DNA of 64,000 nucleotides from Chiloscyllium plagiosum (Eukaryota): contig NC_057733.1 of assembly GCF_004010195.1 (NCBI RefSeq), positions 25,214,812-25,278,811 of the forward strand, read 5' to 3'. The notes beneath the pieces were generated by a model. That model saw nothing but the letters and a program-made list of their open reading frames with translations. It was not told the DNA's origin and did not search any database. Position 1 is the stretch's first letter; every line of letters begins with the position of its first letter. The position numbers and the translations under genes were made by a program. Of the stretch, positions 1 to 64,000 are shown piece after piece.

Positions 1-23
1 TCCTTGACCATATTCATCACATG

Positions 24-691
24 TGTTATGGACTAAGCCAGACCAATCAAAACATTCTTAAGCAGTCAGCTCAGACTATAACTGTGCAATTTGTTTTGGT
101 AAGTGTACAGTGAAATTTACCTGAATTACGTTAGCTAGGTTGGCTACTAGATTTTAAAACAGACAATAATTTATTCTCAAAATTACACAATGAAACTCAA
201 AGAACAGAATAAAGAACCCCAACAGAACTCAGCCTATCCAACTAAAGTTAATTATGTTGTTCTGAATATACGCAACAGTCCAAATTAACAAACTCCTTTT
301 AAAAACCAGTATAAATGGAACACATGCTTAGAGATTGAAGTTGAAGGGCAAAGAGAGAGAGAGAGACAGACAGAGACAGAGAGTTTCCACACAACTCCCT
401 GTTGAACTTCCAATCAGTTCAAGACTGAACTAAAACTGCTCAGCTCAGCAAGAGAGTTGACCACTCCCCTTTCCTCATACAGGTCACTTCTAAAGCATGA
501 CCACTTTGGCCTGAAGTCTCTTTTGTTTACATAAAAACAAAATGCCTCTCAAAATCCTTTTAATCTCTGTACTAAACCAGACTAAGTTGAGCCTGGCTGG
601 GTCTATTACCCCTCTGAAGGAAAATCAAGGACAGAGTGCCCTTGAGCCAAGGAACAGCTTTTAGGAAAAAAAAGGGACTAGCTTTGTGACA
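24..691 (-). mobile_element. Solo LTR (Gypsy/ERV-like)
   Basis: TGTTA...TGACA termini, 4-bp TSD CATG (20-23 and 692-695), AATAAA on the minus strand; related copies at 33071-33645 and 62551-63095. Confidence 0.8.
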
Positions 692-2049
692 CATGGCAAG
701 CCTTAATCATTAATTGAACTGGTGTTTTTAAACTCATGTTTACCACTAAGCTATGTCCACATCAGAAAATAAAATGTTAATGTAACATCATCTAAATTAA
801 TACTAACATGGTATTATCTATTTTCTAGTTGGGATTACATCTACATTTTTTGTTTGTATGTAGGGTAGAAACTATGTCAGAATAATGATCCCATTTAGTA
901 TGGTGCAGTTTGTAAAAGGTTACATGTTTTATTTGGTTTAAGAATCAAGCGATTATTTTATTTGTTTTTAAAACTAAATTAAGCAACCTAATAATTCTAT
1001 TTATTGCATCATATTAAATTAGTGAGCCTTTAACTTGTCTGTTCATAATTGTCATATAATGAGCTTATCTTTACTGATACGGAAAATAAACAAGTTAACA
1101 AAGAAGCTGTTCACACCTATTAGCTATAACGCTCGAATTTCACTTTAGTTTAGGATTTTAGGTTCTTTGTTCCACCTGCATGTTTCCATAAGATAATACC
1201 ACCTTTAAAACCATTCAAAAGTTGTAGTTTATTCCCTGTATGGCTTTGGGCAGTCTGACATTTGGTAATTATAGATGCTAATCATTTATGATAGACGTAC
1301 TTTCCCCTTATCAGATTATCTGTTCTTGGTCTGTTTTTATATTTAACTTTTATTTAACTTGTGTTTTTCCAGTTCTTGAGATAGTGGTTAGTGCCTGAAA
1401 CTATTTTTACATTTCGTTTTTTTTCATGTTTTTGTTCCATTGCATGTAGTTTAAATCATCTTATAAATATTTCAGAGATATTGAGAAGAAATCAGAGTAT
1501 TTCCATTTGTAGAATGACACCAGTGTTGCTTGCATATGTCAATAACTTACTTCTGAAGATGTTAGATAGCCAAAATCATTGATTCCTTTTAATATCCAAA
1601 AAACAAATCATTAGCTTGGTCGAGAATTTATCACTTTTTACGTGTACCTTCATCACTGAGTTAAAAGGTAACTTAAGTATTTTGCTTTAGCTATATGCCA
1701 CCCGTCATTTTGGGGAAGCTTCCATAAATACATTGGAACAGTAAAGATTGTCACATGTGGCTTCTGTGCCAGAGGATCATGATTTAAGTCCTCCCCAGAG
1801 ACTTAAGCACATGATCTAGGCTGATACTTCAGCGGAGTTCTGTGACAGTGAAACAGGACATGGTCCCAGAGGCTGCTTTCTCATTAGGCAGAGATGACTG
1901 GTGGTGAGTTTAATCTGAGGGTCACCACACCTTAGTCAAGATTGAAAAGGTAGGGTCTTCATGATGACTGGAACTAGATCCAGCACTGGAACCTCTCATA
2001 CTGGTTTCACTCCATATTGCAGAGTAGTTTGTGCCAAAATTGCGCCAAA

Positions 2050-3790
2050 ATTTCTTGGCAACAAGAAATGCTGAGTAGCTAATCAAACTTGGTCTTCTCT
2101 GGAGTTTCCCAACATCACGATGTCAGCCTTCAGCCAATTCAAATCATTTTGTGTGAGATCAAAAAACAGATGAAGGCACAGGATACTGTGAAGGCTAAGG
2201 GCCCTTATAATCTTCCAGCAATAGTACTGAAGACATGTTCTCCAAAAATAGCTGTACCCTTAGCCGAGCAACTGCAACATGATATCTACCCAACCACAAG
2301 GAAAGTTGTTGTGATACGAGCTGTCTACAAAAAGCAGAACAAATCAAACCGAGTCAATTTTTGCCCACCAGTCTATTCTTGATCGATAGTAAAGTGATGG
2401 ATCAGGCCATCAAATGACTATCATGTGACACTCATACATGAATAATCTTCTCAGTGACACTCAGTTTGGATTTTGCCAGGGCCACTCAGCTTCTGACCTC
2501 AATACAGGCTTGGATCTGAACAAAACATGAACAAGAGAACTGGATTCCAATGGTGAGATGACAGCCTTTCACATTAAGGAACAGATGGCTGAGTATGGTA
2601 TTAAGTGAGTATGGATTCTATGGGAGTGAATTGGAAAATTCTGTGCTGATTGGCATCATGCCCAGCACAACAGAAGCTGGTTGGGGATTGTTGGAAGTCA
2701 ATTGTCTCAGTCTAATGACGACCCTGCATGACATCCTTAAGGTAGTGACCTTGGCCCAACCATTTTCAGCTACTTCATCAATTACCTTCTCTCCTTCTTC
2801 TGGTCAGCTGTGGAGAGGTTCACTGATGATTACACAGTGTTCAGCACCAATTATGGCCCCTGAGATACTGATGAAGTCCATCACCATGAGCAACATCCAG
2901 GTTTGGGGTTGATGAGGTGAAAGTAGCATTTGATCTATTACTGCAACCTCCAATACCTACATTCTGAGAGCATTCCTGTAATTTTCTTTCCGACTGCATG
3001 TCCCATTGAGCTCCATGACTGACAGCAACTTCTAGAGCTGGAAGCCAGTGCCACAATTGATGTGTTGACACACTGATTGCCATGCAAGGAACCTTAGACA
3101 GTCTACACATGCACAGTGATGTAACTTAGAGGCATAATTGTCTGGGAACTGCCACTTAACAGAAACTGAACTGTACCAGGTACATTGACATTATGGCTAC
3201 AAGAGCACATCAGAGCCTAGGAATCCTGCACAGAGTCGTTCACCTCCTGTTTCTCCATTTCTTATCCACCATCTATAAGGCAGGAGTCAAGTGTGTGATG
3301 GCATACTCTCCACTGGGGACTTCTTCAACATTGAAGAAGCTTGACCACATTGAGAACAAAACAGCCCACTTGACCCAACGGCCAACTTTAACTATGACTC
3401 CCTTTTCCAATAACACCCAGTAGCAGCAAAGTATATCATCAAAAGTATGCATTGCATTGACTCACCAGGTTCCTTTCTCCCATACTTTTCAAATTCATGA
3501 CCCTGTCTCTAAGAAAGACAAGGGCAACATAAGCATGGGAACATCATTACCTGTTAATTTCCCAATAAGGCACAAACCATCATGACTTGGAACTATATTG
3601 CTGGTCCTACGTTGTTGCTTTGTCATAATCCTGGAACTCCCTTTCTAATAGCACTGTGGGTGTCACAACACCACAAGGACTGCAGTGATTCAAAAGGATA
3701 GCTCACCATAACTCTCTCAAGGGCAACTAGAGTTGGGCAATAAATGCTGGGCTAGCCATCATAACCACGTGCCTTTGAATAAATAAATTA
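2050..3790 (+). mobile_element. Degenerate non-LTR retrotransposon (CR1/L2 group), RT region and 3' tail
   Basis: ORF 2089-2382 KAKGPYNLPAIVLKTCSPKIAVPL is a pre-RT motif; tail GGGCAATAAATGCTGG...AATAAATAAA; same family as 42624-44990. Confidence 0.8.
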
Positions 3791-6404
3791 GAAACCTGGC
3801 AAACAGGTGAGTCATGCTTTTCTCTTCATTACCATGAGAAATTGTAGTTTGCAACCCAATATACCCATTCTCAAGATCATAAAATTCTCCAAAATGTTTG
3901 TTCTATCTATATGATAAAAGGTGTCCAAATTCAGAGTCTTCATTAATTTGTACCTTGCTTGCTTAAACAAACAATTTTGAAGTCTAATAAATCCATATTC
4001 AAAACAATTGCTTCATAGCAAGAAAACTCATAGTCTAAAGAATTTTGTACTTTGATTTATTAATTCATTTGTTCATGTGTCAGAAGTAAAATCGGAAAAA
4101 ACATTAAAAATGGAATATTTTGCCCTTTCATTGGGTCACAATTGGAAGTTTCATTAAGTTACCAGCAGATTTCTTATAGTATTACTTACAGGGGTCCAGG
4201 AGATAAAATATGCTTCTTGATGTTGAACAAACATGTTACTGCCACTTTTCTACACTTGCAATGTATAGGAAACAAAGAGGCATCATTGTTACAAATATGT
4301 TTTACTGTTCAACCAGCAAATTTACTAAATTATGCTGGAAGTAACTAAATTCATACCGTAAATCTATTGTTCTCAGTAGTTGCATTAAATAAAGAAACTG
4401 TCTTCATTCTCTCAGTACAGAAGTATTTTCTCCTCATTCATTAGCTGATGATTTGATGATGTGTTATTTAATACAATAAATTGTACAATTGTCCCACCAT
4501 CAGGTCTTCAGAAACCAGAATCTGAAGAAATCAGCTAATAGTCTGAGTGTGAGTGACAAACTGGTTTCAACTGCACTGTATGAGGTCAACAGCTCATCAA
4601 CATCTTGCAATCTCATGGTACACCTAAGTCGCCATCAGCAGAACTAAAAGCATTTCATCCCACATAAAACTATTGGAGCAGAGGTTTATTTATTGGTATA
4701 AACTGTTCAAAATATTGATTGGAAATGAATCCTTCTTTCCCACCCCTCAAATGTGTGTATAGTGTATACTCTGACTGTTATGATATAATGGATGTTATTA
4801 CTGGATAAGTCAGATTCCCAAATAAAATCTGGCTTGATAGATCATATGCTGTTCTTTTTTAACAAGGCAGTCTTTCATTGAAGTGCAAGCAAAGTTGCAG
4901 GTTTGATTATAAAAATAAAGGTAATGTATTGCATCAAAGGAATAAATATGAAATTTTAAAAGTATGTTATCTAAATATTGTACAATTCGAAAGATTTCAA
5001 AATACACAGCCAAATAAAATCCCATCTATTGCCCAATATCATCATTTTACAGTTACTCAAAACCAGCGAAACGTTCCTTCTCAAATTGAATCTGTAAATT
5101 TGATGTTACTGCTTTTTTCCCCGACCTGTGAAACATTTTCCCTAGTATATTCTTGCAAACGTGCAGAGTTCCAACCAAATAATCCTGGACTGGAAGATTC
5201 ACTTGCTAAACTCAATCCATTGATAACATTCTCTTAACTGTTATGAACAATCTCCCTTGTAGGAGAAACTATTCTTGCATCTGATCCAATTAGGTCTCTT
5301 TAAAATTACCTAAAAGCTTTTCAATCTCTGGGCTTCCCTAAACTAAAATTAATTCATAAACTACCACAACATAAGCAAACTTCCATTAATGCTCCAGGAG
5401 GCACAAAATGATATAAAATCATTGCTCTGGAAAGACTACCCCTCAAAAAAAGGCCAACACACACATGCCACTAGTTTGAAGTCCAAACTCGAAAACAATA
5501 CACACATATATAAATAAATCATACACCTCTCACCACAGTACATGATTATTTAGCTGTTAATGTATGCTCTGGTATGGTAGTTAACAGAACTAGAATAAAG
5601 CCATAATTTCTTATGTTTCAGAATTCCAATCCCTGCCCATGTAATTACTCCTCCAAATTTGGCTGGTGCTGTTCAATCACTTTAAGAGCTCTTGCTCCTG
5701 AGGCCAATGTTTGAAACTGTTTCCAATACTTGGAGGGATAGGTGCATGGGCTAATCTGTAAAGTGCTGAGTCGGTGGACTGTGTGTCCTCAGATTGCAAT
5801 AAATTTTTTGAGGGTACTCTTGTTGATGTCAGCAATGAGAAAGCATCCCATTAAATCCTTGGGCTTGTGCCTTGTGGATAGTGGAGCATTTTTTGTGGTG
5901 TTGGAAGGTGAGATAATAATTCCTGTAATAATCCAGTCTTTGACATTTGATCGGTTTTGATTTGGAAAGACTCAGCAAGTCAAGCAGCAACTCTAGGGAG
6001 AAACAAAGTTCACATTCCAGATCGATGATCTTGTGTCGGTTCTAATAATAAAGGTGCCCCGACGCTCCCCTTTCAAGAGCTCATGCCCACCCATGGAAAG
6101 TGTATCTTTAATGACGTTTACAGTAGACTAGGACATTGGTTGAAGGAAACTCTCCCTAGCTCTCTACATGGTTGTGAGTGTGCTGCTGGGCACAGTGAAT
6201 GTCTGAAAATGAACTTGGTGGGAGTGTACATATGTAGAGGAACCCATTTATTCCCCCATCCATTGAAATAGATTGTGGTTTATTTAACAGGCATGTTTAC
6301 TGAGCTATTCAATTTTCTGATGTTTAATGTAGCCAGATTCAGTGTTTCTGTGTGCAAGTTCAAAATGAGGACTGCAACACACCCCACTTCCCTTAACCAA
6401 CTCT

Positions 6405-6870
6405 TAGGGTGGAAAGGTTGGAGGGTTTGAGCAATAGGGAGAGGCTGAACAGGCTGGGACTGTTTTCCCTGGAGCGTCAGAGGCTGAGGGGTGACCTTAT
6501 ACAGGTTTATAAAATCATGAAGGGCATGGATAGGATAAATAGACAATACCTTTTCCCTGGAGTGGAGGAATCCAGAACTAGAGGGCATAGTTTTAGGGTG
6601 AGAGGTGAAAAATTTAAAAGTGACCTAAGCGGCAACTTTTTCACGTAGAGGGAGGTGCATGTATGGAATGAGCTGCCAGGGGAAGTGGTGGAGGCTGGTA
6701 CAATTGCAACATTTAAAAGGCATTTGGATGGGTATATGAATAGAAAGGGTTTAGAGAGTTATGGGGCAAGTGCAGGTAAATGGGACTAGATTAATTTAGG
6801 ATATCTGTTTGGCATGGACAAATTGGTAACAAGGCTCTGTTTCCACACTGTACATCTCTATGACTCCATA
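6405..6870 (+). mobile_element. CR1/HER1 LINE 3' fragment
   Basis: ERLNRLGLFSLERQRLRGDLIQVYKIM C-terminus of ORF2 plus CTCTATGACTC tail. Confidence 0.9.
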
Positions 6871-6879
6871 ACTGTAAGA

Positions 6880-7820
6880 TTATTCTGAGAAATGCAACTT
6901 CTGGGGCGTTTAGCTTGTGGTGAGTTTGCTGCGATCTCGTGATGGAATAAGCACGAGTGGTCAATATTCACGCATTGATCTGCTTCTGACACATGCAAGT
7001 GCAACTAGTGTTTGACGAAATGATTGCATCTCAGTTTGTTTTATAATGAAACTGAAACTCTGGTTAAGAGGGATTGAAAAAGGGTTGGCAGGCAGGAACA
7101 GAGTCCGAACATTGAAGTATTGAGAAGAACGATACCAGTAGTTGTTTTGTGTGGGAGGAAATTGATTATGATGGCAAGACAAGGCAAAACTTAAATGAGA
7201 TCGACGCATCGTCAGCAGAAATGCTCCCAGTTACAATTGACATGTATTGAGGGCTGTAGTCAAGACTGATCTCTACGCTGATAGCAAAGAGTCGACAATG
7301 GCAACATAACAAAAGGTGAAATGATCTCCAATTTACAATAGATTAGGGCATTGCTTTTGTTTTAGTTCGCAAGATTTAATAAGCTTTTCAAATCCTGCCT
7401 TACTGCCACTTGTTTTGCTTTCACTGCTGGTCGTAGTCCGTGGAGGTATTTGTTTTTGCGTTTCAAACATCTGAACCTGGTTGTATTTCTCAACGAAAGG
7501 AAATGTTCATCAAACATCAGATACAAAGAGCAGTGTGTGTACGCGTGTGCGTGAGAGAGAGAGTGTTGGGGGGTGTCCGTCTCTGGGTTAGGGAGTTTGT
7601 CTGTTTGTGTACGGTGTGTGTGTCTCTGTCAGTGTGTGTGTCCGAGTATTTCCAACGGACCGGTTTATCTGTCTTTCACAAGTTAGAGTCACTGCTTTAG
7701 AAAATGTTAGCTATAGCTTTGAATCTTTTGCTTACCAACGTTCAGTAACAAACTGAAACGCTTTGTCTTTCTGTAGGTAATGTCAGATGCCTCTATAGCA
7801 TTTCCATCTTTCACTTCTCT
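6880..7820 (+). promoter_or_regulatory. Putative promoter/first-exon region of gene A with GAS and ISRE/IRF motifs
   Basis: Local CpG enrichment; TTCTGAGAA 6883-6891; GAAACTGAAACT 7048-7059; further IRF-like sites at 7413-7425 and 7749-7760. Confidence 0.5.
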
Positions 7821-7851
7821 TTGTGTATATCTTGCAATATTTGTTCCTTGT

Positions 7852-8822
7852 GGAGTCATAGAGTCATCGAGATGTATAGCATGGAAACAGACCCATCAGT
7901 CCACTTGTCCATGCTGACCAGATATCCCAACCCAATCTAGTCCCACCTGCCAGCACTGGCCCATATCCCTCCAAACCCTTCCTACTCAGGGACCCATCCA
8001 GATGTCCTGGAAATGTTGCAATTGTACCAGCCTCCACCACTTCCTCTGGCAGCTCATTCCATACACTCACCACCGTATGGGTGAAATAGTTGCCCCTTAG
8101 GTCTCTTTTATATCTTTCCCCTCTCACCCTAAACCTATGCCCTCTAGTTCTAGACTCCCCACCCCAGGGAAAAGACTTTGTCTATTTATCCTATCCATGC
8201 CCCTCATGATTTTGTAAACCTCTATAGGGTCACCCCTCAGCCTCAGCTCCAGGTAAAACAGCCCCAGCCTATTCAACCTCTCCCTATAGCTTAAATCCTC
8301 CAACCCTGACAACATCCTTGTAAATCTTTTCGGAACCCTTTCAAGTTTCCAAATATCTTTCCGATAGGACGGAGACCAGAATTGCATGCGATATTCCAAA
8401 AGTGGCCTAACCAATGTCCTGTACAGCCGAAACATGATCTCCCAACTCCTGTACTCAATACTCTGACCAATAAAGGAAAGCATACCAAATGCCTTCTTCA
8501 CTATCCTATCTACCCCGCAACTCCACTTTCAAGGAGCTATGAACCTGCACTCCAAGTCTCTTTGTTCAGCAACACTCCCTAGAACCTTACCATTAAGTGT
8601 ATAAGTCCTGTTAAGATTTGCTTTCCCAAAATGCAGCTCCTCGCATTTATCTGAATTAAACTCCACCGCCACTTCTCAACCCATTGGCCCATCTGATCAT
8701 GATCCCGTTGTGATCTGAGATAACCTTCTTCGCTGTCCACTACACCTCCAATTTTGGTGTCACCTGCAAGCTTACTAACTATATCTCTTATGCTCATATC
8801 CAAATCATTTATATAAATGATG
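7852..8822 (-). mobile_element. CR1/HER1 LINE 3' fragment
   Basis: Minus-strand ORFs with KLAGDTKIGG, LYRTLVRPLLEY and RLRGDPIEVYKIM. Confidence 0.92.
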
Positions 8823-10304
8823 ATTGATTAGTGATTGAGCACCTACTGAAATCCAAAAGATTCACAATCCTAAGTGCGGCTATTTCTCCTCATCTCATTC
8901 CTAAAGAACCATCTGAGTACCTTGAGATGATTTCCCAGCCAAGGCAAGCAAACTCTTGGCATCCATCATGTCAAGTGCTCTCAACCTTATATGTTCCAGT
9001 GAGATCATCTTTCTTACTTCAGAGGATAAAGGCCCTTTTGCCTGAGTAACAGTCAATTTTATTCATATTAACTCTACTTTTAACCTGTAACCTAATGAAT
9101 TTTAAAAGCTTGAAACTATATATAGTGGGGACAGAGAGGATTGGGACTTTGCATCTTACTGGTATTGGGGTTAATGTTTGTTTTTTGCGAAGGAGCCTCC
9201 AGCCACCAGCCATGTCACCCTCCTTTATCTTCCTATTGTTGGGTTGGGCTATCATTGAGATTAACACTGTCCCACTGCCCATACCTTTATTCTTCTCATC
9301 TCCCTGCAGGGAAAAGAAAGAAGACAAAGCAAGGCAATAAAAAGTGAAGAAAGCTCTTGAAAATTCCTCTCCTTACCCATAACAGGCATAGCGGGTGGAG
9401 GGTGGGAATGAGTGGGAGGGAGGGGGGAGTGTGGTGTGGAAGAGGAGAACCAAAACCCATCTGGAGATACAAAGTGTCCCATCAGTCCATATTTCCCAGG
9501 ACTATTGGTGTCAGCTTATTCTCCAATCCTGCCAAACTGGGACAATGCTAAGTATCAGCAAGTGACCCAGACTTCCAGGCTCAGAGGTCTTGTGAGTGGA
9601 GCAACACAGCAGACTTGGGAGAAGGAGAGAGATGGGAGGACCATTTGGAACAATGGATGCTTTCAAATAAATTTGATGGAGAACTGTTCATCACATCATG
9701 TTTTATTTACCTGTAGCAGTTCTTATGAATTTAGATGTAAAAAAGTCAGAATAAGAGTTAGACCATTCAGCATCTAATTGGATCTCATTGGATCAGAACT
9801 GATCCATGTCTTAACTTCATACATTGTAATCCATTCAGATTCCATAACCCTTCATAAGCTTTACTGACAAAAACCTACTAATTTGAAATCTTGAAGGGAA
9901 TGCAATGACTATTAAGCAGATTGATGCCTGGCCTCCAGGGGTTAAGTTATGAGGCAAGGGTTCAAAAGCTAAGCTCGTGTTCCCTGCAGTTTAAAAGGTT
10001 AAGGGGAGATTTTACAAAATATTATGGTTAACAGTTATAACAGGAATGTTTCCCTGTAATATTCGAAGCAGCATTACGTTATTTCGTTTAAACAATTGAA
10101 ATCAAAGGGATGTTATATATTTACATTTAGTGCCCCATGATGTAATTTGAAACCCCATGAGCCTCATTTAAAAATAAGAAAGAGTCCATTTCCCACAAGG
10201 GAGTATATAATAAAATCATTGTGGTTTCTTTTCTCAGAGACATCCAATCTGTGTTTCTGAGTAGCAGTCTCTTATTTTAACAATAATAATTGGTGATTTA
10301 TTTG

Positions 10305-11445
10305 GTCATAGAGCCACAGAGATATACAGCACGGAAACAGACCCTTTGCTGTAACTCATCCATGCAATCCAGATATCCTGAATAAATCTAGTCCCATTTG
10401 CCAGCATTTGGCCTATATCCCTCTAAACACTTTCTACGATATATCCAGATACCTTTTAAATGTTGTAATCATACCAGCCTCCACCACTTCCTCTGGCAGC
10501 TCATTCCATACACGTACCTTAGGTCCCTTTTATATCTTCCCCTTCTCACCTTAAACCTATGCCATCTAGCTTTGTACTCCCCCACCCCAGGGAAAAGACT
10601 TTGCCTGTTTATCCTATCCATGCTCCTCATGATTTTATAAACCTCTATAAGGTCACCCCTCAGCCTCCAGAGAAAATAACCCCAGCCTATGCAGCTCTCC
10701 TTGCAGCTCAAACCTTCCAACCCTGGCAACATCCTTGTAAATCTTTCTGAACTCTTTCAAACTTCACAACATCCATCCTATAGTAGGGAGACCAGAATTG
10801 CACACAAAAGTGACCGAACCAATGTCCTGTACAGCCGCAACATGACGTCCCAATTCCTATACTAAATGCACTGAGCAGTAAAGGAAGCATATCAATGCCT
10901 TCTTCACTATCCTATCGACCTGCGATTCCACTTTCAAGGAGCTATGAACCTGCACTCCAAGGAGAAAGTGAGGACTGCAGATGCTGGAGATCAGAGTCAA
11001 GAATGTGGTGCTGGAAAAGCACAGCAGGTCAGGCAGCATCCAAGAGAGTTAACGTTTTGGGCTTAAGATCTTGATCAATTCCTGATGAAGAGCTTAAGCT
11101 TGAAACGTTGATTCACCTGCTCCTCGGATGCTGCCTGACCTGCTGCTCTTTTCCAGCATCGCACTCTTGACCTGCACTCCAAGATCACTTTGTTCAGTAA
11201 CATTCAAAGGACCATTCCATTAAGTTTATAAGTCCTACCCTAAGATGCCTCTCCAAAATGCAGCTCCTCACATTTATTTAAATTAAACTCCATCTGCCAC
11301 TCCTCCCATTTAAATGGCCCATCTGACCAAGATCCCACTGTACTCTGAGGTAGCTTTCTTCGCTGAACACTCTACCTCCAAGTTTGGTCTCATCTACAAA
11401 CTTACTAACCATACCTCCTTTGTTCACATCTAAATCATTTATATG
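10305..11445 (-). mobile_element. CR1/HER1 LINE fragment interrupted by a Penelope fold-back insertion
   Basis: RT C-terminal motifs on the minus strand on both sides of 10962-11169. Confidence 0.9.
10962..11169. mobile_element. Penelope-derived fold-back element with hammerhead core
   Basis: Inverted arms; 14-bp TSD ACCTGCACTCCAAG at 10948-10961 and 11170-11183; CTGATGA...GAAACGTT at 11082-11109. Confidence 0.8.
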
Positions 11446-12139
11446 GTCAAAAAGTCTTATACTGTTAAAACTGTTCTGATTGTAGTGAGCACTCAAATGT
11501 ACTTTTTTATAACCATTAGTTATCGATTTTATACTTTTTAAAATATTCATTAGTTAACTATTATCATGTTCATTAATATTTGGGTTTTAATTATACACAC
11601 TTTCTTGTGAACGCCAATACTTATTTATCAACTTAATCCAAAAGTCTGCACCATGTTTCTCCTGAATCATATGAACACATCATCAAACACATCTTCAAAG
11701 TGGCCTTAAGTATCAGATCTGGGTTGATTTTTCTCCCATGTGAATACTTACGCCATTGCTGAATTTTCTCCCATATGAATAGTTCCACCAAGAACATGTT
11801 TACCAACTTAGCTGCGCACAACCTATCCTGGGTCTCTCTTTGTAAGCATGCATGTCTCAGACTTTTGTACAGGCGTATCTGTTCAGATTGCAGCATAAGC
11901 CCAAATGTAGAGACCACTTTGTTCAGAGCATAGTTTAACTATCTATGCATATGCAGCAAACAATATAAGTACCTGTATGTAGATTTCTTTTGTGCAAAAT
12001 GGTAGCTCCCAGTCTTAAATAATAATGCCACAGCATCCGAGTACAGAAACAAACTGTTTCCAACAGTAATTGCATTCAAGTAATGTTACTTGTTTTGTAC
12101 AAATATTTTAAACAGGTTCCTTAAAGTCCTAAGAGAAGG

Positions 12140-12212
12140 ATGGCCACTTACTGCTTTCCAAAACTTTTGTATATTATTGTGATTGTTTTTTGCCCATCCA
12201 CTATAACCAATA
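12140..12212 (+). CDS. Gene A exon: signal peptide (MATYCFPKLLYIIVIVFCPSTITN)
   Basis: Acceptor AACAG ending at 12115, ATG 24 nt into the exon, hydrophobic core, phase-1 donor GTAAGT at 12213. Confidence 0.8.
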
Positions 12213-12314
12213 GTAAGTATTCTTGGTGCATAATTTCTGCCATTTTTAGTATTTCACCAATATATGGTTTTACCATAAATTTTAAATGTTAACTGATATC
12301 CACATTTATTGCAG

Positions 12315-12638
12315 ATTCATTTATAACTTTGGATTGTAACAGTCCATTGACTGGAATACATAACCACCGCATTGTTTTGGTTTGTGAGTATAAGTCACAT
12401 TGGGAGAAAAATTGCAATATTAGCTGGAACTTCAATGTGAATTCTCATTCGACTGAAATCCTATGCACATCTGACAATGAAACGACTGGTCAGAAACAAA
12501 AAAGATGTGTTACAGATTACAAAAAGGTATCATTGATAATTGAGAAATCAGAAATTGTGGATGAAGGGAATTATCAGATTTTCATAAACTGTGGGCCAGG
12601 TGGCTACAAGTATAAAAACATCCAACTTTTCATTCATG
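12315..12638 (+). CDS. Gene A exon: B7-like IgV domain (atypical cysteine pattern)
   Basis: TTGCAG acceptor and GTAAGT donor, phase 1-1; VLVC, ISW, VSLII and DEGNY strand motifs. Confidence 0.88.
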
Positions 12639-13327
12639 GTAAGTAAAGAAAATCTATTTTTGGTCAACAAAACAGTACACATGATTACAATATTTAAAAG
12701 AAGACTTTTAAGATGAAAACTAATACAATTGCATCAGTAAAGAAACTATTTGCATTATTGGTCTATTCTGTGTCAATACAATCTCTTGTTCCTAAGTACT
12801 TGTGATTCATCACGGGTAACCATGCATTTACAGAATTGGCTGTAATACTGTCATCATATCATCAGCCAGAGTTCCTGCTACTTATTGTTGTCAACTGATA
12901 CTTTCTGAAAATGCACATAAGTAGGCATTGGATGAGGATGTGATTGAGCTTGGTATAATGTCTCAGTGGTTAAAGTTCCTGTCATCATTTACTTCCAGGA
13001 TTCACAAATGATAACTGCCACATTGGTTAAGGTATTTGAGAACTGCTGGCACACAATATCACCATGCTCCAGTATTAGTCACTGCTTTTATGTAAGGAGG
13101 GAAAATGTAATTGAAATGAATGATTTAAAGTTGCTCATTCAGTTTACTTAAGCAAGATTTCAAACTTGAATAATGGTATGAGTTTGGGCCAATTCAGTCG
13201 AAATAGAAGTATTGGAAAATTAATGTTTCTGACTCTAATTGGAAGATTGGTGTTGATTTTGTTTAATCCAGCTGTACAATCACAGGTTTGGAGACGAAAG
13301 TTGAAACTTGTAAAACATGTTTTTCAG

Positions 13328-13582
13328 CTCCATATACTGTTCTGCAAGTATCCAAAAGGATTGAAGGTGGTGAGAAAGGTCTCTCTTGTACTACACTTGG
13401 ATATCCATTGGCAAAACCCCACTGGGAAAATGAAAATGGCACTAACTTGGCAGCTAATTTGAGTGTAACACGAACAAAAGATAAGTTGTTCAACATCACT
13501 ACTTACATTCCAGTTAGTGGAGAACTATGCACCATAAACTATAGCTGCTCTTTATGCTATGAAAATTCATATATTTCTACAA
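13328..13582 (+). CDS. Gene A exon: B7-like IgC domain
   Basis: TTTTCAG acceptor, GTAAGT donor, phase 1-1; APY...LSC...GYP...W...KLFNIT...YSC as in PD-L1/B7-H3 C domains. Confidence 0.88.
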
Positions 13583-13716
13583 GTAAGTTTTATTTAATTT
13601 ACTTCCACTTGAAACAAAAGATTTTGCATGTTTCAGTTGTGTAAGTTGTCTAGTAGACATGTAGGAAAGAAAATATATGGACTGAGGGAAATCAAAATGC
13701 ACTAACAAACATTCAT

Positions 13717-14035
13717 GGCTGGCACGGTGGCACAGTGGTTAGCACTGCTGCCTCACAGCGCCAGAGACCCGGGTTCAATTCCCGCCTCAGGCAACTGTCT
13801 GTGTGGAGTTTGCACATTCTCCCTGTGTCTGCGTGGGATTCCTCCAGGTGCTCCGGTTTCCTCCCCTAGTCCAAAAATGTGCAGGTTAGGTGAATTGGCC
13901 GTGCTAAACTGCCCATAGTGCTAGGTGCAGGGGTAAATGTAAGGGAATGGGTATGGGTGGGTTGCTCTTCAGAGGGTTGGTGTGGACTTGTTGGGCCGAA
14001 GGGCCTGTTTCCACACTGTAAGAAATCTAAATCTA
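13717..14035 (+). mobile_element. HE1-type tRNA-derived SINE
   Basis: A box TGGCACAGTGG, B box GGTTCAATTCC, V-SINE body, CR1-like tail. Confidence 0.92.
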
Positions 14036-14049
14036 TATACAAACACTCC

Positions 14050-15850
14050 TATTAGGAGCAGGAGTGGTCCACTCAGATGCTTGAGATTGCTCCATTACCA
14101 ATAAGGTCTGCAACCCTGCCTATCACTGATAACTTTCCACCTCTTTGCTTAACAAGAATCTGTTGAACTCTGCCTTAAAAATATGCAAGGATTTTGCTTC
14201 CACCACTTTTTTTGCAAAGTGAGCTCCGAAGACTCACAACCTTCTGAAAAAAACCATCATGTCTTTGTTTTAATTGAGTGGCATCCTGACCTTGAAAAAG
14301 AGATCCCAAGTTCTATTTTTTTTTCCAGAAGAGCTAACATCCATATCTAAAGTGTCAAAACCTCTCAAATACTTCATGTTTAAATCAAGTTACTGAATTC
14401 CAGTGGATACAAGCCTAGGCTGTCCAACCTTTCCTTATAAGACCACTTGCTTTGTGTCACCAATAAATTTGGCAACCATACCTTCTGTCTCTTCATCTAA
14501 ATCATTTAGTTAAATTGTAAACATTTGAAGTCCTAGCACTGATCACTGTGAAATAACATTCATTATGTCTTATCAACCTGAAAAAGAATCATTTATGCCC
14601 ACTCTCTGCTTTCTGATAGCCAAACAATCTACTATTCATGTCAGTAAGCCAGTGTCAGTTTTCATTTTCCACAATACTCTTTGATATGGTATCTTATCAA
14701 ATCCCTTCTAGGATTTTAAATACAGTGCATCCATCAGTTCCCCTTTATCCACTACACATGTTACCTCCTTTGAGAACTCCAGAGGATTGGTTTTCACAAA
14801 ACAATGTTCACATTTGATTAACCTTAACTTGTACAAATGCCATGCACTGATTTCTTTAATAATAACTTCTAATATTTACCTTGTTTAAAATCTAACTGGT
14901 CTGCAGTTTCTTACTTTCTGTTTCTCTCCTTTTTTGAATAAGGGACTTATATTAACTATTCCTATCTAATGGGACTGTCCGAGAATCAAGGGAATTTTGG
15001 AAAATTAAAACTAACTTGTCAGTGATCACTCTAGCAACTCTTTATCAGACCAAGGATGAAGTGCATCTGCCCCAGGCACTTGTCAGCTCAGAGCTCCAAC
15101 AACTTATTCAGAATGGCTTCTCTGGTGATTGAGATTTTCTGGAATTCCTCCCTTTCTCCATTTCCTGATTAATCACTGCTTCTGAGATCTGACTTGTATC
15201 CTCTTCAGTAAGGACTGATGCAAATTACCCATTCGATTCATCTGCCATATCTTTATTTTTCATTAAAAATTCTTCAGTCTCACTTTCTATTTGAACAATG
15301 CTGACTCTGTTAACTCTTGTTAAATATTTTCTTTACATACGTACCGAAACTCTTATTCTTTGTTTGCATATTTATGGCTAGCTTTCTTTCATCATCTAAT
15401 TTATCCCACTTTAATATTCTTTTTTCATTCTTTGATTTTCTTTGTACTTTGTCCAACCTTCTGACCTATAAATTATCTTTACACAATTATATGCTTTCTC
15501 TTTCAATCTGATATTACCTTTAACATTTCTGATTAATCACTGATGGTGAGTTCAGCCCTTGAATTTTTGTTTACTCATTGGAATTTATTTATTCTGTGTA
15601 TCCTAAAATATCCTCTTAAATGTCTACCAGTATTGATTTGTCCTTTAACCTGATTTGCCAATTCACTTTAGCTGTCTGTCCTTTCATGCCCCATAATTGT
15701 AAGTTTTTTTAAACAATAAAAATTGTACCCACTCCACTTTTCCTCAAATCAAATATAAAATGTCATATTATAATTGTGGCTACCTGAGGACATATTTGCT
15801 ATCAGACTATTAATCAATCCTATCTCATTGCACAAAGCCAGAAAATGCTG
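14050..15850 (-). mobile_element. Old degenerate CR1 LINE
   Basis: Decayed similarity to the other CR1 copies along its length; boundaries approximate. Confidence 0.65.
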
Positions 15851-16251
15851 TTATAGAATCGCAGAACTCTTCAAATGCAGAAGGAAGCAAGTGGGCCGAC
15901 TGAGTCTGTTCCACCTGTCCAATAGGTATTATGACTTAGTGCCTTTCTCCTGCCTTTTTCTTTATACATTATCTTTATTTAAATAATTATCCACTGTCCC
16001 CTTGAATGTCTCAATTAACTTGCCTCTATCACATTTCCTTGCCATGCCTTCAATATCTGAACTACTCATGTGAAGAAGTTTAATTTATCATTAAATATGC
16101 CTTTCAAACTTGATCTTTTTCACAACCGTTCACAGTTTCTCTCTATCAACTCTATCCAGCCCCCTCATGATTTTGACAATTTCTATCTGGTCTCCTCTTA
16201 ACTTTCTACTGTTCAAGGAGAACAGTGCCAACCTCTGTTGGTGGAACTGCT

Positions 16252-16570
16252 GACACGGTGGCACAGTGGTTAGCACTGCTGCCTCACAGCGCCAGAGACC
16301 CGGGTTCAATTCCTGACTCAGGCGACTGACTGTGTGGAGTTTGCACGTTCTCCCCGTGTCTGCGTGGGTTTCCTCCGGGTGCTCCGGTTTCCTCCCACTG
16401 TCCAAAGATGTGCAGGTCAGGTGAATTGGCCATGCTAAATTGCCCGTAGTGTTAGGTAAGGGGTAAATGTAGGGTGGGTTGCGCTTCGGCGGGGCAGTGT
16501 GGACTTGTTGGGCCGAAGGGCCTGTTTCCACACAGTAAGAAATCTAATCTCTGTAATCTCTGTAATCTAT
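16252..16570 (+). mobile_element. HE1-type SINE nested in an old CR1 fragment
   Basis: A/B boxes, V-domain body, (AATCT)-type tail. Confidence 0.92.
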
Positions 16571-16744
16571 CACTGTTGCTGAAGTTTCGCATCTCTCGAA
16601 CTATTTTTGTAGTTCACTTCTGTACTCTCCAATGTGTTCACATCATTCCTAATATCCTAGATCCAGAACATTAGTTGAGGTCTAGTTGAGGTCCAGTTGA
16701 GGTCTAACAAGTTCAGCATCACCTCCATTCTCTTGTACTACAAA

Positions 16745-17205
16745 TAAGGACATGCAAGTTCTGGGCCTCCTCCATTAATAAGGACATGCAAGCCCTGTGC
16801 CACTGCCAAATCCAAGCCACTCGACAACTGAAGGAAGAATGCCTCATCTGCTGCCTTGGGACCCTTCAACCATATGGCATCAACATCAACTTCACCAAAT
16901 TCCACATCGCCCTTCCCCCCACCTCATTTCAAATGCAACCCTCCAACTTGGCACTGTCCTCTTGAACTGTCCTGCATATCCATCTTCCTTCCCAACTATC
17001 CGCTCCACACTCCCCACCGACCTACACAATTGCCCCCCACCTGAACTCACCTATCACCTTCCCAGCTACCTTCCACTCTCCCACCCCCATCCCCTATTTC
17101 TCTCTCAACCCCCTTCCCCCTCCACATTCCTGATGAAAGGCTTATGCCTGAAACATTGACTCTCCTGCTCCTCGGAAGCTGCCTGACCTGCTGCCACACT
17201 TTTTG
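16745..17205 (+). mobile_element. Penelope-like 3' fragment (GIY-YIG end plus decayed hammerhead)
   Basis: KDMQVLGLLH...LGTLQPYG coding remnant; CTGATGAAAGGCTTATGCCTGAAAC at 17130. Confidence 0.75.
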
Positions 17206-18245
17206 ATCCCTATTAATAAAGCTGAGGATACTGTATGTTTTACATACTGCTGTCCCTACCTGTCCTGTACCTTTGAAGATCTGTACCAATATCCATTTAG
17301 GTCATGCTGCTCCTGCACCCCCTTTAGAAATGCGTCTCTTATTTTAGCTGTCCATGTTCTTCCCGCCAAAATACATTGCCCCACTCTTCTCTGCATTGAA
17401 CTTTATCTTCCACCTGTCTGCTACTTCACCAATTTGTCTATGCCCTTTTGAAGTTCAACACTGATCTCCTCACAGTTTATAATTCTTCCATGTTTTGTAT
17501 TATCACAAACTTTGAAATTGTCCCTTGCACATTAAGATCTAGATATATATTAGGAAAAGAAATATTCCGATATTAACTATTGCGGAACCTCTAATACAAA
17601 TCTTCTTCCAGTGTGAAAAACATCCATTGACCATTATTCCCAGATTCTGATCACTCAACCAGTTTTGCATTCCCACTGCTACCAACCCTTTTATTCCATG
17701 AGCTACACCTTTTCTCACAAGTTTGTTGTGTGGTACATTATCAAATGTCTTTAGAAAGTGTTTGTATATGCCACATCAGCAGCATTACCCTCATTGACCC
17801 TTTCTATTACTTCCTTTAAAAACCCCCGCATGTGACTTAAACAACAAGTTCTCTAGAAGTTTATATCGGCCTTTCCTAATCAGCCCACGTTTTTCAGGTG
17901 ACTTCCAATTCTATTCTGAATAATTCTTTCGAGACACTTCCTCACTACTGAAGTTAAACTGGTCTATTTTTGTGGGTTTATCTTAATTTTTTTTTAGCAA
18001 AGTCATGATGTTTGCAATTCTCCAATTTCCTGGCACCACCCCAAGACCTGGAAGACTGAATGATTACGGTCAGTGCCCCTGCAATTTCCATTCTCACCTC
18101 CTTTGTAACCTTGCATATTATCTTAGGAAACCATTCCGAACATATTCTATGAACATCTTATCCAGGCTACTTTTGTCCATTTGAGTTTTCCATTCTCTCT
18201 GTAGATTAAATCTCCCATGGTTATCACAGTGCCCTTTTGACAAGC

Positions 18246-18462
18246 AAAAAGGAGAAAGTGAGGACTGCAGATGCTGGAGATCAGAGCTGAAAAATGTGTT
18301 GCTGGAAAAGCGCAGCAGGTCAGGCAGCATCCAAGGAGCAGGAGAATCGACGTTTCGGGCATAAGCCCTTCTTCAGGAAGGCTAATGCCCGAAACGTCGA
18401 TTCTCCTGCTCCTTGGATGCTGCCTGACCTGCTGCGCTTTTCCAGCAACACATTTTTCAGCA
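18246..18462. mobile_element. Penelope-derived fold-back element with perfect 77-bp inverted repeat
   Basis: Arms 18286-18362 and 18385-18461; near-perfect 13-bp TSD CCTT(T/C)TGACAAGC; hammerhead core on the minus strand at 18349-18377. Confidence 0.85.
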
Positions 18463-20589
18463 CCTTCTGACAAGCGCTCATTATTTCTTGTTTTATCCTC
18501 TCCCTCATAAATGTGGTTGCTGATGGATATTTAGATTTAGATTTAGACTTTATTGTTACATGCACTCAAGTACAGGAGCACAGTGAAAAGGTTTCAATGT
18601 GGCCACACACTGTGCCATCTTAGTACAAAAACCAAGGTAGAAAGAAATAAGGAACAAAGTTAAAAGTTAAACGTAACAGTCACCCTTATTATTGAAAAAA
18701 GTAAAATTTAAGTTAAACATTGCAGTCCTTCTTAGTATTAAATTGAAAAATAAATAAATAAAGCTAAGAATGCAACCATTGTAAGGGATCTGTATACCAC
18801 TTCCACAAGATTTTTGCCTTTTTAATTTCTCATTTCTACCCAAACTGTTTCCACATCACGTAGAGCACTATTTAACATTGCTTGTTTCTTCAAGGCAGAC
18901 AGCTGGAAAAAAATGTTAAAACTAATCTAAAGTAAGGAAATTCCAAGGTACTAGCTTCTCTGATGATTGAAGGCAGATAGTAAATGTTATAACAAATCAG
19001 CATCTCTTTAAATTAATAGCTATAACTTTTAATTGAGATATTATTATTGGCTGCAGAAGGTAATATAGCAATGAGCAAGTACAGCAAGGGAATAAACTCC
19101 TGAGTTTTAAGTGAATGCATTTCATTGAGATGGAACACAAAACATAGTGCTTTGGTATAAATATATATTCTGTATTTAGTGTGGAACTTCCCAATATGTT
19201 ACTGGCTGGAGAAAGTTGGGTAATGTTCAAGTCCCAGGCATTAACAGCTTTCACCATGAGCAGCACAAAAAATTCAAACTCCACTTTCCCTAACTGATTC
19301 AGAAATCCCCTTGGTAGAGATTTTGTTTATAAAGCCAAGTACATGCCAAAATGAATTATTTTTCATGCGCACTAATTTCATTTTCATTGGATCTACACCA
19401 CCCAGCCTGATTTTTGTTTTTCTGTAGTTGGAACCAGTGTCAGTTAATAGTGTCAGAAAAATGATTACCATTATATAGATTTATTAATAAAAGCATTAAT
19501 CACTGTCATTTTGTAAATGTGATGCTTTTTAAAAAATGTATGGAATCATTTTCTGTACTCCTGAAGCTCTTAAGAAAGTTGCTTAGATCACTGTCCTAAA
19601 TTTCTGAGCGATTCAATATGGCAAGAAACTCAACTCCCTCAAATCCGGTGACTTAAGTCTCGGACTAAGCGAGATTAGAAACTCAACAATATGGCCAAGG
19701 TGATGGAAGGCTCAATGGCTCTTGATCTGATGTGAGCATGTATAGAGCAGACTGCTCAGAGTGGACATTAATGGCTAGTGATGTCAATGGAGAAAAGAAC
19801 AGGGTCCCAGCTTGGAGCTAGAGCTATTTTAAAGAGGTGTCTATTACAATGCAGAGTAGAGCCAGAAGCTCTCAGCTGCTAAGATGGAGTTTGAGATCAG
19901 TTAACGTCATTATTAACTTAAAACTGCATTTGATTGCCATGTGACATGCAGGTTACAGGAAATTACACAGTCAGTTTTTAAAATTATATTTGCAATCTCT
20001 CAGCAATAGTGAACCCAGCATCTAATGGGATACTAATTTGTTACTAAGCAATACTTCGTCCCCTGACAAAGCACAACATGAATCAAACTGAACCAATACC
20101 AACATCAAAATGTCTTTCTTCTCTGCTTATTAAAATATGGAGTATCTGTTGCATAAGTTAGACTACAAGAATTTTTCTATATTTAAGACCTTAGTAAATT
20201 AGTAAATAATTTCTGCTTCTTATTAGCAGATTCAGACAACAAGCTCTTGTCCTGACTCAGCATGTTTGGCTGCCAGGTGGACATGCTGCTAACATTCAAT
20301 AACTTCCTGTCATTTGTTTTCCTGTTTCCTGTGTCTGAATACTTCTTGTTGATTGAATGCCACTTATGACAATGTGGCCAACAGCAACATCTAGTCATAT
20401 GGCAGAAATTCCAAAATGGAATTAGTTGTAGTCAGCACTTAATGCAATTAACTCAGGGCATTTAAACTCACAATTTAATATAATTTGCTCCATTCTGATC
20501 TCAATGACTGGTGTTTGAATTAAAGCTTTAGGAGTGCATGATATAAATTCGGTAATCAAAAGATCTCAATCATGCATGTCTGATTTCAG

Positions 20590-20741
20590 GATTGGAGTGT
20601 CCCAACAATGAAACATTCTCTCAGTCAAAGGAAGAAAAGATCAGAACAATTTTTGGTATTCATTTATCTCTGGGATTAATCATAGTCCTTTTAATACTTT
20701 TGGCACTTCTGGTGGCGTTTTCATCAAGCAAATTCGTCAAG
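20590..20741 (+). CDS. Gene A exon: stalk and transmembrane segment
   Basis: TTTCAG acceptor, phase 1 in frame with the IgC exon; RLECPNNETFSQSKEEKIRTIFGIHLSLGLIIVLLILLALLVAFSSSKFVK; donor AAG|GTATTA. Confidence 0.8.
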
Positions 20742-21023
20742 GTATTATATCCATTTTGTTCATGGTAAAAGCAGAATTGTTGCTGCTTAAGATTCTGTTT
20801 TCCTTCACCAATTTTAATTCAATGTTTAAATACATTACGCTAATGTTTGAAAACCAGGGTCGGAATAAGTTACTCTGCTGGCCATTCCAAATTCCCTCTT
20901 GCCCCCAACCAGCCGGTAATTTTTGGGTGGGTTGGGTGTCTCAGTGGGAGGGTGGTTGGTTTGATGGCAGGCAAAACCTAGACCACATCAGGGTTGTTGC
21001 TAGCCTGTCCATAGAGGAGGTTA

Positions 21024-21321
21024 TGATTAGATTAGATTACTTACATTGTGGAAACAGGCCATTTGGCTCAACAAGTCCACACCAACCCTCCAAGGAGCAA
21101 CCCACCCAGACCCATGCCTCTACATTTACCCCTTCACCTAACACTATGGGCAATTTAGCATGGCTAATTCACCTAACCTACACATTTTTGGATTGTGGGA
21201 GGAAACCCACGCAGACACAGGGAAAATGTGCAAACTCCACACAGACATTTGCCTGAGGTGGGAATTGAACCTGGGTCTCTGGCACTGTAAGGCAGCAGTG
21301 CTAGCCACTGTGCCACCGTGC
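21024..21321 (-). mobile_element. HE1-type SINE
   Basis: Reverse complement of the HE1 head and tail. Confidence 0.9.
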
Positions 21322-21689
21322 AACAGGTAAGCCAGCTTGGCTCACAGTGGCAAAAATTGGGCGGAGGATGTAGTTTCCTCACTGGGTCTCATCTCACATT
21401 GAGCACCCACCATCTCCAACCCCACTCAAATTCTGTCATACACATGTGCAGCTGGCCTAAGCAGGAAGGCTGTCTGTCTCTGGATGGTGTGATGGGGAGG
21501 GGGGGGGGTGGAATTGGGAAAGCCCACCATTACATTCTACCAACTGTGCAAAATTGCACTATCCTCCGTACCTGTCAAAGTGGCCTCTCCTCAATGTATG
21601 GGTCAATACAGTAAGGCCCAACCATCATTGACAGTGAAAATTGGGAATGCACAAGAAACTAGAACTGGTGCATTGTAGCATTCCAGAGG

Positions 21690-21990
21690 CTTTAAGGATG
21701 GAAGGGATCACATGGATATGAAGGCTTGAAGATAGGAAAGGATTTGAACATGAACTTAAAACTTTTAACTGAGAATTGTGAGCCAGTGTAAATCAGGGAA
21801 CATATGGGTGATGAGTGGGCAGTATTTGATTTTAGTTGATTCACGGAGGCCAAAATGACTGGACATTTATGGAGGATGGAAGACATGTGGCCAGCTGAGA
21901 AAGCACTGGGATAGTCGAGATTGCAGAAAACTAAAGTGGGTATGAGAATTACTGCAGCAATTGGATTGAGGTAGGGACAGAGACAGGGAG
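21690..21990 (-). mobile_element. L2 LINE fragment
   Basis: ILIPTLVFCNLDYPSAFSAG resembles the L2 ORF2 motif LIHAFVTSRLDY. Confidence 0.6.
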
Positions 21991-22299
21991 CACTGCACAG
22001 TGAATGAAAAGGATATTCCAACTGGAGTCAGTGGTAATAATCAACAAATGGAACCGTGTTTGAATTTCATTTACTTTAGCTGAAAAAGCACTACATTGTA
22101 ACTGCAGTGTCCCCGGTAGCTGGCTGAGATTAATTGATCTAATTTTAACCATTACATTTGATCTTAACTCCTCTCTACTTGACATTGGAATTGTCCACCA
22201 GAGATGTTCACTTTCACCAGAGATGTTCACCAGAGATATTAAAGCTTTCAGGAGCTAAAGGGGACTAATTTTAATTGACAATCTGTTATTTTCCAAGCC

Positions 22300-22640
22300 A
22301 TGTTTGGCACAGTGGTTAGCACTGCTGCCTCACAGCAGGTTTGATTCCAATGTTGAGTCATTGACTGTGTGGAGTTTGCACTCCCTGTGCCTCTGTGGGG
22401 TTCTGTCGAGTGCTTCGGTTTTCTCCCACAGTCAAAAAATGTGCAGGTTAGGTAGATTGGCCATGCCAGAAGAGTTGCCCCATAGGCTCCAGGGTTGTGC
22501 GGGTCAGGTGAATTAAGCCATGGGAGATGCACGGTAATGGGGACAGAGTGAGGGGATGGATCTGGTTGGGATGCTGTCTGGAGGTTTGGTGAGGACTTGG
22601 TGAGCTGAATGGCCTTTTCCCGCACTGTAGATGATTCCAC
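22300..22640 (+). mobile_element. HE1-type SINE (diverged)
   Basis: GGCACAGTGGTTAGCACTGCTGCC head and CR1-like tail. Confidence 0.85.
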
Positions 22641-22786
22641 TACATAAAACTAAAAAAAGTTTTGATAAACACTAATAGAACAGCTAGAGTTTATCTGCTG
22701 TAGACTGTTATTTGATACATAATGTTGTACATGATTGCATAACTATTGCTAACATAAGTTACTTGAATCCTTCATTTTCTCTAAAG

Positions 22787-22855
22787 CATTCATACGAGCG
22801 AAAAGAATCAGCGTCACCTAATTTAATAGATAAGCAACTCTTTCTGGATATATAA
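22787..22855 (+). CDS. Gene A terminal exon: cytoplasmic tail HSYERKESASPNLIDKQLFLDI
   Basis: Pyrimidine tract plus weak AAG acceptor, phase 0 matching the TM exon; AU-rich 3' UTR with AATAAA at 23231-23236. Confidence 0.55.
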   Translation, partial: HSYERKESASPNLIDKQLFLDI

Positions 22856-24806
22856 GCTGAAATAAGAAGGACGGCCTTACCTTTTACGAACAAACTTTAT
22901 TTCCAACGGATAATGCAGACTGAAGACGGCCTGGAATGACATTGATCTTATTAATCAATTTTCTACTAAATGCAATTTCTGTGAAAACATTGTATCAAAT
23001 GATGTTAAAAAAACACTTCGTAGAAATTTACCTGTTTCTAAAAGGTATGCAAGAATAATCATGAAAAATATGAAAATAATTTTCCATATGACCACTGAGA
23101 AAAATTGTTATAATCACAATACAGTTATAACTACATTTAATGAAAACCACTGTCCTTGTTATTTGCATGGTTAGATTTCTTGGAATTGTAGTCGACTTTT
23201 CATGACAAAAATAGTTGTGATGATTCATAAAATAAAACGTTTTGCAATAATCCGACACCATGTTCAGAAGTTTTTAGTTATAAATTCAGATTAAGTACTT
23301 TTCATTCCCAGCAAACTGGAGTGGAAGTTTTTCTGTTAGTGTTTCATTGCAAATGTCAGTGTCCAACGGATATCTTGGAATCTTGGAATTTAATGGTTCT
23401 AAACTTCTGATCTGTGTAGGAATCCCTATTTCTGACCCAGATCAGACAAAATTTTGCCTCACTATAAAAAATATATCTTTCTACTTTTCTGCATTTTTGG
23501 TTGTGAACTGAAGTGATAAAATGGCTGTTTTAAAAACCAAGGATGTGGAAGGGATCATGGCAAATTTTGAAAGGAAGTTACTGAAACACATTCTCAGTGG
23601 TATTTACATTGCTGCTTTGTTTCAGCAGTGGAGGAAGCAGAGAGGCTGGCACCAGGGAATGTGTACACATAAGATTCAGTCAGCAACAAGTAGCTGATTG
23701 GTTCGAGAAGTTCTGACCAGCTCTGGATGATAAAGGCCTTCTGCCAGCCAATGACTCTACTCGTTAAATCTCAAAGCCCCTTATAAAAGTTATCATTGGC
23801 TTCTGGGTAGCCGAACTAGGTTTGGGTATGAACAACATTGCCAGAGATCTTCAGGTCATCTGGAAGAGGAGGTGGTTTGTCTGTCTGCAGGAGAACATAT
23901 TTGAAACCTGAAGAAAGAGAGTTTATTTTCCCTCACCAGTTGCTGTAAACTGTTGCTTTTAACCAGTAAACTTTATAATTTATGAACAGGTCTCTCCATT
24001 CCGTTCACAAAGAAGTGAATAATATCTGATGAAGAAAAATTGAAGAACAGCAAATCCTGCCCAGCAATTGGATCATCTTAATACATCCTGTGGATGCAGG
24101 CTATTGAACACCCCACACCCATGACACCAATTTTTTTTGACTGTCTGTATGTGAATGTTGAGATACTTTTGTAAGGGGGTTCAAGTTTTAACTATTAGAG
24201 TTATATGTCAGCAGTTCATTGTTGCATACCTGTGTCAAGTCTTTTTTTTAAATAAACAGTCATTCATATTAAATATAGAATCCTGGTCCATATTTTCTGT
24301 TTGCCTGGTTCTAGAGAGACAGATAAATGGGAATTTTGCATACTTACTTTGATGAAATGTTTAATTTTTGCAATGTTTTTGGGAATAATGAGGCTGGATT
24401 TCCAGTGTGTTACTCCAGTATGTCATGACATACCAACATCCAGAAGAGTTTTCAGGACAGAATTTGAGACAAGAGCCTTCCCAGCTGAAGCGATGCAGAC
24501 CAGTCCAGTTCAGCAAATCCACACAGGCAGCAGCAGAGTGGATCAGCACTGAATCAGCGCCTTTTTTTTCAGCAGTAATTGCTATATTCTGTGGTTTGAA
24601 GTGCCTAAAGCCAGTTTGACTACTGAGGGAAGGTAAATTTTTACAATAAGCGAGGGGTTTGGGTGTTGGTGTGTAACTGTGAGTGGTGCAGCTGGCATGT
24701 GGTTAGAGGAATAATATTATAGGTTGTGGGTACTACCAGTACCAGATGGGTAGGAGTAGGGTCTGAGATGGCTGAGGCATGCAGTGCAGTGGTGGGTGGT
24801 TTTTTT

Positions 24807-25130
24807 AGATTAGATTCCCTACAGTATGGAAACAGGCCCTTTGGCCCAACAAGTCCACACCGACCCTCCAAAGCGTAATGTACCCAGACCCATTCCCCTA
24901 TATTTACCTCTGACTAAAGCACCTAACACTATGGGCAATATAGCATGGCCAATTGACCTGACCTGCACATCTTTGGATTGTGGAAGGAAACCGGAGCACC
25001 CAGTGGAAACCCACGCAGACACGGGGAGAACATGCAAACTCCACACAGTCAGTTGCCCAAGGCAGGTATCGAATCCAGGGTCCCTGGCGTTATGAGGCAG
25101 CAGTGCTGACCACTGAGCCGCCCTGCCACC
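24807..25130 (-). mobile_element. HE1-type SINE
   Basis: Reverse complement of the HE1 head and tail. Confidence 0.92.
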
Positions 25131-25842
25131 CATGTTGGGTGGTTGTGATCTGAGAGGTGGATGTTGGAGGAATCTATTGGGTTTGGGGGGAAGTCAGGGT
25201 TCAAGTTAGGATTGGGGGTTTCAATATCCATGTGAGTCATCAGGAATTGGAATCGTATTGACGTGTAGAGTTCAGATCCAGGTGGTGTCAGGTGTTAGTT
25301 TGTGGGTGTTGATGGACCCAGGAGGATGGGTCAGGTATCTGGGGACAGTTGGTGGAGATACAATCTGGCAGTGTCAGTGGTGAGCTGGATGTGTCAGTTT
25401 TAACATTAGCTGGGAGTGAGAGCCACATTTATTCTGGCTAACAATTATTCCTCCAAAGTCACTGACTCTAACTCTGATTCCAGAAGATGGGTAATTGATA
25501 TCTGAAATTTCTACTCCTGGGTAACTTCCACAAATTCAACTACACCTATTGGAAGATTTGGACCACAATGACAATTTTGGAGTGAGCAATGACTGAAATT
25601 TTATCCCGTCATCATGCATACAATTGGAAGCTTCACTGGAACAGGTTTGGCATTTTGCCCAGGTTATTGATATAAATATTGAGAAGCTGAAGCTTTGCTT
25701 TATATTCCTGGAGTAAATGGCTAGTTATGTCTCACCAAACATAAAGTATCCTCTGCAACTATAGTTTATCAACAATCCCCTGACTATTATTAAAATGTTG
25801 CATCTAAGTTTTCACTCTTCCAACTTTGCTGATACTTCTGCA

Positions 25843-26075
25843 GAAGACAAAGTGAGGACTGCAGATGCTGGAGATCAGAGTCGAGAGTGTGGTGCTGGAA
25901 AAGCACAGCAGGTCCAGCAGCATCAGAGGAGCAGGAGAATCGACATTTCGGGCATAAGTTCTTCATCAGGAATGAGGCTCATTCCCAATGAAGGGCTCAT
26001 ATCCAAAACGTCGATTCTCCTGCACATTGGATGCAGCCTGACCTGCTGTGCTTTTCCAGCACCATACTCCCAGAT
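25843..26075. mobile_element. Penelope-derived fold-back element
   Basis: Inverted arms, decayed hammerhead cores, 14-bp TSD CTGATACTTCTGCA at 25829-25842 and 26076-26089. Confidence 0.82.
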
Positions 26076-26509
26076 CTGATACTTCTGCATGTAACCATCA
26101 ACTATTTTCTAGAAGTCCATGTAGACAATATTAATGGAAACTTCTCTATCTGTTATGGCAATGACTTCCTTGAAATGTTTGACTAGATTAGTCAGATATA
26201 ATCTATCCTCCATTATCCACAATGACTCAAGGGATACATCTTGAAGTGTTCAGCCACTGTCTCTAATGACAATGACAAGTTTGCAATGTTTCCTGTTAAA
26301 CTGATAGCTTCCAATTTTTCTTTACTTTAACGTCAATTGTTTCTAAAACAATGGGATAAAACATGCTGCTTTCCAATCCATCCAGCAACTCTTGAACATA
26401 GACAGCTTGGGAAAATTATGATGGAGACATTTGATTTTCTTCCTTGCCCATTTAATTTACATTATTCATAGGTGGGCTAGCCCAGATTTCTGTTTGGTCC
26501 CTATAAAAC

Positions 26510-28205
26510 CGATGTACAGCATGGAAACAGACCCTTCGGTCCTCTGGCAGCTCATTCCATACACTCACCACCGTATGCATGAAATAGTTGCCCCTTAGGT
26601 CGCTTTTATATCTTTCCCCTCTCACCCTAAACCTATGCCCTCTAGTTCTGGAGTCCCTAAACCCAAGGGAAAAGACTTTGTCAATTTATTCTATCAATGC
26701 CCCTCGTGATTTTATAAACCTTTATAAGGTCACCCCTCAGCCTCTAACGCTCCAGGGAAAACAGCCCCAGCCTATTCAGCCTCTCTCTATAGCTCAAATC
26801 CTCCAACCCTGGCAACATCCTTGTAAATCTTTTCTGAACCCTTTCAAGTTTCACAACATCTTTCCAATAGGAAGGAGACCAGAATTGCATGCAATATTCC
26901 AAACGTGGCTTAGCCATTGTCCTGTACAGCTGTAACATGACCTCCCAACTCCTATACTCAATACTCTGACCATTAAAGGAAAGCATACCAAATGCCTTCT
27001 TCACTATTCTATCTACCTGCGACTCTACTTTCAAGGAACAATGAACCTGCACTCTAAGGTCTCTTTGTTAGCAACACTCCCCAGGATCTTACTATGAAGT
27101 GTATAAGTCCTGCTCTGATTTGCTTTCCCAAAATGCAGCACCTCACATTTATCTAAATTAAGCTCCATCTGCCACTTCTCAGCCCATTGGCCCATCTGGT
27201 CAAGATCCTGTTGTACTCTGAGGTAACCTTCTTCACTATCCACCACACCTCCAATTTTGGTGCCATCTGCAAACTTACTAACTATTCCTTCTGTGCTCAC
27301 ATCCAAATTATTTATATAAGTGACGAAAAGCAGTGGACCCAGATCCGGTCCTTGTGGTACTCCACCGGTCACAGGCCTTCAGTCTGAAAAACAACCCTCC
27401 AACACCACCTTCTGTCTTCTACCTTTGCACCAGTTCTGTATCCAAATGGCTAGTTCTCCCTGTATTCCATGAGATCTAACTTTGCTAACCAATCTCTCAT
27501 GGGGAACCTTGTCATACGCCTTACTGAAGTCCATATAATCACATCTACCGCCCTGCCCGTATCAATCCTCTTTGTTACTTCTTGAAAATACTCAATCAAA
27601 TTCATGAGGCATGATTTCCCACACACAAACCCATGTTGACTCTCCCTAATCAGTCTTTGCCTGTCCAAATACATGACAATCCTGTCCATCAGGATTCCCT
27701 CCAACAACTTGCCCATCACTGATGTCAAGCTCACCAGACTATAGTTCCCTGGCTTTTCCTTACCACCTTTCTTAAGTAGTGGCATCACGCCAACCTCCAG
27801 TCTTCTGGCACCTCATCTGTGACTATTGATGATACAAATATATCAGCAAGAGGCCCACCAATCACTTCCCCAGCTTCCTACAGAGTTCTATGGTACACCT
27901 GATCGGGTCCTGGGGAATTATCCACACTTACGTATTTCAAGACATCCAGCACACCTCTTCTGTAATATGGACATTTTTCAAGATGTTGCCACTTATTTCC
28001 CCACATTCTATATCTTCCATGGCCTTTTCCACAGTAAACACTGATGCAAAATACTCACTTAGTATCTCCCCCATCTCCTGCAGCCCCATACATAGGCTGC
28101 CTTGCTGATCTTTGAGGGACCCTATTCTTTCCCTAGTTATCCTTTTGCCCTTATTTATTCACAAAAACCTTTTGGATTCTTATTAACCCTATTTGCCAAA
28201 GCTGG
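26510..28205 (-). mobile_element. CR1/HER1 LINE, ORF2 RT fragment
   Basis: GVPQG, KFADGTKIGG, PGNYSLVSLTSV motifs. Confidence 0.93.
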
Positions 28206-29339
28206 TTTCAGCTCAACTGGAGTGTGGTAGTCAAACTGATTGGTTTTGCATCTATAAGTCTGGGTTTGAGGGTTAGCATGTTATGAAAGTCACAATCAGA
28301 GAACGATTAACTGGTTACCCCTGCATTACAGGTGAAGATCTTTTCTGATTCCGAGTGCTGCAATCCAATTATAAAGGAAATGAGAACATCAAAAGGATTC
28401 ATTCTCACTCAGAATGCTGAAATTCTATTATGATCAAAAGAAATCAGAACTATAGAATCTCAACCAATCGACAAATTAAAGATCACAAAACCAATCCTTC
28501 AACTGCTTTGCTACTGGTAACCTTTACTGCAACAGCTGCAATGTCTAACTACCTGCTCTTTATGCATAATTCAGAAACTGACCCTATTCTTAAATTTCTA
28601 TCTTTTGAACCAACCTCTTATTTCTTGGCCGTATATATGTGTTGACTTACTATTTCTTCACAGACTATTTGATAATTAATAAACTCACTCCTTGCTAATT
28701 CAATAAAGCCTGATTAAATTGGCTCATTTTAAAACATAAATGTATGTAAGTCTAAAAGAAAGATATCCACAAGGGAAAGAATCCTTTTTAAATTAATCTT
28801 TGTGCAACAAGGTGGTGTGTGAGGAAAGAAGGGGAAACAGTTGATTCCTCCTTATTGGGAAACTTACAGTTTGGGGTATTCCCTTCTGGAACTCTCGGTC
28901 ATTGGGAATTTCACCGAGGGTCTGGTTGGAACACAATGCAGAGGACACCAGTCTGTGGTTCGATTTACTTTTCAATATAGAAAGCTGAATAATTTCATAA
29001 AAGCATGCTAATTCCATAGATTTAAGGAATCTGAAGCTAACAGAGAATGCTGGAGAAACTCAGCCGGCCTGGCAACATCTGTGGAGAGAGAAACCGAGTT
29101 AATAGTTTGAGTCCCGTGACCCCTTCTTCAGAACTGAGAAGTTAAATTTTGAACAGTTTACCAACCACCTTATAAAATTCGGGTTTCTTAAATCCAAGGA
29201 CATCTAACCCAATGAAGACTGATATTCCACTTTCACGCTGAAATTGTATTCTCTAAGCATTAAGCAATTCGCAGATTAGAATCAATGTTATAAATGAAAC
29301 CATATACACCACAAGATTAATGAACGTCATTTTCAAGAA

Positions 29340-30130
29340 ATCGGCTTTCATTTATCTGGAAAATGCGAGGCGGGTCCAAGGGTTGATCTGATGCTGACTT
29401 GAATCAGCAAAAGCACGGAGTTTAGGGTATATCCCCAAAACGTAAGATCAACCCATCGTTTGAGGAAGAGTAAAAGATTAGGAGTGCTCCTTTAGCACAT
29501 TTCGGAACTAATCTCCAGAGATAGGGAAAGTACGGATGGACAGAATACAGTACAAACTTCCCCAGCAGGAACAAGTCGCCTGAAGTTAACACAGCCGGGT
29601 ATTTCCCAGCGACAGTTGCTCCCAGTTTCGTCTCCTGGAATAGTTCAAGATTGGATCTTTCAATCCTGATATTTTGTGGAAAATTAAGTAAAGGGCCGAA
29701 GAGTTTATCGAAAGCCCGATGAACAATATTGCTGGCGGATATTTTCTGTTCACCCGGAATACTTTTCTTTGGAGAGGGATGAGTCATATCGAAACTAAAA
29801 GTTACAAAGAAAATAAGGAAGAGAAAACGGAGGGAGAACCGGCTGCTTGCAGAGTTCATTTTGAACGGAGCAGTGAACAGAAAAATGGTGAACAGAAATA
29901 TGACCGTTGCTCCCTGTTTGCTGTAACACTGGACACCAGGAGCCGGGCTCTTTCCCAGACTGGGCAGTGGACCGAGCTCTGAGCTGCACTCGCTCCCCGC
30001 AGATCCCCGGGTTCAGCTGAGCTGCTTTTGGACCGAGATCCCTGGACCGAGAACTCAGCAGTTCTCCAGGTATCGGATTTTGAATGATGACTTGGATAAG
30101 TTTGAGCCTGGGCTTGATGCGTTTTTATTT
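29340..30130 (+). promoter_or_regulatory. CpG-rich putative promoter/first exon of gene B with AICE/ISRE and kB-like motifs
   Basis: Strong CpG enrichment; TGAGTCA-TATC-GAAA 29780-29794 running into GAAACTAAAAGT; GGGTATTTCCC 29597-29607; candidate donor CAG|GTATCG at 30070. Confidence 0.6.
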
Positions 30131-30177
30131 GGGACAAAGAACAGTTTGACTTTTAGAAACATCTTTAACATGTACGA

Positions 30178-31385
30178 TGTGGAGGTGCCGGTGTTGGACT
30201 GGGGTGGACAAAGTTAAAAATCACACAACACCAGGTTATAGTCCACCAGGTTTAATTGAAGGTACAAGCTTATGGAGCACTGCTCCTTTGTCAGGTAGCT
30301 AGTGGGGTAGGATTATAGGACACAGAAGTTATAGCAAAAGATCATAGTGCCATACACCAATGTGACATAACGAACAAACCTAGATTGCTGTTAAGTCTTT
30401 CATCTTTTCGAATGGGTTACAGGTTTCAATTCATTAATATGTAAATCCCTGAACTTCTGTCAAATCACATTCTTGAGATCATTTAAGGTGACATCTCAGC
30501 TGAGACAATGCATTAAAGGTGTACTGTTAGAGTCTGTCTATATTCTAATCTTGAGTCAGATTGGTTCTATTTCCAAAGTAGGAATTTATAAACTGTCACA
30601 TGGACTGACTGCCTACAGATTGTGTGCTTTTTGAACAAAATAGAATATCTCTGCAAATACAATTTTGCAAATGCAAATTCACCCCGTCGACCCATGTATG
30701 TATGTGCATGCATGTGGAGGAGTGCGGGAGTGTGTGTATGAGAGAGAGTGTGAGCGTATGTGTGTGTATGAGAATGTGTGTATGTGTGCATGCTTAATAG
30801 AGTGTGTACATTAGAAGATACAGTATCTGCCTGTGAGATGGTGTGTGCATGGGAGAAAGCATGTGTATGTGATAGTCTGCGTGAGTGTGAGCATGTAAGA
30901 GTGTGTGTGTATATGTGTGAGAGAATGTATAGTGTAGTGGGATGTATAGTGTAATGGGATCACCTGTAGTGTGACATGAAACCATGCCATCCTTATGGGT
31001 ACTGAACTTGGCTAAGAGCCTCTGCTCGGCGATTCTGCGCTGTTGCATATCCCAAAGTCCACCTTGGAGGATGGTCACCCGAAGATCAAAGATTGAATGT
31101 CCCTAACTGCTGATGTGTTCCCTGACTAGGAATGTGACTTGAAAGAAGTTTTGGGATTTACATATTAATGAATTCAAACTTGCAACCCATTCTAAAAGAT
31201 GAAAGACTTAACTGCAATCTAAGTTTTCTCAATATATCACATCACTGTATGGCACTATGATCTTTTGCTACAAATTCTGTGTCCTATTATCCTGCCCCAC
31301 TAGCTACCTGACAAAGGAGCAGTGCTCCGTAAGCTTCCAAATAAACCTGGTGGACTATAACCTGGTGTCGTGTGATTTTTAACTT
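30178..31385 (-). mobile_element. Penelope-like element (second family) with inverted pseudo-LTRs and internal TG microsatellite
   Basis: About 260-bp inverted arms 30211-30472 and 31130-31385; GIY-YIG C-terminal remnant TILQGGL...QRRIAEQRLLAKF. Confidence 0.8.
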
Positions 31386-31573
31386 CAACATTTACATAAA
31401 GATCAAGTGTTTAAGCAATACAAACATATCTGATGTGATTTTTAATTTTAACAATTTTGAATTCCAGTTAAAACCTAACTCTTTAAACAAAGGATAGTAA
31501 AGCGTAGAGTGGATTAGAGTGTTACTGATTTGTTTGGATTGTCCTTAGGTTAACTGGAACTCAATCTGGGGAA

Positions 31574-31637
31574 ATGGTTTCATACTCTACAATAAGACTC
31601 CTTCCTGTCATCTTATGCAACATACCATCTGTATTTG
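31574..31637 (+). CDS. Gene B exon: signal peptide (MVSYSTIRLLPVILCNIPSVF)
   Basis: CCTTAG acceptor ending at 31548, ATG 25 nt into the exon, phase-1 GTAAGT donor, 93-nt intron to the V exon. Confidence 0.8.
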
Positions 31638-31730
31638 GTAAGTACCGAGCTGCTTCTTAATATGTAGCTCCATTGAATATTGATTCTCACTGACGTATGA
31701 TGAGTGAATGAAAATTATTCTTTTTTTCAG

Positions 31731-32057
31731 ATTTTGTGATATTAAATTGTCAGTCTTCAGTGACAGGAATATTTAATGAAGATACCAAACTACCATGCAC
31801 ATTGAATTCAGATTCAAGTATCAATTCAGCACACATTGAACTTTGGAAAAAGGAAAATGATGGAAAAGAAAAAATTGTGTTTAACTTCACAAAAAATGTC
31901 AGTGAAGTTCAGGGTCGGATTAAATTACTTCACCCAGGATCTCAAGACATCTCACTGGTGATCCAGAACACACAGGTGTCAGATAATGGGACATATCAAT
32001 ATTTTTTGGAGACAGCTATTGGTCACAGATTGCATGAGATTAAATTGAATGTCAAAG
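31731..32057 (+). CDS. Gene B exon: B7-like IgV domain lacking the F-strand Cys
   Basis: T-tract CAG acceptor, GTAGGT donor, phase 1-1; VTGIFNEDTKLPC...GRIKL...DISLVIQNTQVSDNGTYQY. Confidence 0.92.
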
Positions 32058-33070
32058 GTAGGTGACTGCATTCGTTGTAGAATATTTGTTGCAAGTAATT
32101 AATAACAAATTCTAGTTTTATTCTCACCCTTAAAAGTTAACGTGTGAGATGGACAAACAGCAAGTTATAGTGAGAATCAAGTTAAGACAGGAAAGAAAGG
32201 CCATGCATTTCTGTAGCATGGTTTCTATCCCCAGCAATATCTCACAATGTATTTCTACATTAGAAGGTACAGGAGGATGTATTGATAGCATGATTATCCT
32301 AATAGGACATGGTAATAATGAGTAGAGGTGCAGACAATGTTTTTATGTAATGAATCTCAATAACCAACTCACAGTTAGAGTAGTTTGATGAAAGACAAAT
32401 GTCTGGATTAATTCTATTTTTGCTGGCGTCACTTGAACAACAAATCCTAATGTGGAAGCTTCTATTGATCTCTGAAAAGTGGCCAAAATATTTCTTACCC
32501 ACCTGCGAAAATAGTTCCTGGTTTCAATCTAATATTCCATATGATTATAAGGTGTAGAAGCAGAATTAGGCCATTTGGCCCATCAAATCTGCTCCACTAA
32601 ATCCAGCATGGCTGATATGTTCCTCAACCCCATTCTCCTGCCTTCTCCCCATAATCTTTGATCCTGTTACTAACTAAAAATCTATCTATCTTTATCTTAA
32701 ATACATTTAGTGACTTGCCTCCTCAGCCTTCTGCAGCAGACGTTCACAGATTCACCACTCTCTGGCGAAAGATGTTTCTCCCTATCTCAGTTCATCCCTT
32801 CACTCTGAGGCTGTGCCCTCAGGTCCTAATCTCTCATTCATCTTGTCCACATCCACTCTAAGCAATCCTCTTCAGTAGTCGGTAGGTGTCACTGAGACTT
32901 CCCCCAGTCGAATAAACGCAACATGCACAGAGTCCTCACCTGCTCCTCATATGACAAGCTCTTCATCCCCAAGATCATTCTTGTTAACCTCCTCTGGGCT
33001 CCTACCAATGCCAGCACATCCTTCCTTAGATACAAGGTCCAACACCGCTGAGAATATTTCAAATGCGGTT

Positions 33071-33645
33071 TATTATGGACCAGACCAGAACCCCAAAAAT
33101 GTTTTAACAAGGTAACCTAGACCCTAATTTTTTTTAATTTTAAAGGCCATTGTGAAGTGAGTGTTCCACGTGTGATGCAACTAGCCAAACCACTCAGCTT
33201 TAAGCAAAACAATTTATTTAAACACTACAGGTAAAACACGAACAAAAGAAAGCAGGATTTAGAATAACTTAACTGTTGGAAAACTTAACCAATCCTATAC
33301 AGTAACTATTACCAATTAACTGTTCCAATATAGTAATATCCCTTGGCAAAAGGGTAAATTCAAACACAGATTCTTGTGTTTGAGGCAGGAGGGAATAACA
33401 TCCAGAGAGAGATTTCAGATAAAATCAGAGGAATCCTTTTCTGAAGCTTGCAACTCTTCTGGACTCACACATCCTGTGACTGATACAGCTAAAAAAAAAC
33501 TAGAAAGCCTGAACTGGGAGAACTGACCACTCCCTTTCCATAGTTAAACTGTTACCCCTTAGACTCTTTGGCACCTCTGCCTTTACAACCTCTCTTCAGA
33601 AAACCAAGGACAAAATAACCTTTTTAAAGTGACAGCATTGCCATA
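33071..33645 (-). mobile_element. Diverged solo LTR related to 24-691, nested in CR1
   Basis: Shared start TTATGGAC...CCAGA, TTTATT and GACCACTCCC blocks; host CR1 resumes on both sides. Confidence 0.65.
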
Positions 33646-34429
33646 AGTTTGACCAGAGTCTTATACTGCTTTAGCAGTGTATTTCTGTTCTTGTATTCTA
33701 CCCATCTTTAAATGAATGCTAACACTGTTCCCAACTGCCAACTGAATTTGCAAGTTAATGTTAACTTGTTAACATTAAGAGAATCTTGAACTGGGACTCC
33801 TAAGTCTCTTTGTGCTTCAGAATTCCAAAGTCTTTCCACATTTAGAAAATAGTGTACACCTCTATTCTTCCTGTCATAATCTCACACTTGCCCACAGTGT
33901 ATTCCATCTGCCACTTCTTTGCCCACTGTTTTAGCTGTACAATTCCTCCCCGCTTCCTCCACACTGCTTGTCCCTCCACCTCTCACTGTGTCACCTGCAA
34001 ACTTAGCAACAAGATGTTCAATTCTTTCATCCAGATTGTTAAAGAGTAACATGAATAATTATGATACCAACATGGACCCCTGCAGAACTCCATTAGTCAC
34101 TGACTGTTATTCTAAAGACTCCCTTATCCCCACTGTCTGCCTTTCGCCAGACAGCTAATCCTCTATCCATGCCAGCACCTTGCCTCTAACACCTCTTACC
34201 TTATTTAGCAGCCTCCTGTGTGACAACTTGTCAAAAGACTTTTGGAAATCTGAATTGATCACATCCACTGCTTTCCTTTGTCTAACTTTCTCATGACTTA
34301 ATTAAAGAATTCACACTGATCTGTGCGCAAATCCTTCCCTAGTCCAATCACACTCTCGCCACATTTCCCCTCAATTCCAGTGTACCCCAGTGAAACACAA
34401 GGCCTCGTCACAATAGGAAAGCCATTAAT

Positions 34430-34690
34430 GGGCAGCCCAGTGGCTCAATGGTTAGCACTGCTACCTCTAAAGCACCAGGGACCTGGTTTCAATTCCAGTG
34501 TCAGGTGACTGTGTGGAGTTTCCACAATCACCCCCTGCCTGCATAGGTTTCTACCAGGTGCTCTGGCTTTCTCCTACAGTCCAAGGACATGCAGGTTTGG
34601 TGGATTGGCCATGGGAAATTCAGGGTTACAGGGATTGAGTTGGTGTGGACTTGTTGGGCTGAATGGCCTGTTTTCACATTTCAAATTCTT
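34430..34690 (+). mobile_element. HE1-type SINE (degenerate)
   Basis: GTGGCTCAATGGTTAGCAC head. Confidence 0.75.
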
Positions 34691-35720
34691 AAAAGAAATT
34701 CTAACAATTTTGTCAGGCATAATCTCTCTTGACAAAGCTGTTCTGACTCAGCCTTATTTTACTGTGCATTTCCAAGATTACTCTGTAATCTCATCCTTCA
34801 TAATGAACTCTTACTAACAATGGTGCTCAGACTATCTGGCATTTGGTTTTCTGTCTTCAGTCTCCTTCCCTTCCTAAACAGGGGTGTTACCATTTTCCAG
34901 TCCTCAGGGACACTCCCTGACTCCAGTGATTCCTGAAAATCTCTACCAATACCTCCACAATCTCTCCTAGTATCTCCATCAGTACTCTGGGGTGTAGTTC
35001 ATCTGGTCTGAGTGATTTATCCACCTTCAGATCTTTTAGCTTCCCCAGCGCCTTCTCCTTTGTCATGGCCTCATATCTGTCTCCTGGTGTGCTATAATGT
35101 ATTCCATCTCAAAGACAACACTTTTGATGCTGAACATTCCTACACAGCAGCATTGAAATGCCAGATGCATTGTCGAAGGAAGAAACTGCCTCCAGTTCAA
35201 AACTGACTCCTATTGAGACAAGCTAATACTATATCTTGTTTCAGTTAGCAGAGTGACAACCAGTCTTTCAGTAAAATGATGTAATACAGCAAAATAGTCA
35301 TGTGGAAATTAATGCTTTTTACTCTAATAATTATGGCTTGAATGAATAATTGATTTGTCTCTTTTTAAAAATATTCCAAATTTTGTGCATGTATGCATTA
35401 CCAGTTAATTGATTGTAAATTTTCCGATTACTAAAAATCGTGTAAGTAAGCTACATTATCAGTGCAAATCTGTCATGATTTCCAGCAATATAAGATTCAG
35501 ATGTGCTGTAGCAAAATATGCAAATTATATAGACCAACTACTTCTAAATCAGACGGAAATGATAAAAAGAAAAGGACAGCAGAACCTAAAGCTTCCTCAA
35601 AGGTTTCAATGAACATAGTTAGAAATGAGTTCAAAACAGCAAATTGGCAACATTAATTATTTTCCTTAATTCTACATATCTTAACCTAAGATAACCTAAA
35701 TCTATCAAGATCTTTGTCTT

Positions 35721-36020
35721 AGGTGGCACAGTGGTTAACACTATTTCCTCACAGTGCAAGGAACCTGGGTTTGTTTCCAGCCTGCGGCAATTGTGTGGAG
35801 TTTACAAACTTTTCCTGTATCTCTGTGGATTTCCTCCGGGTTCTCCAGTTTCCTCCCACAGGCCAAAGATGTGCAGGTTAGGTAGACTGGCCATGGAAAA
35901 TGCGGGGTTACAGGGACAGGGTAGCAGGGTAGGTCTGGATGGGTTGGTATGGACTTGATAGGCCAAATAGGCTATCAAGAATCCTTACACTGCTTCCACA
36001 GTGTAAGGATTCTATGGTAC
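35721..36020 (+). mobile_element. HE1-type SINE (degenerate)
   Basis: GGTGGCACAGTGGTTAACAC head and V-domain body. Confidence 0.8.
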
Positions 36021-36153
36021 TGTAATACCCCTAGAAGTGATCGTTTTTACCAAGTACAACTGGGTTTTTCTTGCTTAAAGGGGAAAGAGGAGCAAAATTG
36101 CTCATTATGCTACACCTCCCGATCGTTATATTAACAATTGTGTTTTTACTTAG

Positions 36154-36450
36154 CTCCATATAGTTTGCCAAAAATGGCCTTACTCCAAAATATCACAAGA
36201 AGAATAAGAAGTGCCGACCTTATTTGTGAAACAACTGGATATCCACTCGCTCAGATTCACTGGTTTGTTTATGAGAAAAGGAATCTCACAGCCAGAGCTA
36301 AAACTCATAGTGTTCTGACTCCAGAAGGGCTGTTCAGTGTCACCAGTACACTTCACATCGAAGCCATGGAAAATGCCTTAGAAGGCAATTATACGTGTGC
36401 TGTGTTCAATTTCAAAAAAAATGATATTGAGGTGCGGAACCAATTTCCAA
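36154..36450 (+). CDS. Gene B exon: B7-like IgC domain (B7-H3/PD-L1-like)
   Basis: TTAG acceptor, GTAAGT donor, phase 1-1; APYSLPKM...LIC...GYPLAQIHW...EGLFSVTSTL...NYTCAVFN. Confidence 0.92.
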
Positions 36451-36717
36451 GTAAGTTAATAGCATTTGCTGAAACAATTATGAGTAAATGTATGTTCTAA
36501 AGCATTGATTTTGTCCCTCCCTTTCCTGAAAACATAGGCAATGCTACAGGATCATGTTTACTACACATGAACACTTATCTTAGTTTAAGACTGCTGCAAT
36601 TCCTTTCCTCAACACTGTTCACTCTTGAAACCTGTTGATAAAAAGTATGATTATTATGTGTTTAAGGACTGAAGCTGGAATTTAGAATTGAATTACAATT
36701 TTCCCCTAAATTTTCAG

Positions 36718-36864
36718 TTCCAATTATAGACACACCTACTACAAATCGGCAAAGTGAAAGGAAAAAATCTAAAATTCTCACAGCTGTCTTTGTCATTGTT
36801 GGAGCACTGGCAACTGGAATAATAATTTTGGCAATTCATCGATTCAGGAAGACCATCTATTCAG
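36718..36864 (+). CDS. Gene B exon: stalk, transmembrane segment and start of tail
   Basis: TTTTCAG acceptor; ILTAVFVIVGALATGIIILAI followed by HRFRKTIYS; phase-1 donor CAG|GTATGA. Confidence 0.88.
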
Positions 36865-37044
36865 GTATGATGGTAATATAAATGTTTCCAGTATCTGCAG
36901 AAACTCTTCAGGCTTTACAAATGAACAGAAGAGGTTGATTATCAAGCCTCCTTTGTTATTCAATTAACTTGAGCCTTAACTCCATTTTCCAAACTACTGC
37001 CCACATCCAATGAAGAGACCAAAAATCCAACCCTCTTAAATACA

Positions 37045-37920
37045 GGAACATAAAACATAGAAAATTGGTGCAGGAGTAGGCCATTCAGCCCTTCAAGCCT
37101 GCTCGACCATTCAATATGACCAACGGTTGATCATGCAATCTCAGTATCCTCTTCCCAATTTCTGTCCATATTCCTTGATTCTTTTAGCTGCAAGGGCCAA
37201 GTCCAGCTCCCTCTTGAATATTTCTTATGTATTGGCCCAACAGCTTCATGTGGGAATGAATTCTGCAGGCCCACAACCCCCTGAGTGAAGAAATCCTTCC
37301 TGACTCAGTCCTGAATGGCTTATCCCTTATTTTTAGACTGTGACCCCTAGTTCTGGACTTCCCTGTAATGGAGAACTGTCTTCCCACATCTAGCATGTCC
37401 AGTCCCTTCAAGATTTTATATGTTCCGATGAGATCCCCCCTCATTCTGCTAAAATTGCAGCAATTACAAGCCCAGTCGACCTAGTCTTTCCTCATATGTC
37501 AGTCCTGCCATCCCAAGAATCAGTCTGGTAAACCGTAATCCACTATGAAACATTCAGAATACTCGGGGCGAAGAGCTCCTAATGTTTGCAACACTTTGGG
37601 TGAAGACATTTATCCTTCATCTCACTCCTAATCCCCTGCAACTGTAACTCCCTGTTCTAAACTCCCCAGCTATCAGAAACAATCCTGTCAAGCCCCTTCT
37701 CAATCATGCTTTTATTAATGAGATCACCTCTCATTCTTCTACACTTCAGAGAATGTGGACACAATTTACTCAGCTTCTCACTCTTGGCAGCCATCTCATC
37801 CTAGGTTCCAATCTAATTAGTTTTCATGATAATGCTAGCAATGTAAGTATATCCTACAATAGATTTGGAGAACTAATTGCACATGGTATTCCAGGTGTGG
37901 TCGAACTTAAACCCAATTTG
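37045..37920 (-). mobile_element. CR1 LINE 3' fragments
   Basis: MRGDLIGTYKILKGLD motif. Confidence 0.8.
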
Positions 37921-37997
37921 AATGGCGTCAAATACTGGCTGTCTTTCTAAATGCATTATATGACATGGATAAATTCTTAGTTAAATTACTGCTAGTG

Positions 37998-39771
37998 ATG
38001 TCGTACAGCATGAAAACAGACCCTTCAGTCCAACCCGTCCATGTCGACCAGATATCCCAACCCAATCTAGTCCCACCTGCCAGCACCCGGCCTATATCCC
38101 TCCAAACCCTTCCTATTCATATGCACATCTAAATGCCTCTTAAATGTTGCAATTGTACCAGCTCCACCACATCCTCTGGCAGCTCATTCCATACATGTAC
38201 TATCCTCTGCGTGAAAACACTGCCCCTTAGGTCTCTTTTATATCTTTCCCCTCTCACCCTAAACCTATGCCCTCTAGTTCTGGACTCTCCGACTCCAGGG
38301 AAAAGACTTTGTCTATTTATCCTATCCATGCCCCTCATAATTTTGTAAACCTCTATAAGCCTCCGACTCTCCAGGGAAAACAGCCCCAGCCTGTTCAGCC
38401 TATCCGTGAAGCTCAGATCCTCCAACCCTGGCAACATCCTTGTAAATCTTTTCTGAATCCGTTCAAGTTTCAGAACATCTTTCCGATAGGAAGGAGACCA
38501 GAATTGCACGCAATATTCCAACAATGTCCTGTACACCGCAACATGACTTCCCAACTTCTGTACTCAATACTCTGACCAATAAAGGAAAGCATACCAAACG
38601 CTTTCTTCACTATCTACCTGTGACTCCACTTTCAAGGAGCTATGAACCTGCACTCCAAGGTCTCTTTGTTCAGCAACACTCCCCAGGACCTTACCATTTA
38701 CAAGAATCCAGAGAAGGTATATTCCTGTCAGGGTGAAAGGGAAGGCTGGTAGGTATAGAGAATGCTGGATGACTAAAGAAATTGAGGGTTTGGTTAAGAA
38801 AAAGAATGAAGCATATGTCAGGTATAGACTGGATAGATCGAGTGAATCCTTAGAAGAGTATAAAGAAAGTAGGAGTATACTTAAGAGGGAAATAAGGAGG
38901 GCAAAATGGAAACATGAGATAGCTTTGGCAAATAGAATTAAGGAGAATCCAAAGGGTTTTTAAAAACATATTAAGGACAAAAGGGTAACTAGGGAGAGAA
39001 TAGGGCCCCTCAAAGATCAGCAAGGCGGCCTTTGTGTGGAGCCACAGAAAATGGGGGAGATACTAAATGAATATTTTGCATCAGTATTTACTGTGGAAAA
39101 GGATATGGAAGATATAGACTGTAGGGAAATAGATGGTGACATCTTGCAAAATGACCAGATTACAGAGGAGGAAGTNNNNNNNNNNNNNNNNNNNNNNNNN
39201 NNNNNNNNNNNNNNNNNNNNNNNNNNNNNNNNNNNNNNNNNNNNNNNNNNNNNNNNNNNNNNNNNNNNNNNNNNNNNNNNNNNNNNNNNNNNNNNNNNNN
39301 NNNNNNNNNNNNNNNNNNNNNNNNNNNNNNNNNNNNNNNNNNNNNNNNNNNNNNNNNNNNNNNNNNNNNNNNNNNNNNNNNNNNNNNNNNNNNNNNNNNN
39401 NNNNNNNNNNNNNNNNNNNNNNNNNNNNNNNNNNNNNNNNNNNNNNNNNNNNNNNNNNNNNNNNNNNNNNNNNNNNNNNNNNNNNNNNNNNNNNNNNNNN
39501 NNNNNNNNNNNNNNNNNNNNNNNNNNNNNNNNNTTTTGTCATTTACATGAATGATTTGGATGTGTGCATAAGAGGTGCAGTTAGTAAGTTTGCAGATGAC
39601 ACCAAAATTGGAGGTGTAGTGGACAGCGAAGAGGGTTACCTCAGGTTACAACAGGATCTGGACCAGATGGGCCAATGAGCTGAGAGGTGGCAGATGGTGT
39701 TTAATTCAGATAAATGCGAGGTGCTGCATTTTGGGAAAGCAAATCTTAACAGGACTTATACGCTTAATGGT
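37998..39771. mobile_element. CR1/HER1 LINE with inverted 5' segment (minus 37998-38698, plus 38700-39771)
   Basis: Opposite-orientation ORF2 segments that abut in element coordinates at AATGGT. Confidence 0.8.
39176..39533. other. Assembly gap (358 N)
   Basis: Run of N. Confidence 1.
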
Positions 39772-41380
39772 CATTCAGGTATGACAACAATAACATGACA
39801 TTTGCACATGTGAAACAGATAGAAGACTGAAGCTGTGAATTTTACCAATTTTGTCACAAACTTCAAATGTGGTTGCATTGTAGTAAAAACAGAAGTTCAG
39901 AGAAAGCCAGAAGATCTGAGACAATTTGTGGAGAGAGAAGCAGAGTTAACATTTTAAATCCAAAATGACTTATTCAGAACAAAAACTAGCTGGAAAATGA
40001 TAGTTGTTATGCTGCTGACAGAGGGGAAGAAGGAGCTAATGGAACACATGGTCAGCTTGTCCAGAGCAAAAGACAAAGCAACCTCTAATAGTCGTAAAGA
40101 AGAGATAGAGATGTAAAATGGGAATAAATGGAGAAAATAGGTCTGCTGTGTTGAAAGATAAGTCAGTAAGAAGCAAGTAAGGTGTGCCTAGAGGAAAGTG
40201 GAGGGACTATAATCAAAATGGAGGACAGAGGATATCAATATTGAGTCGAAGAAGCTGAAAAGTACCTCGGTGGAAAATGAGGGATATTCCCCCACCTCCT
40301 TTGGAACATTGTAACAAAGACAGGACAGAAATATTAGCATGGAATGATGGGAGAATATGAGCACCTGTCTCCAGAGATGCTGCGAGACCCACTGAGTTTC
40401 TGCAATACTTTCTGTTTGTTTTTTATTTCAGATTTACAGCATCTTGATACAGTATTTTGCTTTTATTACTTACATTGTAGATGATTAAAGTTGCTCGGTG
40501 AAAATTGTTTGCTAATGTGCCTGTATGAATCAATCTTCACTTGCCACCCTGTCCCACCTAGAAAGTACAGGAAAGCTCCAGGTAAATCAGATAGAACTCC
40601 TCTGAAAACATATGCAGCCAAATAAGCCTGAAAGTCAGCAGTGACAATCCACACTACATTCTCTTAACTTGAATGTTTTGTTCAGGGGAAAGCAGATCAG
40701 GAAGGATGGAAACATTATTTATATAAAATCTGGAGCATTAAAGTAATTCATTCTCTTGCTCTGGTTGCCACTGGCTAAATTGACATTTATTATCCACTCT
40801 TGGCTGCCCTGGGAAGATGTTGATGGGCCCTCTTTGCATTCTGACATGACTGACTGGCCTACTGGACTAATTCAGAGTTCAGTTGAGAATCAGCCACATG
40901 TTGGGCAGGTAAGTTACGGACTGTAGGTTGACCTTCCTAAAAGAGGATTGCTGAACTGATTAGGTTCCTGAGCAATGGCCTAAAATTAACCAAAACCCTT
41001 ACTGATACCAACCATTTTTAATGTTGAATTCAATCTCACGCTATTAAATTGGGAATTGAACTCATGTCCTCAGGGTTACTATTTCAGCAATTTGAGTGAA
41101 TAATTTATTATAGCCGCTACCATATCATACACAGCTAGGTCAAGTTCCAGAACTAAAAATATATGTGGCAGATGGGTGAAAATACTTGTTTTAAATACTT
41201 TGTCTTACCTTTTTTTAATTTTGAACAATGTATTAGGATTACATGTTCATTGTGGAAGCTATGTGCATCGATTATAACTGTCAATAATATCATGAATCAA
41301 GTGGAAATTTCCACACAATTCTTATTATAATTAGTATTACAGAAATAAAAAAATGACTTTGCTTTTTAATTTTGTTTCAG

Positions 41381-41409
41381 CAGTGAGAAGAGAATCTGAA
41401 ATGCCAATG
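41381..41409 (+). CDS. Gene B cytoplasmic mini-exon (AVRRESEMPM)
   Basis: Strong pyrimidine tract with CAGCAG acceptor, phase 1 in, GTAGGT donor phase 0; completes TIYSAV. Confidence 0.68.
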
Positions 41410-41492
41410 GTAGGTGTGATTTCAAACATTAGTTTAGTTTTGAAGGTTTTCTTTTACTGGTTTCATCATTTTCTTTTTCTTTCTTTTATCAG

Positions 41493-41507
41493 ATACTACA
41501 TGAATAA
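41493..41507 (+). CDS. Gene B terminal coding exon (ILHE stop) followed by 3' UTR
   Basis: Long pyrimidine tract plus CAG, 83-nt intron; AATAAA at 42404-42409 and 42424-42429. Confidence 0.62.
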   Translation: MLHE

Positions 41508-42149
41508 GGAATTGCTGCTTAGCATTTGGCTGAGGTGAATAATTCCTACTTCTACCTTTGACAACTGCACTGATATCATAGGCTCATTTAAAAATATTTT
41601 TATAACATTATAATTTGAAATTAGATTATGTGAACAATAGAAGGCTGTTTACTAGCATTATTTAAAGCACTGTCACTTTCCAATGATTATGCTTACAATG
41701 CAATTGTTCAGCATAGTAATTCTGATTTACCACTGTCACTGTTCTATGCTTTTTGCTTAGTTTTCTGCTAACACCAGTAATCGTTGGACCTTTAAAACAG
41801 CAAAGTGCTAGAAACTAGAGAATTTGACCCTCAATTCTGGCTGGTGTCCTCTGAAGACGTTTCACTATTTTACAACTGTGACAGTTTATGGATCAGTGCG
41901 TGACATCACAGTGTTGTGTCCGAGAAGAAGGAAATTCTTGGTCCTGTGTACTTTGAGAAATCACATCCTACTGATTAATGATTACAGAATTATTGTGAAA
42001 GGTTTGTGCCCTGGACTCTACTTTTCACTTTATAAAAAGGGAAAGATGTGAATGTTGGAAACCTGAAACAAAGGAAAGATTTCCCTTCTTTACAAAGTTG
42101 GAAATGGATGATTATGTTAACACATGACTTGCTGTTAGTGACATAAACA

Positions 42150-42270
42150 CATTTAGAGGGATATGGGCCAAATACTGGCAAATGGGACTAGATTTATCTT
42201 GGATGGGTCAGCATGGACGATTTGGTCTGAGGAGCCTTTTTGTGTGCTGTACATCTCTTTGACTCTAAAT
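42150..42270 (+). mobile_element. CR1 3' tail fragment within the putative gene B 3' UTR
   Basis: GAGGGATATGGGCCAAAT...GTGCTGTACATCTCT. Confidence 0.8.
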
Positions 42271-42623
42271 CAGATTGACATGTTGATTTGATATTCTGTT
42301 CTAATTGTTTTTGGATCTCGCAACAAGGGAGGTAAATGTAACTATGCTTGTTAAGTCAGATATATGCAAAATTCTTGTCATTTTAGTGTGTGTACTAAAT
42401 GTAAATAAACTCAATATTTTGTAAATAAAGATTCATGAGTTACATAAATATCTTTTAGTTGAATATTAAACTACTCATATGGTGTTGCTTTACTTTTGTG
42501 AAGGAGTTTTAAAGTTAACTTGCTCAGTCTTTCAGGGACTCTGCGTTGAACCTTATCAGAAATAATCTAAGTGATTTTCTCTGAGACCCCAACAGGTCGC
42601 TCACACAAATTTTTTGAACTCAT

Positions 42624-44990
42624 GGGGAGGTGAGAGCCTAAAGGTATTATCACTACATTTTTAATCCAGAAATGTAGCTAATATCCCATGGAATTGGATT
42701 TGAACCCCACTATGGCAGATGGTGGTGTTTGAATTCAATTATTTAAAAAAATCTGGAATCAAGAATCTACTGATGACCATGAAATGATTCCCATCAGTCC
42801 CACTAATGCCCTTCATTGAAACATTGGAAACAGAGAACAGATTTCACATCTTTACAAGATTGTGCAAATGGATGATTAATACATTACTGACTGTTAATCA
42901 CTTAAAAGTAAATCAGATTGAACAGTTAGTTCTTTGACATGTTGGTTTCCTCTCATGCCATCCTCACCTGGTCTGGCTTACATGTGACTCCAGACCCACA
43001 GTCATTGGGTTAACTTTTAATTCCCCTCAGAAGTGGCTGTGCAAGCTTCTCAGTTGTATCAATCGACACAAAGTCTCTACAAAGCAAAGAAACTGGACGG
43101 TCAACCTGGCATTGACCTAGGTATCAGAAAAGATAATGGCAGAAACAGCCCCATCAACCTTGCAAAGTCCTCCTCACGAACATCTTGGGCTAATGCCAAA
43201 ATTGGGAGATCCATCTCAGAGACTAGTCAAACTGACATAGTCACACTTATGGAATTATACCTTACAGACAATGTCCAGACATCACCATTACCATCCCTGT
43301 ATATGTTCTGTCCATCAGCAGGACAGACCCAGCAGAGGTGGTAACACAGTGTTGTACATTTGGAATGGATTTTCTGTAGGAGTCCTCAAATTGACTCTAG
43401 ACCCCATGACATCTCATGGCTTTAGGTTAAATATGGTTAAGGAAACCTTCTGATGATTACCAAGTACTGTCCTCCCTCAGCTGATGTTGAACTACACTTG
43501 GAGGAAGTACTGAGGGTGGGAAGGGCACAAAATGTACTCTGGGTGGGGGACTTCAATGTGGCAACATTACTGATTGAGCCCGTTGGGTCCTAAAGGGCAT
43601 GGCTGCTAGACTGGGTCTGCAGCAGGTAGTGAGGGAATCAGCTGCAGATGAATCTGTCCATGACAGTATCAATAAGAGCAACCACTGCACAGTCCTTGTG
43701 GAGACAAAGCCCTGACTTCACATTGAGAATACCCTCCATTGTGTTGTGTGGCACTATCACTATGCAAAATGTTCAGACTTCGAACATATAGCAACTCATG
43801 ACTGGGCATCCGTGAGGCGGTGTGGACCATCAACAGCAGCAGAATTGTACTCCAGCACAATCTGCAACTTCTTGTCCCCCAATCAAGCCAGGAAATCAAA
43901 CCTGGTTCAAAGGAGACTGCAGGAGGGTAAGTCAGGAACAGCACCAGACATACTTAAAAGTGAGGTGTCAGCCTGGTGAAGCTACCAATTAAGATTGTGT
44001 GCCAAACAGCATAAGTCGCAAAATGATAGACAGAGCTAAGTGATCCCACAACCAACAGGTCAGATCCAATTTCTGCTGTCCTATGGCATCCAGTGTTGAA
44101 TGGTGGATAATTAAACAATTTACTGGTGGAGGAGGCTCTACAAAGGTGGAAGTGGCCATACGTTAAGGTTGAAGAATTTGTAACAATCTTCAATCAAATG
44201 GATGATGAATCTCAGCCTCCTCCAATGGTCCCCAGCATTACAAATACTGGTCGTCAGCTAGTTTGATTCACTCCATATGATATCAAGAAACAAATGGAAG
44301 CAATAGATATTGCAAAGGCTATGGATCCTGACAACATTTCAGCAATATATTGAAGACGTGTACTCCAGAACCTGCCCATCCCCTAACCAAGCTCTTTCAA
44401 TACAGTTACAACACTGGCATCTACCTGACAATGTGGAAAATTGCCATGGTATGTCCTGTACACAAAAAGCAGGACAAAACCAGCCTGGCCAATTACAGCC
44501 CCATCAGTCTACTCTTGGTCATTAGCAAAGTGATGGAAGGTGGCATCAAGAGTGGATAAGTGCACTTGCTTGGATAAGTGCAGCTTAAACATTGAAGAAG
44601 CTTGACACCATCTTGGTCAAAGCAGCCTGTTTGATTGGCACCACATCCACAAGTATCCCCTTCTCCTACACTGACACTCAATAGCAGCAGCTTTTACTAT
44701 CTACAAGATGCACTGCACAAATTTACCAAACATCCTTCAATAACACCTTCCAAATCAATGACAATTTCAATCTTGAAGGACAAGGGTGGCAGATACATGG
44801 GAGCACCATGTTCCCTCACTGTCGCTGGGTCAAGATCCTGGAAATCTCTCCCTAAGGGCTTTGTGGGTCAACATACAGCATATGGACTCCAATGGCTCAA
44901 GGAGGCAGCCCACCTCCTCAAGGGCAACGTGAGGTGGACAATAATTGTTGGCCAGCAGCAATTCCTAACTCCTATAAGGGAATAAATAAA
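42624..44990 (+). mobile_element. Internally deleted non-LTR retrotransposon (CR1/L2 group) with tRNA-like head
   Basis: Endonuclease motif WVGDFNV, KLFQYSYNTGIY...ANYSPISLL, shared 3' tail; head matches the SINE at 49260. Confidence 0.8.
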
Positions 44991-46524
44991 TGAAAAAATA
45001 AAAACACATCTCATTATATATGCATCACACCCCTATTGTGTCCCACTCATCGCTTTCTACCACTCATCACAGGCAGAAATAATGGCCCCTGCCAGGAACT
45101 CACAGGATCCCTGGCATTGGCACCTACTTTAAAGCCCAATCTTGCACATATTCAAACACTGTCAATCCAGAACCGCCAGGCACAGCTGATTTAATTGCCC
45201 TGGACATGTTGGACACAGGGTAGGTGAGACAGCACTTTGCCAATGGGGACAGAGAGGGACATGCTGTTGCTACCCAAGGATCAAGCTCTGAGATGTTGCC
45301 AACTCCTGGAGGTGTGGAACAAAAATTGGTGCCCTGGACTTACTTGGTAATTGCTTTGACTTTCATGTTGGGAATATTGTCTGCATTTCTATCCAGCGTA
45401 TGGAGAATATGAAACTGCATATCGGTGAGATGATGTAACAACAAGAATGCATATAAACAAATTCTCGCTATTGACTGTTGAGAATCTCATTTCACCATTC
45501 AATATGTGGTTGGAAAATGGAACTTTTTCTCTCAATGACAGGAAACTCCGCACAGCCAATTTCATGCAATTTTCCCAGCTTTCTCAAGAATGCCACATCA
45601 TTCAGTACTTGGGATGATCCCCAAGATTTTAAACCAATACATGTCCCTGGAATGTTAATATACTGAGGGGTTTATGACTGGAGAGAGAAAACATTAAGCC
45701 ATTCGCTTAATAGTAGATAGTATGAACAAGTTGTGTTTAAGTTTAGTTCAAACATTTAAGAATGAACTGATGGTCAGATGTAAGCATAGTCTTTCCTAGA
45801 AAAGGAAATTGTTCTGAATGTTTCTCAAAATACATTGTCTCAGTGAAAGAATGAAGTTTGTGAAGTTTCTAAGCCAAACATGTTTGGTTAAAATGGTGCA
45901 AATTATTAAAAGACTGAGGAAGTTTAAGCTTTCAGTCATGTCAGAGGACAAGAATAAAGGTCTAACAGCTCACAGGACTGGAACAGAGAAAAAAACAGTT
46001 GCTTTAAACCTACAAGTTTGATCGGGAAGGAATTTCTCCACACGTTGAGTAAATGTAAGGTGATAAATGGAGTATAAATGGAATTTGTTTTGCTGTGTAT
46101 TTTAAAATCTTTCAAATGGTGATATACGGAGAGCCCTTGGATCATGTATTGTCAAAATTAAATCTGAAACCCACATGCTTTGATTCAGTGAAAGTCCACT
46201 GTGTTTAAAAAAAAACAAAATATGATTTATCACGCCAAATTTCAATCTAGAATCTGATTTGTCCATCAGCAACATGATCTCTGATCTTAACAAGAACATT
46301 TTAATTAGTTCCATTTTGGAGAAATTTATTATGTGCAAAGATTAAGTTTAATGAATATGTTCTCTTGTTTTATCTGCATTTATACAATTACAGGCTTTAA
46401 AAAAACAAGTCCAAAGCATTGGTGCCTTCCAGGTGTTCCTGAAGAGGCGATTTGTTATTCAAAACCTGTCAAATAATAATTGCATAAACTAAGTATTTGG
46501 CCATCCAAATCAAAAAGAATGTAA

Positions 46525-47010
46525 ATGCGCTGGAGGCAGGTCAGAGAAGGTTAACCAGATTAACTCCAGAGGTGAAATGTTTGTCTTAAGAGGAGATTGA
46601 GCAATTTAGAAGAATGACATCTACTTGAGGCATGAAAGGTCCTGAAGGAGATGGATAACGTAGACATAGAGTGGACGTTTCCCTTATGGGGAAGCCTAGA
46701 ACAAGAGGTCATAATTTTAGGATAAGAAGTGGCAGATTTAAATCATAGATGAGGAGAAATTGTTTCTCTCAAAATTTCCTGAGTCTGCAGAATCCATTAC
46801 CTCACAGTGTGATGGATACCAGGACACTGAATACATATAAGGAGGAGACAGACAGATTTTTAAATACAAATGGGTTAAAGGATTACAGGAAGAGGGCAAA
46901 AATGTGGAGTTGAAACTGAGAAGAGATCAGTCATGGTTGTATTGAAAAGCAAAGCAAGTTCAAGCAGCTGAATTGCCTACTCCTACTCAAACTTCTTACA
47001 TTCTTATGTT
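46525..47010 (+). mobile_element. CR1 LINE 3' fragment
   Basis: Decayed ORF2 C-terminus and TTCTTATGTT tail. Confidence 0.75.
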
Positions 47011-47150
47011 CAAATGGCACATTGTGACTTTAAACAATGTGTCTTTTGAAGCTCATACTCTTAATAGGAACACTAATTTCATAAGGAATGTCAAAGCCAA
47101 TATTGGTTTTTACATTCCATCTTTCCCCTTCAGAAAGCTTGTTTCATGGG

Positions 47151-47834
47151 TGATATAACTCCACAGAGGCCAATATCCCATCCCCAGGTCACCCTTTATT
47201 TACACATGGAATGTCCTTGACACTGATCTGTCTCCTTCAGAGCTAGTTCTCAGACTGAACAGGTTGTCTGACACTCCTGTTTTTCTGTCAGCCAGGTTCA
47301 GTGATGGGACCAGATTAGCAACTGAAAAATGTGTTGCTGGAAAAGCGCAGCAGGTCAGGCAGCATCCAAGGAGCAGGAGAATCGACGTTTCGGTGATAAG
47401 GTGGGGGGAGGGGAAATGAGGAAGCTGGAGAAATCTGCATTCATCCCTTGTGGTTGGAGGGTTCCTAGGCGGAAGATGAGGTGCTTTCCCTCCAGGCGTC
47501 GTGTTGCCATGGTCTGGCGATGGAGGAGGCCAAGGACCTGCATGTCCTTGGCAGAGTTGGAGGGGGAGTTAAAGTGTTCAGCCATGGGGCGGTTGGGTTG
47601 GTTGGTGCAGATGGTGCAGATTTCTCCAGCTTCCTCATTTCCCCTCCCCCCACCTTATCTCAGTCTCAACCCTCAGACTCAATGCTGCCTGACCTGCTGC
47701 GCTTTTCCAGCAACACATTTTTCAGCTCTGATCTCCAGCATCTGCAGTCCTCACTTTCTCTCAGATGAACAACCCTAATCAGGGAGCTCATATTCTCTGA
47801 GGTCCACCTGGCTGAACTCATTGTAATCACTACA
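47151..47834 (-). mobile_element. Solo LTR (Gypsy-like) interrupted by a Penelope insertion
   Basis: TG...CA termini, imperfect 5-bp TSD ATGGG/TTGGG, AATAAA on the minus strand. Confidence 0.55.
47322..47760. mobile_element. Penelope fold-back element with GIY-YIG fragment
   Basis: AEHFNSPSNSAKDMQVLGLLH...LIFRLGTLQPQG on the minus strand; nested inverted arms. Confidence 0.85.
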
Positions 47835-49259
47835 TTGGGTCCATATCTGATAAGTTGTCAGCATGTTCTATAACTCATATCAGCTCTGACAATAAATATT
47901 AGCAAGTTATTAACATCGGGAGGTTTATGGATCTCTCAAGAATTTGTTTCTGCTGATGATGTAGCCTCCCCCAGTCTTGTCAAGATTTAACACTGGGGGT
48001 TGTCAATGTGCTTTACTATTTCAGACAGTAAATTAGAAATTAATGATGTGCAAAGAATGTCAATCAACTTTGTTTTGAGTAGAACTGTTTGTGTACACCT
48101 TCTGGATTTTATATTTTGTTGCCAATACAGCTGCAAAGGACTGAGAAATGCACATTTCCAATGATAGTTATATAGCAATGATGAACATGATTGTCCTAAG
48201 CTAGACAGATAAAAACTGGGCTGTTGTCATATTGGATGCCTCATTTCAAACACCATCCCCCTCCCCATGATTCCAACCAACCTTGCATTGGCTGTTCACC
48301 ATTTTTCATGACATTAAACTGATTGAAATCCAAAGGAGACTAGCCCATTCATATTGTCCCTGAGCTTCAGGGTTCAGACTTCAAATTGGCTGCATCTTCA
48401 TACTGCTAGCTCAGGTTGCCAGTTCCCATGTGCTGCCTCTCTTACAATTCCAGCATGGTCCAGGACCATTTCCATCACAATAGTCAGTTATGGTCTGCTC
48501 ACTCCATCACCAACTGAGACCAGTTAGCTCAGACCAAATCTCATCCCTCTCTCTGCACCATGCCTTATTAAAGTTAGTTCCAGCTGTGATCTACGCTCTT
48601 TTTATTGCTTACTCCATTCTCACGAAATACCTAAACCCCAAATCTCTCTTACTGCCCCATTTAGTTATCATTGTAAATTTGTATCTATTTTTAGCAATCC
48701 TACCTTTGAGCTTTAGGCATGTTAGTACAAGCCCCTCCAAATCCCCCACCCACAGTGCTACAACGCCAGCATCACCCTTTGTCTTCAATCACTATTCATG
48801 CTCACTTTGCAAACTATTTAGCTGCTCCCAAAGCCAAACTCCCTATTTTCTCCAAGGGATTTGGAATACCTTATACCAAAAATGTGTGGTCATCTGCTTT
48901 GTAAATTTTATTTGAATTACCCTACCCTCTGACAGCTTTAACATAACATTAACCAAAACCTGCACAATGACCTTCTCTGTGAGAGTGATTGTGGCTGTGG
49001 AACTCTACACATTCTTCACAATCTGGAACATTCCATACAACCAATCAAAACACTCTCCTTCTGCTCCTCCCCTCTGTTGTTCTACCCAATGGGAGGGCCT
49101 TGACTTGTTCCAACTGAGCTCCTAATTCCAAAGTCAAATCTTGAAAATGCTTTCACAGTTTTTATTTTGGCAGACTATCTTTCACATAATGCTGTAATTG
49201 TTTTGGGTTTGCACTCCATTTAAAGTCTTTCATTAAAGGAATAGTTCATTCAATAGTAG

Positions 49260-49748
49260 AGGAGGAGGCAATGGCCTAAGGATACTATGGCTAGACAATC
49301 ACCTGATGAAGGAGTGTCGCTCCGAAAGCTAGTGTGCTTCCAATTAAACCTGTTGGACTATAACCTGGTGTTGTGTGATTCTTAACTTTGTACACCTCAG
49401 TCCAACACCGGCGTCTCCAAATTATGACTAGACTAGTAATCCAAAGACCCAGGTAATGTTGTAGGAACCTGATTCAAATCCTACTATAGCAGATGGTAGA
49501 ATTTGAGTTGAAATAAAAATCTGGAATTACAGATCTAATGATGGTCATGAAACCATTGTAGGGAAAAACCCATCTGGTTAACTAATGTAACTTAGGGAAG
49601 GAAAATGTCACACTTACCTGGTCTGGTCTACATGTGACTTCAGACCCATTGCAATGTAGTTGACCCTTAACTAACCTCTGGGCGATTAGGAATAGGCAAC
49701 AAATGCTGGCCTAGCCAGTGACATTTGCATCCTGTGAATAAATAAAAA
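49260..49748 (+). mobile_element. tRNA-headed SINE sharing head and tail with the LINE at 42624-44990; contains a Penelope pLTR insert at about 49297-49430
   Basis: GATTCAAATCC B-box-like motif, CCTGGTCTGG.CTACATGTGACT block, AATGCTGGCCTAGCC tail. Confidence 0.75.
49303..49331 (+). ncRNA. Minimal hammerhead ribozyme core (Penelope pLTR)
   Basis: CTGATGA-A-GGAG..CTCC-GAAAG-CTA with CAC/GTG helix I. Confidence 0.6.
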
Positions 49749-50800
49749 CATTGAGAAAATAGCTTCACCTTGGGAAATAAAACTAGACACTTCTAATGTT
49801 AGCAAGTTTTGAGAAGATTTGAGAAAAGAACCTTCCAGCTCAGCGAGCAATCCTACATCTACAACACTTCTAATTACATCCTTCTGTGTATTTTACAAGG
49901 AGTCAATTACTTTTGCACAACACTGATCATTGTGTAGCCAAATTTGCACATTAAGTATCACAGAAACAGTTTGGTTGATTACAATTCTGCAGCTACTGAC
50001 AGCACACAGTACCTCATGGATGCCCAGTATTAAGCTGCTAGATGTGTCCAAAATCTGTCCCATTCAACATGGTGGGTGGTGGGGTGGTGGGGTGGGGGGG
50101 TGGGGTGGAAACAACATAATGGACACTATTTTCAAAGAGAAAATGGGATTGCTTTCCCACAAGGACTCTTATAGATACTGTCATGCTCCAATGTATCTAC
50201 TTCTCGCTAGACTGGTGTGGAGCAGGTCAAGTAGATTTTTCTCTTCTTGGTTCTCTCACCACCTGGTGCAGTCCCATTGAGCAGATATGTTTCTAAAGAT
50301 TTGGCTGGCTTGATTGGTAGCTTGGTTGGTAGTGGTGTTTCTGAGCCATTCTTAACGATAGACATTGTAATCTCCCATTCAGAGAAGAAACATTTTATAT
50401 ATTATCCATAACTGTTTTGAATCAACCTGTTCAGTGATATCATTACAAACATCAGGAGCAGGTGGGACTTGAATGCAGGCCTCATGGCTCAGAGACAGGT
50501 ACACTACCACTCAGAGTACACAATGTGCTCTTGGCATCCTCAGTGACGTTTCTAATTGGTGCTCAACATAGAGGAGTACTGATTCATTAACCAAGTGAGG
50601 AATGGTACATGCTAATTAGTAGGAGGTTTCCTAGCCCATGTTTGACCTGACATGCGATTTAGTAGAGTCCAGAATCAATATTGAGACTTCTGTGACAGGA
50701 CCTTCTCGATTACATACCACTGTGCTTCCCACTATGGTGTGCCTGTCCTGCCAGTAAAACAGGCTATACCAGGGATTTGATGGTAGTATCTGAGACATTA

Positions 50801-50974
50801 GGTGAAAGTGGAGATCAGAGTCAAGATTAGAGTGGTGCTGGTAAGGAGAATCAACGTTTCAGGCAGAAACCATTCATCAGATTCCTGATGAAGGGCTCCT
50901 GCCCGAAACGTCGATTTTTCTGCTCCTTGAATGCTGCCTGACTTGCTGTGCTTTTCCAGCACCACTCTAATCTT
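50801..50974. mobile_element. Penelope-derived fold-back element
   Basis: 15-bp TSD GTATCTGAGACATTA at 50786-50800 and 50975-50989; back-to-back hammerhead cores. Confidence 0.85.
50885..50912 (+). ncRNA. Minimal hammerhead ribozyme core
   Basis: CTGATGA-A-GGGC-TCCT-GCCC-GAAAC-GTC. Confidence 0.65.
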
Positions 50975-51804
50975 GTATCTGAGACATTATCTGTAACATA
51001 TGATTCCATGTTTATGACTATATTTTGCTATTGCTCAACTTGCCTGTAAGCCAATGCTGTCAGTTTTTAAATAAGGCCCTCAATGTTGGCAATGAGGACT
51101 TTGCAGAAATGACAAGGCTGTGTACACTGTTGTTTCCAATGCTGGGTTGTTCATCTAGTTGTGTTCCTTCTATCAGATGTTGTAGCAATTGGATGCATTT
51201 CAGTGGCTTGCAAGGCCATGTCAGAAGGCATTGTCAAACACATGGTATTGGTTTTATGGTCACCGCTGGACTCGCTTATTTTTACAGATTGGTTAATTGC
51301 ATTCAAATATCATCACCTGCCATGGTTGCATTCGAACCATGTCAGCTGAAAATTTGGCTGGGTCTCTGATTATTATCCCAGTGACAATACTGCCACATCA
51401 ACTGCATCCTGGCCTAACCTAATTGCTCAGCTCCTGACTATCTACTATCCCAACTACTATCCACTATCTCCAAACATCCAGCCCTCTAACTAGACTACTG
51501 AACATTCTCCCACCCACCTCCCCTGTCCACTGACTGCCCAACTGCTCGAGTACCCAGCTACACAACTTCAATACTGATAATCTGATTATTCACAACAGAA
51601 TCACCATTGCCCAGAAGATCTGAGCTATCCTTTCAGCATCTATGAACCACCTCAGATTCTTATTTGTCACCATAATATTACATCTCATGTCTGTTAACAC
51701 AACTGAAGTAGGGCGATACTTTTAGCACCCCCCCCCCCCCGATTGTTTGCAACATTATCTTTATTTGTTTTAGCATAGAGTTATCACACTTCAACTAATC
51801 TTAG

Positions 51805-52103
51805 CTGAAAATGTGTTGCTTGCAGCATCCAGGGAACGTTTTGGGCATAAGCCCTTCTTCAGGAATCCACAAACCTGACTGCCCCAGCCGACCCATTGTC
51901 CCAAAATCCACAAACCTGACTGCCCCGGCCGACCCATTGTCTCCGCTTGCTCCTGCCCCACCGAACTCATCTCCGCATTCCTGAAGAAGGGCTTATGCCC
52001 GAAACGTCGATTCTCCTGTTCCCTGGATGCTGCCTGACCTGCTGCGCTTTTCCAGCAACACATTTTCAGCTCTGATCTCCAGCATCTGCAGACCTCACTT
52101 TCT
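51805..52103. mobile_element. Penelope fold-back element with RT fragment
   Basis: PKIHKPDCPGRPIVSACSCPT Penelope RT motif, partly duplicated; 16-bp TSD CTTCAACTAA(T/A)CTTAG. Confidence 0.88.
51981..52008 (+). ncRNA. Minimal hammerhead ribozyme core
   Basis: CTGAAGA-A-GGGC-TTAT-GCCC-GAAAC-GTC. Confidence 0.65.
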
Positions 52104-52424
52104 CTTCAACTAAACTTAGTTAACCAATAAAAAAGGAGAACCAATTACAAATGTTTCATTGAGTGAGAGTGGAGTTTTATTACTAATTAAACCCTAGAAT
52201 CATAAGAAACAGTGACATTAACCACACACAAACACAGTTTTGCAGAGAAGGTGGGGGCGGGGGGGAGGTTGGTAGAAGATATATTTTAAAAAGGAGAAAT
52301 ACAGACTTAAAATTGCTGCTGTGATCACCTGTCTGGGAACCAAGATTACAAAGGCAGAAATAAACAAGGACCTGCCTGACTCAAAATTAATATTGTAAAA
52401 GGGAACTGAATTTATTGGCTCTTG

Positions 52425-52800
52425 TAGTACATGATTGAGGTGTATACGATTATGAGGGATATGGACAGGGTGAATAGAGAGCAGCTATTCCCCTTGGTTG
52501 TGGAGTCAATCATGAGAGGGCATAGTTTTAGGGTAAGGGGCAGGAAAGTCAGAGGGGATTTAGGAAAAAAAACTTTTCTCTCAGATTGTGGTGGGAATCT
52601 GAAATGGAGAGCCTGGGAAGGTAGTGGTGGCCAGAAACCTTGCAACCTTTAAAAAATATTTGGATGAGCATTTCAAATGTCATAACATTCAAGGATTCAG
52701 GGCAAATGCAGGAAATTGGGATTAGAGCATTTTTAAAGGTGCAGACTCAATGAGCCTGAGGGCCTTTTCTGCGCTGTATAAACCTATGAATCTATGGAAG
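52425..52800 (+). mobile_element. CR1 LINE 3' fragment
   Basis: MIEVYTIMRDMDRVNREQLFP motif and CTATGAATCTATG tail. Confidence 0.85.
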
Positions 52801-53269
52801 GGAGTCTGGTTCATACAAGAAGGTAAAGACAATTGCAGCTTAAGGTTCTTCAAGTGTTTAAGTTGTAAGATTGAAATCTGTGTCTCAACTGTTTAGCTGT
52901 TATCCTGTTTCCTCAGCAGTGGTAAAGTTTATTACATCCTTGCGTTCTCGATGAAAAGCTTTTAAGTTGCATTTGAACAGGCATTGACATTTTAAGTCCT
53001 GCTCTTGCTTACACATGTTTCTTTTCCCCCTTTTCTCTGTTATGCTGCAGAGAAATAGCTGCTATTCCTGAGTTTGTTTATGTTTTTTTTTCCCAAACTG
53101 GTTATTCCACAGTCAATCTTTTATCTTAACGGTGTAACGTCTGGAAAGGCTATTTTTTGTCCTTTATGAAATCATCTTTAGCTCATGAAAAACAAATTAT
53201 TAAAGATATTGCAATCATAAAATTCAGTGAGCAAGTACTTAGTGTGTTAATACTTTCTTTTCTTGTCAC

Positions 53270-53505
53270 CACGCTGCTTGCTTTGATGCACATGAGAAAT
53301 CCCATGGTACTATTCCAAAGAAGGGTGGGGAATTAGCCTGAGCGTCCTGCCCTTTAATTATCATCCACTAAAATCATGAGAAAAGGTTTTTTAGTTATCA
53401 TCATCTTGCTCCTTGTGAGAATTTCCTGTCCATACTTTGGCTGCTTGCCTCCTACATTACAACAGTGGCTACATTTCAAAAAGTATTTTATTGGCTAAAA
53501 GGTTG
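53270..53505 (+). mobile_element. DeuSINE (SacSINE1/AmnSINE1-like) relic
   Basis: Deu-domain-like blocks ATCCCATGGTACTATT and CCTACATTACAACAGTGGCTACA, recognised from memory of the consensus. Confidence 0.6.
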
Positions 53506-54779
53506 TAATAGAGTTATCAGGCATGTTTTCCCCTTTCATGAATTCAGGCTGACTCTGCTTGATTGTCTTCTGTATTTCTAAATGCTCTGCTATTACATCC
53601 TTTACAATAAACTTTAACATTTTCCTTTAACATGGGTTAAACTAATCCATTTTTATCTCCTTCTCTTTTTAAATAAAGGTGGTACATTGGCAATTTTCCA
53701 ATCCCTTGTCACTTTTCTATAATCTAAAGAATACTTTTAGGGCATCCACTATCTCCAGCTACTTCCCTTTAGATTCTAGAATGCAACCTATCAGGTCCAG
53801 GGGACTTAACACCCTTTGGTCCAATTATTTCCCAAGGTACGTTTTCTCCTGTGATAGTTATTGCATATATTTCCTCTTCATCTTTTCCCTTTGATTATTA
53901 ATATTTTTGAAACACTATTTGTGCTCTTACTCATGAATATTTATGCAAAGTATCAATTCTTCACCCATTTCTTGGTTCCCTATTATTTCATCTGCCTCAA
54001 TCTCTAAGGGGCCTGTGTTCACTTTGACCTCTTTCTTCCTTCTTATACCTTTAAAGTAGCTCTTACCTTACTATCCTTATATTTCCAATCCTTTTACTGA
54101 CTGTATGACACACTGTATGTTTTTTCTTTCAATTTGATAATAACCTTAACTTCCTTGGTTAACCATGATTGGTTAATCTTTTTCATAGAATCCTTCTTCT
54201 TCACTGTACATACCTTTGTTAAGGGTCTCAGAATTGTTTTAAGTTTCTACCATTGTTCACCAACCTTCTTTTCAGCAGAAAGGAGAAAATGTGATCCATT
54301 GGCACAGGTCAAGCCAAACCAGGATTGCAAGCTCTGAAAATGGTCGAAAGCTCCTGCCATAAAAAAGCAAAGGTAGGGGAGAGGTAGAGTAAAGAAAGGT
54401 GGGTAGGGGGAGGCATAATGCAAGCAAGTATGTCAGTATTCCAAGATTAAAATGGTTCTGCTAAAACCTCCCGAAGGGCAGCGAACTATTGCGGGTAGAA
54501 ATGTTCACTGAATTGTGTTGTGCATTCCAGCCAGTGTGCCCAGTATTCATGCTCCTGAAAGTTTTGTTGCAAGGAATGCCCTCTGATGTCACACAAGGTG
54601 GAGATTTCCAGGGGATGCAGTACACTAGCTGGACTGAGCAGGCCTGTCCAGCAAACCACAAGAAGAATTACAACTGTGTACGTCAAATTACTGCCTTCGA
54701 AGATCTGCTTAAACTGATAGCATCATGGCACTGATCATTCTTCTGGTCACCTTGCTGCTGGTCAGGAGCCACTTGCAGT

Positions 54780-55350
54780 CATCCGGTCTATAGAGGCACA
54801 GCATCTAGTGCAACAGAGACCATGCTGCTGATGAACATAAGCTAGCAACTGCAGTCAATCTGTAGACATCACAGTGGCTGTCTATTGCTGACAGGGTGAC
54901 TGTGCCAAAGATGCGTCAGGGTGTCTTGGGACATTGCTTTCTACATCTGATGGGCAATCATTTCATTAAAGATTGGAGGTAAATTCCACGCCAGTTTTCT
55001 GGAAGGTAATGTTTACCTGTGGGGATGTTTCAGTGAGACAATAGGAATCTCTGTGGATTTTCACAGGTGGAGATGACTGCTCATCTTTTCACTAAAGGGT
55101 TCCAGTCTGTGCACTTCCCCCACGATGAGGGAGTCAGGTGGCCAGGAGAGTTGGATTTGTTGCTGATAGTTGTACGTTTTTCACAGGTTGCAGGTGTTAG
55201 CAATGGCACCCATATCGTGACCAGGAGTGTGTAAACCAACAACCAATTGTGTTTGCCAATTAGAAACGGTTCCATTCCCATAGTGCGCAAATCATCGGTG
55301 AGCACACCAACCAAATACAAGTCTGGTAATATCCAGGGAACCCCTGCCCA
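54780..55350 (+). pseudogene. PIF/Harbinger transposase relic
   Basis: Frameshifted NLCGFSQ...FSQVAGVSNGTHI...VFAN*KRFHS...YPG corresponds to the Harbinger DDE motifs GxIDGTH, NRKGFHS and YPGS. Confidence 0.7.
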
Positions 55351-56779
55351 TCATTGAATTAAGGATTGGTGCTGGAGACAAGGGATATCCCCTCAAAACT
55401 TTGTTTATGACTCCTCCAGACTATCCAGACTAACACTAAGGAGATGTAAAATGCTGCCTGAGTGAAATAACTTAACCAGAATCACTGCTGCAAACTCTGG
55501 TCCTAACTTGATACCAGTTATTCTACCATGGTCAGTTTCAATATAAATCTGCTTAAGGAATCCTGTACTTAAAAAGGAAAATGGGGAAGAGGAAAGGTTC
55601 AGCAACTGAAATGAAAAGCAAAACATAAAAACGTTATCCACCTCTGACCATTATTGGCAAAGCCAGTATTTATAGTTGATACTGATTTGCTGATGGTCCT
55701 TTTATTGCAGTTTAATACAATAGTGTGGTTTGGTAGACAAATTCAGAGAGCGCCTCATTGGAGTGAGGCTGGAGTCATATATAGATTAATACTAACTAAT
55801 GGAACATTGTTTTCCTTACATAAAGGTAATCCATGAAGCAGTTTGGTTTTAATGAAGATATTCTAAAAGGGAGCAAAGCTTACATTCTTACATTTTTAAC
55901 TGAATTGAAACACACACACTATAGTGGTAGACGTTCAACACATTGACTTCAGAATTACTTCAGCAGTTTCATAATGGAAGCCTTTTAACACTGATTTCTC
56001 CTAGTCAAGTGAAAGGACCAAGATCTTACATACAAAATACATAATTGCACTTATTTTGTTTATAAAATAATTCTTGCTTGGAACAAATAATTTGGATGAA
56101 GAAGTTGGAAAAATACTTTAAAAAGATGACTATTGCTTACAATTCTCAAAATTATTATAGAAAGATGACGGTTTTTCTTAAATATGGTTAGTAATTTTGA
56201 AATTATAAGAAGCCAGCAACTTCAAATTTTCACAGCTGGATATGTTAGTTCAAATCAAAGTTTAAGTACCAGAAAAAAATGTTATTATTTTATTGTTTGC
56301 AATTCAGGAGCTTCAGTTCCTGTCCAAAGTCATACTCCTGATTGACCTACAGTGTTGTGTTAAACTCTTCACTGTTTATTTTTATAATGAGCAAATCTCA
56401 CTAATGAGTTGTCATAATATCACAGCATACATCAGACTCCCAAACAGAACCCTGAATACTGCTGAACTTGGTACCCTGTTTTACAATTGGAATGATAAGA
56501 GCAATATGGGATATCATTATACTCTCTAAAAGGAGAAGAAAACCAGATTTAATTGTGCTTTGAAAATCTGTTTCCTGCAGATTTATTACAAAAATATTCC
56601 ACAAAAGGTTTTTTGTGTTGAATGTACTTCTTGTTCCGTTAAAACAGGAAATGTGGTTGCAGCCAACTTCATTGGAAACCTGGGTTTAAGAAAGAATTTC
56701 CTGTATTTTCAAAAATGCTGTAATGGACAATTATATTTAAATCTTTGTAGTGTTGATAAATTTACTGTAAAACAATTCC

Positions 56780-57030
56780 TATCAGAAAGATGTTGTGAAA
56801 CTTGAAACGGTTCAGAAAAGATTTACAACGGTGTTGCAAGGGTCGACGGATTTGAGCTATAGGGAGAGGCTGAACAGACTGGGGCTTTTTCCCTTGGAGC
56901 GTCAGACGCTGAGGGGTGACCTTATAGAGGTTTACAAAATTATGGGGGGCATGGATAGGATGTCTAGTTGGCATGGACGGGTGGGACCGAAGGGTCTGTT
57001 TCTTTGCTGTACATCTTTATGACTCCATAA
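56780..57030 (+). mobile_element. CR1/HER1 3' fragment
   Basis: RERLNRLGLFPLERQTLRGDLIEVYKIM. Confidence 0.9.
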
Positions 57031-58371
57031 TTTGTTGATTCTGTAACATGTTGCCTTCCTACTTTGTTCTAAGAGTTGAAGTCATTTTATACGAATGAAT
57101 AAGTGCAGAATTTGGTTTTGTTACCTGCTTTGACTGAAATGCTGAATTTTGCTTTTTGTTGGATAACATAAGTAAATCCATTTTTTAAATATATTTTTAA
57201 CTTAATTTTGTTTGAATACCTAATATACAAAGATGGTATAGGTTGGTGCATTACTTTTCAAATATTTATTTGATTTGATTATTGTCACATGTACCTAGAA
57301 ACAGTGAAAAGTTTTGTTTTGCATGCAGTAGAGGCAGATTATTCCATACAAAGTGCATGAGGATAATAGAACAAAACAAGTATTACAATGTTATAGTTGC
57401 AAAAAAGATGCACAAAGAGTGAGATCAATATTAAATTTAAAATTTGAGAGGTCCATTCACAAGTCTAATAACAGGGGGTAAAAGCTGTTCTTCAAGATAT
57501 TGGTATGTGTGTTTAAGCATTTGTATCTTCCGCTCAACAAAAGACATTGGATAAGATTCTAATCGGGGTGGGAGGGGTCTTTGATTATGTTGGCTGCCTT
57601 CCCGGGGCAGTGAGAAATATAGATGGAGTCAATGAGGTTGGCTTGTGTGATGGACTGGTCTGTGTTCACATCTCTTTATATTTTTCTTACAGGCAGAGCA
57701 GTTGTCATTCCAAATTTTGAGATTAATTAGTCTGATCATATCAAGTAAAAGCTCTCTAACCATAACTCTTTTACGTGCACATTTGCATGACTCCATGCCT
57801 TTGGAGCTTTTTTCCTTAGTGCACACCCTTGGGTAGCTAATTTTGTAATAACATTGCTTGTATGCTGTTAATGGCCTTCATGTGAACACGTGCCAAGTTT
57901 TCCACTTGAGAAAACAAAACATTTTTTGCTCTGCTGATGTTTCTTTGATACAGTAAATTTCCAACAAACTGTGAATATGAGTAGGTTATTTAGCATTGCA
58001 AATTTTAATAACTAAACCTGACCCTGCTGATGTCAGCAAGCCATCGCTAAGTCTGTAATTTCCTTAGTACACCTTGTAGTCAGCATTTGATTAGCTTGCT
58101 CTTGAGGCTTCCACTATTTTCCACCACTGAATTGTCTAAATGCCTCCTATTTCAGGTAGCAGGCCTCCTTCAGCATACTGTCATTTTATTGAAACGGTTT
58201 GGACATGTTATGACACACTTCTGAACAGATGGACCTTGAACCCAGACTTTCTGGCTTCACGGAGGGGGCATACTACCATAGAACCACAAGATCCTTGACC
58301 TTAAATAGATATCTTAGGGTCCAATGAAAGGCATAAAACGTCCAGTGCTATTTGAAGTTAGAACTACTTGA

Positions 58372-61300
58372 ACATAGATCATAGAACATTACAGCGCAGT
58401 ACAGGCCCTTTGGCCTTCGATGATGCGCCGAACTGTCATACCAATCTGAAGCCCATCTAACCTACACTATTCCATGTAAGTCCACATGCTTGTCCAATGA
58501 TGACTTAAATGTACTTAAAGTTGGCAAATCTACTACTGTTGCAGGCAAAGCATTCCATGCCATTACTACTCTCTGAGTAAAGAAAATACCTCTGACATCT
58601 GTCCTATATCTATCACCCCTCAATTTAAAGCTATGTCCCCTTTTGCTCGCCGTCACCATACTTGGAAAAAGACTCTCCCTGTCCACCCTATCTAACCCTC
58701 TGATTATCTTATATGTCTCTATTAAGTCACCTCTCAACCTTCTTCTCTCTAACGAAAACAGCCTCAAGTCCCTCAGCCTTTCCTCATAAGACCATCCCTC
58801 CATACCAGGCAACATCCCAGTAAATCTCCTCTGAACCCTTTCCAAAGCTTCCACATCCTCCTTATAATGCGGTGACCAGAACTGTACACAATACTTCAAG
58901 TGCAGCCATGCCAGAGTTTTGTACAGCTGCAGCATAACCTCATGGTTCCAGAGCTCGATCCTCTATTAATAAAAGTTAAAACACTGTATGCCTTCTTAAC
59001 AACCTTGTCAATCTGGGTGGCAACTTTCAAGGATCTGTGTACATGGACACCGAGATCTCTCTGCTCATCTACACTACCAAGAATCTTACCATTAGCCCAG
59101 TACTTTGCATTCTGGTTAGTCCGACCAAAGTGAATCACCTCACACTTGTCTGCATTAAACTCTATTTACCACCTCTCAACCCAGCTCTGCAGCTTATCTA
59201 TGTCTCTCTGTAACCAGAACATCCTTCGTCACTATCCACAACTCCGCCGACCTTAGTAGCGTCAGCAAATTTACTAACCCACCCTTCTATGCCCTCATCC
59301 AGGTCGTTTATGAAAATGACGAACAGCAGTGGACCCAAAACTGACTCTTGTGGTACACCACTAGTAACTGGACTCCAGGATGAACATTTCCCATCAACCA
59401 CCATCCTCTGTCTTCTTTAAGCAAGCTAATTACTGATCCAAACTGCTACATCTCCCACAATCCCATTCCTCCGCATTTTGTACAATAGCCTACTGTGGGG
59501 AACCTTATCAAATGCCTTGCTGAAATCCACATACACTCATTATCAACCGGTTTACTCTCATATACCTGTTTGGTCACCTTGTCAAAGAACTCAATAAGGT
59601 TTGTGAGGCATGACCTACCCTAGATAAAAATGTGCTGACTATCCCTAATCAAATTATTCTTTTCTAGATGATTATAATCCTATCTCTTAAAACCTTTTCC
59701 AACACTTTACCAACAACTGAAGTAAGGCTCACTGGTCTATAATTACCAGGGTTGTCTCTACTCCCCTTCTTAAACAGGGGAACTACATTTGCTATCGTCC
59801 AGTCTTCTGGCACTATTCCTGTAGACAATGATGATTTAAAGATCAATGCCAAAGGCTCGGCAATCTCTTCCCTGGCTTCCCAGAGGATGCTAGGATAAAT
59901 CCCATCCGGCCCAGAGGACATATCTATTTTCACACTCTGCAGGATTTCTAATACCTCTTCCTTGTGAACCTCAATCCCACCTAGTCCAGTAGCCTATATT
60001 TCAGTATTCTCCTCAACCTGGCTCTTCTGAGCTCTTTAGGTCTTTCCTGGCTACCTTGTAACCCTCAAGCACCCTAACTGAGCCTTCATATCTCATCCTA
60101 ACATAAGTCTTCTTCTTCCTCTTGACCAGAGTTTCCACTTCCTTCGTAACTATGGCTCCCGCGCTCTACAGCTTCCTCCCTGCCTGACAGGTATATACTT
60201 ATCTAGGACACACAGGAGCTTTTCCTTGAATAAGCTCCACATTTCTAATGTGCCCATCGCCTGCAGTTTCCTTCCCCATCCTATGCTTCCTAAATTTTGC
60301 CTAATCACATCGTAATTGCCTTTCCCCCAGCTGTAACTCTAGCCTAGTGGTATATACCTATCCCTTTCTATCACTAAAGTAAACATAACAGAATTGTGAT
60401 TGCTATCGCCAAAGTCCTCACCTACTTCCAAGTCTAACACCTGGCCGGGCTCATTACCCAGCACCAAAGCTAATGTGGCTTCGCCCCTTGTTGGCCTGTC
60501 TACATACTGTGTCAGGAAGCCCTCCTGCACACACTGGACAAAAACTGACCCATCTATAGTACTCGTACTATAGTGTTCCCAGTCAATATTTGGAAAGTTG
60601 AAGTCCCCCAATGACAACTACCCTGTCTCCCTCACTCCTATCGAGAATCATCTTTGCTATCCTTTCCTCTACATCTCTGGAACTATTCGGAGGACTATAG
60701 AAAACTCCTAACAGGGTGACCTCTCCTTTCCTGTTTCTAACCTCAGCCCAAGGGTGACCTCTCCTTTCCTGTTTCTAACCTCAGCCCATACTACCTCAGT
60801 TGACGAGTCCCCAACATCCTTTCTGCAACTGTAATACTGTCCTTGACCAACAATCCCACACCTCCCCCTCTTTTACCATGTTCTATGTTCTTACTGAAAC
60901 ATCTAAATCCTGGAACCTGCAACAACCATTCCTGTCCCTGCTCTATCCATGTCTCGGAAATGGCCACAACATCGAAGTCCCAGGTACCAGCCCATGCTGC
61001 AAGTTCACCCACCTTATTCCGGATGCTCCTGGTGTTGAAGTAGGCACACTTCAAACCAACTTCTTGCTTCCCGGTGCCATCTTGCTCCAGTTCCCTAACG
61101 TGGTTTTTGAGGAGCTGGAGTTGGGTGCACTTCCCGCAGATGCAGTCAGCAGGGACACTAGTGGTGACCCTTACCTCCCACATTCGGCAGGAGGAACATT
61201 CAACTGCCCTAACCTCCATTCCCACTAATCTAAATTCCCAAAGAGACTGTTGAAAAATAAGGAATAAAAAATAAACTCGTTACCTTACCAATGTGGTGCA

Positions 61301-61530
61301 CAGAACCATTTTTTTGGTTAGAGGAGGAGAATGGGTGGGAGACACTACCCGAGGAGTGTTTTGGGTAACGCAACCACACAAATATATGATTTCCCAGAAT
61401 TCCTTCACTCGTCCCTTGCACCTCTCGGCAAATGCAGGCCCCAACGCCTGAAGTAAGGTTTTTAAACAGTTAGACTCACCTTCCCAGAAGTCCTTCGCTC
61501 CTCCCTCACACCTTTCAGCAAATGAACTTA
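58372..61530 (-). mobile_element. Long, internally deleted CR1 LINE (5' UTR, ORF1 zinc finger, endonuclease, RT, 3' tail)
   Basis: CSSC...CGKC ORF1 motif, ISETW and LGDFNFP endonuclease motifs, GVPQES and KFADATK RT motifs. Confidence 0.93.
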
Positions 61531-62550
61531 TGCATGTACGTTTAATTGCTGAAAAGCTCTGAGAAAGATAAATTGTGAATGAACTTTTGCAAGATTGCTC
61601 CCTAGAATCCATGGTCCTTATACGTAGTTTTGATTTCTCACTCACCTCGGCTCACTTTGGCTGCTGGGCAGGTCACATGATATTATACTTGTCCAAGTTC
61701 AGAAATAATTGTCTGAAGAGAAAAAAGAAATCCAATGATACAGTCAAAGTAATGGACTGGATTATTTTCTAAATTAATTCTGTGGAGAGTCAGCATGGAC
61801 ATGAGGGACAAGTGGCTTTTTTTTTGCGCTGTAACCATTCTTTGATTCCAGGAGCAGCCGACTCATCATTGTTCCTCTTTCAATCAGTGCTCTTGCTTCC
61901 TGTTAGCTCCAACCTCTTCATTGTCAGAGCAGATGCCCCGGTTGCCAGCTGAACTGTTTAATAGTTTAAGTCTATTCCTCCCAAAATATTCTCTGTAAAA
62001 TTGGCAATGAAAGATAATTTTAGCCATGTGGAAAGCTTCAATAGTATGATCTGTTTTCTTTGGAGCAGTGAAGGATGAGGAGAGATTCAATTGATCTGTA
62101 CAAAGTTGTGGAGGGGGTGGGGGGAGTGGGGCAGGGTAAAGTGCATAGGAATGATCTATTTCACTTAGTAGTGATGCCAATAATTAGAGGCATAGGTCTC
62201 ATGTAATTTACAAAAGATTATGGGGAGTTGATGAGAATTTATTTTATACTGGCAATGCTGGAGGTTTGCTGCCTGAAAAGATGATAGAGGCAGAAAGCGT
62301 CAATTTCCCCTCCTGTCCCATGTTGATTATCAATGTAAATAATTACCTTTCCCTTAGCTATTATTTATTTGAGTTTTAGTTCAGTCACTCACACTCTCTA
62401 TGCTTTGCTACTCAACCATCATCAACACTCAAATTCTCAAATTACTTATCCTTAGCCCACTCCATGCTTTGTAATTGTCCCTCAGCTCCATCTCCCTTAT
62501 TTGACCAAGAAGGGTAAATGCCATCAAGAGCCCCAAGTCTGTGTTTGATT

Positions 62551-63095
62551 TGTCACAAAGCTGGTTTCTTTTTTCTAAAAGCTGTTTCTTTTCTTGAGTA
62601 TACTATGCCCTTGGATTTTGTCAGAGGGCTAATAAATAGCTCTCGGTTCCGATTAGTTTGGTTTGGTACAAAGATTAAAGTGTACTGAGAAGCCGTTTTG
62701 TTTATATGTAAACAGATGAGACTTCAGGCCAAAGTGGTCATGTTTTAGAAGTGACCTGTATAATGAAATGAGAGTGGTCAGCTCTCTAGCTAAGCAGTTC
62801 AGTTCAGTCCAGAACTAGGTGGGAGTTCAACAGTAAGCTGTGTAGAAACAAACTTTCTCTCTTTCTATCCTTCTAGCTTCAACCTGTAAGCATCTGTTCC
62901 ATTTTTTAACTGTGTTTCAAGAGGGATTGCTTATTGGGACTGCTGTGTATATTCAGAACTTGGATAGACTGAGTTCTGTAGGGGTTCCTTATTCTGTTCT
63001 TTGTGTTTCATTGTGTAATTTTGTCAATAAATTTCTGTCTGTTTTAAAACCTAGTAGTCAATTTAGCTAGCTTACTCAGGGAAATTCTCACTTTT
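62551..63095 (+). mobile_element. LTR related to 24-691, truncated by a CR1 fragment
   Basis: Starts TGTCACAAAGCT; reverse complement of 24-691 over about 500 bp; AATAAA near 63026. Confidence 0.8.
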
Positions 63096-63096
63096 T

Positions 63097-63258
63097 GATT
63101 CATAGATTCATACAGAATGGAAACAGGCCCTTTGGTCCAACTCATCCATGCCAACACTAAACCCTTCCTATTCATATACCTATCCAGATGCCTTTTAACT
63201 GCTGCAATTGTCCCGGCCTCCTTTGGCAGCTCATTCCATACACATACTACCCTCTGCA
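63097..63258 (-). mobile_element. CR1 3' fragment
   Basis: VWNELPKEAGTI motif and tail. Confidence 0.8.
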
Positions 63259-64000
63259 ATTGTGGCTGTCCATTATCAAAATCTGTAGCTCTATTTGCAT
63301 AGTCATCAAGAATAACTGAAAATCTGCACCAACATTGATACACAAAGAGATCCAGGCAACCAATTCACCTGTGAGATAATATTTCAGTCTGCGTGAATGA
63401 GGAGGCACAGTTAGCTACAAACAGTGGCTGCAAAGGTTAGGGCATTGCATTTGAGTTGAGTTGCACAATGTGCAATATAATGAGGGATGTGATTAATGGT
63501 TGCAGCTACTGGTCAGTGAGAAAACAGTAAAAAGGAAAAGGGATGTTAAAAACAAAAATAATTATTGACAGACTGTGCATAAAATCTGTAATTCTCTGCT
63601 CCTAGTTCTTATTTTACAGTGTATTCATTGCTCAAAGGATTGAGGACTCTATGTTGACAGAGACATTTTCATTGAGTTTCATGGATCTAATGGGTTTTCT
63701 CACACAATGGTCTTAAGCTCCTTTCATTAACTACTCACCACACCCCTATGGTGACCCTCTTATCTGATACTAGCCCAACTCTCCCATTTACTGGAGCTGG
63801 AAGTATTCACCACTGCTGGAATATCTTGAGTTCACTCACTGCTGCACACCCAGACAAGTTCTGTCGGTCTCGAGCAGCCCTGCACAGTTCCTGACATTGC
63901 AGACAGGGCAGCTAAGGGGTAAATGGTGGCCCTGCAATATGGACAGGGTGGATCACAGGAGTAAACTCCTCTTCCGACAGAACACATAGAGGGAGCCACA

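What the first reader, a model, noticed from the sequence alone, without database searches (positions are those of the whole stretch)
12140..41507. Tandem pair of divergent B7-family-like genes whose V domains both lack the canonical F-strand cysteine
Seen: two complete same-strand genes (about 290 and 292 aa) with matching layout: ATG 24-25 nt into the leader exon, a 93-102 nt leader/V intron, and phase-1 V and C exons. The DxGxYxC motif reads DEGNYQI in gene A and DNGTYQY in gene B, while both keep an A-strand Cys (TLDC, ILNC) and the B-strand Cys. Established: the B-F disulfide is near-universal in B7 V domains, and APY/GYP/LF.V.S C-domain motifs typify PD-L1 and B7-H3. Inference: an old duplicated, possibly cartilaginous-fish-specific immune co-signalling subfamily that uses an alternative A-B disulfide. 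From memory, the N-terminal FVx[VL]xC and YTC[AV]VFN patterns resemble uncharacterised teleost B7-like proteins (zgc:174863 type); this is unverified.
Basis: partly seen in the sequence, partly recalled or inferred. Interest (0 to 1): 0.85.

Follow-up and report, generated by a model that had tools for sequence, protein, structure and literature searches.

The report
Shark B7-like genes missing canonical cysteine
Two neighbouring, expressed immune-ligand genes of the bamboo shark belong to an old, unstudied fish family whose outer antibody-like domain always has an extra early cysteine and often lacks one of the two cysteines that normally pin this fold.

Summary
The window is Chiloscyllium plagiosum. 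It holds two same-strand IgV-IgC-TM genes. Gene A (12140-22855) matches RefSeq "CD276 antigen homolog", 290 aa. Gene B (31574-41507) matches "CD276 antigen", 292/291 aa. Every exon translation is found letter for letter in these proteins. Spliced contigs show gene A's first two coding introns in 3 of 4 runs. The N gap lies in a LINE copy inside gene B's fourth intron and removes no coding sequence.

Both V domains keep an A-strand and a B-strand Cys. Ile (A) or Tyr (B) stands at the F-strand position.
- The genes are B7-like; the nearest solved relatives are CD276 and PD-L1.
- The A/B duplication predates the shark-ray split.
- The family is not cartilaginous-fish-specific. It includes teleost zgc:174863, polypterid, bowfin and coelacanth proteins.

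In 48 aligned members the A and B cysteines are invariant, and the F cysteine is present in only 9. This pattern and the predicted strand register favour an A-B cross-strand disulfide. No coordinates were available, so the bond remains an inference. I found no description of this cysteine pattern in the papers searched.

The parts
12116..12212 (+). Gene A leader exon (CDS from ATG 12140; phase 1 at its end)
   Evidence: Sequence read. Contigs start at 12114/12115 and join 12212>12315 in 3 of 4 runs. The translation is found in P0157.
12315..12638 (+). Gene A IgV exon with six Cys. A-strand Cys 12335-12337, B-strand Cys 12383-12385, Ile at the F-strand position 12578-12580, Cys four residues later 12590-12592.
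   Evidence: Pfam V-set 25.6 bits, just under the cut-off of 26. Spliced contigs. 100% match to P0157.
13328..13582 (+). Gene A IgC exon (APY...GYPLA...YSC)
   Evidence: C2-set_3 22.2 bits, below the cut-off of 27. Best solved match PD-L2, E 1.4e-4. Joint 12637>13327 in 3 of 4 runs.
20590..20741 (+). Gene A stalk and transmembrane exon (RLEC...; ends in phase 0)
   Evidence: The translation is found in P0157 at residues 219-268.
22787..22855 (+). Gene A terminal coding exon as used in RefSeq isoform X2 (HSYERKES...LDI, stop)
   Evidence: C-terminus of P0157.
23629..23697 (+). Alternative gene A terminal exon (WRKQRGW...SS, stop), behind a CAGCAG acceptor
   Evidence: Corresponds to the C-terminus of the C. 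punctatum orthologue P0149. Not in P0157.
31549..31637 (+). Gene B leader exon (CDS from ATG 31574). The 5' border is predicted from an AG at 31547-31548.
   Evidence: The translation is found in P0164. No reads were laid on this gene.
31731..32057 (+). Gene B IgV exon with only two Cys. A-strand Cys 31748-31750, B-strand Cys 31796-31798, Tyr (TAT) at the F-strand position 32000-32002.
   Evidence: V-set 43.1 bits, cut-off 26. 100% match to P0164.
36154..36450 (+). Gene B IgC exon (APY...GYPLAQIHW...YTCAVFN)
   Evidence: Ig_3 33.9 bits, cut-off 30. Best solved matches CD276, PD-L2, PD-L1.
36718..36864 (+). Gene B stalk and transmembrane exon
   Evidence: Found in P0164. Helix 238-283 in the model.
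38646..39675 (+). LINE reverse-transcriptase remnant in gene B intron 4. It holds the assembly gap 39176-39533.
41381..41409 (+). Gene B cytoplasmic exon ((A)VRRESEMPM). NAGNAG acceptor; the second start is at 41384.
   Evidence: Isoforms P0164 (292 aa...YSAVRR...) and P0136 (291 aa...YSVRR...).
41493..41507 (+). Gene B last coding exon (ILHE, stop)

Best explanation
Gene A and gene B are intact paralogous type I membrane glycoproteins (signal peptide, IgV, IgC, transmembrane helix, short tail). Gene A is shown here to be transcribed and spliced. Both belong to an unnamed branch of the B7 family. The teleost members of this branch are called zgc:174863. The branch is nearest to CD276 and PD-L1/PD-L2 but is orthologous to neither.

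Shown:
- The exon structure, and splicing of gene A.
- Orthologues of A and of B in sharks and rays.
- Relatives in ray-finned fish and coelacanth.
- A B7/butyrophilin-like predicted fold.
- Invariance of the A-strand and B-strand cysteines, with frequent absence of the F-strand cysteine.

Inferred:
- The V domain is pinned by a disulfide between the A-strand Cys and the B-strand Cys. These are predicted to lie opposite each other on neighbouring antiparallel strands of one sheet. This bond would replace the usual B-F bond between the two sheets. It would explain why the F-strand Cys could be lost repeatedly while A and B never were.
- By analogy with B7 ligands, the proteins sit on antigen-presenting or myeloid cells and engage an unknown IgSF receptor on lymphocytes through the V domain.
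For: Identity and structure:
- All gene B exon translations and the first four of gene A are found in RefSeq proteins of C. plagiosum.
- Spliced contigs cover gene A.

B7 kinship:
- Gene B's C exon hits CD276 (E 6.7e-15), PD-L2 (2.2e-7) and PD-L1 (about 1e-4).
- A profile of 48 family members scores 101 bits on a single CD276 V-C unit, 100 on PD-L1, 83 on PD-L2, 76 on BTN1A1, 62 on CD80 and 55 on CD86.
- The two AlphaFold models have mean pLDDT 82.8 each.
- The gene B model superposes on B7-H3 (TM 0.72, rmsd 3.7 A), PD-L1 (0.77, 3.4), B7-H6 (0.76) and BTN1A1 (0.74). The gene A model superposes on PD-L1 (0.71) and BTN3A1 (0.74).

Family:
- The profile search gave 122 hits.
- Careful tree: elasmobranch clade 100/99, bony-fish clade 100/99, clade A (sharks plus the ray Hemitrygon) 100/99, clade B (three rays plus sharks) 96/88.

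Cysteines:
- A-Cys 48 of 48 and B-Cys 48 of 48. At the F position: Cys 9, Tyr 27, Ile 8, Phe 2, Leu 1, Trp 1.
- At least 3 changes of F-Cys state on the tree.
- I counted domains of the 122 representatives that have a B-Cys and residues aligned at both other positions (66 domains). The F-Cys is absent in 27 of 44 with an A-Cys, against 3 of 22 without one; those 3 are all in one caecilian protein. Fisher p = 2.4e-4, but the domains are not phylogenetically independent.

Strand register:
- DSSP strands are 25-28 and 44-47 in gene B, and 28-32 and 44-52 in gene A.
- The outer strand ends sum to the same number as the two cysteines (25+47 = 28+44; 28+52 = 32+48).

Cell type:
- Zebrafish zgc:174863 (290 aa) is listed as enriched in microglia/macrophages and without a human or mouse orthologue (PMC7720500, passages).
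Against: - No coordinates were returned, so the Cys-Cys distance was not measured. There is no chemical evidence for any disulfide.
- Nine of 48 members keep all three cysteines. Seven of those nine have exactly three Cys in the V domain. There the usual B-F bond could form, and the A-Cys would be free. Its invariance therefore need not mean pairing with B.
- Gene A's V domain has six cysteines, so other pairings are possible.
- Strand ends in a DSSP string are only indirect evidence of register.
- I could not fetch a bona fide shark CD276 or PD-L1. Non-orthology rests on low similarity (22-24% identity to human B7-H3; 45.7 bits), on the shared A-Cys, and on a paper's statement about zebrafish.
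- The tissue and cell type of the shark transcripts are unknown. The runs are coded, and their RNA label is a guess, although the contigs are spliced.
- Function and receptor are pure analogy.
Confidence: 0.6

Rival explanations
1. The V domains have no intradomain disulfide at all. The A- and B-strand cysteines are buried free thiols, as in disulfide-less V domains such as those of the CD2/SLAM family (recalled), and the fold is held by packing alone.
For: - The canonical pin is gone in 39 of 48 members.
- The canonical C-strand Trp is also absent or shifted in about half of them: W in 19 rows at one column and 3 at the next, of 48. The core is therefore remodelled anyway.
- Pfam's 2B4 receptor V model gives a weak hit to gene A's V exon, E 0.032.
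Against: - Two free cysteines that stay invariant in 48 of 48 proteins across cartilaginous and bony fish are unusual for extracellular domains.
- F-Cys loss is nearly confined to domains that have the A-Cys.
Confidence: 0.22
2. Gene B is simply the shark orthologue of CD276 (B7-H3), as RefSeq names it. Gene A would be a diverged tandem copy, and the cysteine change a lineage quirk of a characterised gene.
For: - RefSeq names: 'CD276 antigen' and 'CD276 antigen homolog'.
- CD276 is the top solved hit by sequence.
- A paper states that CD276 is present in all gnathostomes (PMC13262535, passages).
Against: - PD-L1 scores the same as a single CD276 unit (100.6 against 101.7 bits).
- Identity to human B7-H3 is only 22-24%, although that paper calls CD276 far more conserved than its relatives.
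- Automatic names for orthologues of the same genes vary: CD276, PD-L1-like, PD-L2-like, BTN1A1-like, L1.1-like, uncharacterized.
- The elasmobranch genes share the invariant A-Cys with zgc:174863-type proteins. In the alignments to CD276 the A-strand part of the profile is not matched at all (they start at profile position 31).
- Zebrafish zgc:174863 is listed as lacking a human or mouse orthologue.
Confidence: 0.1
3. The A-strand Cys makes an intermolecular bond, either a covalent homodimer or a bond to a partner chain, and does not pair with the B-strand Cys.
For: - It lies only about seven residues from the start of the V exon.
- Members with A, B and F cysteines mostly have three Cys in the V domain (7 of 9), which would leave one thiol unpaired.
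Against: - In both models it is inside a beta strand of the A-B region with high confidence. The 10-residue blocks around it have pLDDT 85-98 in gene B and 71-97 in gene A.
- In gene B-type proteins this would leave the B-strand Cys unpaired in the core.
Confidence: 0.06
4. One or both genes are decaying copies without function.
For: - Gene A's Ig exons score just under Pfam cut-offs.
- Gene B's tail is shorter than in other sharks.
Against: - The reading frames are intact and the splice sites canonical.
- Orthologues exist in many sharks and rays.
- Gene A is spliced in 3 of 4 runs.
Confidence: 0.02

Closest known systems
CD276 (B7-H3)
   Same: IgV-IgC unit, APY hinge, GYP motif in the C domain, type I membrane protein. 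It is the best sequence match among solved structures and a good superposition (TM 0.72, rmsd 3.7 A).
   Different: Only 22-24% identity. CD276 keeps the F-strand Cys (SFTCFV in the alignment). The A-strand part of the family profile, which holds the extra Cys, is not matched in the alignments, which start at profile position 31.
PD-L1 / PD-L2 (CD274, PDCD1LG2)
   Same: - Equal profile score to CD276.
- GYPLA, TPEGL and C-x-V-F/W-N motifs of the C domain resemble PD-L2.
- The first mature residue Phe aligns with PD-L1 F19.
- Best superposition: TM 0.77, rmsd 3.4 A.
   Different: - The A-strand Cys aligns with a Pro of PD-L1.
- The residue aligned with PD-L1 D122 is Lys in the family profile. 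By my extension of that alignment it is Arg in gene B and Lys in gene A. The paper PMC12151841 (passages) calls D122 well conserved in fish PD-L1.
- The F-strand Cys is absent.
Teleost zgc:174863 and 'CD276 antigen-like' proteins of bichir, reedfish, bowfin, eels and coelacanth
   Same: - Same length class and V-C-TM layout.
- Same invariant A- and B-strand Cys.
- They form the sister clade of the elasmobranch genes in my tree.
- Otophysan, Chanos and coelacanth members also lack the F-strand Cys.
   Different: - 19-28% identity to gene B.
- Percomorph, eel, bowfin and some polypterid members keep the F-strand Cys.
- No function is known. I found one bioinformatic paper that lists the zebrafish gene.
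Ig domains with an intra-sheet instead of inter-sheet disulfide: CD4 domain 2, Siglec V-set domains (recalled, from no call)
   Same: These are precedents that an Ig fold can carry its disulfide within one sheet.
   Different: As I recall, the strands involved differ (C-F in CD4 D2, B-E in Siglecs). I recall no natural V domain with an A-B bond. None of this was tested here.

Membership tests
B7 family (IgV-IgC membrane ligands of the CD276/PD-L group) | Leader, IgV, IgC and TM each on its own exon, with phase-1 Ig exons | tested here: met
   Exon borders. Joints. Pfam V-set and C2-set/Ig_3.
B7 family (IgV-IgC membrane ligands of the CD276/PD-L group) | Significant sequence similarity to characterised B7 members | tested here: met
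   P0164 against PDB: CD276 single unit 5.1e-11, PD-L1 5.1e-10, PD-L2 4.1e-8, CD86 1.8e-4, CD80 1.3e-3. Family profile 55-101 bits.
B7 family (IgV-IgC membrane ligands of the CD276/PD-L group) | B7/butyrophilin-like two-domain fold | tested here: met
   Foldseek TM 0.72-0.78 at rmsd 3.4-4.0 A to B7-H3, PD-L1, B7-H6 and BTN1A1. Antibody light chains reach only about 0.44.
B7 family (IgV-IgC membrane ligands of the CD276/PD-L group) | Canonical B-F disulfide in the IgV domain | tested here: not met
   Ile (gene A) or Tyr (gene B) stands at the F-strand position. This is a structural norm of the family rather than a criterion of descent.
B7 family (IgV-IgC membrane ligands of the CD276/PD-L group) | Binds a CD28-family or other IgSF receptor on lymphocytes | not testable with these tools
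   Needs binding assays.
CD276 orthologue (RefSeq name of gene B) | Clear one-to-one similarity above other B7 members | tested here: not met
   A single CD276 unit scores 101.7 bits against 100.6 for PD-L1. Identity is 22-24%.
CD276 orthologue (RefSeq name of gene B) | Conserved synteny, and no other CD276 gene in the genome | not tested
The window holds no other non-repeat gene that I could recognise.
PD-L1/PD-L2 | PD-1-contact residues F19 and D122 (named in PMC12151841) | tested here: not met
   F19 aligns with the family's Phe. D122 aligns with Lys in the profile; by my extension it is Arg in gene B and Lys in gene A.
zgc:174863-type fish B7-like family (unnamed) | V-C-TM protein of about 280-320 aa with a Cys 16 residues before the B-strand Cys | tested here: met
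   48 of 48 aligned members, genes A and B included.
zgc:174863-type fish B7-like family (unnamed) | Monophyly with the bony-fish members to the exclusion of canonical B7 genes | tested here: inconclusive
   The tree has no canonical B7 outgroup, so it shows two sister clades only. Among about-300-aa hits of the profile search, the bony-fish proteins with the A-Cys come directly after the elasmobranch ones.

The most novel reading that the evidence does not exclude
An entire B7-like lineage, conserved since before the split of cartilaginous and bony fish, holds its IgV domain together with a disulfide between neighbouring A and B strands of one sheet, in place of the B-F bond between the sheets. 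This made the canonical F-strand cysteine dispensable, so it was lost at least three times. Cross-strand disulfides of this geometry are often strained and redox-labile (recalled). The bond could therefore double as a redox switch on an immune ligand.
Probability: 0.4. Interest if true: 0.75.

Novelty: new variant of a known kind. Interest (0 to 1): 0.58.

Why it matters
The B-F disulfide and the C-strand Trp are treated as the near-invariant core of Ig V domains. A family that replaced this pin, and kept the replacement in sharks, rays, ray-finned fish and coelacanth, would be a natural experiment in how the fold can be stabilised. It can be tested directly: gene B's V domain has only two cysteines.

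It also matters for annotation. The genes carry automatic names (CD276, PD-L1-like, PD-L2-like, butyrophilin-like) that suggest orthology with human checkpoint ligands, and the evidence does not support that. Comparative studies of B7-H3 and PD-L evolution could therefore be misled.

The family is an orphan co-signalling candidate. One bioinformatic paper lists its zebrafish member as enriched in microglia/macrophages.

Tried and rejected
- Other Ig exons in the window: tblastn of the seven exon translations found only the A-B pairs (V 27% identity, E 4e-5; C 33-34%, E about 8e-7). No third V or C exon appeared; the next best hit had E 0.14.
- Neighbouring genes for synteny: ORFs of 85 aa or more on both strands look like LINE/SINE debris.
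- Cys-Cys distance: structure prediction returned no coordinates, and no model files appeared in /data.
- A bona fide CD276 as outgroup: short CD276 motifs found no convincing candidate among the 182 proteins fetched.
- ESM Atlas gave only generic IgSF clusters: butyrophilin, OX-2, CD80.
- Teleost CD80/86 as identity of the family: the flounder paper (passages) prints no protein sequence. As I read its primers, the ends of the protein differ from turbot P0180. This stays unresolved.
- Literature:
  - B7 family + cartilaginous fish + shark gave 6 papers.
  - zgc:174863 gave 0, then 1,795 irrelevant number matches, then 4 papers (3 listed).
  - B7 family + teleost + CD80 + B7-H3 + phylogenetic gave 2 papers.
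  - B7 family + IgV + canonical cysteine + fish gave 5 papers (4 listed).
  - The C. plagiosum search listed only human B7-H3 papers.
  - In the passages I read, none describes this cysteine pattern.
  - PMC3709836 (Flajnik 2012, B7 evolution) is not held. I know it only from reference lists.
  - The supplements of PMC12151841, which list the shark PD-L1 sequences, are closed. I cannot exclude that a gene of this cluster was used there.
Exons were searched one by one. Where a full-length protein was needed I used RefSeq proteins that the tools returned (P0136, P0149, P0157, P0164).

Full report
**What is in the window.**

From the sequence I read the exon borders.
- Gene A: leader CDS 12140-12212, V 12315-12638, C 13328-13582, stalk/TM 20590-20741, terminal exon 22787-22855. 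A second possible terminal exon lies at 23629-23697.
- Gene B: leader CDS 31574-31637, V 31731-32057, C 36154-36450, stalk/TM 36718-36864, 41381-41409 (second acceptor at 41384), 41493-41507.
- The leader/V introns are 102 and 93 nt. The V and C exons are phase 1-1. The coding sums are 870 and 876 nt, that is 290 and 292 codons.

They were searched one by one, and full-length work used database proteins returned by the tools.

**Whose genes they are.** A profile of the two V exons (alignment A1) was searched against 1.84 billion representatives and gave 122 hits. Follow-up searches with two hits and cluster look-ups show that the window is Chiloscyllium plagiosum.
- Gene A is XP_043570547.1, 'CD276 antigen homolog isoform X2' (P0157, 290 aa).
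- Gene B is XP_043570548.1/549.1, 'CD276 antigen isoform X1/X2' (P0164, 292 aa; P0136, 291 aa).
- The next accession, XP_043570550.1, 'PD-L2-like' (P0004), is on the same 56-Mb record.

All six gene B exon translations and the first four of gene A occur unchanged in these proteins. The translation of 23629-23694 is not in P0157. It matches the C-terminus of the C. punctatum orthologue P0149 instead.

**Transcription.** Sixteen runs hold part of 12100-13700. Four runs that are guessed to be RNA hold 20-30% of its words, close to the exon share of the stretch. Laid on 12000-13800, their contigs cover the exons only, with no mismatches. They join 12212>12315 (GT..AG) in 3 of 4 runs and 12637>13327 in 3 of 4 runs.

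One contig carries 161 further letters upstream of 12114. The ATG exon is therefore preceded by a non-coding exon outside the laid stretch. Its splicing rests on the RefSeq model and on conservation.

**The assembly gap.** The gap lies between gene B's TM exon and its first cytoplasmic exon.
- The ORF on its right (39535-39675) is 81% identical over 47 aa to the ORF at 27034-27378(-), which hits RVT_1.
- The ORF on its left (38964-39173) is 74% identical over 66 aa to the same other copy.

Both sides therefore belong to one kind of LINE in + orientation, in different frames. Whether the letters are continuous cannot be known, and the gap length is only an estimate. No coding sequence of gene B is missing, since 292 codons are accounted for outside it. 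I looked up no letters for the gap.

**Kinship with B7.**
- Pfam finds V-set in both V exons: B 43.1 bits, A 25.6 bits, cut-off 26. It finds Ig_3, C2-set_3 and C2-set_2 in the C exons.
- Among solved structures, the C exons hit CD276, PD-L2 and PD-L1.
- The V exons are odd. Gene B's best hit is sodium-channel beta-2 (E 5e-6), and gene A has none better than E 0.21.
- Full-length P0164 and P0149 hit CD276, PD-L1 and PD-L2 first.
- A 48-member family profile scores a single CD276 unit at 101.7 bits, PD-L1 at 100.6, PD-L2 at 83, BTN1A1 at 76, CD80 at 62 and CD86 at 55.
- The AlphaFold2 models of both proteins (pLDDT 82.8) superpose best on PD-L1, B7-H3, B7-H6 and butyrophilins. TM scores are 0.71-0.78 at 3.4-4.1 A, against about 0.44 for antibody light chains.

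The genes are therefore B7-family members near the CD276/PD-L group. They are not close to any single one: identity to human B7-H3 is 22-24%. In the profile alignment, PD-L1's PD-1 contact D122 is matched by Lys, and the family's extra Cys by a Pro of PD-L1.

**The family and its age.** A and B are 25% (V) and 35% (C) identical.
- Gene A orthologues were found in Heptranchias, Heterodontus, Carcharodon, Cetorhinus, Mustelus, two Scyliorhinus species, C. punctatum and Hemiscyllium.
- Gene B-type proteins were found in those groups and also in Pristiophorus, Stegostoma, Rhincodon, Pristis, Hypanus and Rhinoraja.
- Bony-fish relatives include 'zgc:174863' of Chanos and Centropristis. Others are proteins of Astyanax, Pangasianodon, Hoplias, Mastacembelus, Scophthalmus, eels, Amia, Polypterus, Erpetoichthys and Latimeria.

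A careful maximum-likelihood tree was built from 48 full-length rows. I left out isoforms, fragments, V-only and multi-domain models. It gives:
- an elasmobranch clade (100/99) and a bony-fish clade (100/99);
- within elasmobranchs, clade A (sharks plus the ray Hemitrygon, 100/99) and clade B (three rays plus sharks, 96/88);
- the third C. plagiosum gene as an orectolobiform-specific copy of B.

The A/B duplication is thus older than the shark-ray split. The tree has no canonical B7 outgroup and its root is not inferred.

**The cysteines.** In the 48-row alignment the invariant columns include the A-strand Cys and the B-strand Cys. They are as conserved as the DxGxY Gly and Tyr and the C-domain Trp and Cys.

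At the F-strand position there is Cys in 9 rows, Tyr in 27, Ile in 8, Phe in 2, Leu in 1 and Trp in 1. All 32 elasmobranch rows lack the Cys. The nine with Cys are percomorphs, an eel, bowfin and two polypterid proteins. The state changes at least three times on the tree.

I also counted domains of the 122 cluster representatives that have a B-Cys and residues aligned at both other positions (66 domains). The F-Cys is absent in 27 of 44 with an A-Cys, against 3 of 22 without one; those 3 are all in one caecilian protein. These counts are not phylogenetically independent.

Gene B-type V domains have just two cysteines. Gene A-type domains have six, including one four residues after the F position.

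**How it most likely works.** The pair that never varies is A-B, and the one that varies is F. The simplest reading is that A-B is the conserved bond.
- The two residues are 16 apart. By recalled antibody numbering, that is the spacing of VH residues 6 and 22, which face each other across the A and B strands.
- In both models the DSSP strands fit that register: 25-28 with 44-47, and 28-32 with 44-52.

I could not measure the distance, so this step is inference.

Against it, the nine members with all three cysteines could make the ordinary bond and leave the A-Cys free. The rest of the mechanism is analogy: a B7-like ligand on antigen-presenting or myeloid cells that engages an IgSF receptor. 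The only support is a paper that lists zebrafish zgc:174863 as enriched in microglia/macrophages and lacking a mammalian orthologue (PMC7720500, passages).

**Known or new.** The genes are annotated in RefSeq, so the loci are not new. The family has no name of its own, and the automatic names disagree between species. My literature searches found no description of the cysteine pattern in the passages I read.
- Kondo et al. 2025 (PMC12151841, passages) report a shark PD-L1. The sequences are in a closed supplement, so overlap with this cluster cannot be excluded.
- Flajnik et al. 2025 (PMC12227049; abstract and sections 6 and 15 read) describe a shark antigen-receptor complex of IgM, IgW, IgNAR and TCR genes.
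- Unchecked scan notes place a further PD-L-like gene among IgM clusters and a TCR V 44 kb beyond this window. That is a lead which I could not test.

**Verdict.** This is a new variant of a known kind, of moderate to good interest, and directly testable.

Noticed in passing
window 12000-12116, and upstream of 12000: One spliced contig (run X2, record 7) has 161 letters before the leader exon that do not lie on 12000-12113. Gene A therefore has an upstream non-coding exon that I did not locate.
   Followed up: no
window 41379-41384 and 23624-23629: There are tandem CAGCAG acceptors. At gene B's cytoplasmic exon they explain RefSeq isoforms of 292 and 291 aa. The same arrangement precedes the alternative last exon of gene A.
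   Followed up: partly
window 22787-22855 versus 23629-23697: Gene A has two candidate terminal exons of 22 codons each. C. plagiosum RefSeq X2 uses the first. The C. punctatum orthologue P0149 ends with the equivalent of the second.
   Followed up: partly
window 13708-13800; similar ORFs at 22259-22513, 34320-34505, 35695-35955 (+) and 24822-25193 (-): A short interspersed repeat (peptide-like ...AQWLALLPH...) reaches summed contig depths of 2-6 x 10^5 in the four runs. It is very abundant in transcripts or in the genome.
   Followed up: no
proteins P0009, P0125, P0150 (other sharks): Gene A orthologues have annotated isoforms that lack one Ig domain. P0009 and P0150 go from the V domain straight to the stalk/TM exon (V-TM, 193-202 aa). 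P0125 keeps the C domain and only a short N-terminal piece of V.
   Followed up: no
cytoplasmic tails of B-type proteins; window 41381-41507: Many B-type tails share R-R-[EQD]-S-x-x-P-M and end in A/T-D-V/I. Gene B of C. plagiosum keeps VRRESEMPM but ends early with ILHE.
   Followed up: no
alignment A3, column of the C-strand Trp; window about 31907-31909: The canonical C-strand Trp is present in only 19 of 48 rows at one column and 3 at the next, gene B among these. Most B-type sharks read I-E-L-S-K there, so the V-domain core is remodelled beyond the cysteine.
   Followed up: partly
window 20593-20601 (stalk of gene A): A membrane-proximal Cys (R-L-E-C) recurs in most gene A orthologues that I fetched. 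It could make a covalent dimer. Gene A then has an odd number of ectodomain cysteines.
   Followed up: no
beyond the window's end (scan notes s1-886327 and s1-885876): Scan notes report further B7-like genes 7.7 kb and 43.9 kb past the window, the second 'among IgM clusters and a TCR V'. I did not check its position.
   Followed up: partly
protein P0034 (Rhinatrema bivittatum, caecilian): This protein has three V domains with Trp at the F-strand position and no Cys at the family's A-strand position, but other N-terminal cysteines. It is the only tetrapod hit that lacks the F-Cys, and its kinship is unclear.
   Followed up: no
window 30570-31100: A simple-repeat tract, read as H-T-H-T/S-H-T peptides on the - strand, lies 0.5-1 kb upstream of gene B's leader exon.
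   Followed up: no

Follow-up and report, generated by a model that had tools for sequence, protein, structure and literature searches.

Gene B is a B7-like gene in the window, the whole stretch of 64,000 nucleotides of Chiloscyllium plagiosum DNA that was analysed, and its cytoplasmic exon begins at a tandem CAGCAG acceptor whose two products differ by one alanine. The initial annotation proposed that this three-base choice switches an ITSM on and off. Our preferred explanation, to which we give somewhat better than even chances, is that the two forms reflect a splice wobble that is tolerated at an old pair of Ala and Val codons and not an ITSM switch.

Gene B and its tandem acceptor

The six-exon model (31574-31637, 31731-32057, 36154-36450, 36718-36864, 41381-41409 and 41493-41507) encodes XP_043570548 residue for residue. 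The following features of the gene have been compiled.

31574..31637, + strand: coding part of the leader (signal peptide) with the ATG at 31574; exon model equals both RefSeq isoforms
31731..32057, + strand: IgV exon (Pfam V-set) with Cys28 and Cys44, the F-strand Cys being replaced by Tyr (DNGTYQY)
36154..36450, + strand: IgC exon of B7 type, closest solved structures CD276, PD-L2 and PD-L1; RNA joint 36450^36718
36718..36864, + strand: stalk and TM exon ending in RKTIYS plus G, phase-1 donor; sequence and RNA contigs
36852..36864, + strand: start of the motif on the 5' side, codons for T-I-Y-S plus the opening base of the junction codon; sequence
36865..41380, + strand: 4516-base intron containing LINE-like fragments and, at 39176-39533, an N gap; sequence
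41378..41383, + strand: tandem acceptor CAG/CAG; sequence, exon model, and RNA contig for the proximal AG
41381..41409, + strand: cytoplasmic exon of 29 bases, 41386-41409 encoding RRESEMPM; exon model and RNA contig
41493..41534, + strand: last coding exon (ILHE, stop at 41505-41507) and start of the 3' UTR; joint 41409^41493 in run X15
41535..41760, + strand: 3' UTR intron of 226 bases, donor 27 bases past the stop; X15 contigs
41761..42470, + strand: 3' UTR exon with A[AT]TAAA at 42404, 42424 and 42465; 712-base X15 contig

The TM segment lies at about 36774-36836, and its exon closes with ACC ATC TAT TCA G followed by the donor GTATGA, the codon of Tyr277 being 36858-36860. This exon end and the junction phase are as initially described, both from the sequence and from the exact RefSeq match. 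The acceptor reads TTTCAG/CAG/TGAGA, with two in-frame AGs three bases apart, and both predicted products were recovered letter for letter: an exon from 41381 gives XP_043570548 (X1, 292 aa, TIYSAVRR), and one from 41384 gives XP_043570549 (X2, 291 aa, TIYSVRR). The equivalent intron is 1379 bases in paralogue C and 1499 in paralogue D.

An RNA contig of run X15 (1024 bases, depth 185) joins 36864^41381 and 41409^41493 and has used the proximal, motif-forming AG; the long (TIYSAV) form is expressed. The distal joint 36864^41384 is absent among the 15 strongest of 33 joints, for which it should be noted that assembled contigs lose rare variants, and the putative use of the distal AG is known from X2 models annotated in two Chiloscyllium species. 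Splicing of the TM exon to 40686, the competing outcome named at the outset, was looked for and no such joint is among those 15; this acceptor has a weak score of 1.4 in a rough matrix, X15 depth is zero in its bin, and it was rejected. Joint 36450^36718 is present in runs X15, X4 and X19. The X4 contig stops exactly at 36864, which fits a splice fork and does not tell the acceptor choice, and in the raw-read run X19 the C-TM junction upstream is covered by 2 reads and the short exon 41381-41409 by none; from run X20, no reads aligned. For the 3' UTR intron, the spliced X15 contig has a depth of 243 and the retained one of 52. The loose end of the X15 contig reads into the end of the IgV exon (31731-32057).

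The two AGs score 4.2 and 3.7 in the rough matrix. The proximal one matches the register of paralogues C and D, whose acceptor is CAG/AAATT without a tandem site. The distal one is composed of the Ala GCA and Val GTG codons, and it exists because Ala is spelt GCA ahead of a G-starting codon. As with other NAGNAG acceptors, the choice is in frame and gains or loses one residue; according to reports on these sites, many variants are explained by competition of near-equal sites (PMC1449888) and ratios are tissue-specific in some cases (PMC2699507). Gene B differs in that the optional residue sits within a short linear motif in some species.

The alanine pair and the tyrosine in relatives

Thirteen shark gene-B orthologues were grouped by their TM segment, since they form a polytomy in the tree, and the NAGNAG of other sharks was deduced from proteins. 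Isoform pairs with and without Ala are annotated at this junction in four genes of four species, including two Chiloscyllium species. The other two pairs, in the orthologue of Pristiophorus, a sawshark (RRRFRP[A]VRRES), and in a paralogue of Heterodontus, a horn shark (RRTRLP[A]DRRQ), have no Tyr there; therefore ordinary splice wobble is likelier than a signalling switch. In Heptranchias, the two Scyliorhinus species and most rays, annotation has the short register only. Hemiscyllium and Stegostoma have Ala-Val as in gene B and long forms only among the cluster members listed. Presuming a common intron position, the distal AG is impossible in four of the eight orthologues with YxxPhi at this junction (Rhincodon YSAL, Carcharodon YLAI, Cetorhinus YLVI and Mustelus YTVI), where a Leu or Ile codon replaces the required G-starting codon. 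Taken as a comparison of proteins, this makes it likely that the tandem acceptor is older than the motif and a product of the Ala-Val codons.

A possible alternative, which we consider clearly less probable than the tolerated wobble, is that YSAV is a working tyrosine sorting signal of the AP-2/AP-3 mu-chain type, so that the long form is internalised or endosomal and the short form stays at the surface; the NAGNAG would then tune ligand density in species with both forms. YxxPhi stands at the junction in 8/13 shark orthologues from three orders, YPKI spans the equivalent junction of gene C, and Tyr is found at this site in 11/13, with positions -2, -1 and +1 variable. This retention suggests that Tyr is under some selection. 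Tyr277 is the eighth tail residue, seven residues from the membrane and between basic clusters, and since Tyr is mostly kept and lies near the membrane, a weak sorting role is possible. As described in one account (PMC4584282), the spacing of YxxPhi from the membrane is 6-8 residues for lysosomal targeting and 10-40 for endocytosis, the lysosomal context having a preceding Gly and acidic X residues. The YSAV of gene B is within the former spacing; against a sorting role, it falls below the latter and has neither the Gly nor the acidic context. Also against it, YxxPhi arises in 28% of 200,000 shuffles of the 23-residue tail, Heterodontus (YSAG), S. canicula and Pristiophorus do not have it, nor do the annotated S. 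torazame and Heptranchias forms, and the AlphaFold model, with modest confidence, runs the TM helix on through the motif. In most paralogues the Tyr position is taken by His, Arg, Gln, Asp or Leu, and it varies between congeners (Y in S. torazame and R in S. canicula; Y or D in gene C). In sum, conservation of the tyrosine motif, which the initial annotation had named as a check, held only in part for YxxPhi, found in 8/13, and failed for the ITSM, found in 4/13; endocytosis, at first put level with the ITSM, appears to fare better than it.

The ITSM and its possible partners

TIYSAV of the long form lies in the cytoplasm after the TM segment and is an exact match to TxYxx[VI], so the fit to the ITSM consensus was correctly recognised. 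Its carriers are 4 of the 13 shark gene-B tails, namely four species of three genera in one carpet-shark clade; the pattern is found in 0/13 other shark paralogues, 0/16 rays and 0/39 bony-fish-type tails, i.e., in 0/68 other family tails, and the expected conservation was not borne out. ITSMs of SLAM-family receptors and PD-1 are more distant from the membrane than that of gene B.

We regard it as improbable that the ITSM of the carpet-shark long form is genuine and recruits SAP/EAT-2, or SHP-2 once phosphorylated, with the B7-like protein back-signalling and the NAGNAG co-opted for a signalling-dead form. Consistent with it, the exact T-I-Y-x-x-V is kept in all four species, the RNA-assembled form is the long one, and exon 1 of a SAP gene is present in this genome (contig C15; SAP as the top PDB hit, E 5e-18; 93% to catshark SH2D1A). 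For an EAT-2-like exon on contig C12, the SHP-2 match scored higher. An sh2d1a-like gene is described as a marker of a T-cell subset of cartilaginous fish (PMC11372145), and TIYSAV has the hydrophobic residue at -1 that is given as a condition for phosphorylation-independent SAP binding (PMC12151841). Counting against it, the motif is alone, near the membrane and flanked by basic clusters, and one origin in 81 tails is within chance, 0.19 being expected by shuffling; in the tail shuffles, TxYxx[VI] arises in 0.5% and any ITIM/ITSM in 4%. The whale shark, sister of Stegostoma in the tree, has Ile for Thr and no possible distal AG. A second Tyr for a paired ITSM/ITIM (tandem-SH2, SHP-2) was looked for, and the 23-residue tail has one Tyr. 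Like the ITSMs of the SLAM family (CD150, CD244, CRACC) and PD-1, TIYSAV meets TxYxx[VI]; those receptors are described as carrying multiple or paired motifs, whereas gene B has one (PMC12151841, PMC3958483). SHP-2 binding of a lone ITSM is reported to be weak, and for one human CRACC ITSM there was no binding to SAP or to EAT-2 (PMC3958483). The motif regions of PD-1 are kept across jawed vertebrates, whereas the gene-B ITSM is restricted to some carpet sharks. With Thr in 4/13 only, the alanine pair in two Tyr-less proteins and the distal AG barred in 4/8, a 3-nt splice switch for the ITSM is weakly supported by these comparisons. The ITSM and the lack of the V-domain Cys had pointed to the SLAM family; this identity was rejected, as the 55 PDB matches to the profile include no SLAM/CD2 chain.

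Slightly less probable still is that the distal AG sees almost no use in vivo, with X2 models that reflect a few stray reads and in effect one protein and no switch: the proximal joint alone among those listed and the long forms of Hemiscyllium and Stegostoma agree with this, but the four annotated alanine pairs, the X4 contig break at the donor and the species annotated with the short register alone argue against it.

Under the preferred explanation of a tolerated wobble, the proximal AG would be the ancestral and main site, and the distal AG would probably serve a minority of transcripts through competition between two similar sites. TIYSAV probably arose in one carpet-shark lineage by a single Thr gain two residues ahead of a pre-existing Tyr, which would already have stood three residues ahead of an ancestral Val/Ile. 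The protein is probably a cell-surface ligand, with its tail likely regulated via the basic RRxS site present in both forms. Counter to this explanation stand the Tyr present in 11/13 shark orthologues, the exact ITSM match of TIYSAV with its hydrophobic -1 residue in a genome that has SAP, and the fact that an old NAGNAG can be co-opted later.

Family identity and significance

That gene B is B7-like was confirmed by its IgV, IgC, TM and short-tail organisation, shared with CD276 (B7-H3), PD-L1 (CD274) and PD-L2, and by B7/butyrophilin-like sequence and fold. The best solved matches of an alignment profile are CD276 (E 1e-38 for the 4-Ig chain and 8e-20 for the 2-Ig chain), followed by PD-L1 (9e-17) and PD-L2 (8e-15), and the predicted model matches butyrophilins and PD-L1 in fold. 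Unlike these proteins, gene B has a V domain without the F-strand Cys, and it is orthologous to neither PD-L1 nor CD276: in the ectodomain tree its clade is split from both with support 100/99. A PD-L1/PD-L2 identity, suggested by the IgC motif and RefSeq names, was rejected for a better PD-L1 copy on contig C2, whose V and C exons are, compared by eye, near the shark PD-L1 sequences in the supplement of PMC12151841. A CD276 identity was likewise rejected for a better copy on contig C40, with 52-68% identity to a CD276-type protein. The RefSeq names within the cluster (CD276, PD-L1-like and PD-L2-like) are mutually inconsistent.

Gene B is one of four tandemly clustered genes from a B7-like lineage of fish to which zebrafish zgc:174863 is related; on sequence grounds, this lineage is common to sharks, rays, coelacanth and ray-finned fish. 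The tree places zgc:174863 and unnamed 'CD276-like' proteins of sturgeon, bowfin, bichir, teleosts and coelacanth in the same clade as gene B; they share with it an extra Cys near the V-domain start and, in many, the RRxSxxP tail element, and differ in having no ITSM in the 39 tails examined. One report describes zgc:174863 as an Ig-like microglia/macrophage transcript without a ready human or mouse orthologue (PMC7720500). No paper describing the lineage as a subfamily was found in a literature search that covered few subscription papers. The canonical B-F strand disulfide was looked for in eight elasmobranch members, and the F-strand Cys is Tyr or Ile in all of them; it is retained in three of five bony-fish members checked. 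Two crude exon/ORF rankings over 200 kb on each side found four B7-like genes and repeats only, and since the first ranking missed known exons, this result is no evidence for a lack of neighbours. One candidate neighbour gene near the cluster is a LINE-like element.

RRESEMPM of the cytoplasmic exon is an RRxSxxP[ML] element common to gene B and its bony-fish relatives. The pattern [RK]RxSxxP[MLIV], which was set after data inspection, is found in 7/13 shark B tails and 12/39 bony-fish-type tails (expected, 0.01 and 0.02). By these counts, what shark and bony-fish tails have in common is the RRxSxxP element and not the ITSM.

If the switch were true, it would be a very compact splicing control of an immune signalling motif, turned on and off by three bases and one alanine, and a case in which a B7-type ligand acquired the function of a receptor. 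The evidence instead favours a splice wobble of older date, on which a single lineage later placed the motif. More lasting is the finding that, whatever its database names say, the cluster corresponds to neither PD-L1 nor CD276 and represents a B7-like lineage in which the cysteine pattern of the V domain is altered and the RRxSxxP tail is conserved.

Splice junction and products of gene B

The following positions define the junction under study in gene B, which encodes a B7-like protein of the IgV-IgC-TM type, together with an intron further downstream.

Window 36718-36864: transmembrane (TM) exon of gene B, ending in RKTIYS plus one G and followed by GTATGA
Window 41375-41388: acceptor after the TM exon, TTTCAG CAG TGAGA
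Window 41535-41760: 3' UTR intron of gene B, starting 27 bases after the stop; spliced and retained forms in run X15

The initial annotation had derived TIYSAV from the proximal AG (exon from 41381) and TIYSVR from the distal AG (exon from 41384) of this CAGCAG acceptor; the feature is real and was rightly described. Translation of the six-exon model exactly reproduced P0016, the RefSeq X1 protein of C. plagiosum (292 aa, TIYSAVRR), and, once the fifth exon began at 41384 and not at 41381, the X2 protein P0001 (291 aa, TIYSVRR). Both products are therefore already in public annotation, and an identical X1/X2 pair is annotated in C. punctatum.

RNA was compared in four of the 24 listed sequencing runs. 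Because a spliced contig of 1024 bases from run X15 (depth 185; joints 36450^36718, 36864^41381, and 41409^41493) joins 36864 to 41381, the motif-bearing long form is expressed and is probably the main form. Neither the distal joint (36864^41384) nor splicing of the TM exon to 40686, which had been named as an alternative, was found among the best 15 of 33 joints in contigs, which drop rare variants. A contig of run X4 ends exactly at 36864, compatible with a fork of some kind; raw reads of run X19 gave two on the upstream junction and zero depth over the short exon, and none was placed for run X20. By the 50-55 base rule for the triggering of decay, the 3' UTR intron would not trigger it. Within the intron that follows the TM exon, at 39768-39783, the 12 bases around the TM-exon donor (ATTCAG^GTATGA) recur on the border of a LINE-like fragment; no exon lies upstream, and the recurrence is probably due to chance.

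Conservation of the motif and the tandem acceptor

The tail comparison covered 81 tails, with roughly one protein for each gene, and excluded TM-less proteins, fusions, gene-A-like proteins, and outgroups; names were present on just 9 of the 39 bony-fish-type rows. The ITSM pattern TxYxx[VI] was found in 4/13 shark gene-B tails (two Chiloscyllium, Hemiscyllium, and Stegostoma), the 13 having been grouped by the similarity of their TM segments since they form an open fork in the tree, and in 0/68 of the remaining tails; 0.19 is expected by shuffling over all 81. The four likely have a single origin. The whale shark equivalent of TIYSAV is IIYSAL, and other sharks have NFYLAI, NFYLVI, NLYTVI, NAYAVR, NARAAR, NLYSAG, RWYPVR, and RFRPAV. 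Conservation of TxYxxV in orthologues, proposed as a check, was not borne out, but the tyrosine fared better: it is kept in 11/13 shark gene-B tails, with a junction YxxPhi in 8/13. It is better kept than its neighbours, which speaks against pure chance in its case. The position is mostly His in paralogues and varies between congeners.

To judge from these sequences, the NAGNAG is not tied to the motif. Forms with and without Ala are also annotated for two proteins that lack the Tyr, an orthologue in the sawshark (RRRFRP[A]VRRES) and a paralogue in the horn shark (RRTRLP[A]DRRQ), which argues against a switch of the ITSM. If the intron position is shared, the distal AG, which requires a G-starting codon at Y+3, is impossible in the four species whose junction YxxPhi ends in Leu or Ile. 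Genes C and D have the acceptor CAG^AAATT, in the proximal register and without a tandem site. In the simplest history, an exon that ancestrally began with Ala(GCA)-Val would have generated the second AG, which would have been used sometimes, apparently becoming the sole annotated form in some lineages, and lost in others; Thr would be a late arrival, in carpet sharks.

Possible roles of the tyrosine and the tail

The best reading of the optional Ala, and one we consider rather probable, is a tolerated splice wobble. Competition between near-equal neighbouring acceptors accounts for many NAGNAG variants (PMC1449888), and PMC2699507 describes tissue-specific ratios for some. The tail comparison also revealed the following element.

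Window 41386-41409: RRxSxxP[ML] tail element, common to sharks and bony-fish relatives

The pattern [RK]RxSxxP[MLIV], picked after data inspection, occurs in 7/13 shark gene-B tails, 2/13 other shark paralogues, 12/39 bony-fish-type tails, and 0/16 ray tails, in related rows; in sharks and bony-fish relatives this far exceeds the shuffle expectation (<=0.02 per group). RRxS corresponds to the consensus site of basophilic kinases of the PKA type. Its presence in both isoforms of gene B, and a distance to the membrane differing by several residues across the family, fit tolerance of one residue gained or lost.

A tyrosine sorting role is doubtful, if somewhat likelier than an ITSM switch. The motif tyrosine, Tyr277, is the eighth tail residue and is flanked by basic clusters. 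This spacing fits lysosomal-type YxxPhi signals, 6-8 residues from the membrane according to PMC4584282, but the Gly and acidic context of that type is absent, and the spacing falls outside the 10-40 residues given there for endocytic signals.

An ITSM switch is improbable. In its favour, SAP is encoded on another contig (C15), the cartilaginous-fish section of PMC11372145 describes a T-cell subset marked by an sh2d1a-like gene, and gene B has a hydrophobic residue at -1, which PMC12151841 names as the requirement for phosphorylation-independent SAP binding. Against it, the motif is single and very near the membrane amid basic clusters; according to PMC3958483, an ITSM on its own is a weak binder of SHP-2, and a human CRACC ITSM failed to bind either SAP or EAT-2.

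The gene cluster and its lineage

Gene B has a V-set and a B7-type C domain, and its structure model (mean pLDDT 75) has a fold like butyrophilins and PD-L1. It is one of four tandem B7-like genes, A-D, on contig C24.

Window 12140-13581 (about 12-14 kb): gene A of the tandem cluster
Window 29786-30024: probable promoter or 5' exon of gene B, with 81% identity to a segment that precedes gene D
Window 31731-32057: V domain of gene B, with Cys28 and Cys44, 16 residues apart, and without the F-strand Cys
G000:C24, about 25,286,000-25,291,000: gene C, about 37 kb downstream of gene B
G000:C24, about 25,322,000-25,327,000: gene D, about 73 kb downstream of gene B

The sequence GAAACTAAAAGT, which we take to be IRF-site-like, is kept upstream of both gene B (at 29791) and gene D, and together with a kappaB-like site at 29597 upstream of gene B it suggests possible interferon induction. 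Near 1.40 Mb of the same contig lies an SH2 exon, presumably GRB2-like, hinting at a region like human 17q25.

In elasmobranch members the F-strand Cys is missing, and a Cys stands 16 residues ahead of the one in the B strand; Cys28 and Cys44 possibly form a non-canonical disulfide. A TM exon of gene A was not found at window positions 13582-29400 by tblastn or hydrophobicity scan; the Heptranchias orthologue does have one. A short exon at 19428 that carries a stop and AATAAA is a candidate terminal exon and would make the gene A product secreted. Annotated TM-less isoforms in Hemiscyllium, Chiloscyllium, and Mobula (P0014, P0050, P0061, and P0067) would be soluble, and the tail of the teleost relative si:ch211-241b2.5 (P0057), whose ectodomain is the same, includes a NACHT-type domain.

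Identification of gene B as PD-L1 was rejected, exons on contig C2 nearly matching the shark PD-L1 given in the PMC12151841 supplement, as was CD276, a copy of which sits on contig C40. In the ectodomain tree of 57 rows, for which one row was removed in advance and in which several long branches carry flags, the cluster, ray expansions, and coelacanth, bichir, sturgeon, bowfin, and teleost proteins (including zgc:174863) form one clade (100/99), which stands apart from the only B7-type comparison rows, PD-L1, CD276, and one butyrophilin-like row. Our literature search, whose coverage did not extend to key older B7-evolution papers, found this lineage nowhere treated as a subfamily; it is absent from the known fish B7 genes listed in the available text of PMC11599192, and zgc:174863 is named merely as Ig-like in that of PMC7720500. 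The lineage has expanded in rays, with about ten genes on a single Hypanus contig. Genes A-D belong to one fish-restricted lineage, for which the database names CD276, PD-L1, and PD-L2 are wrong.
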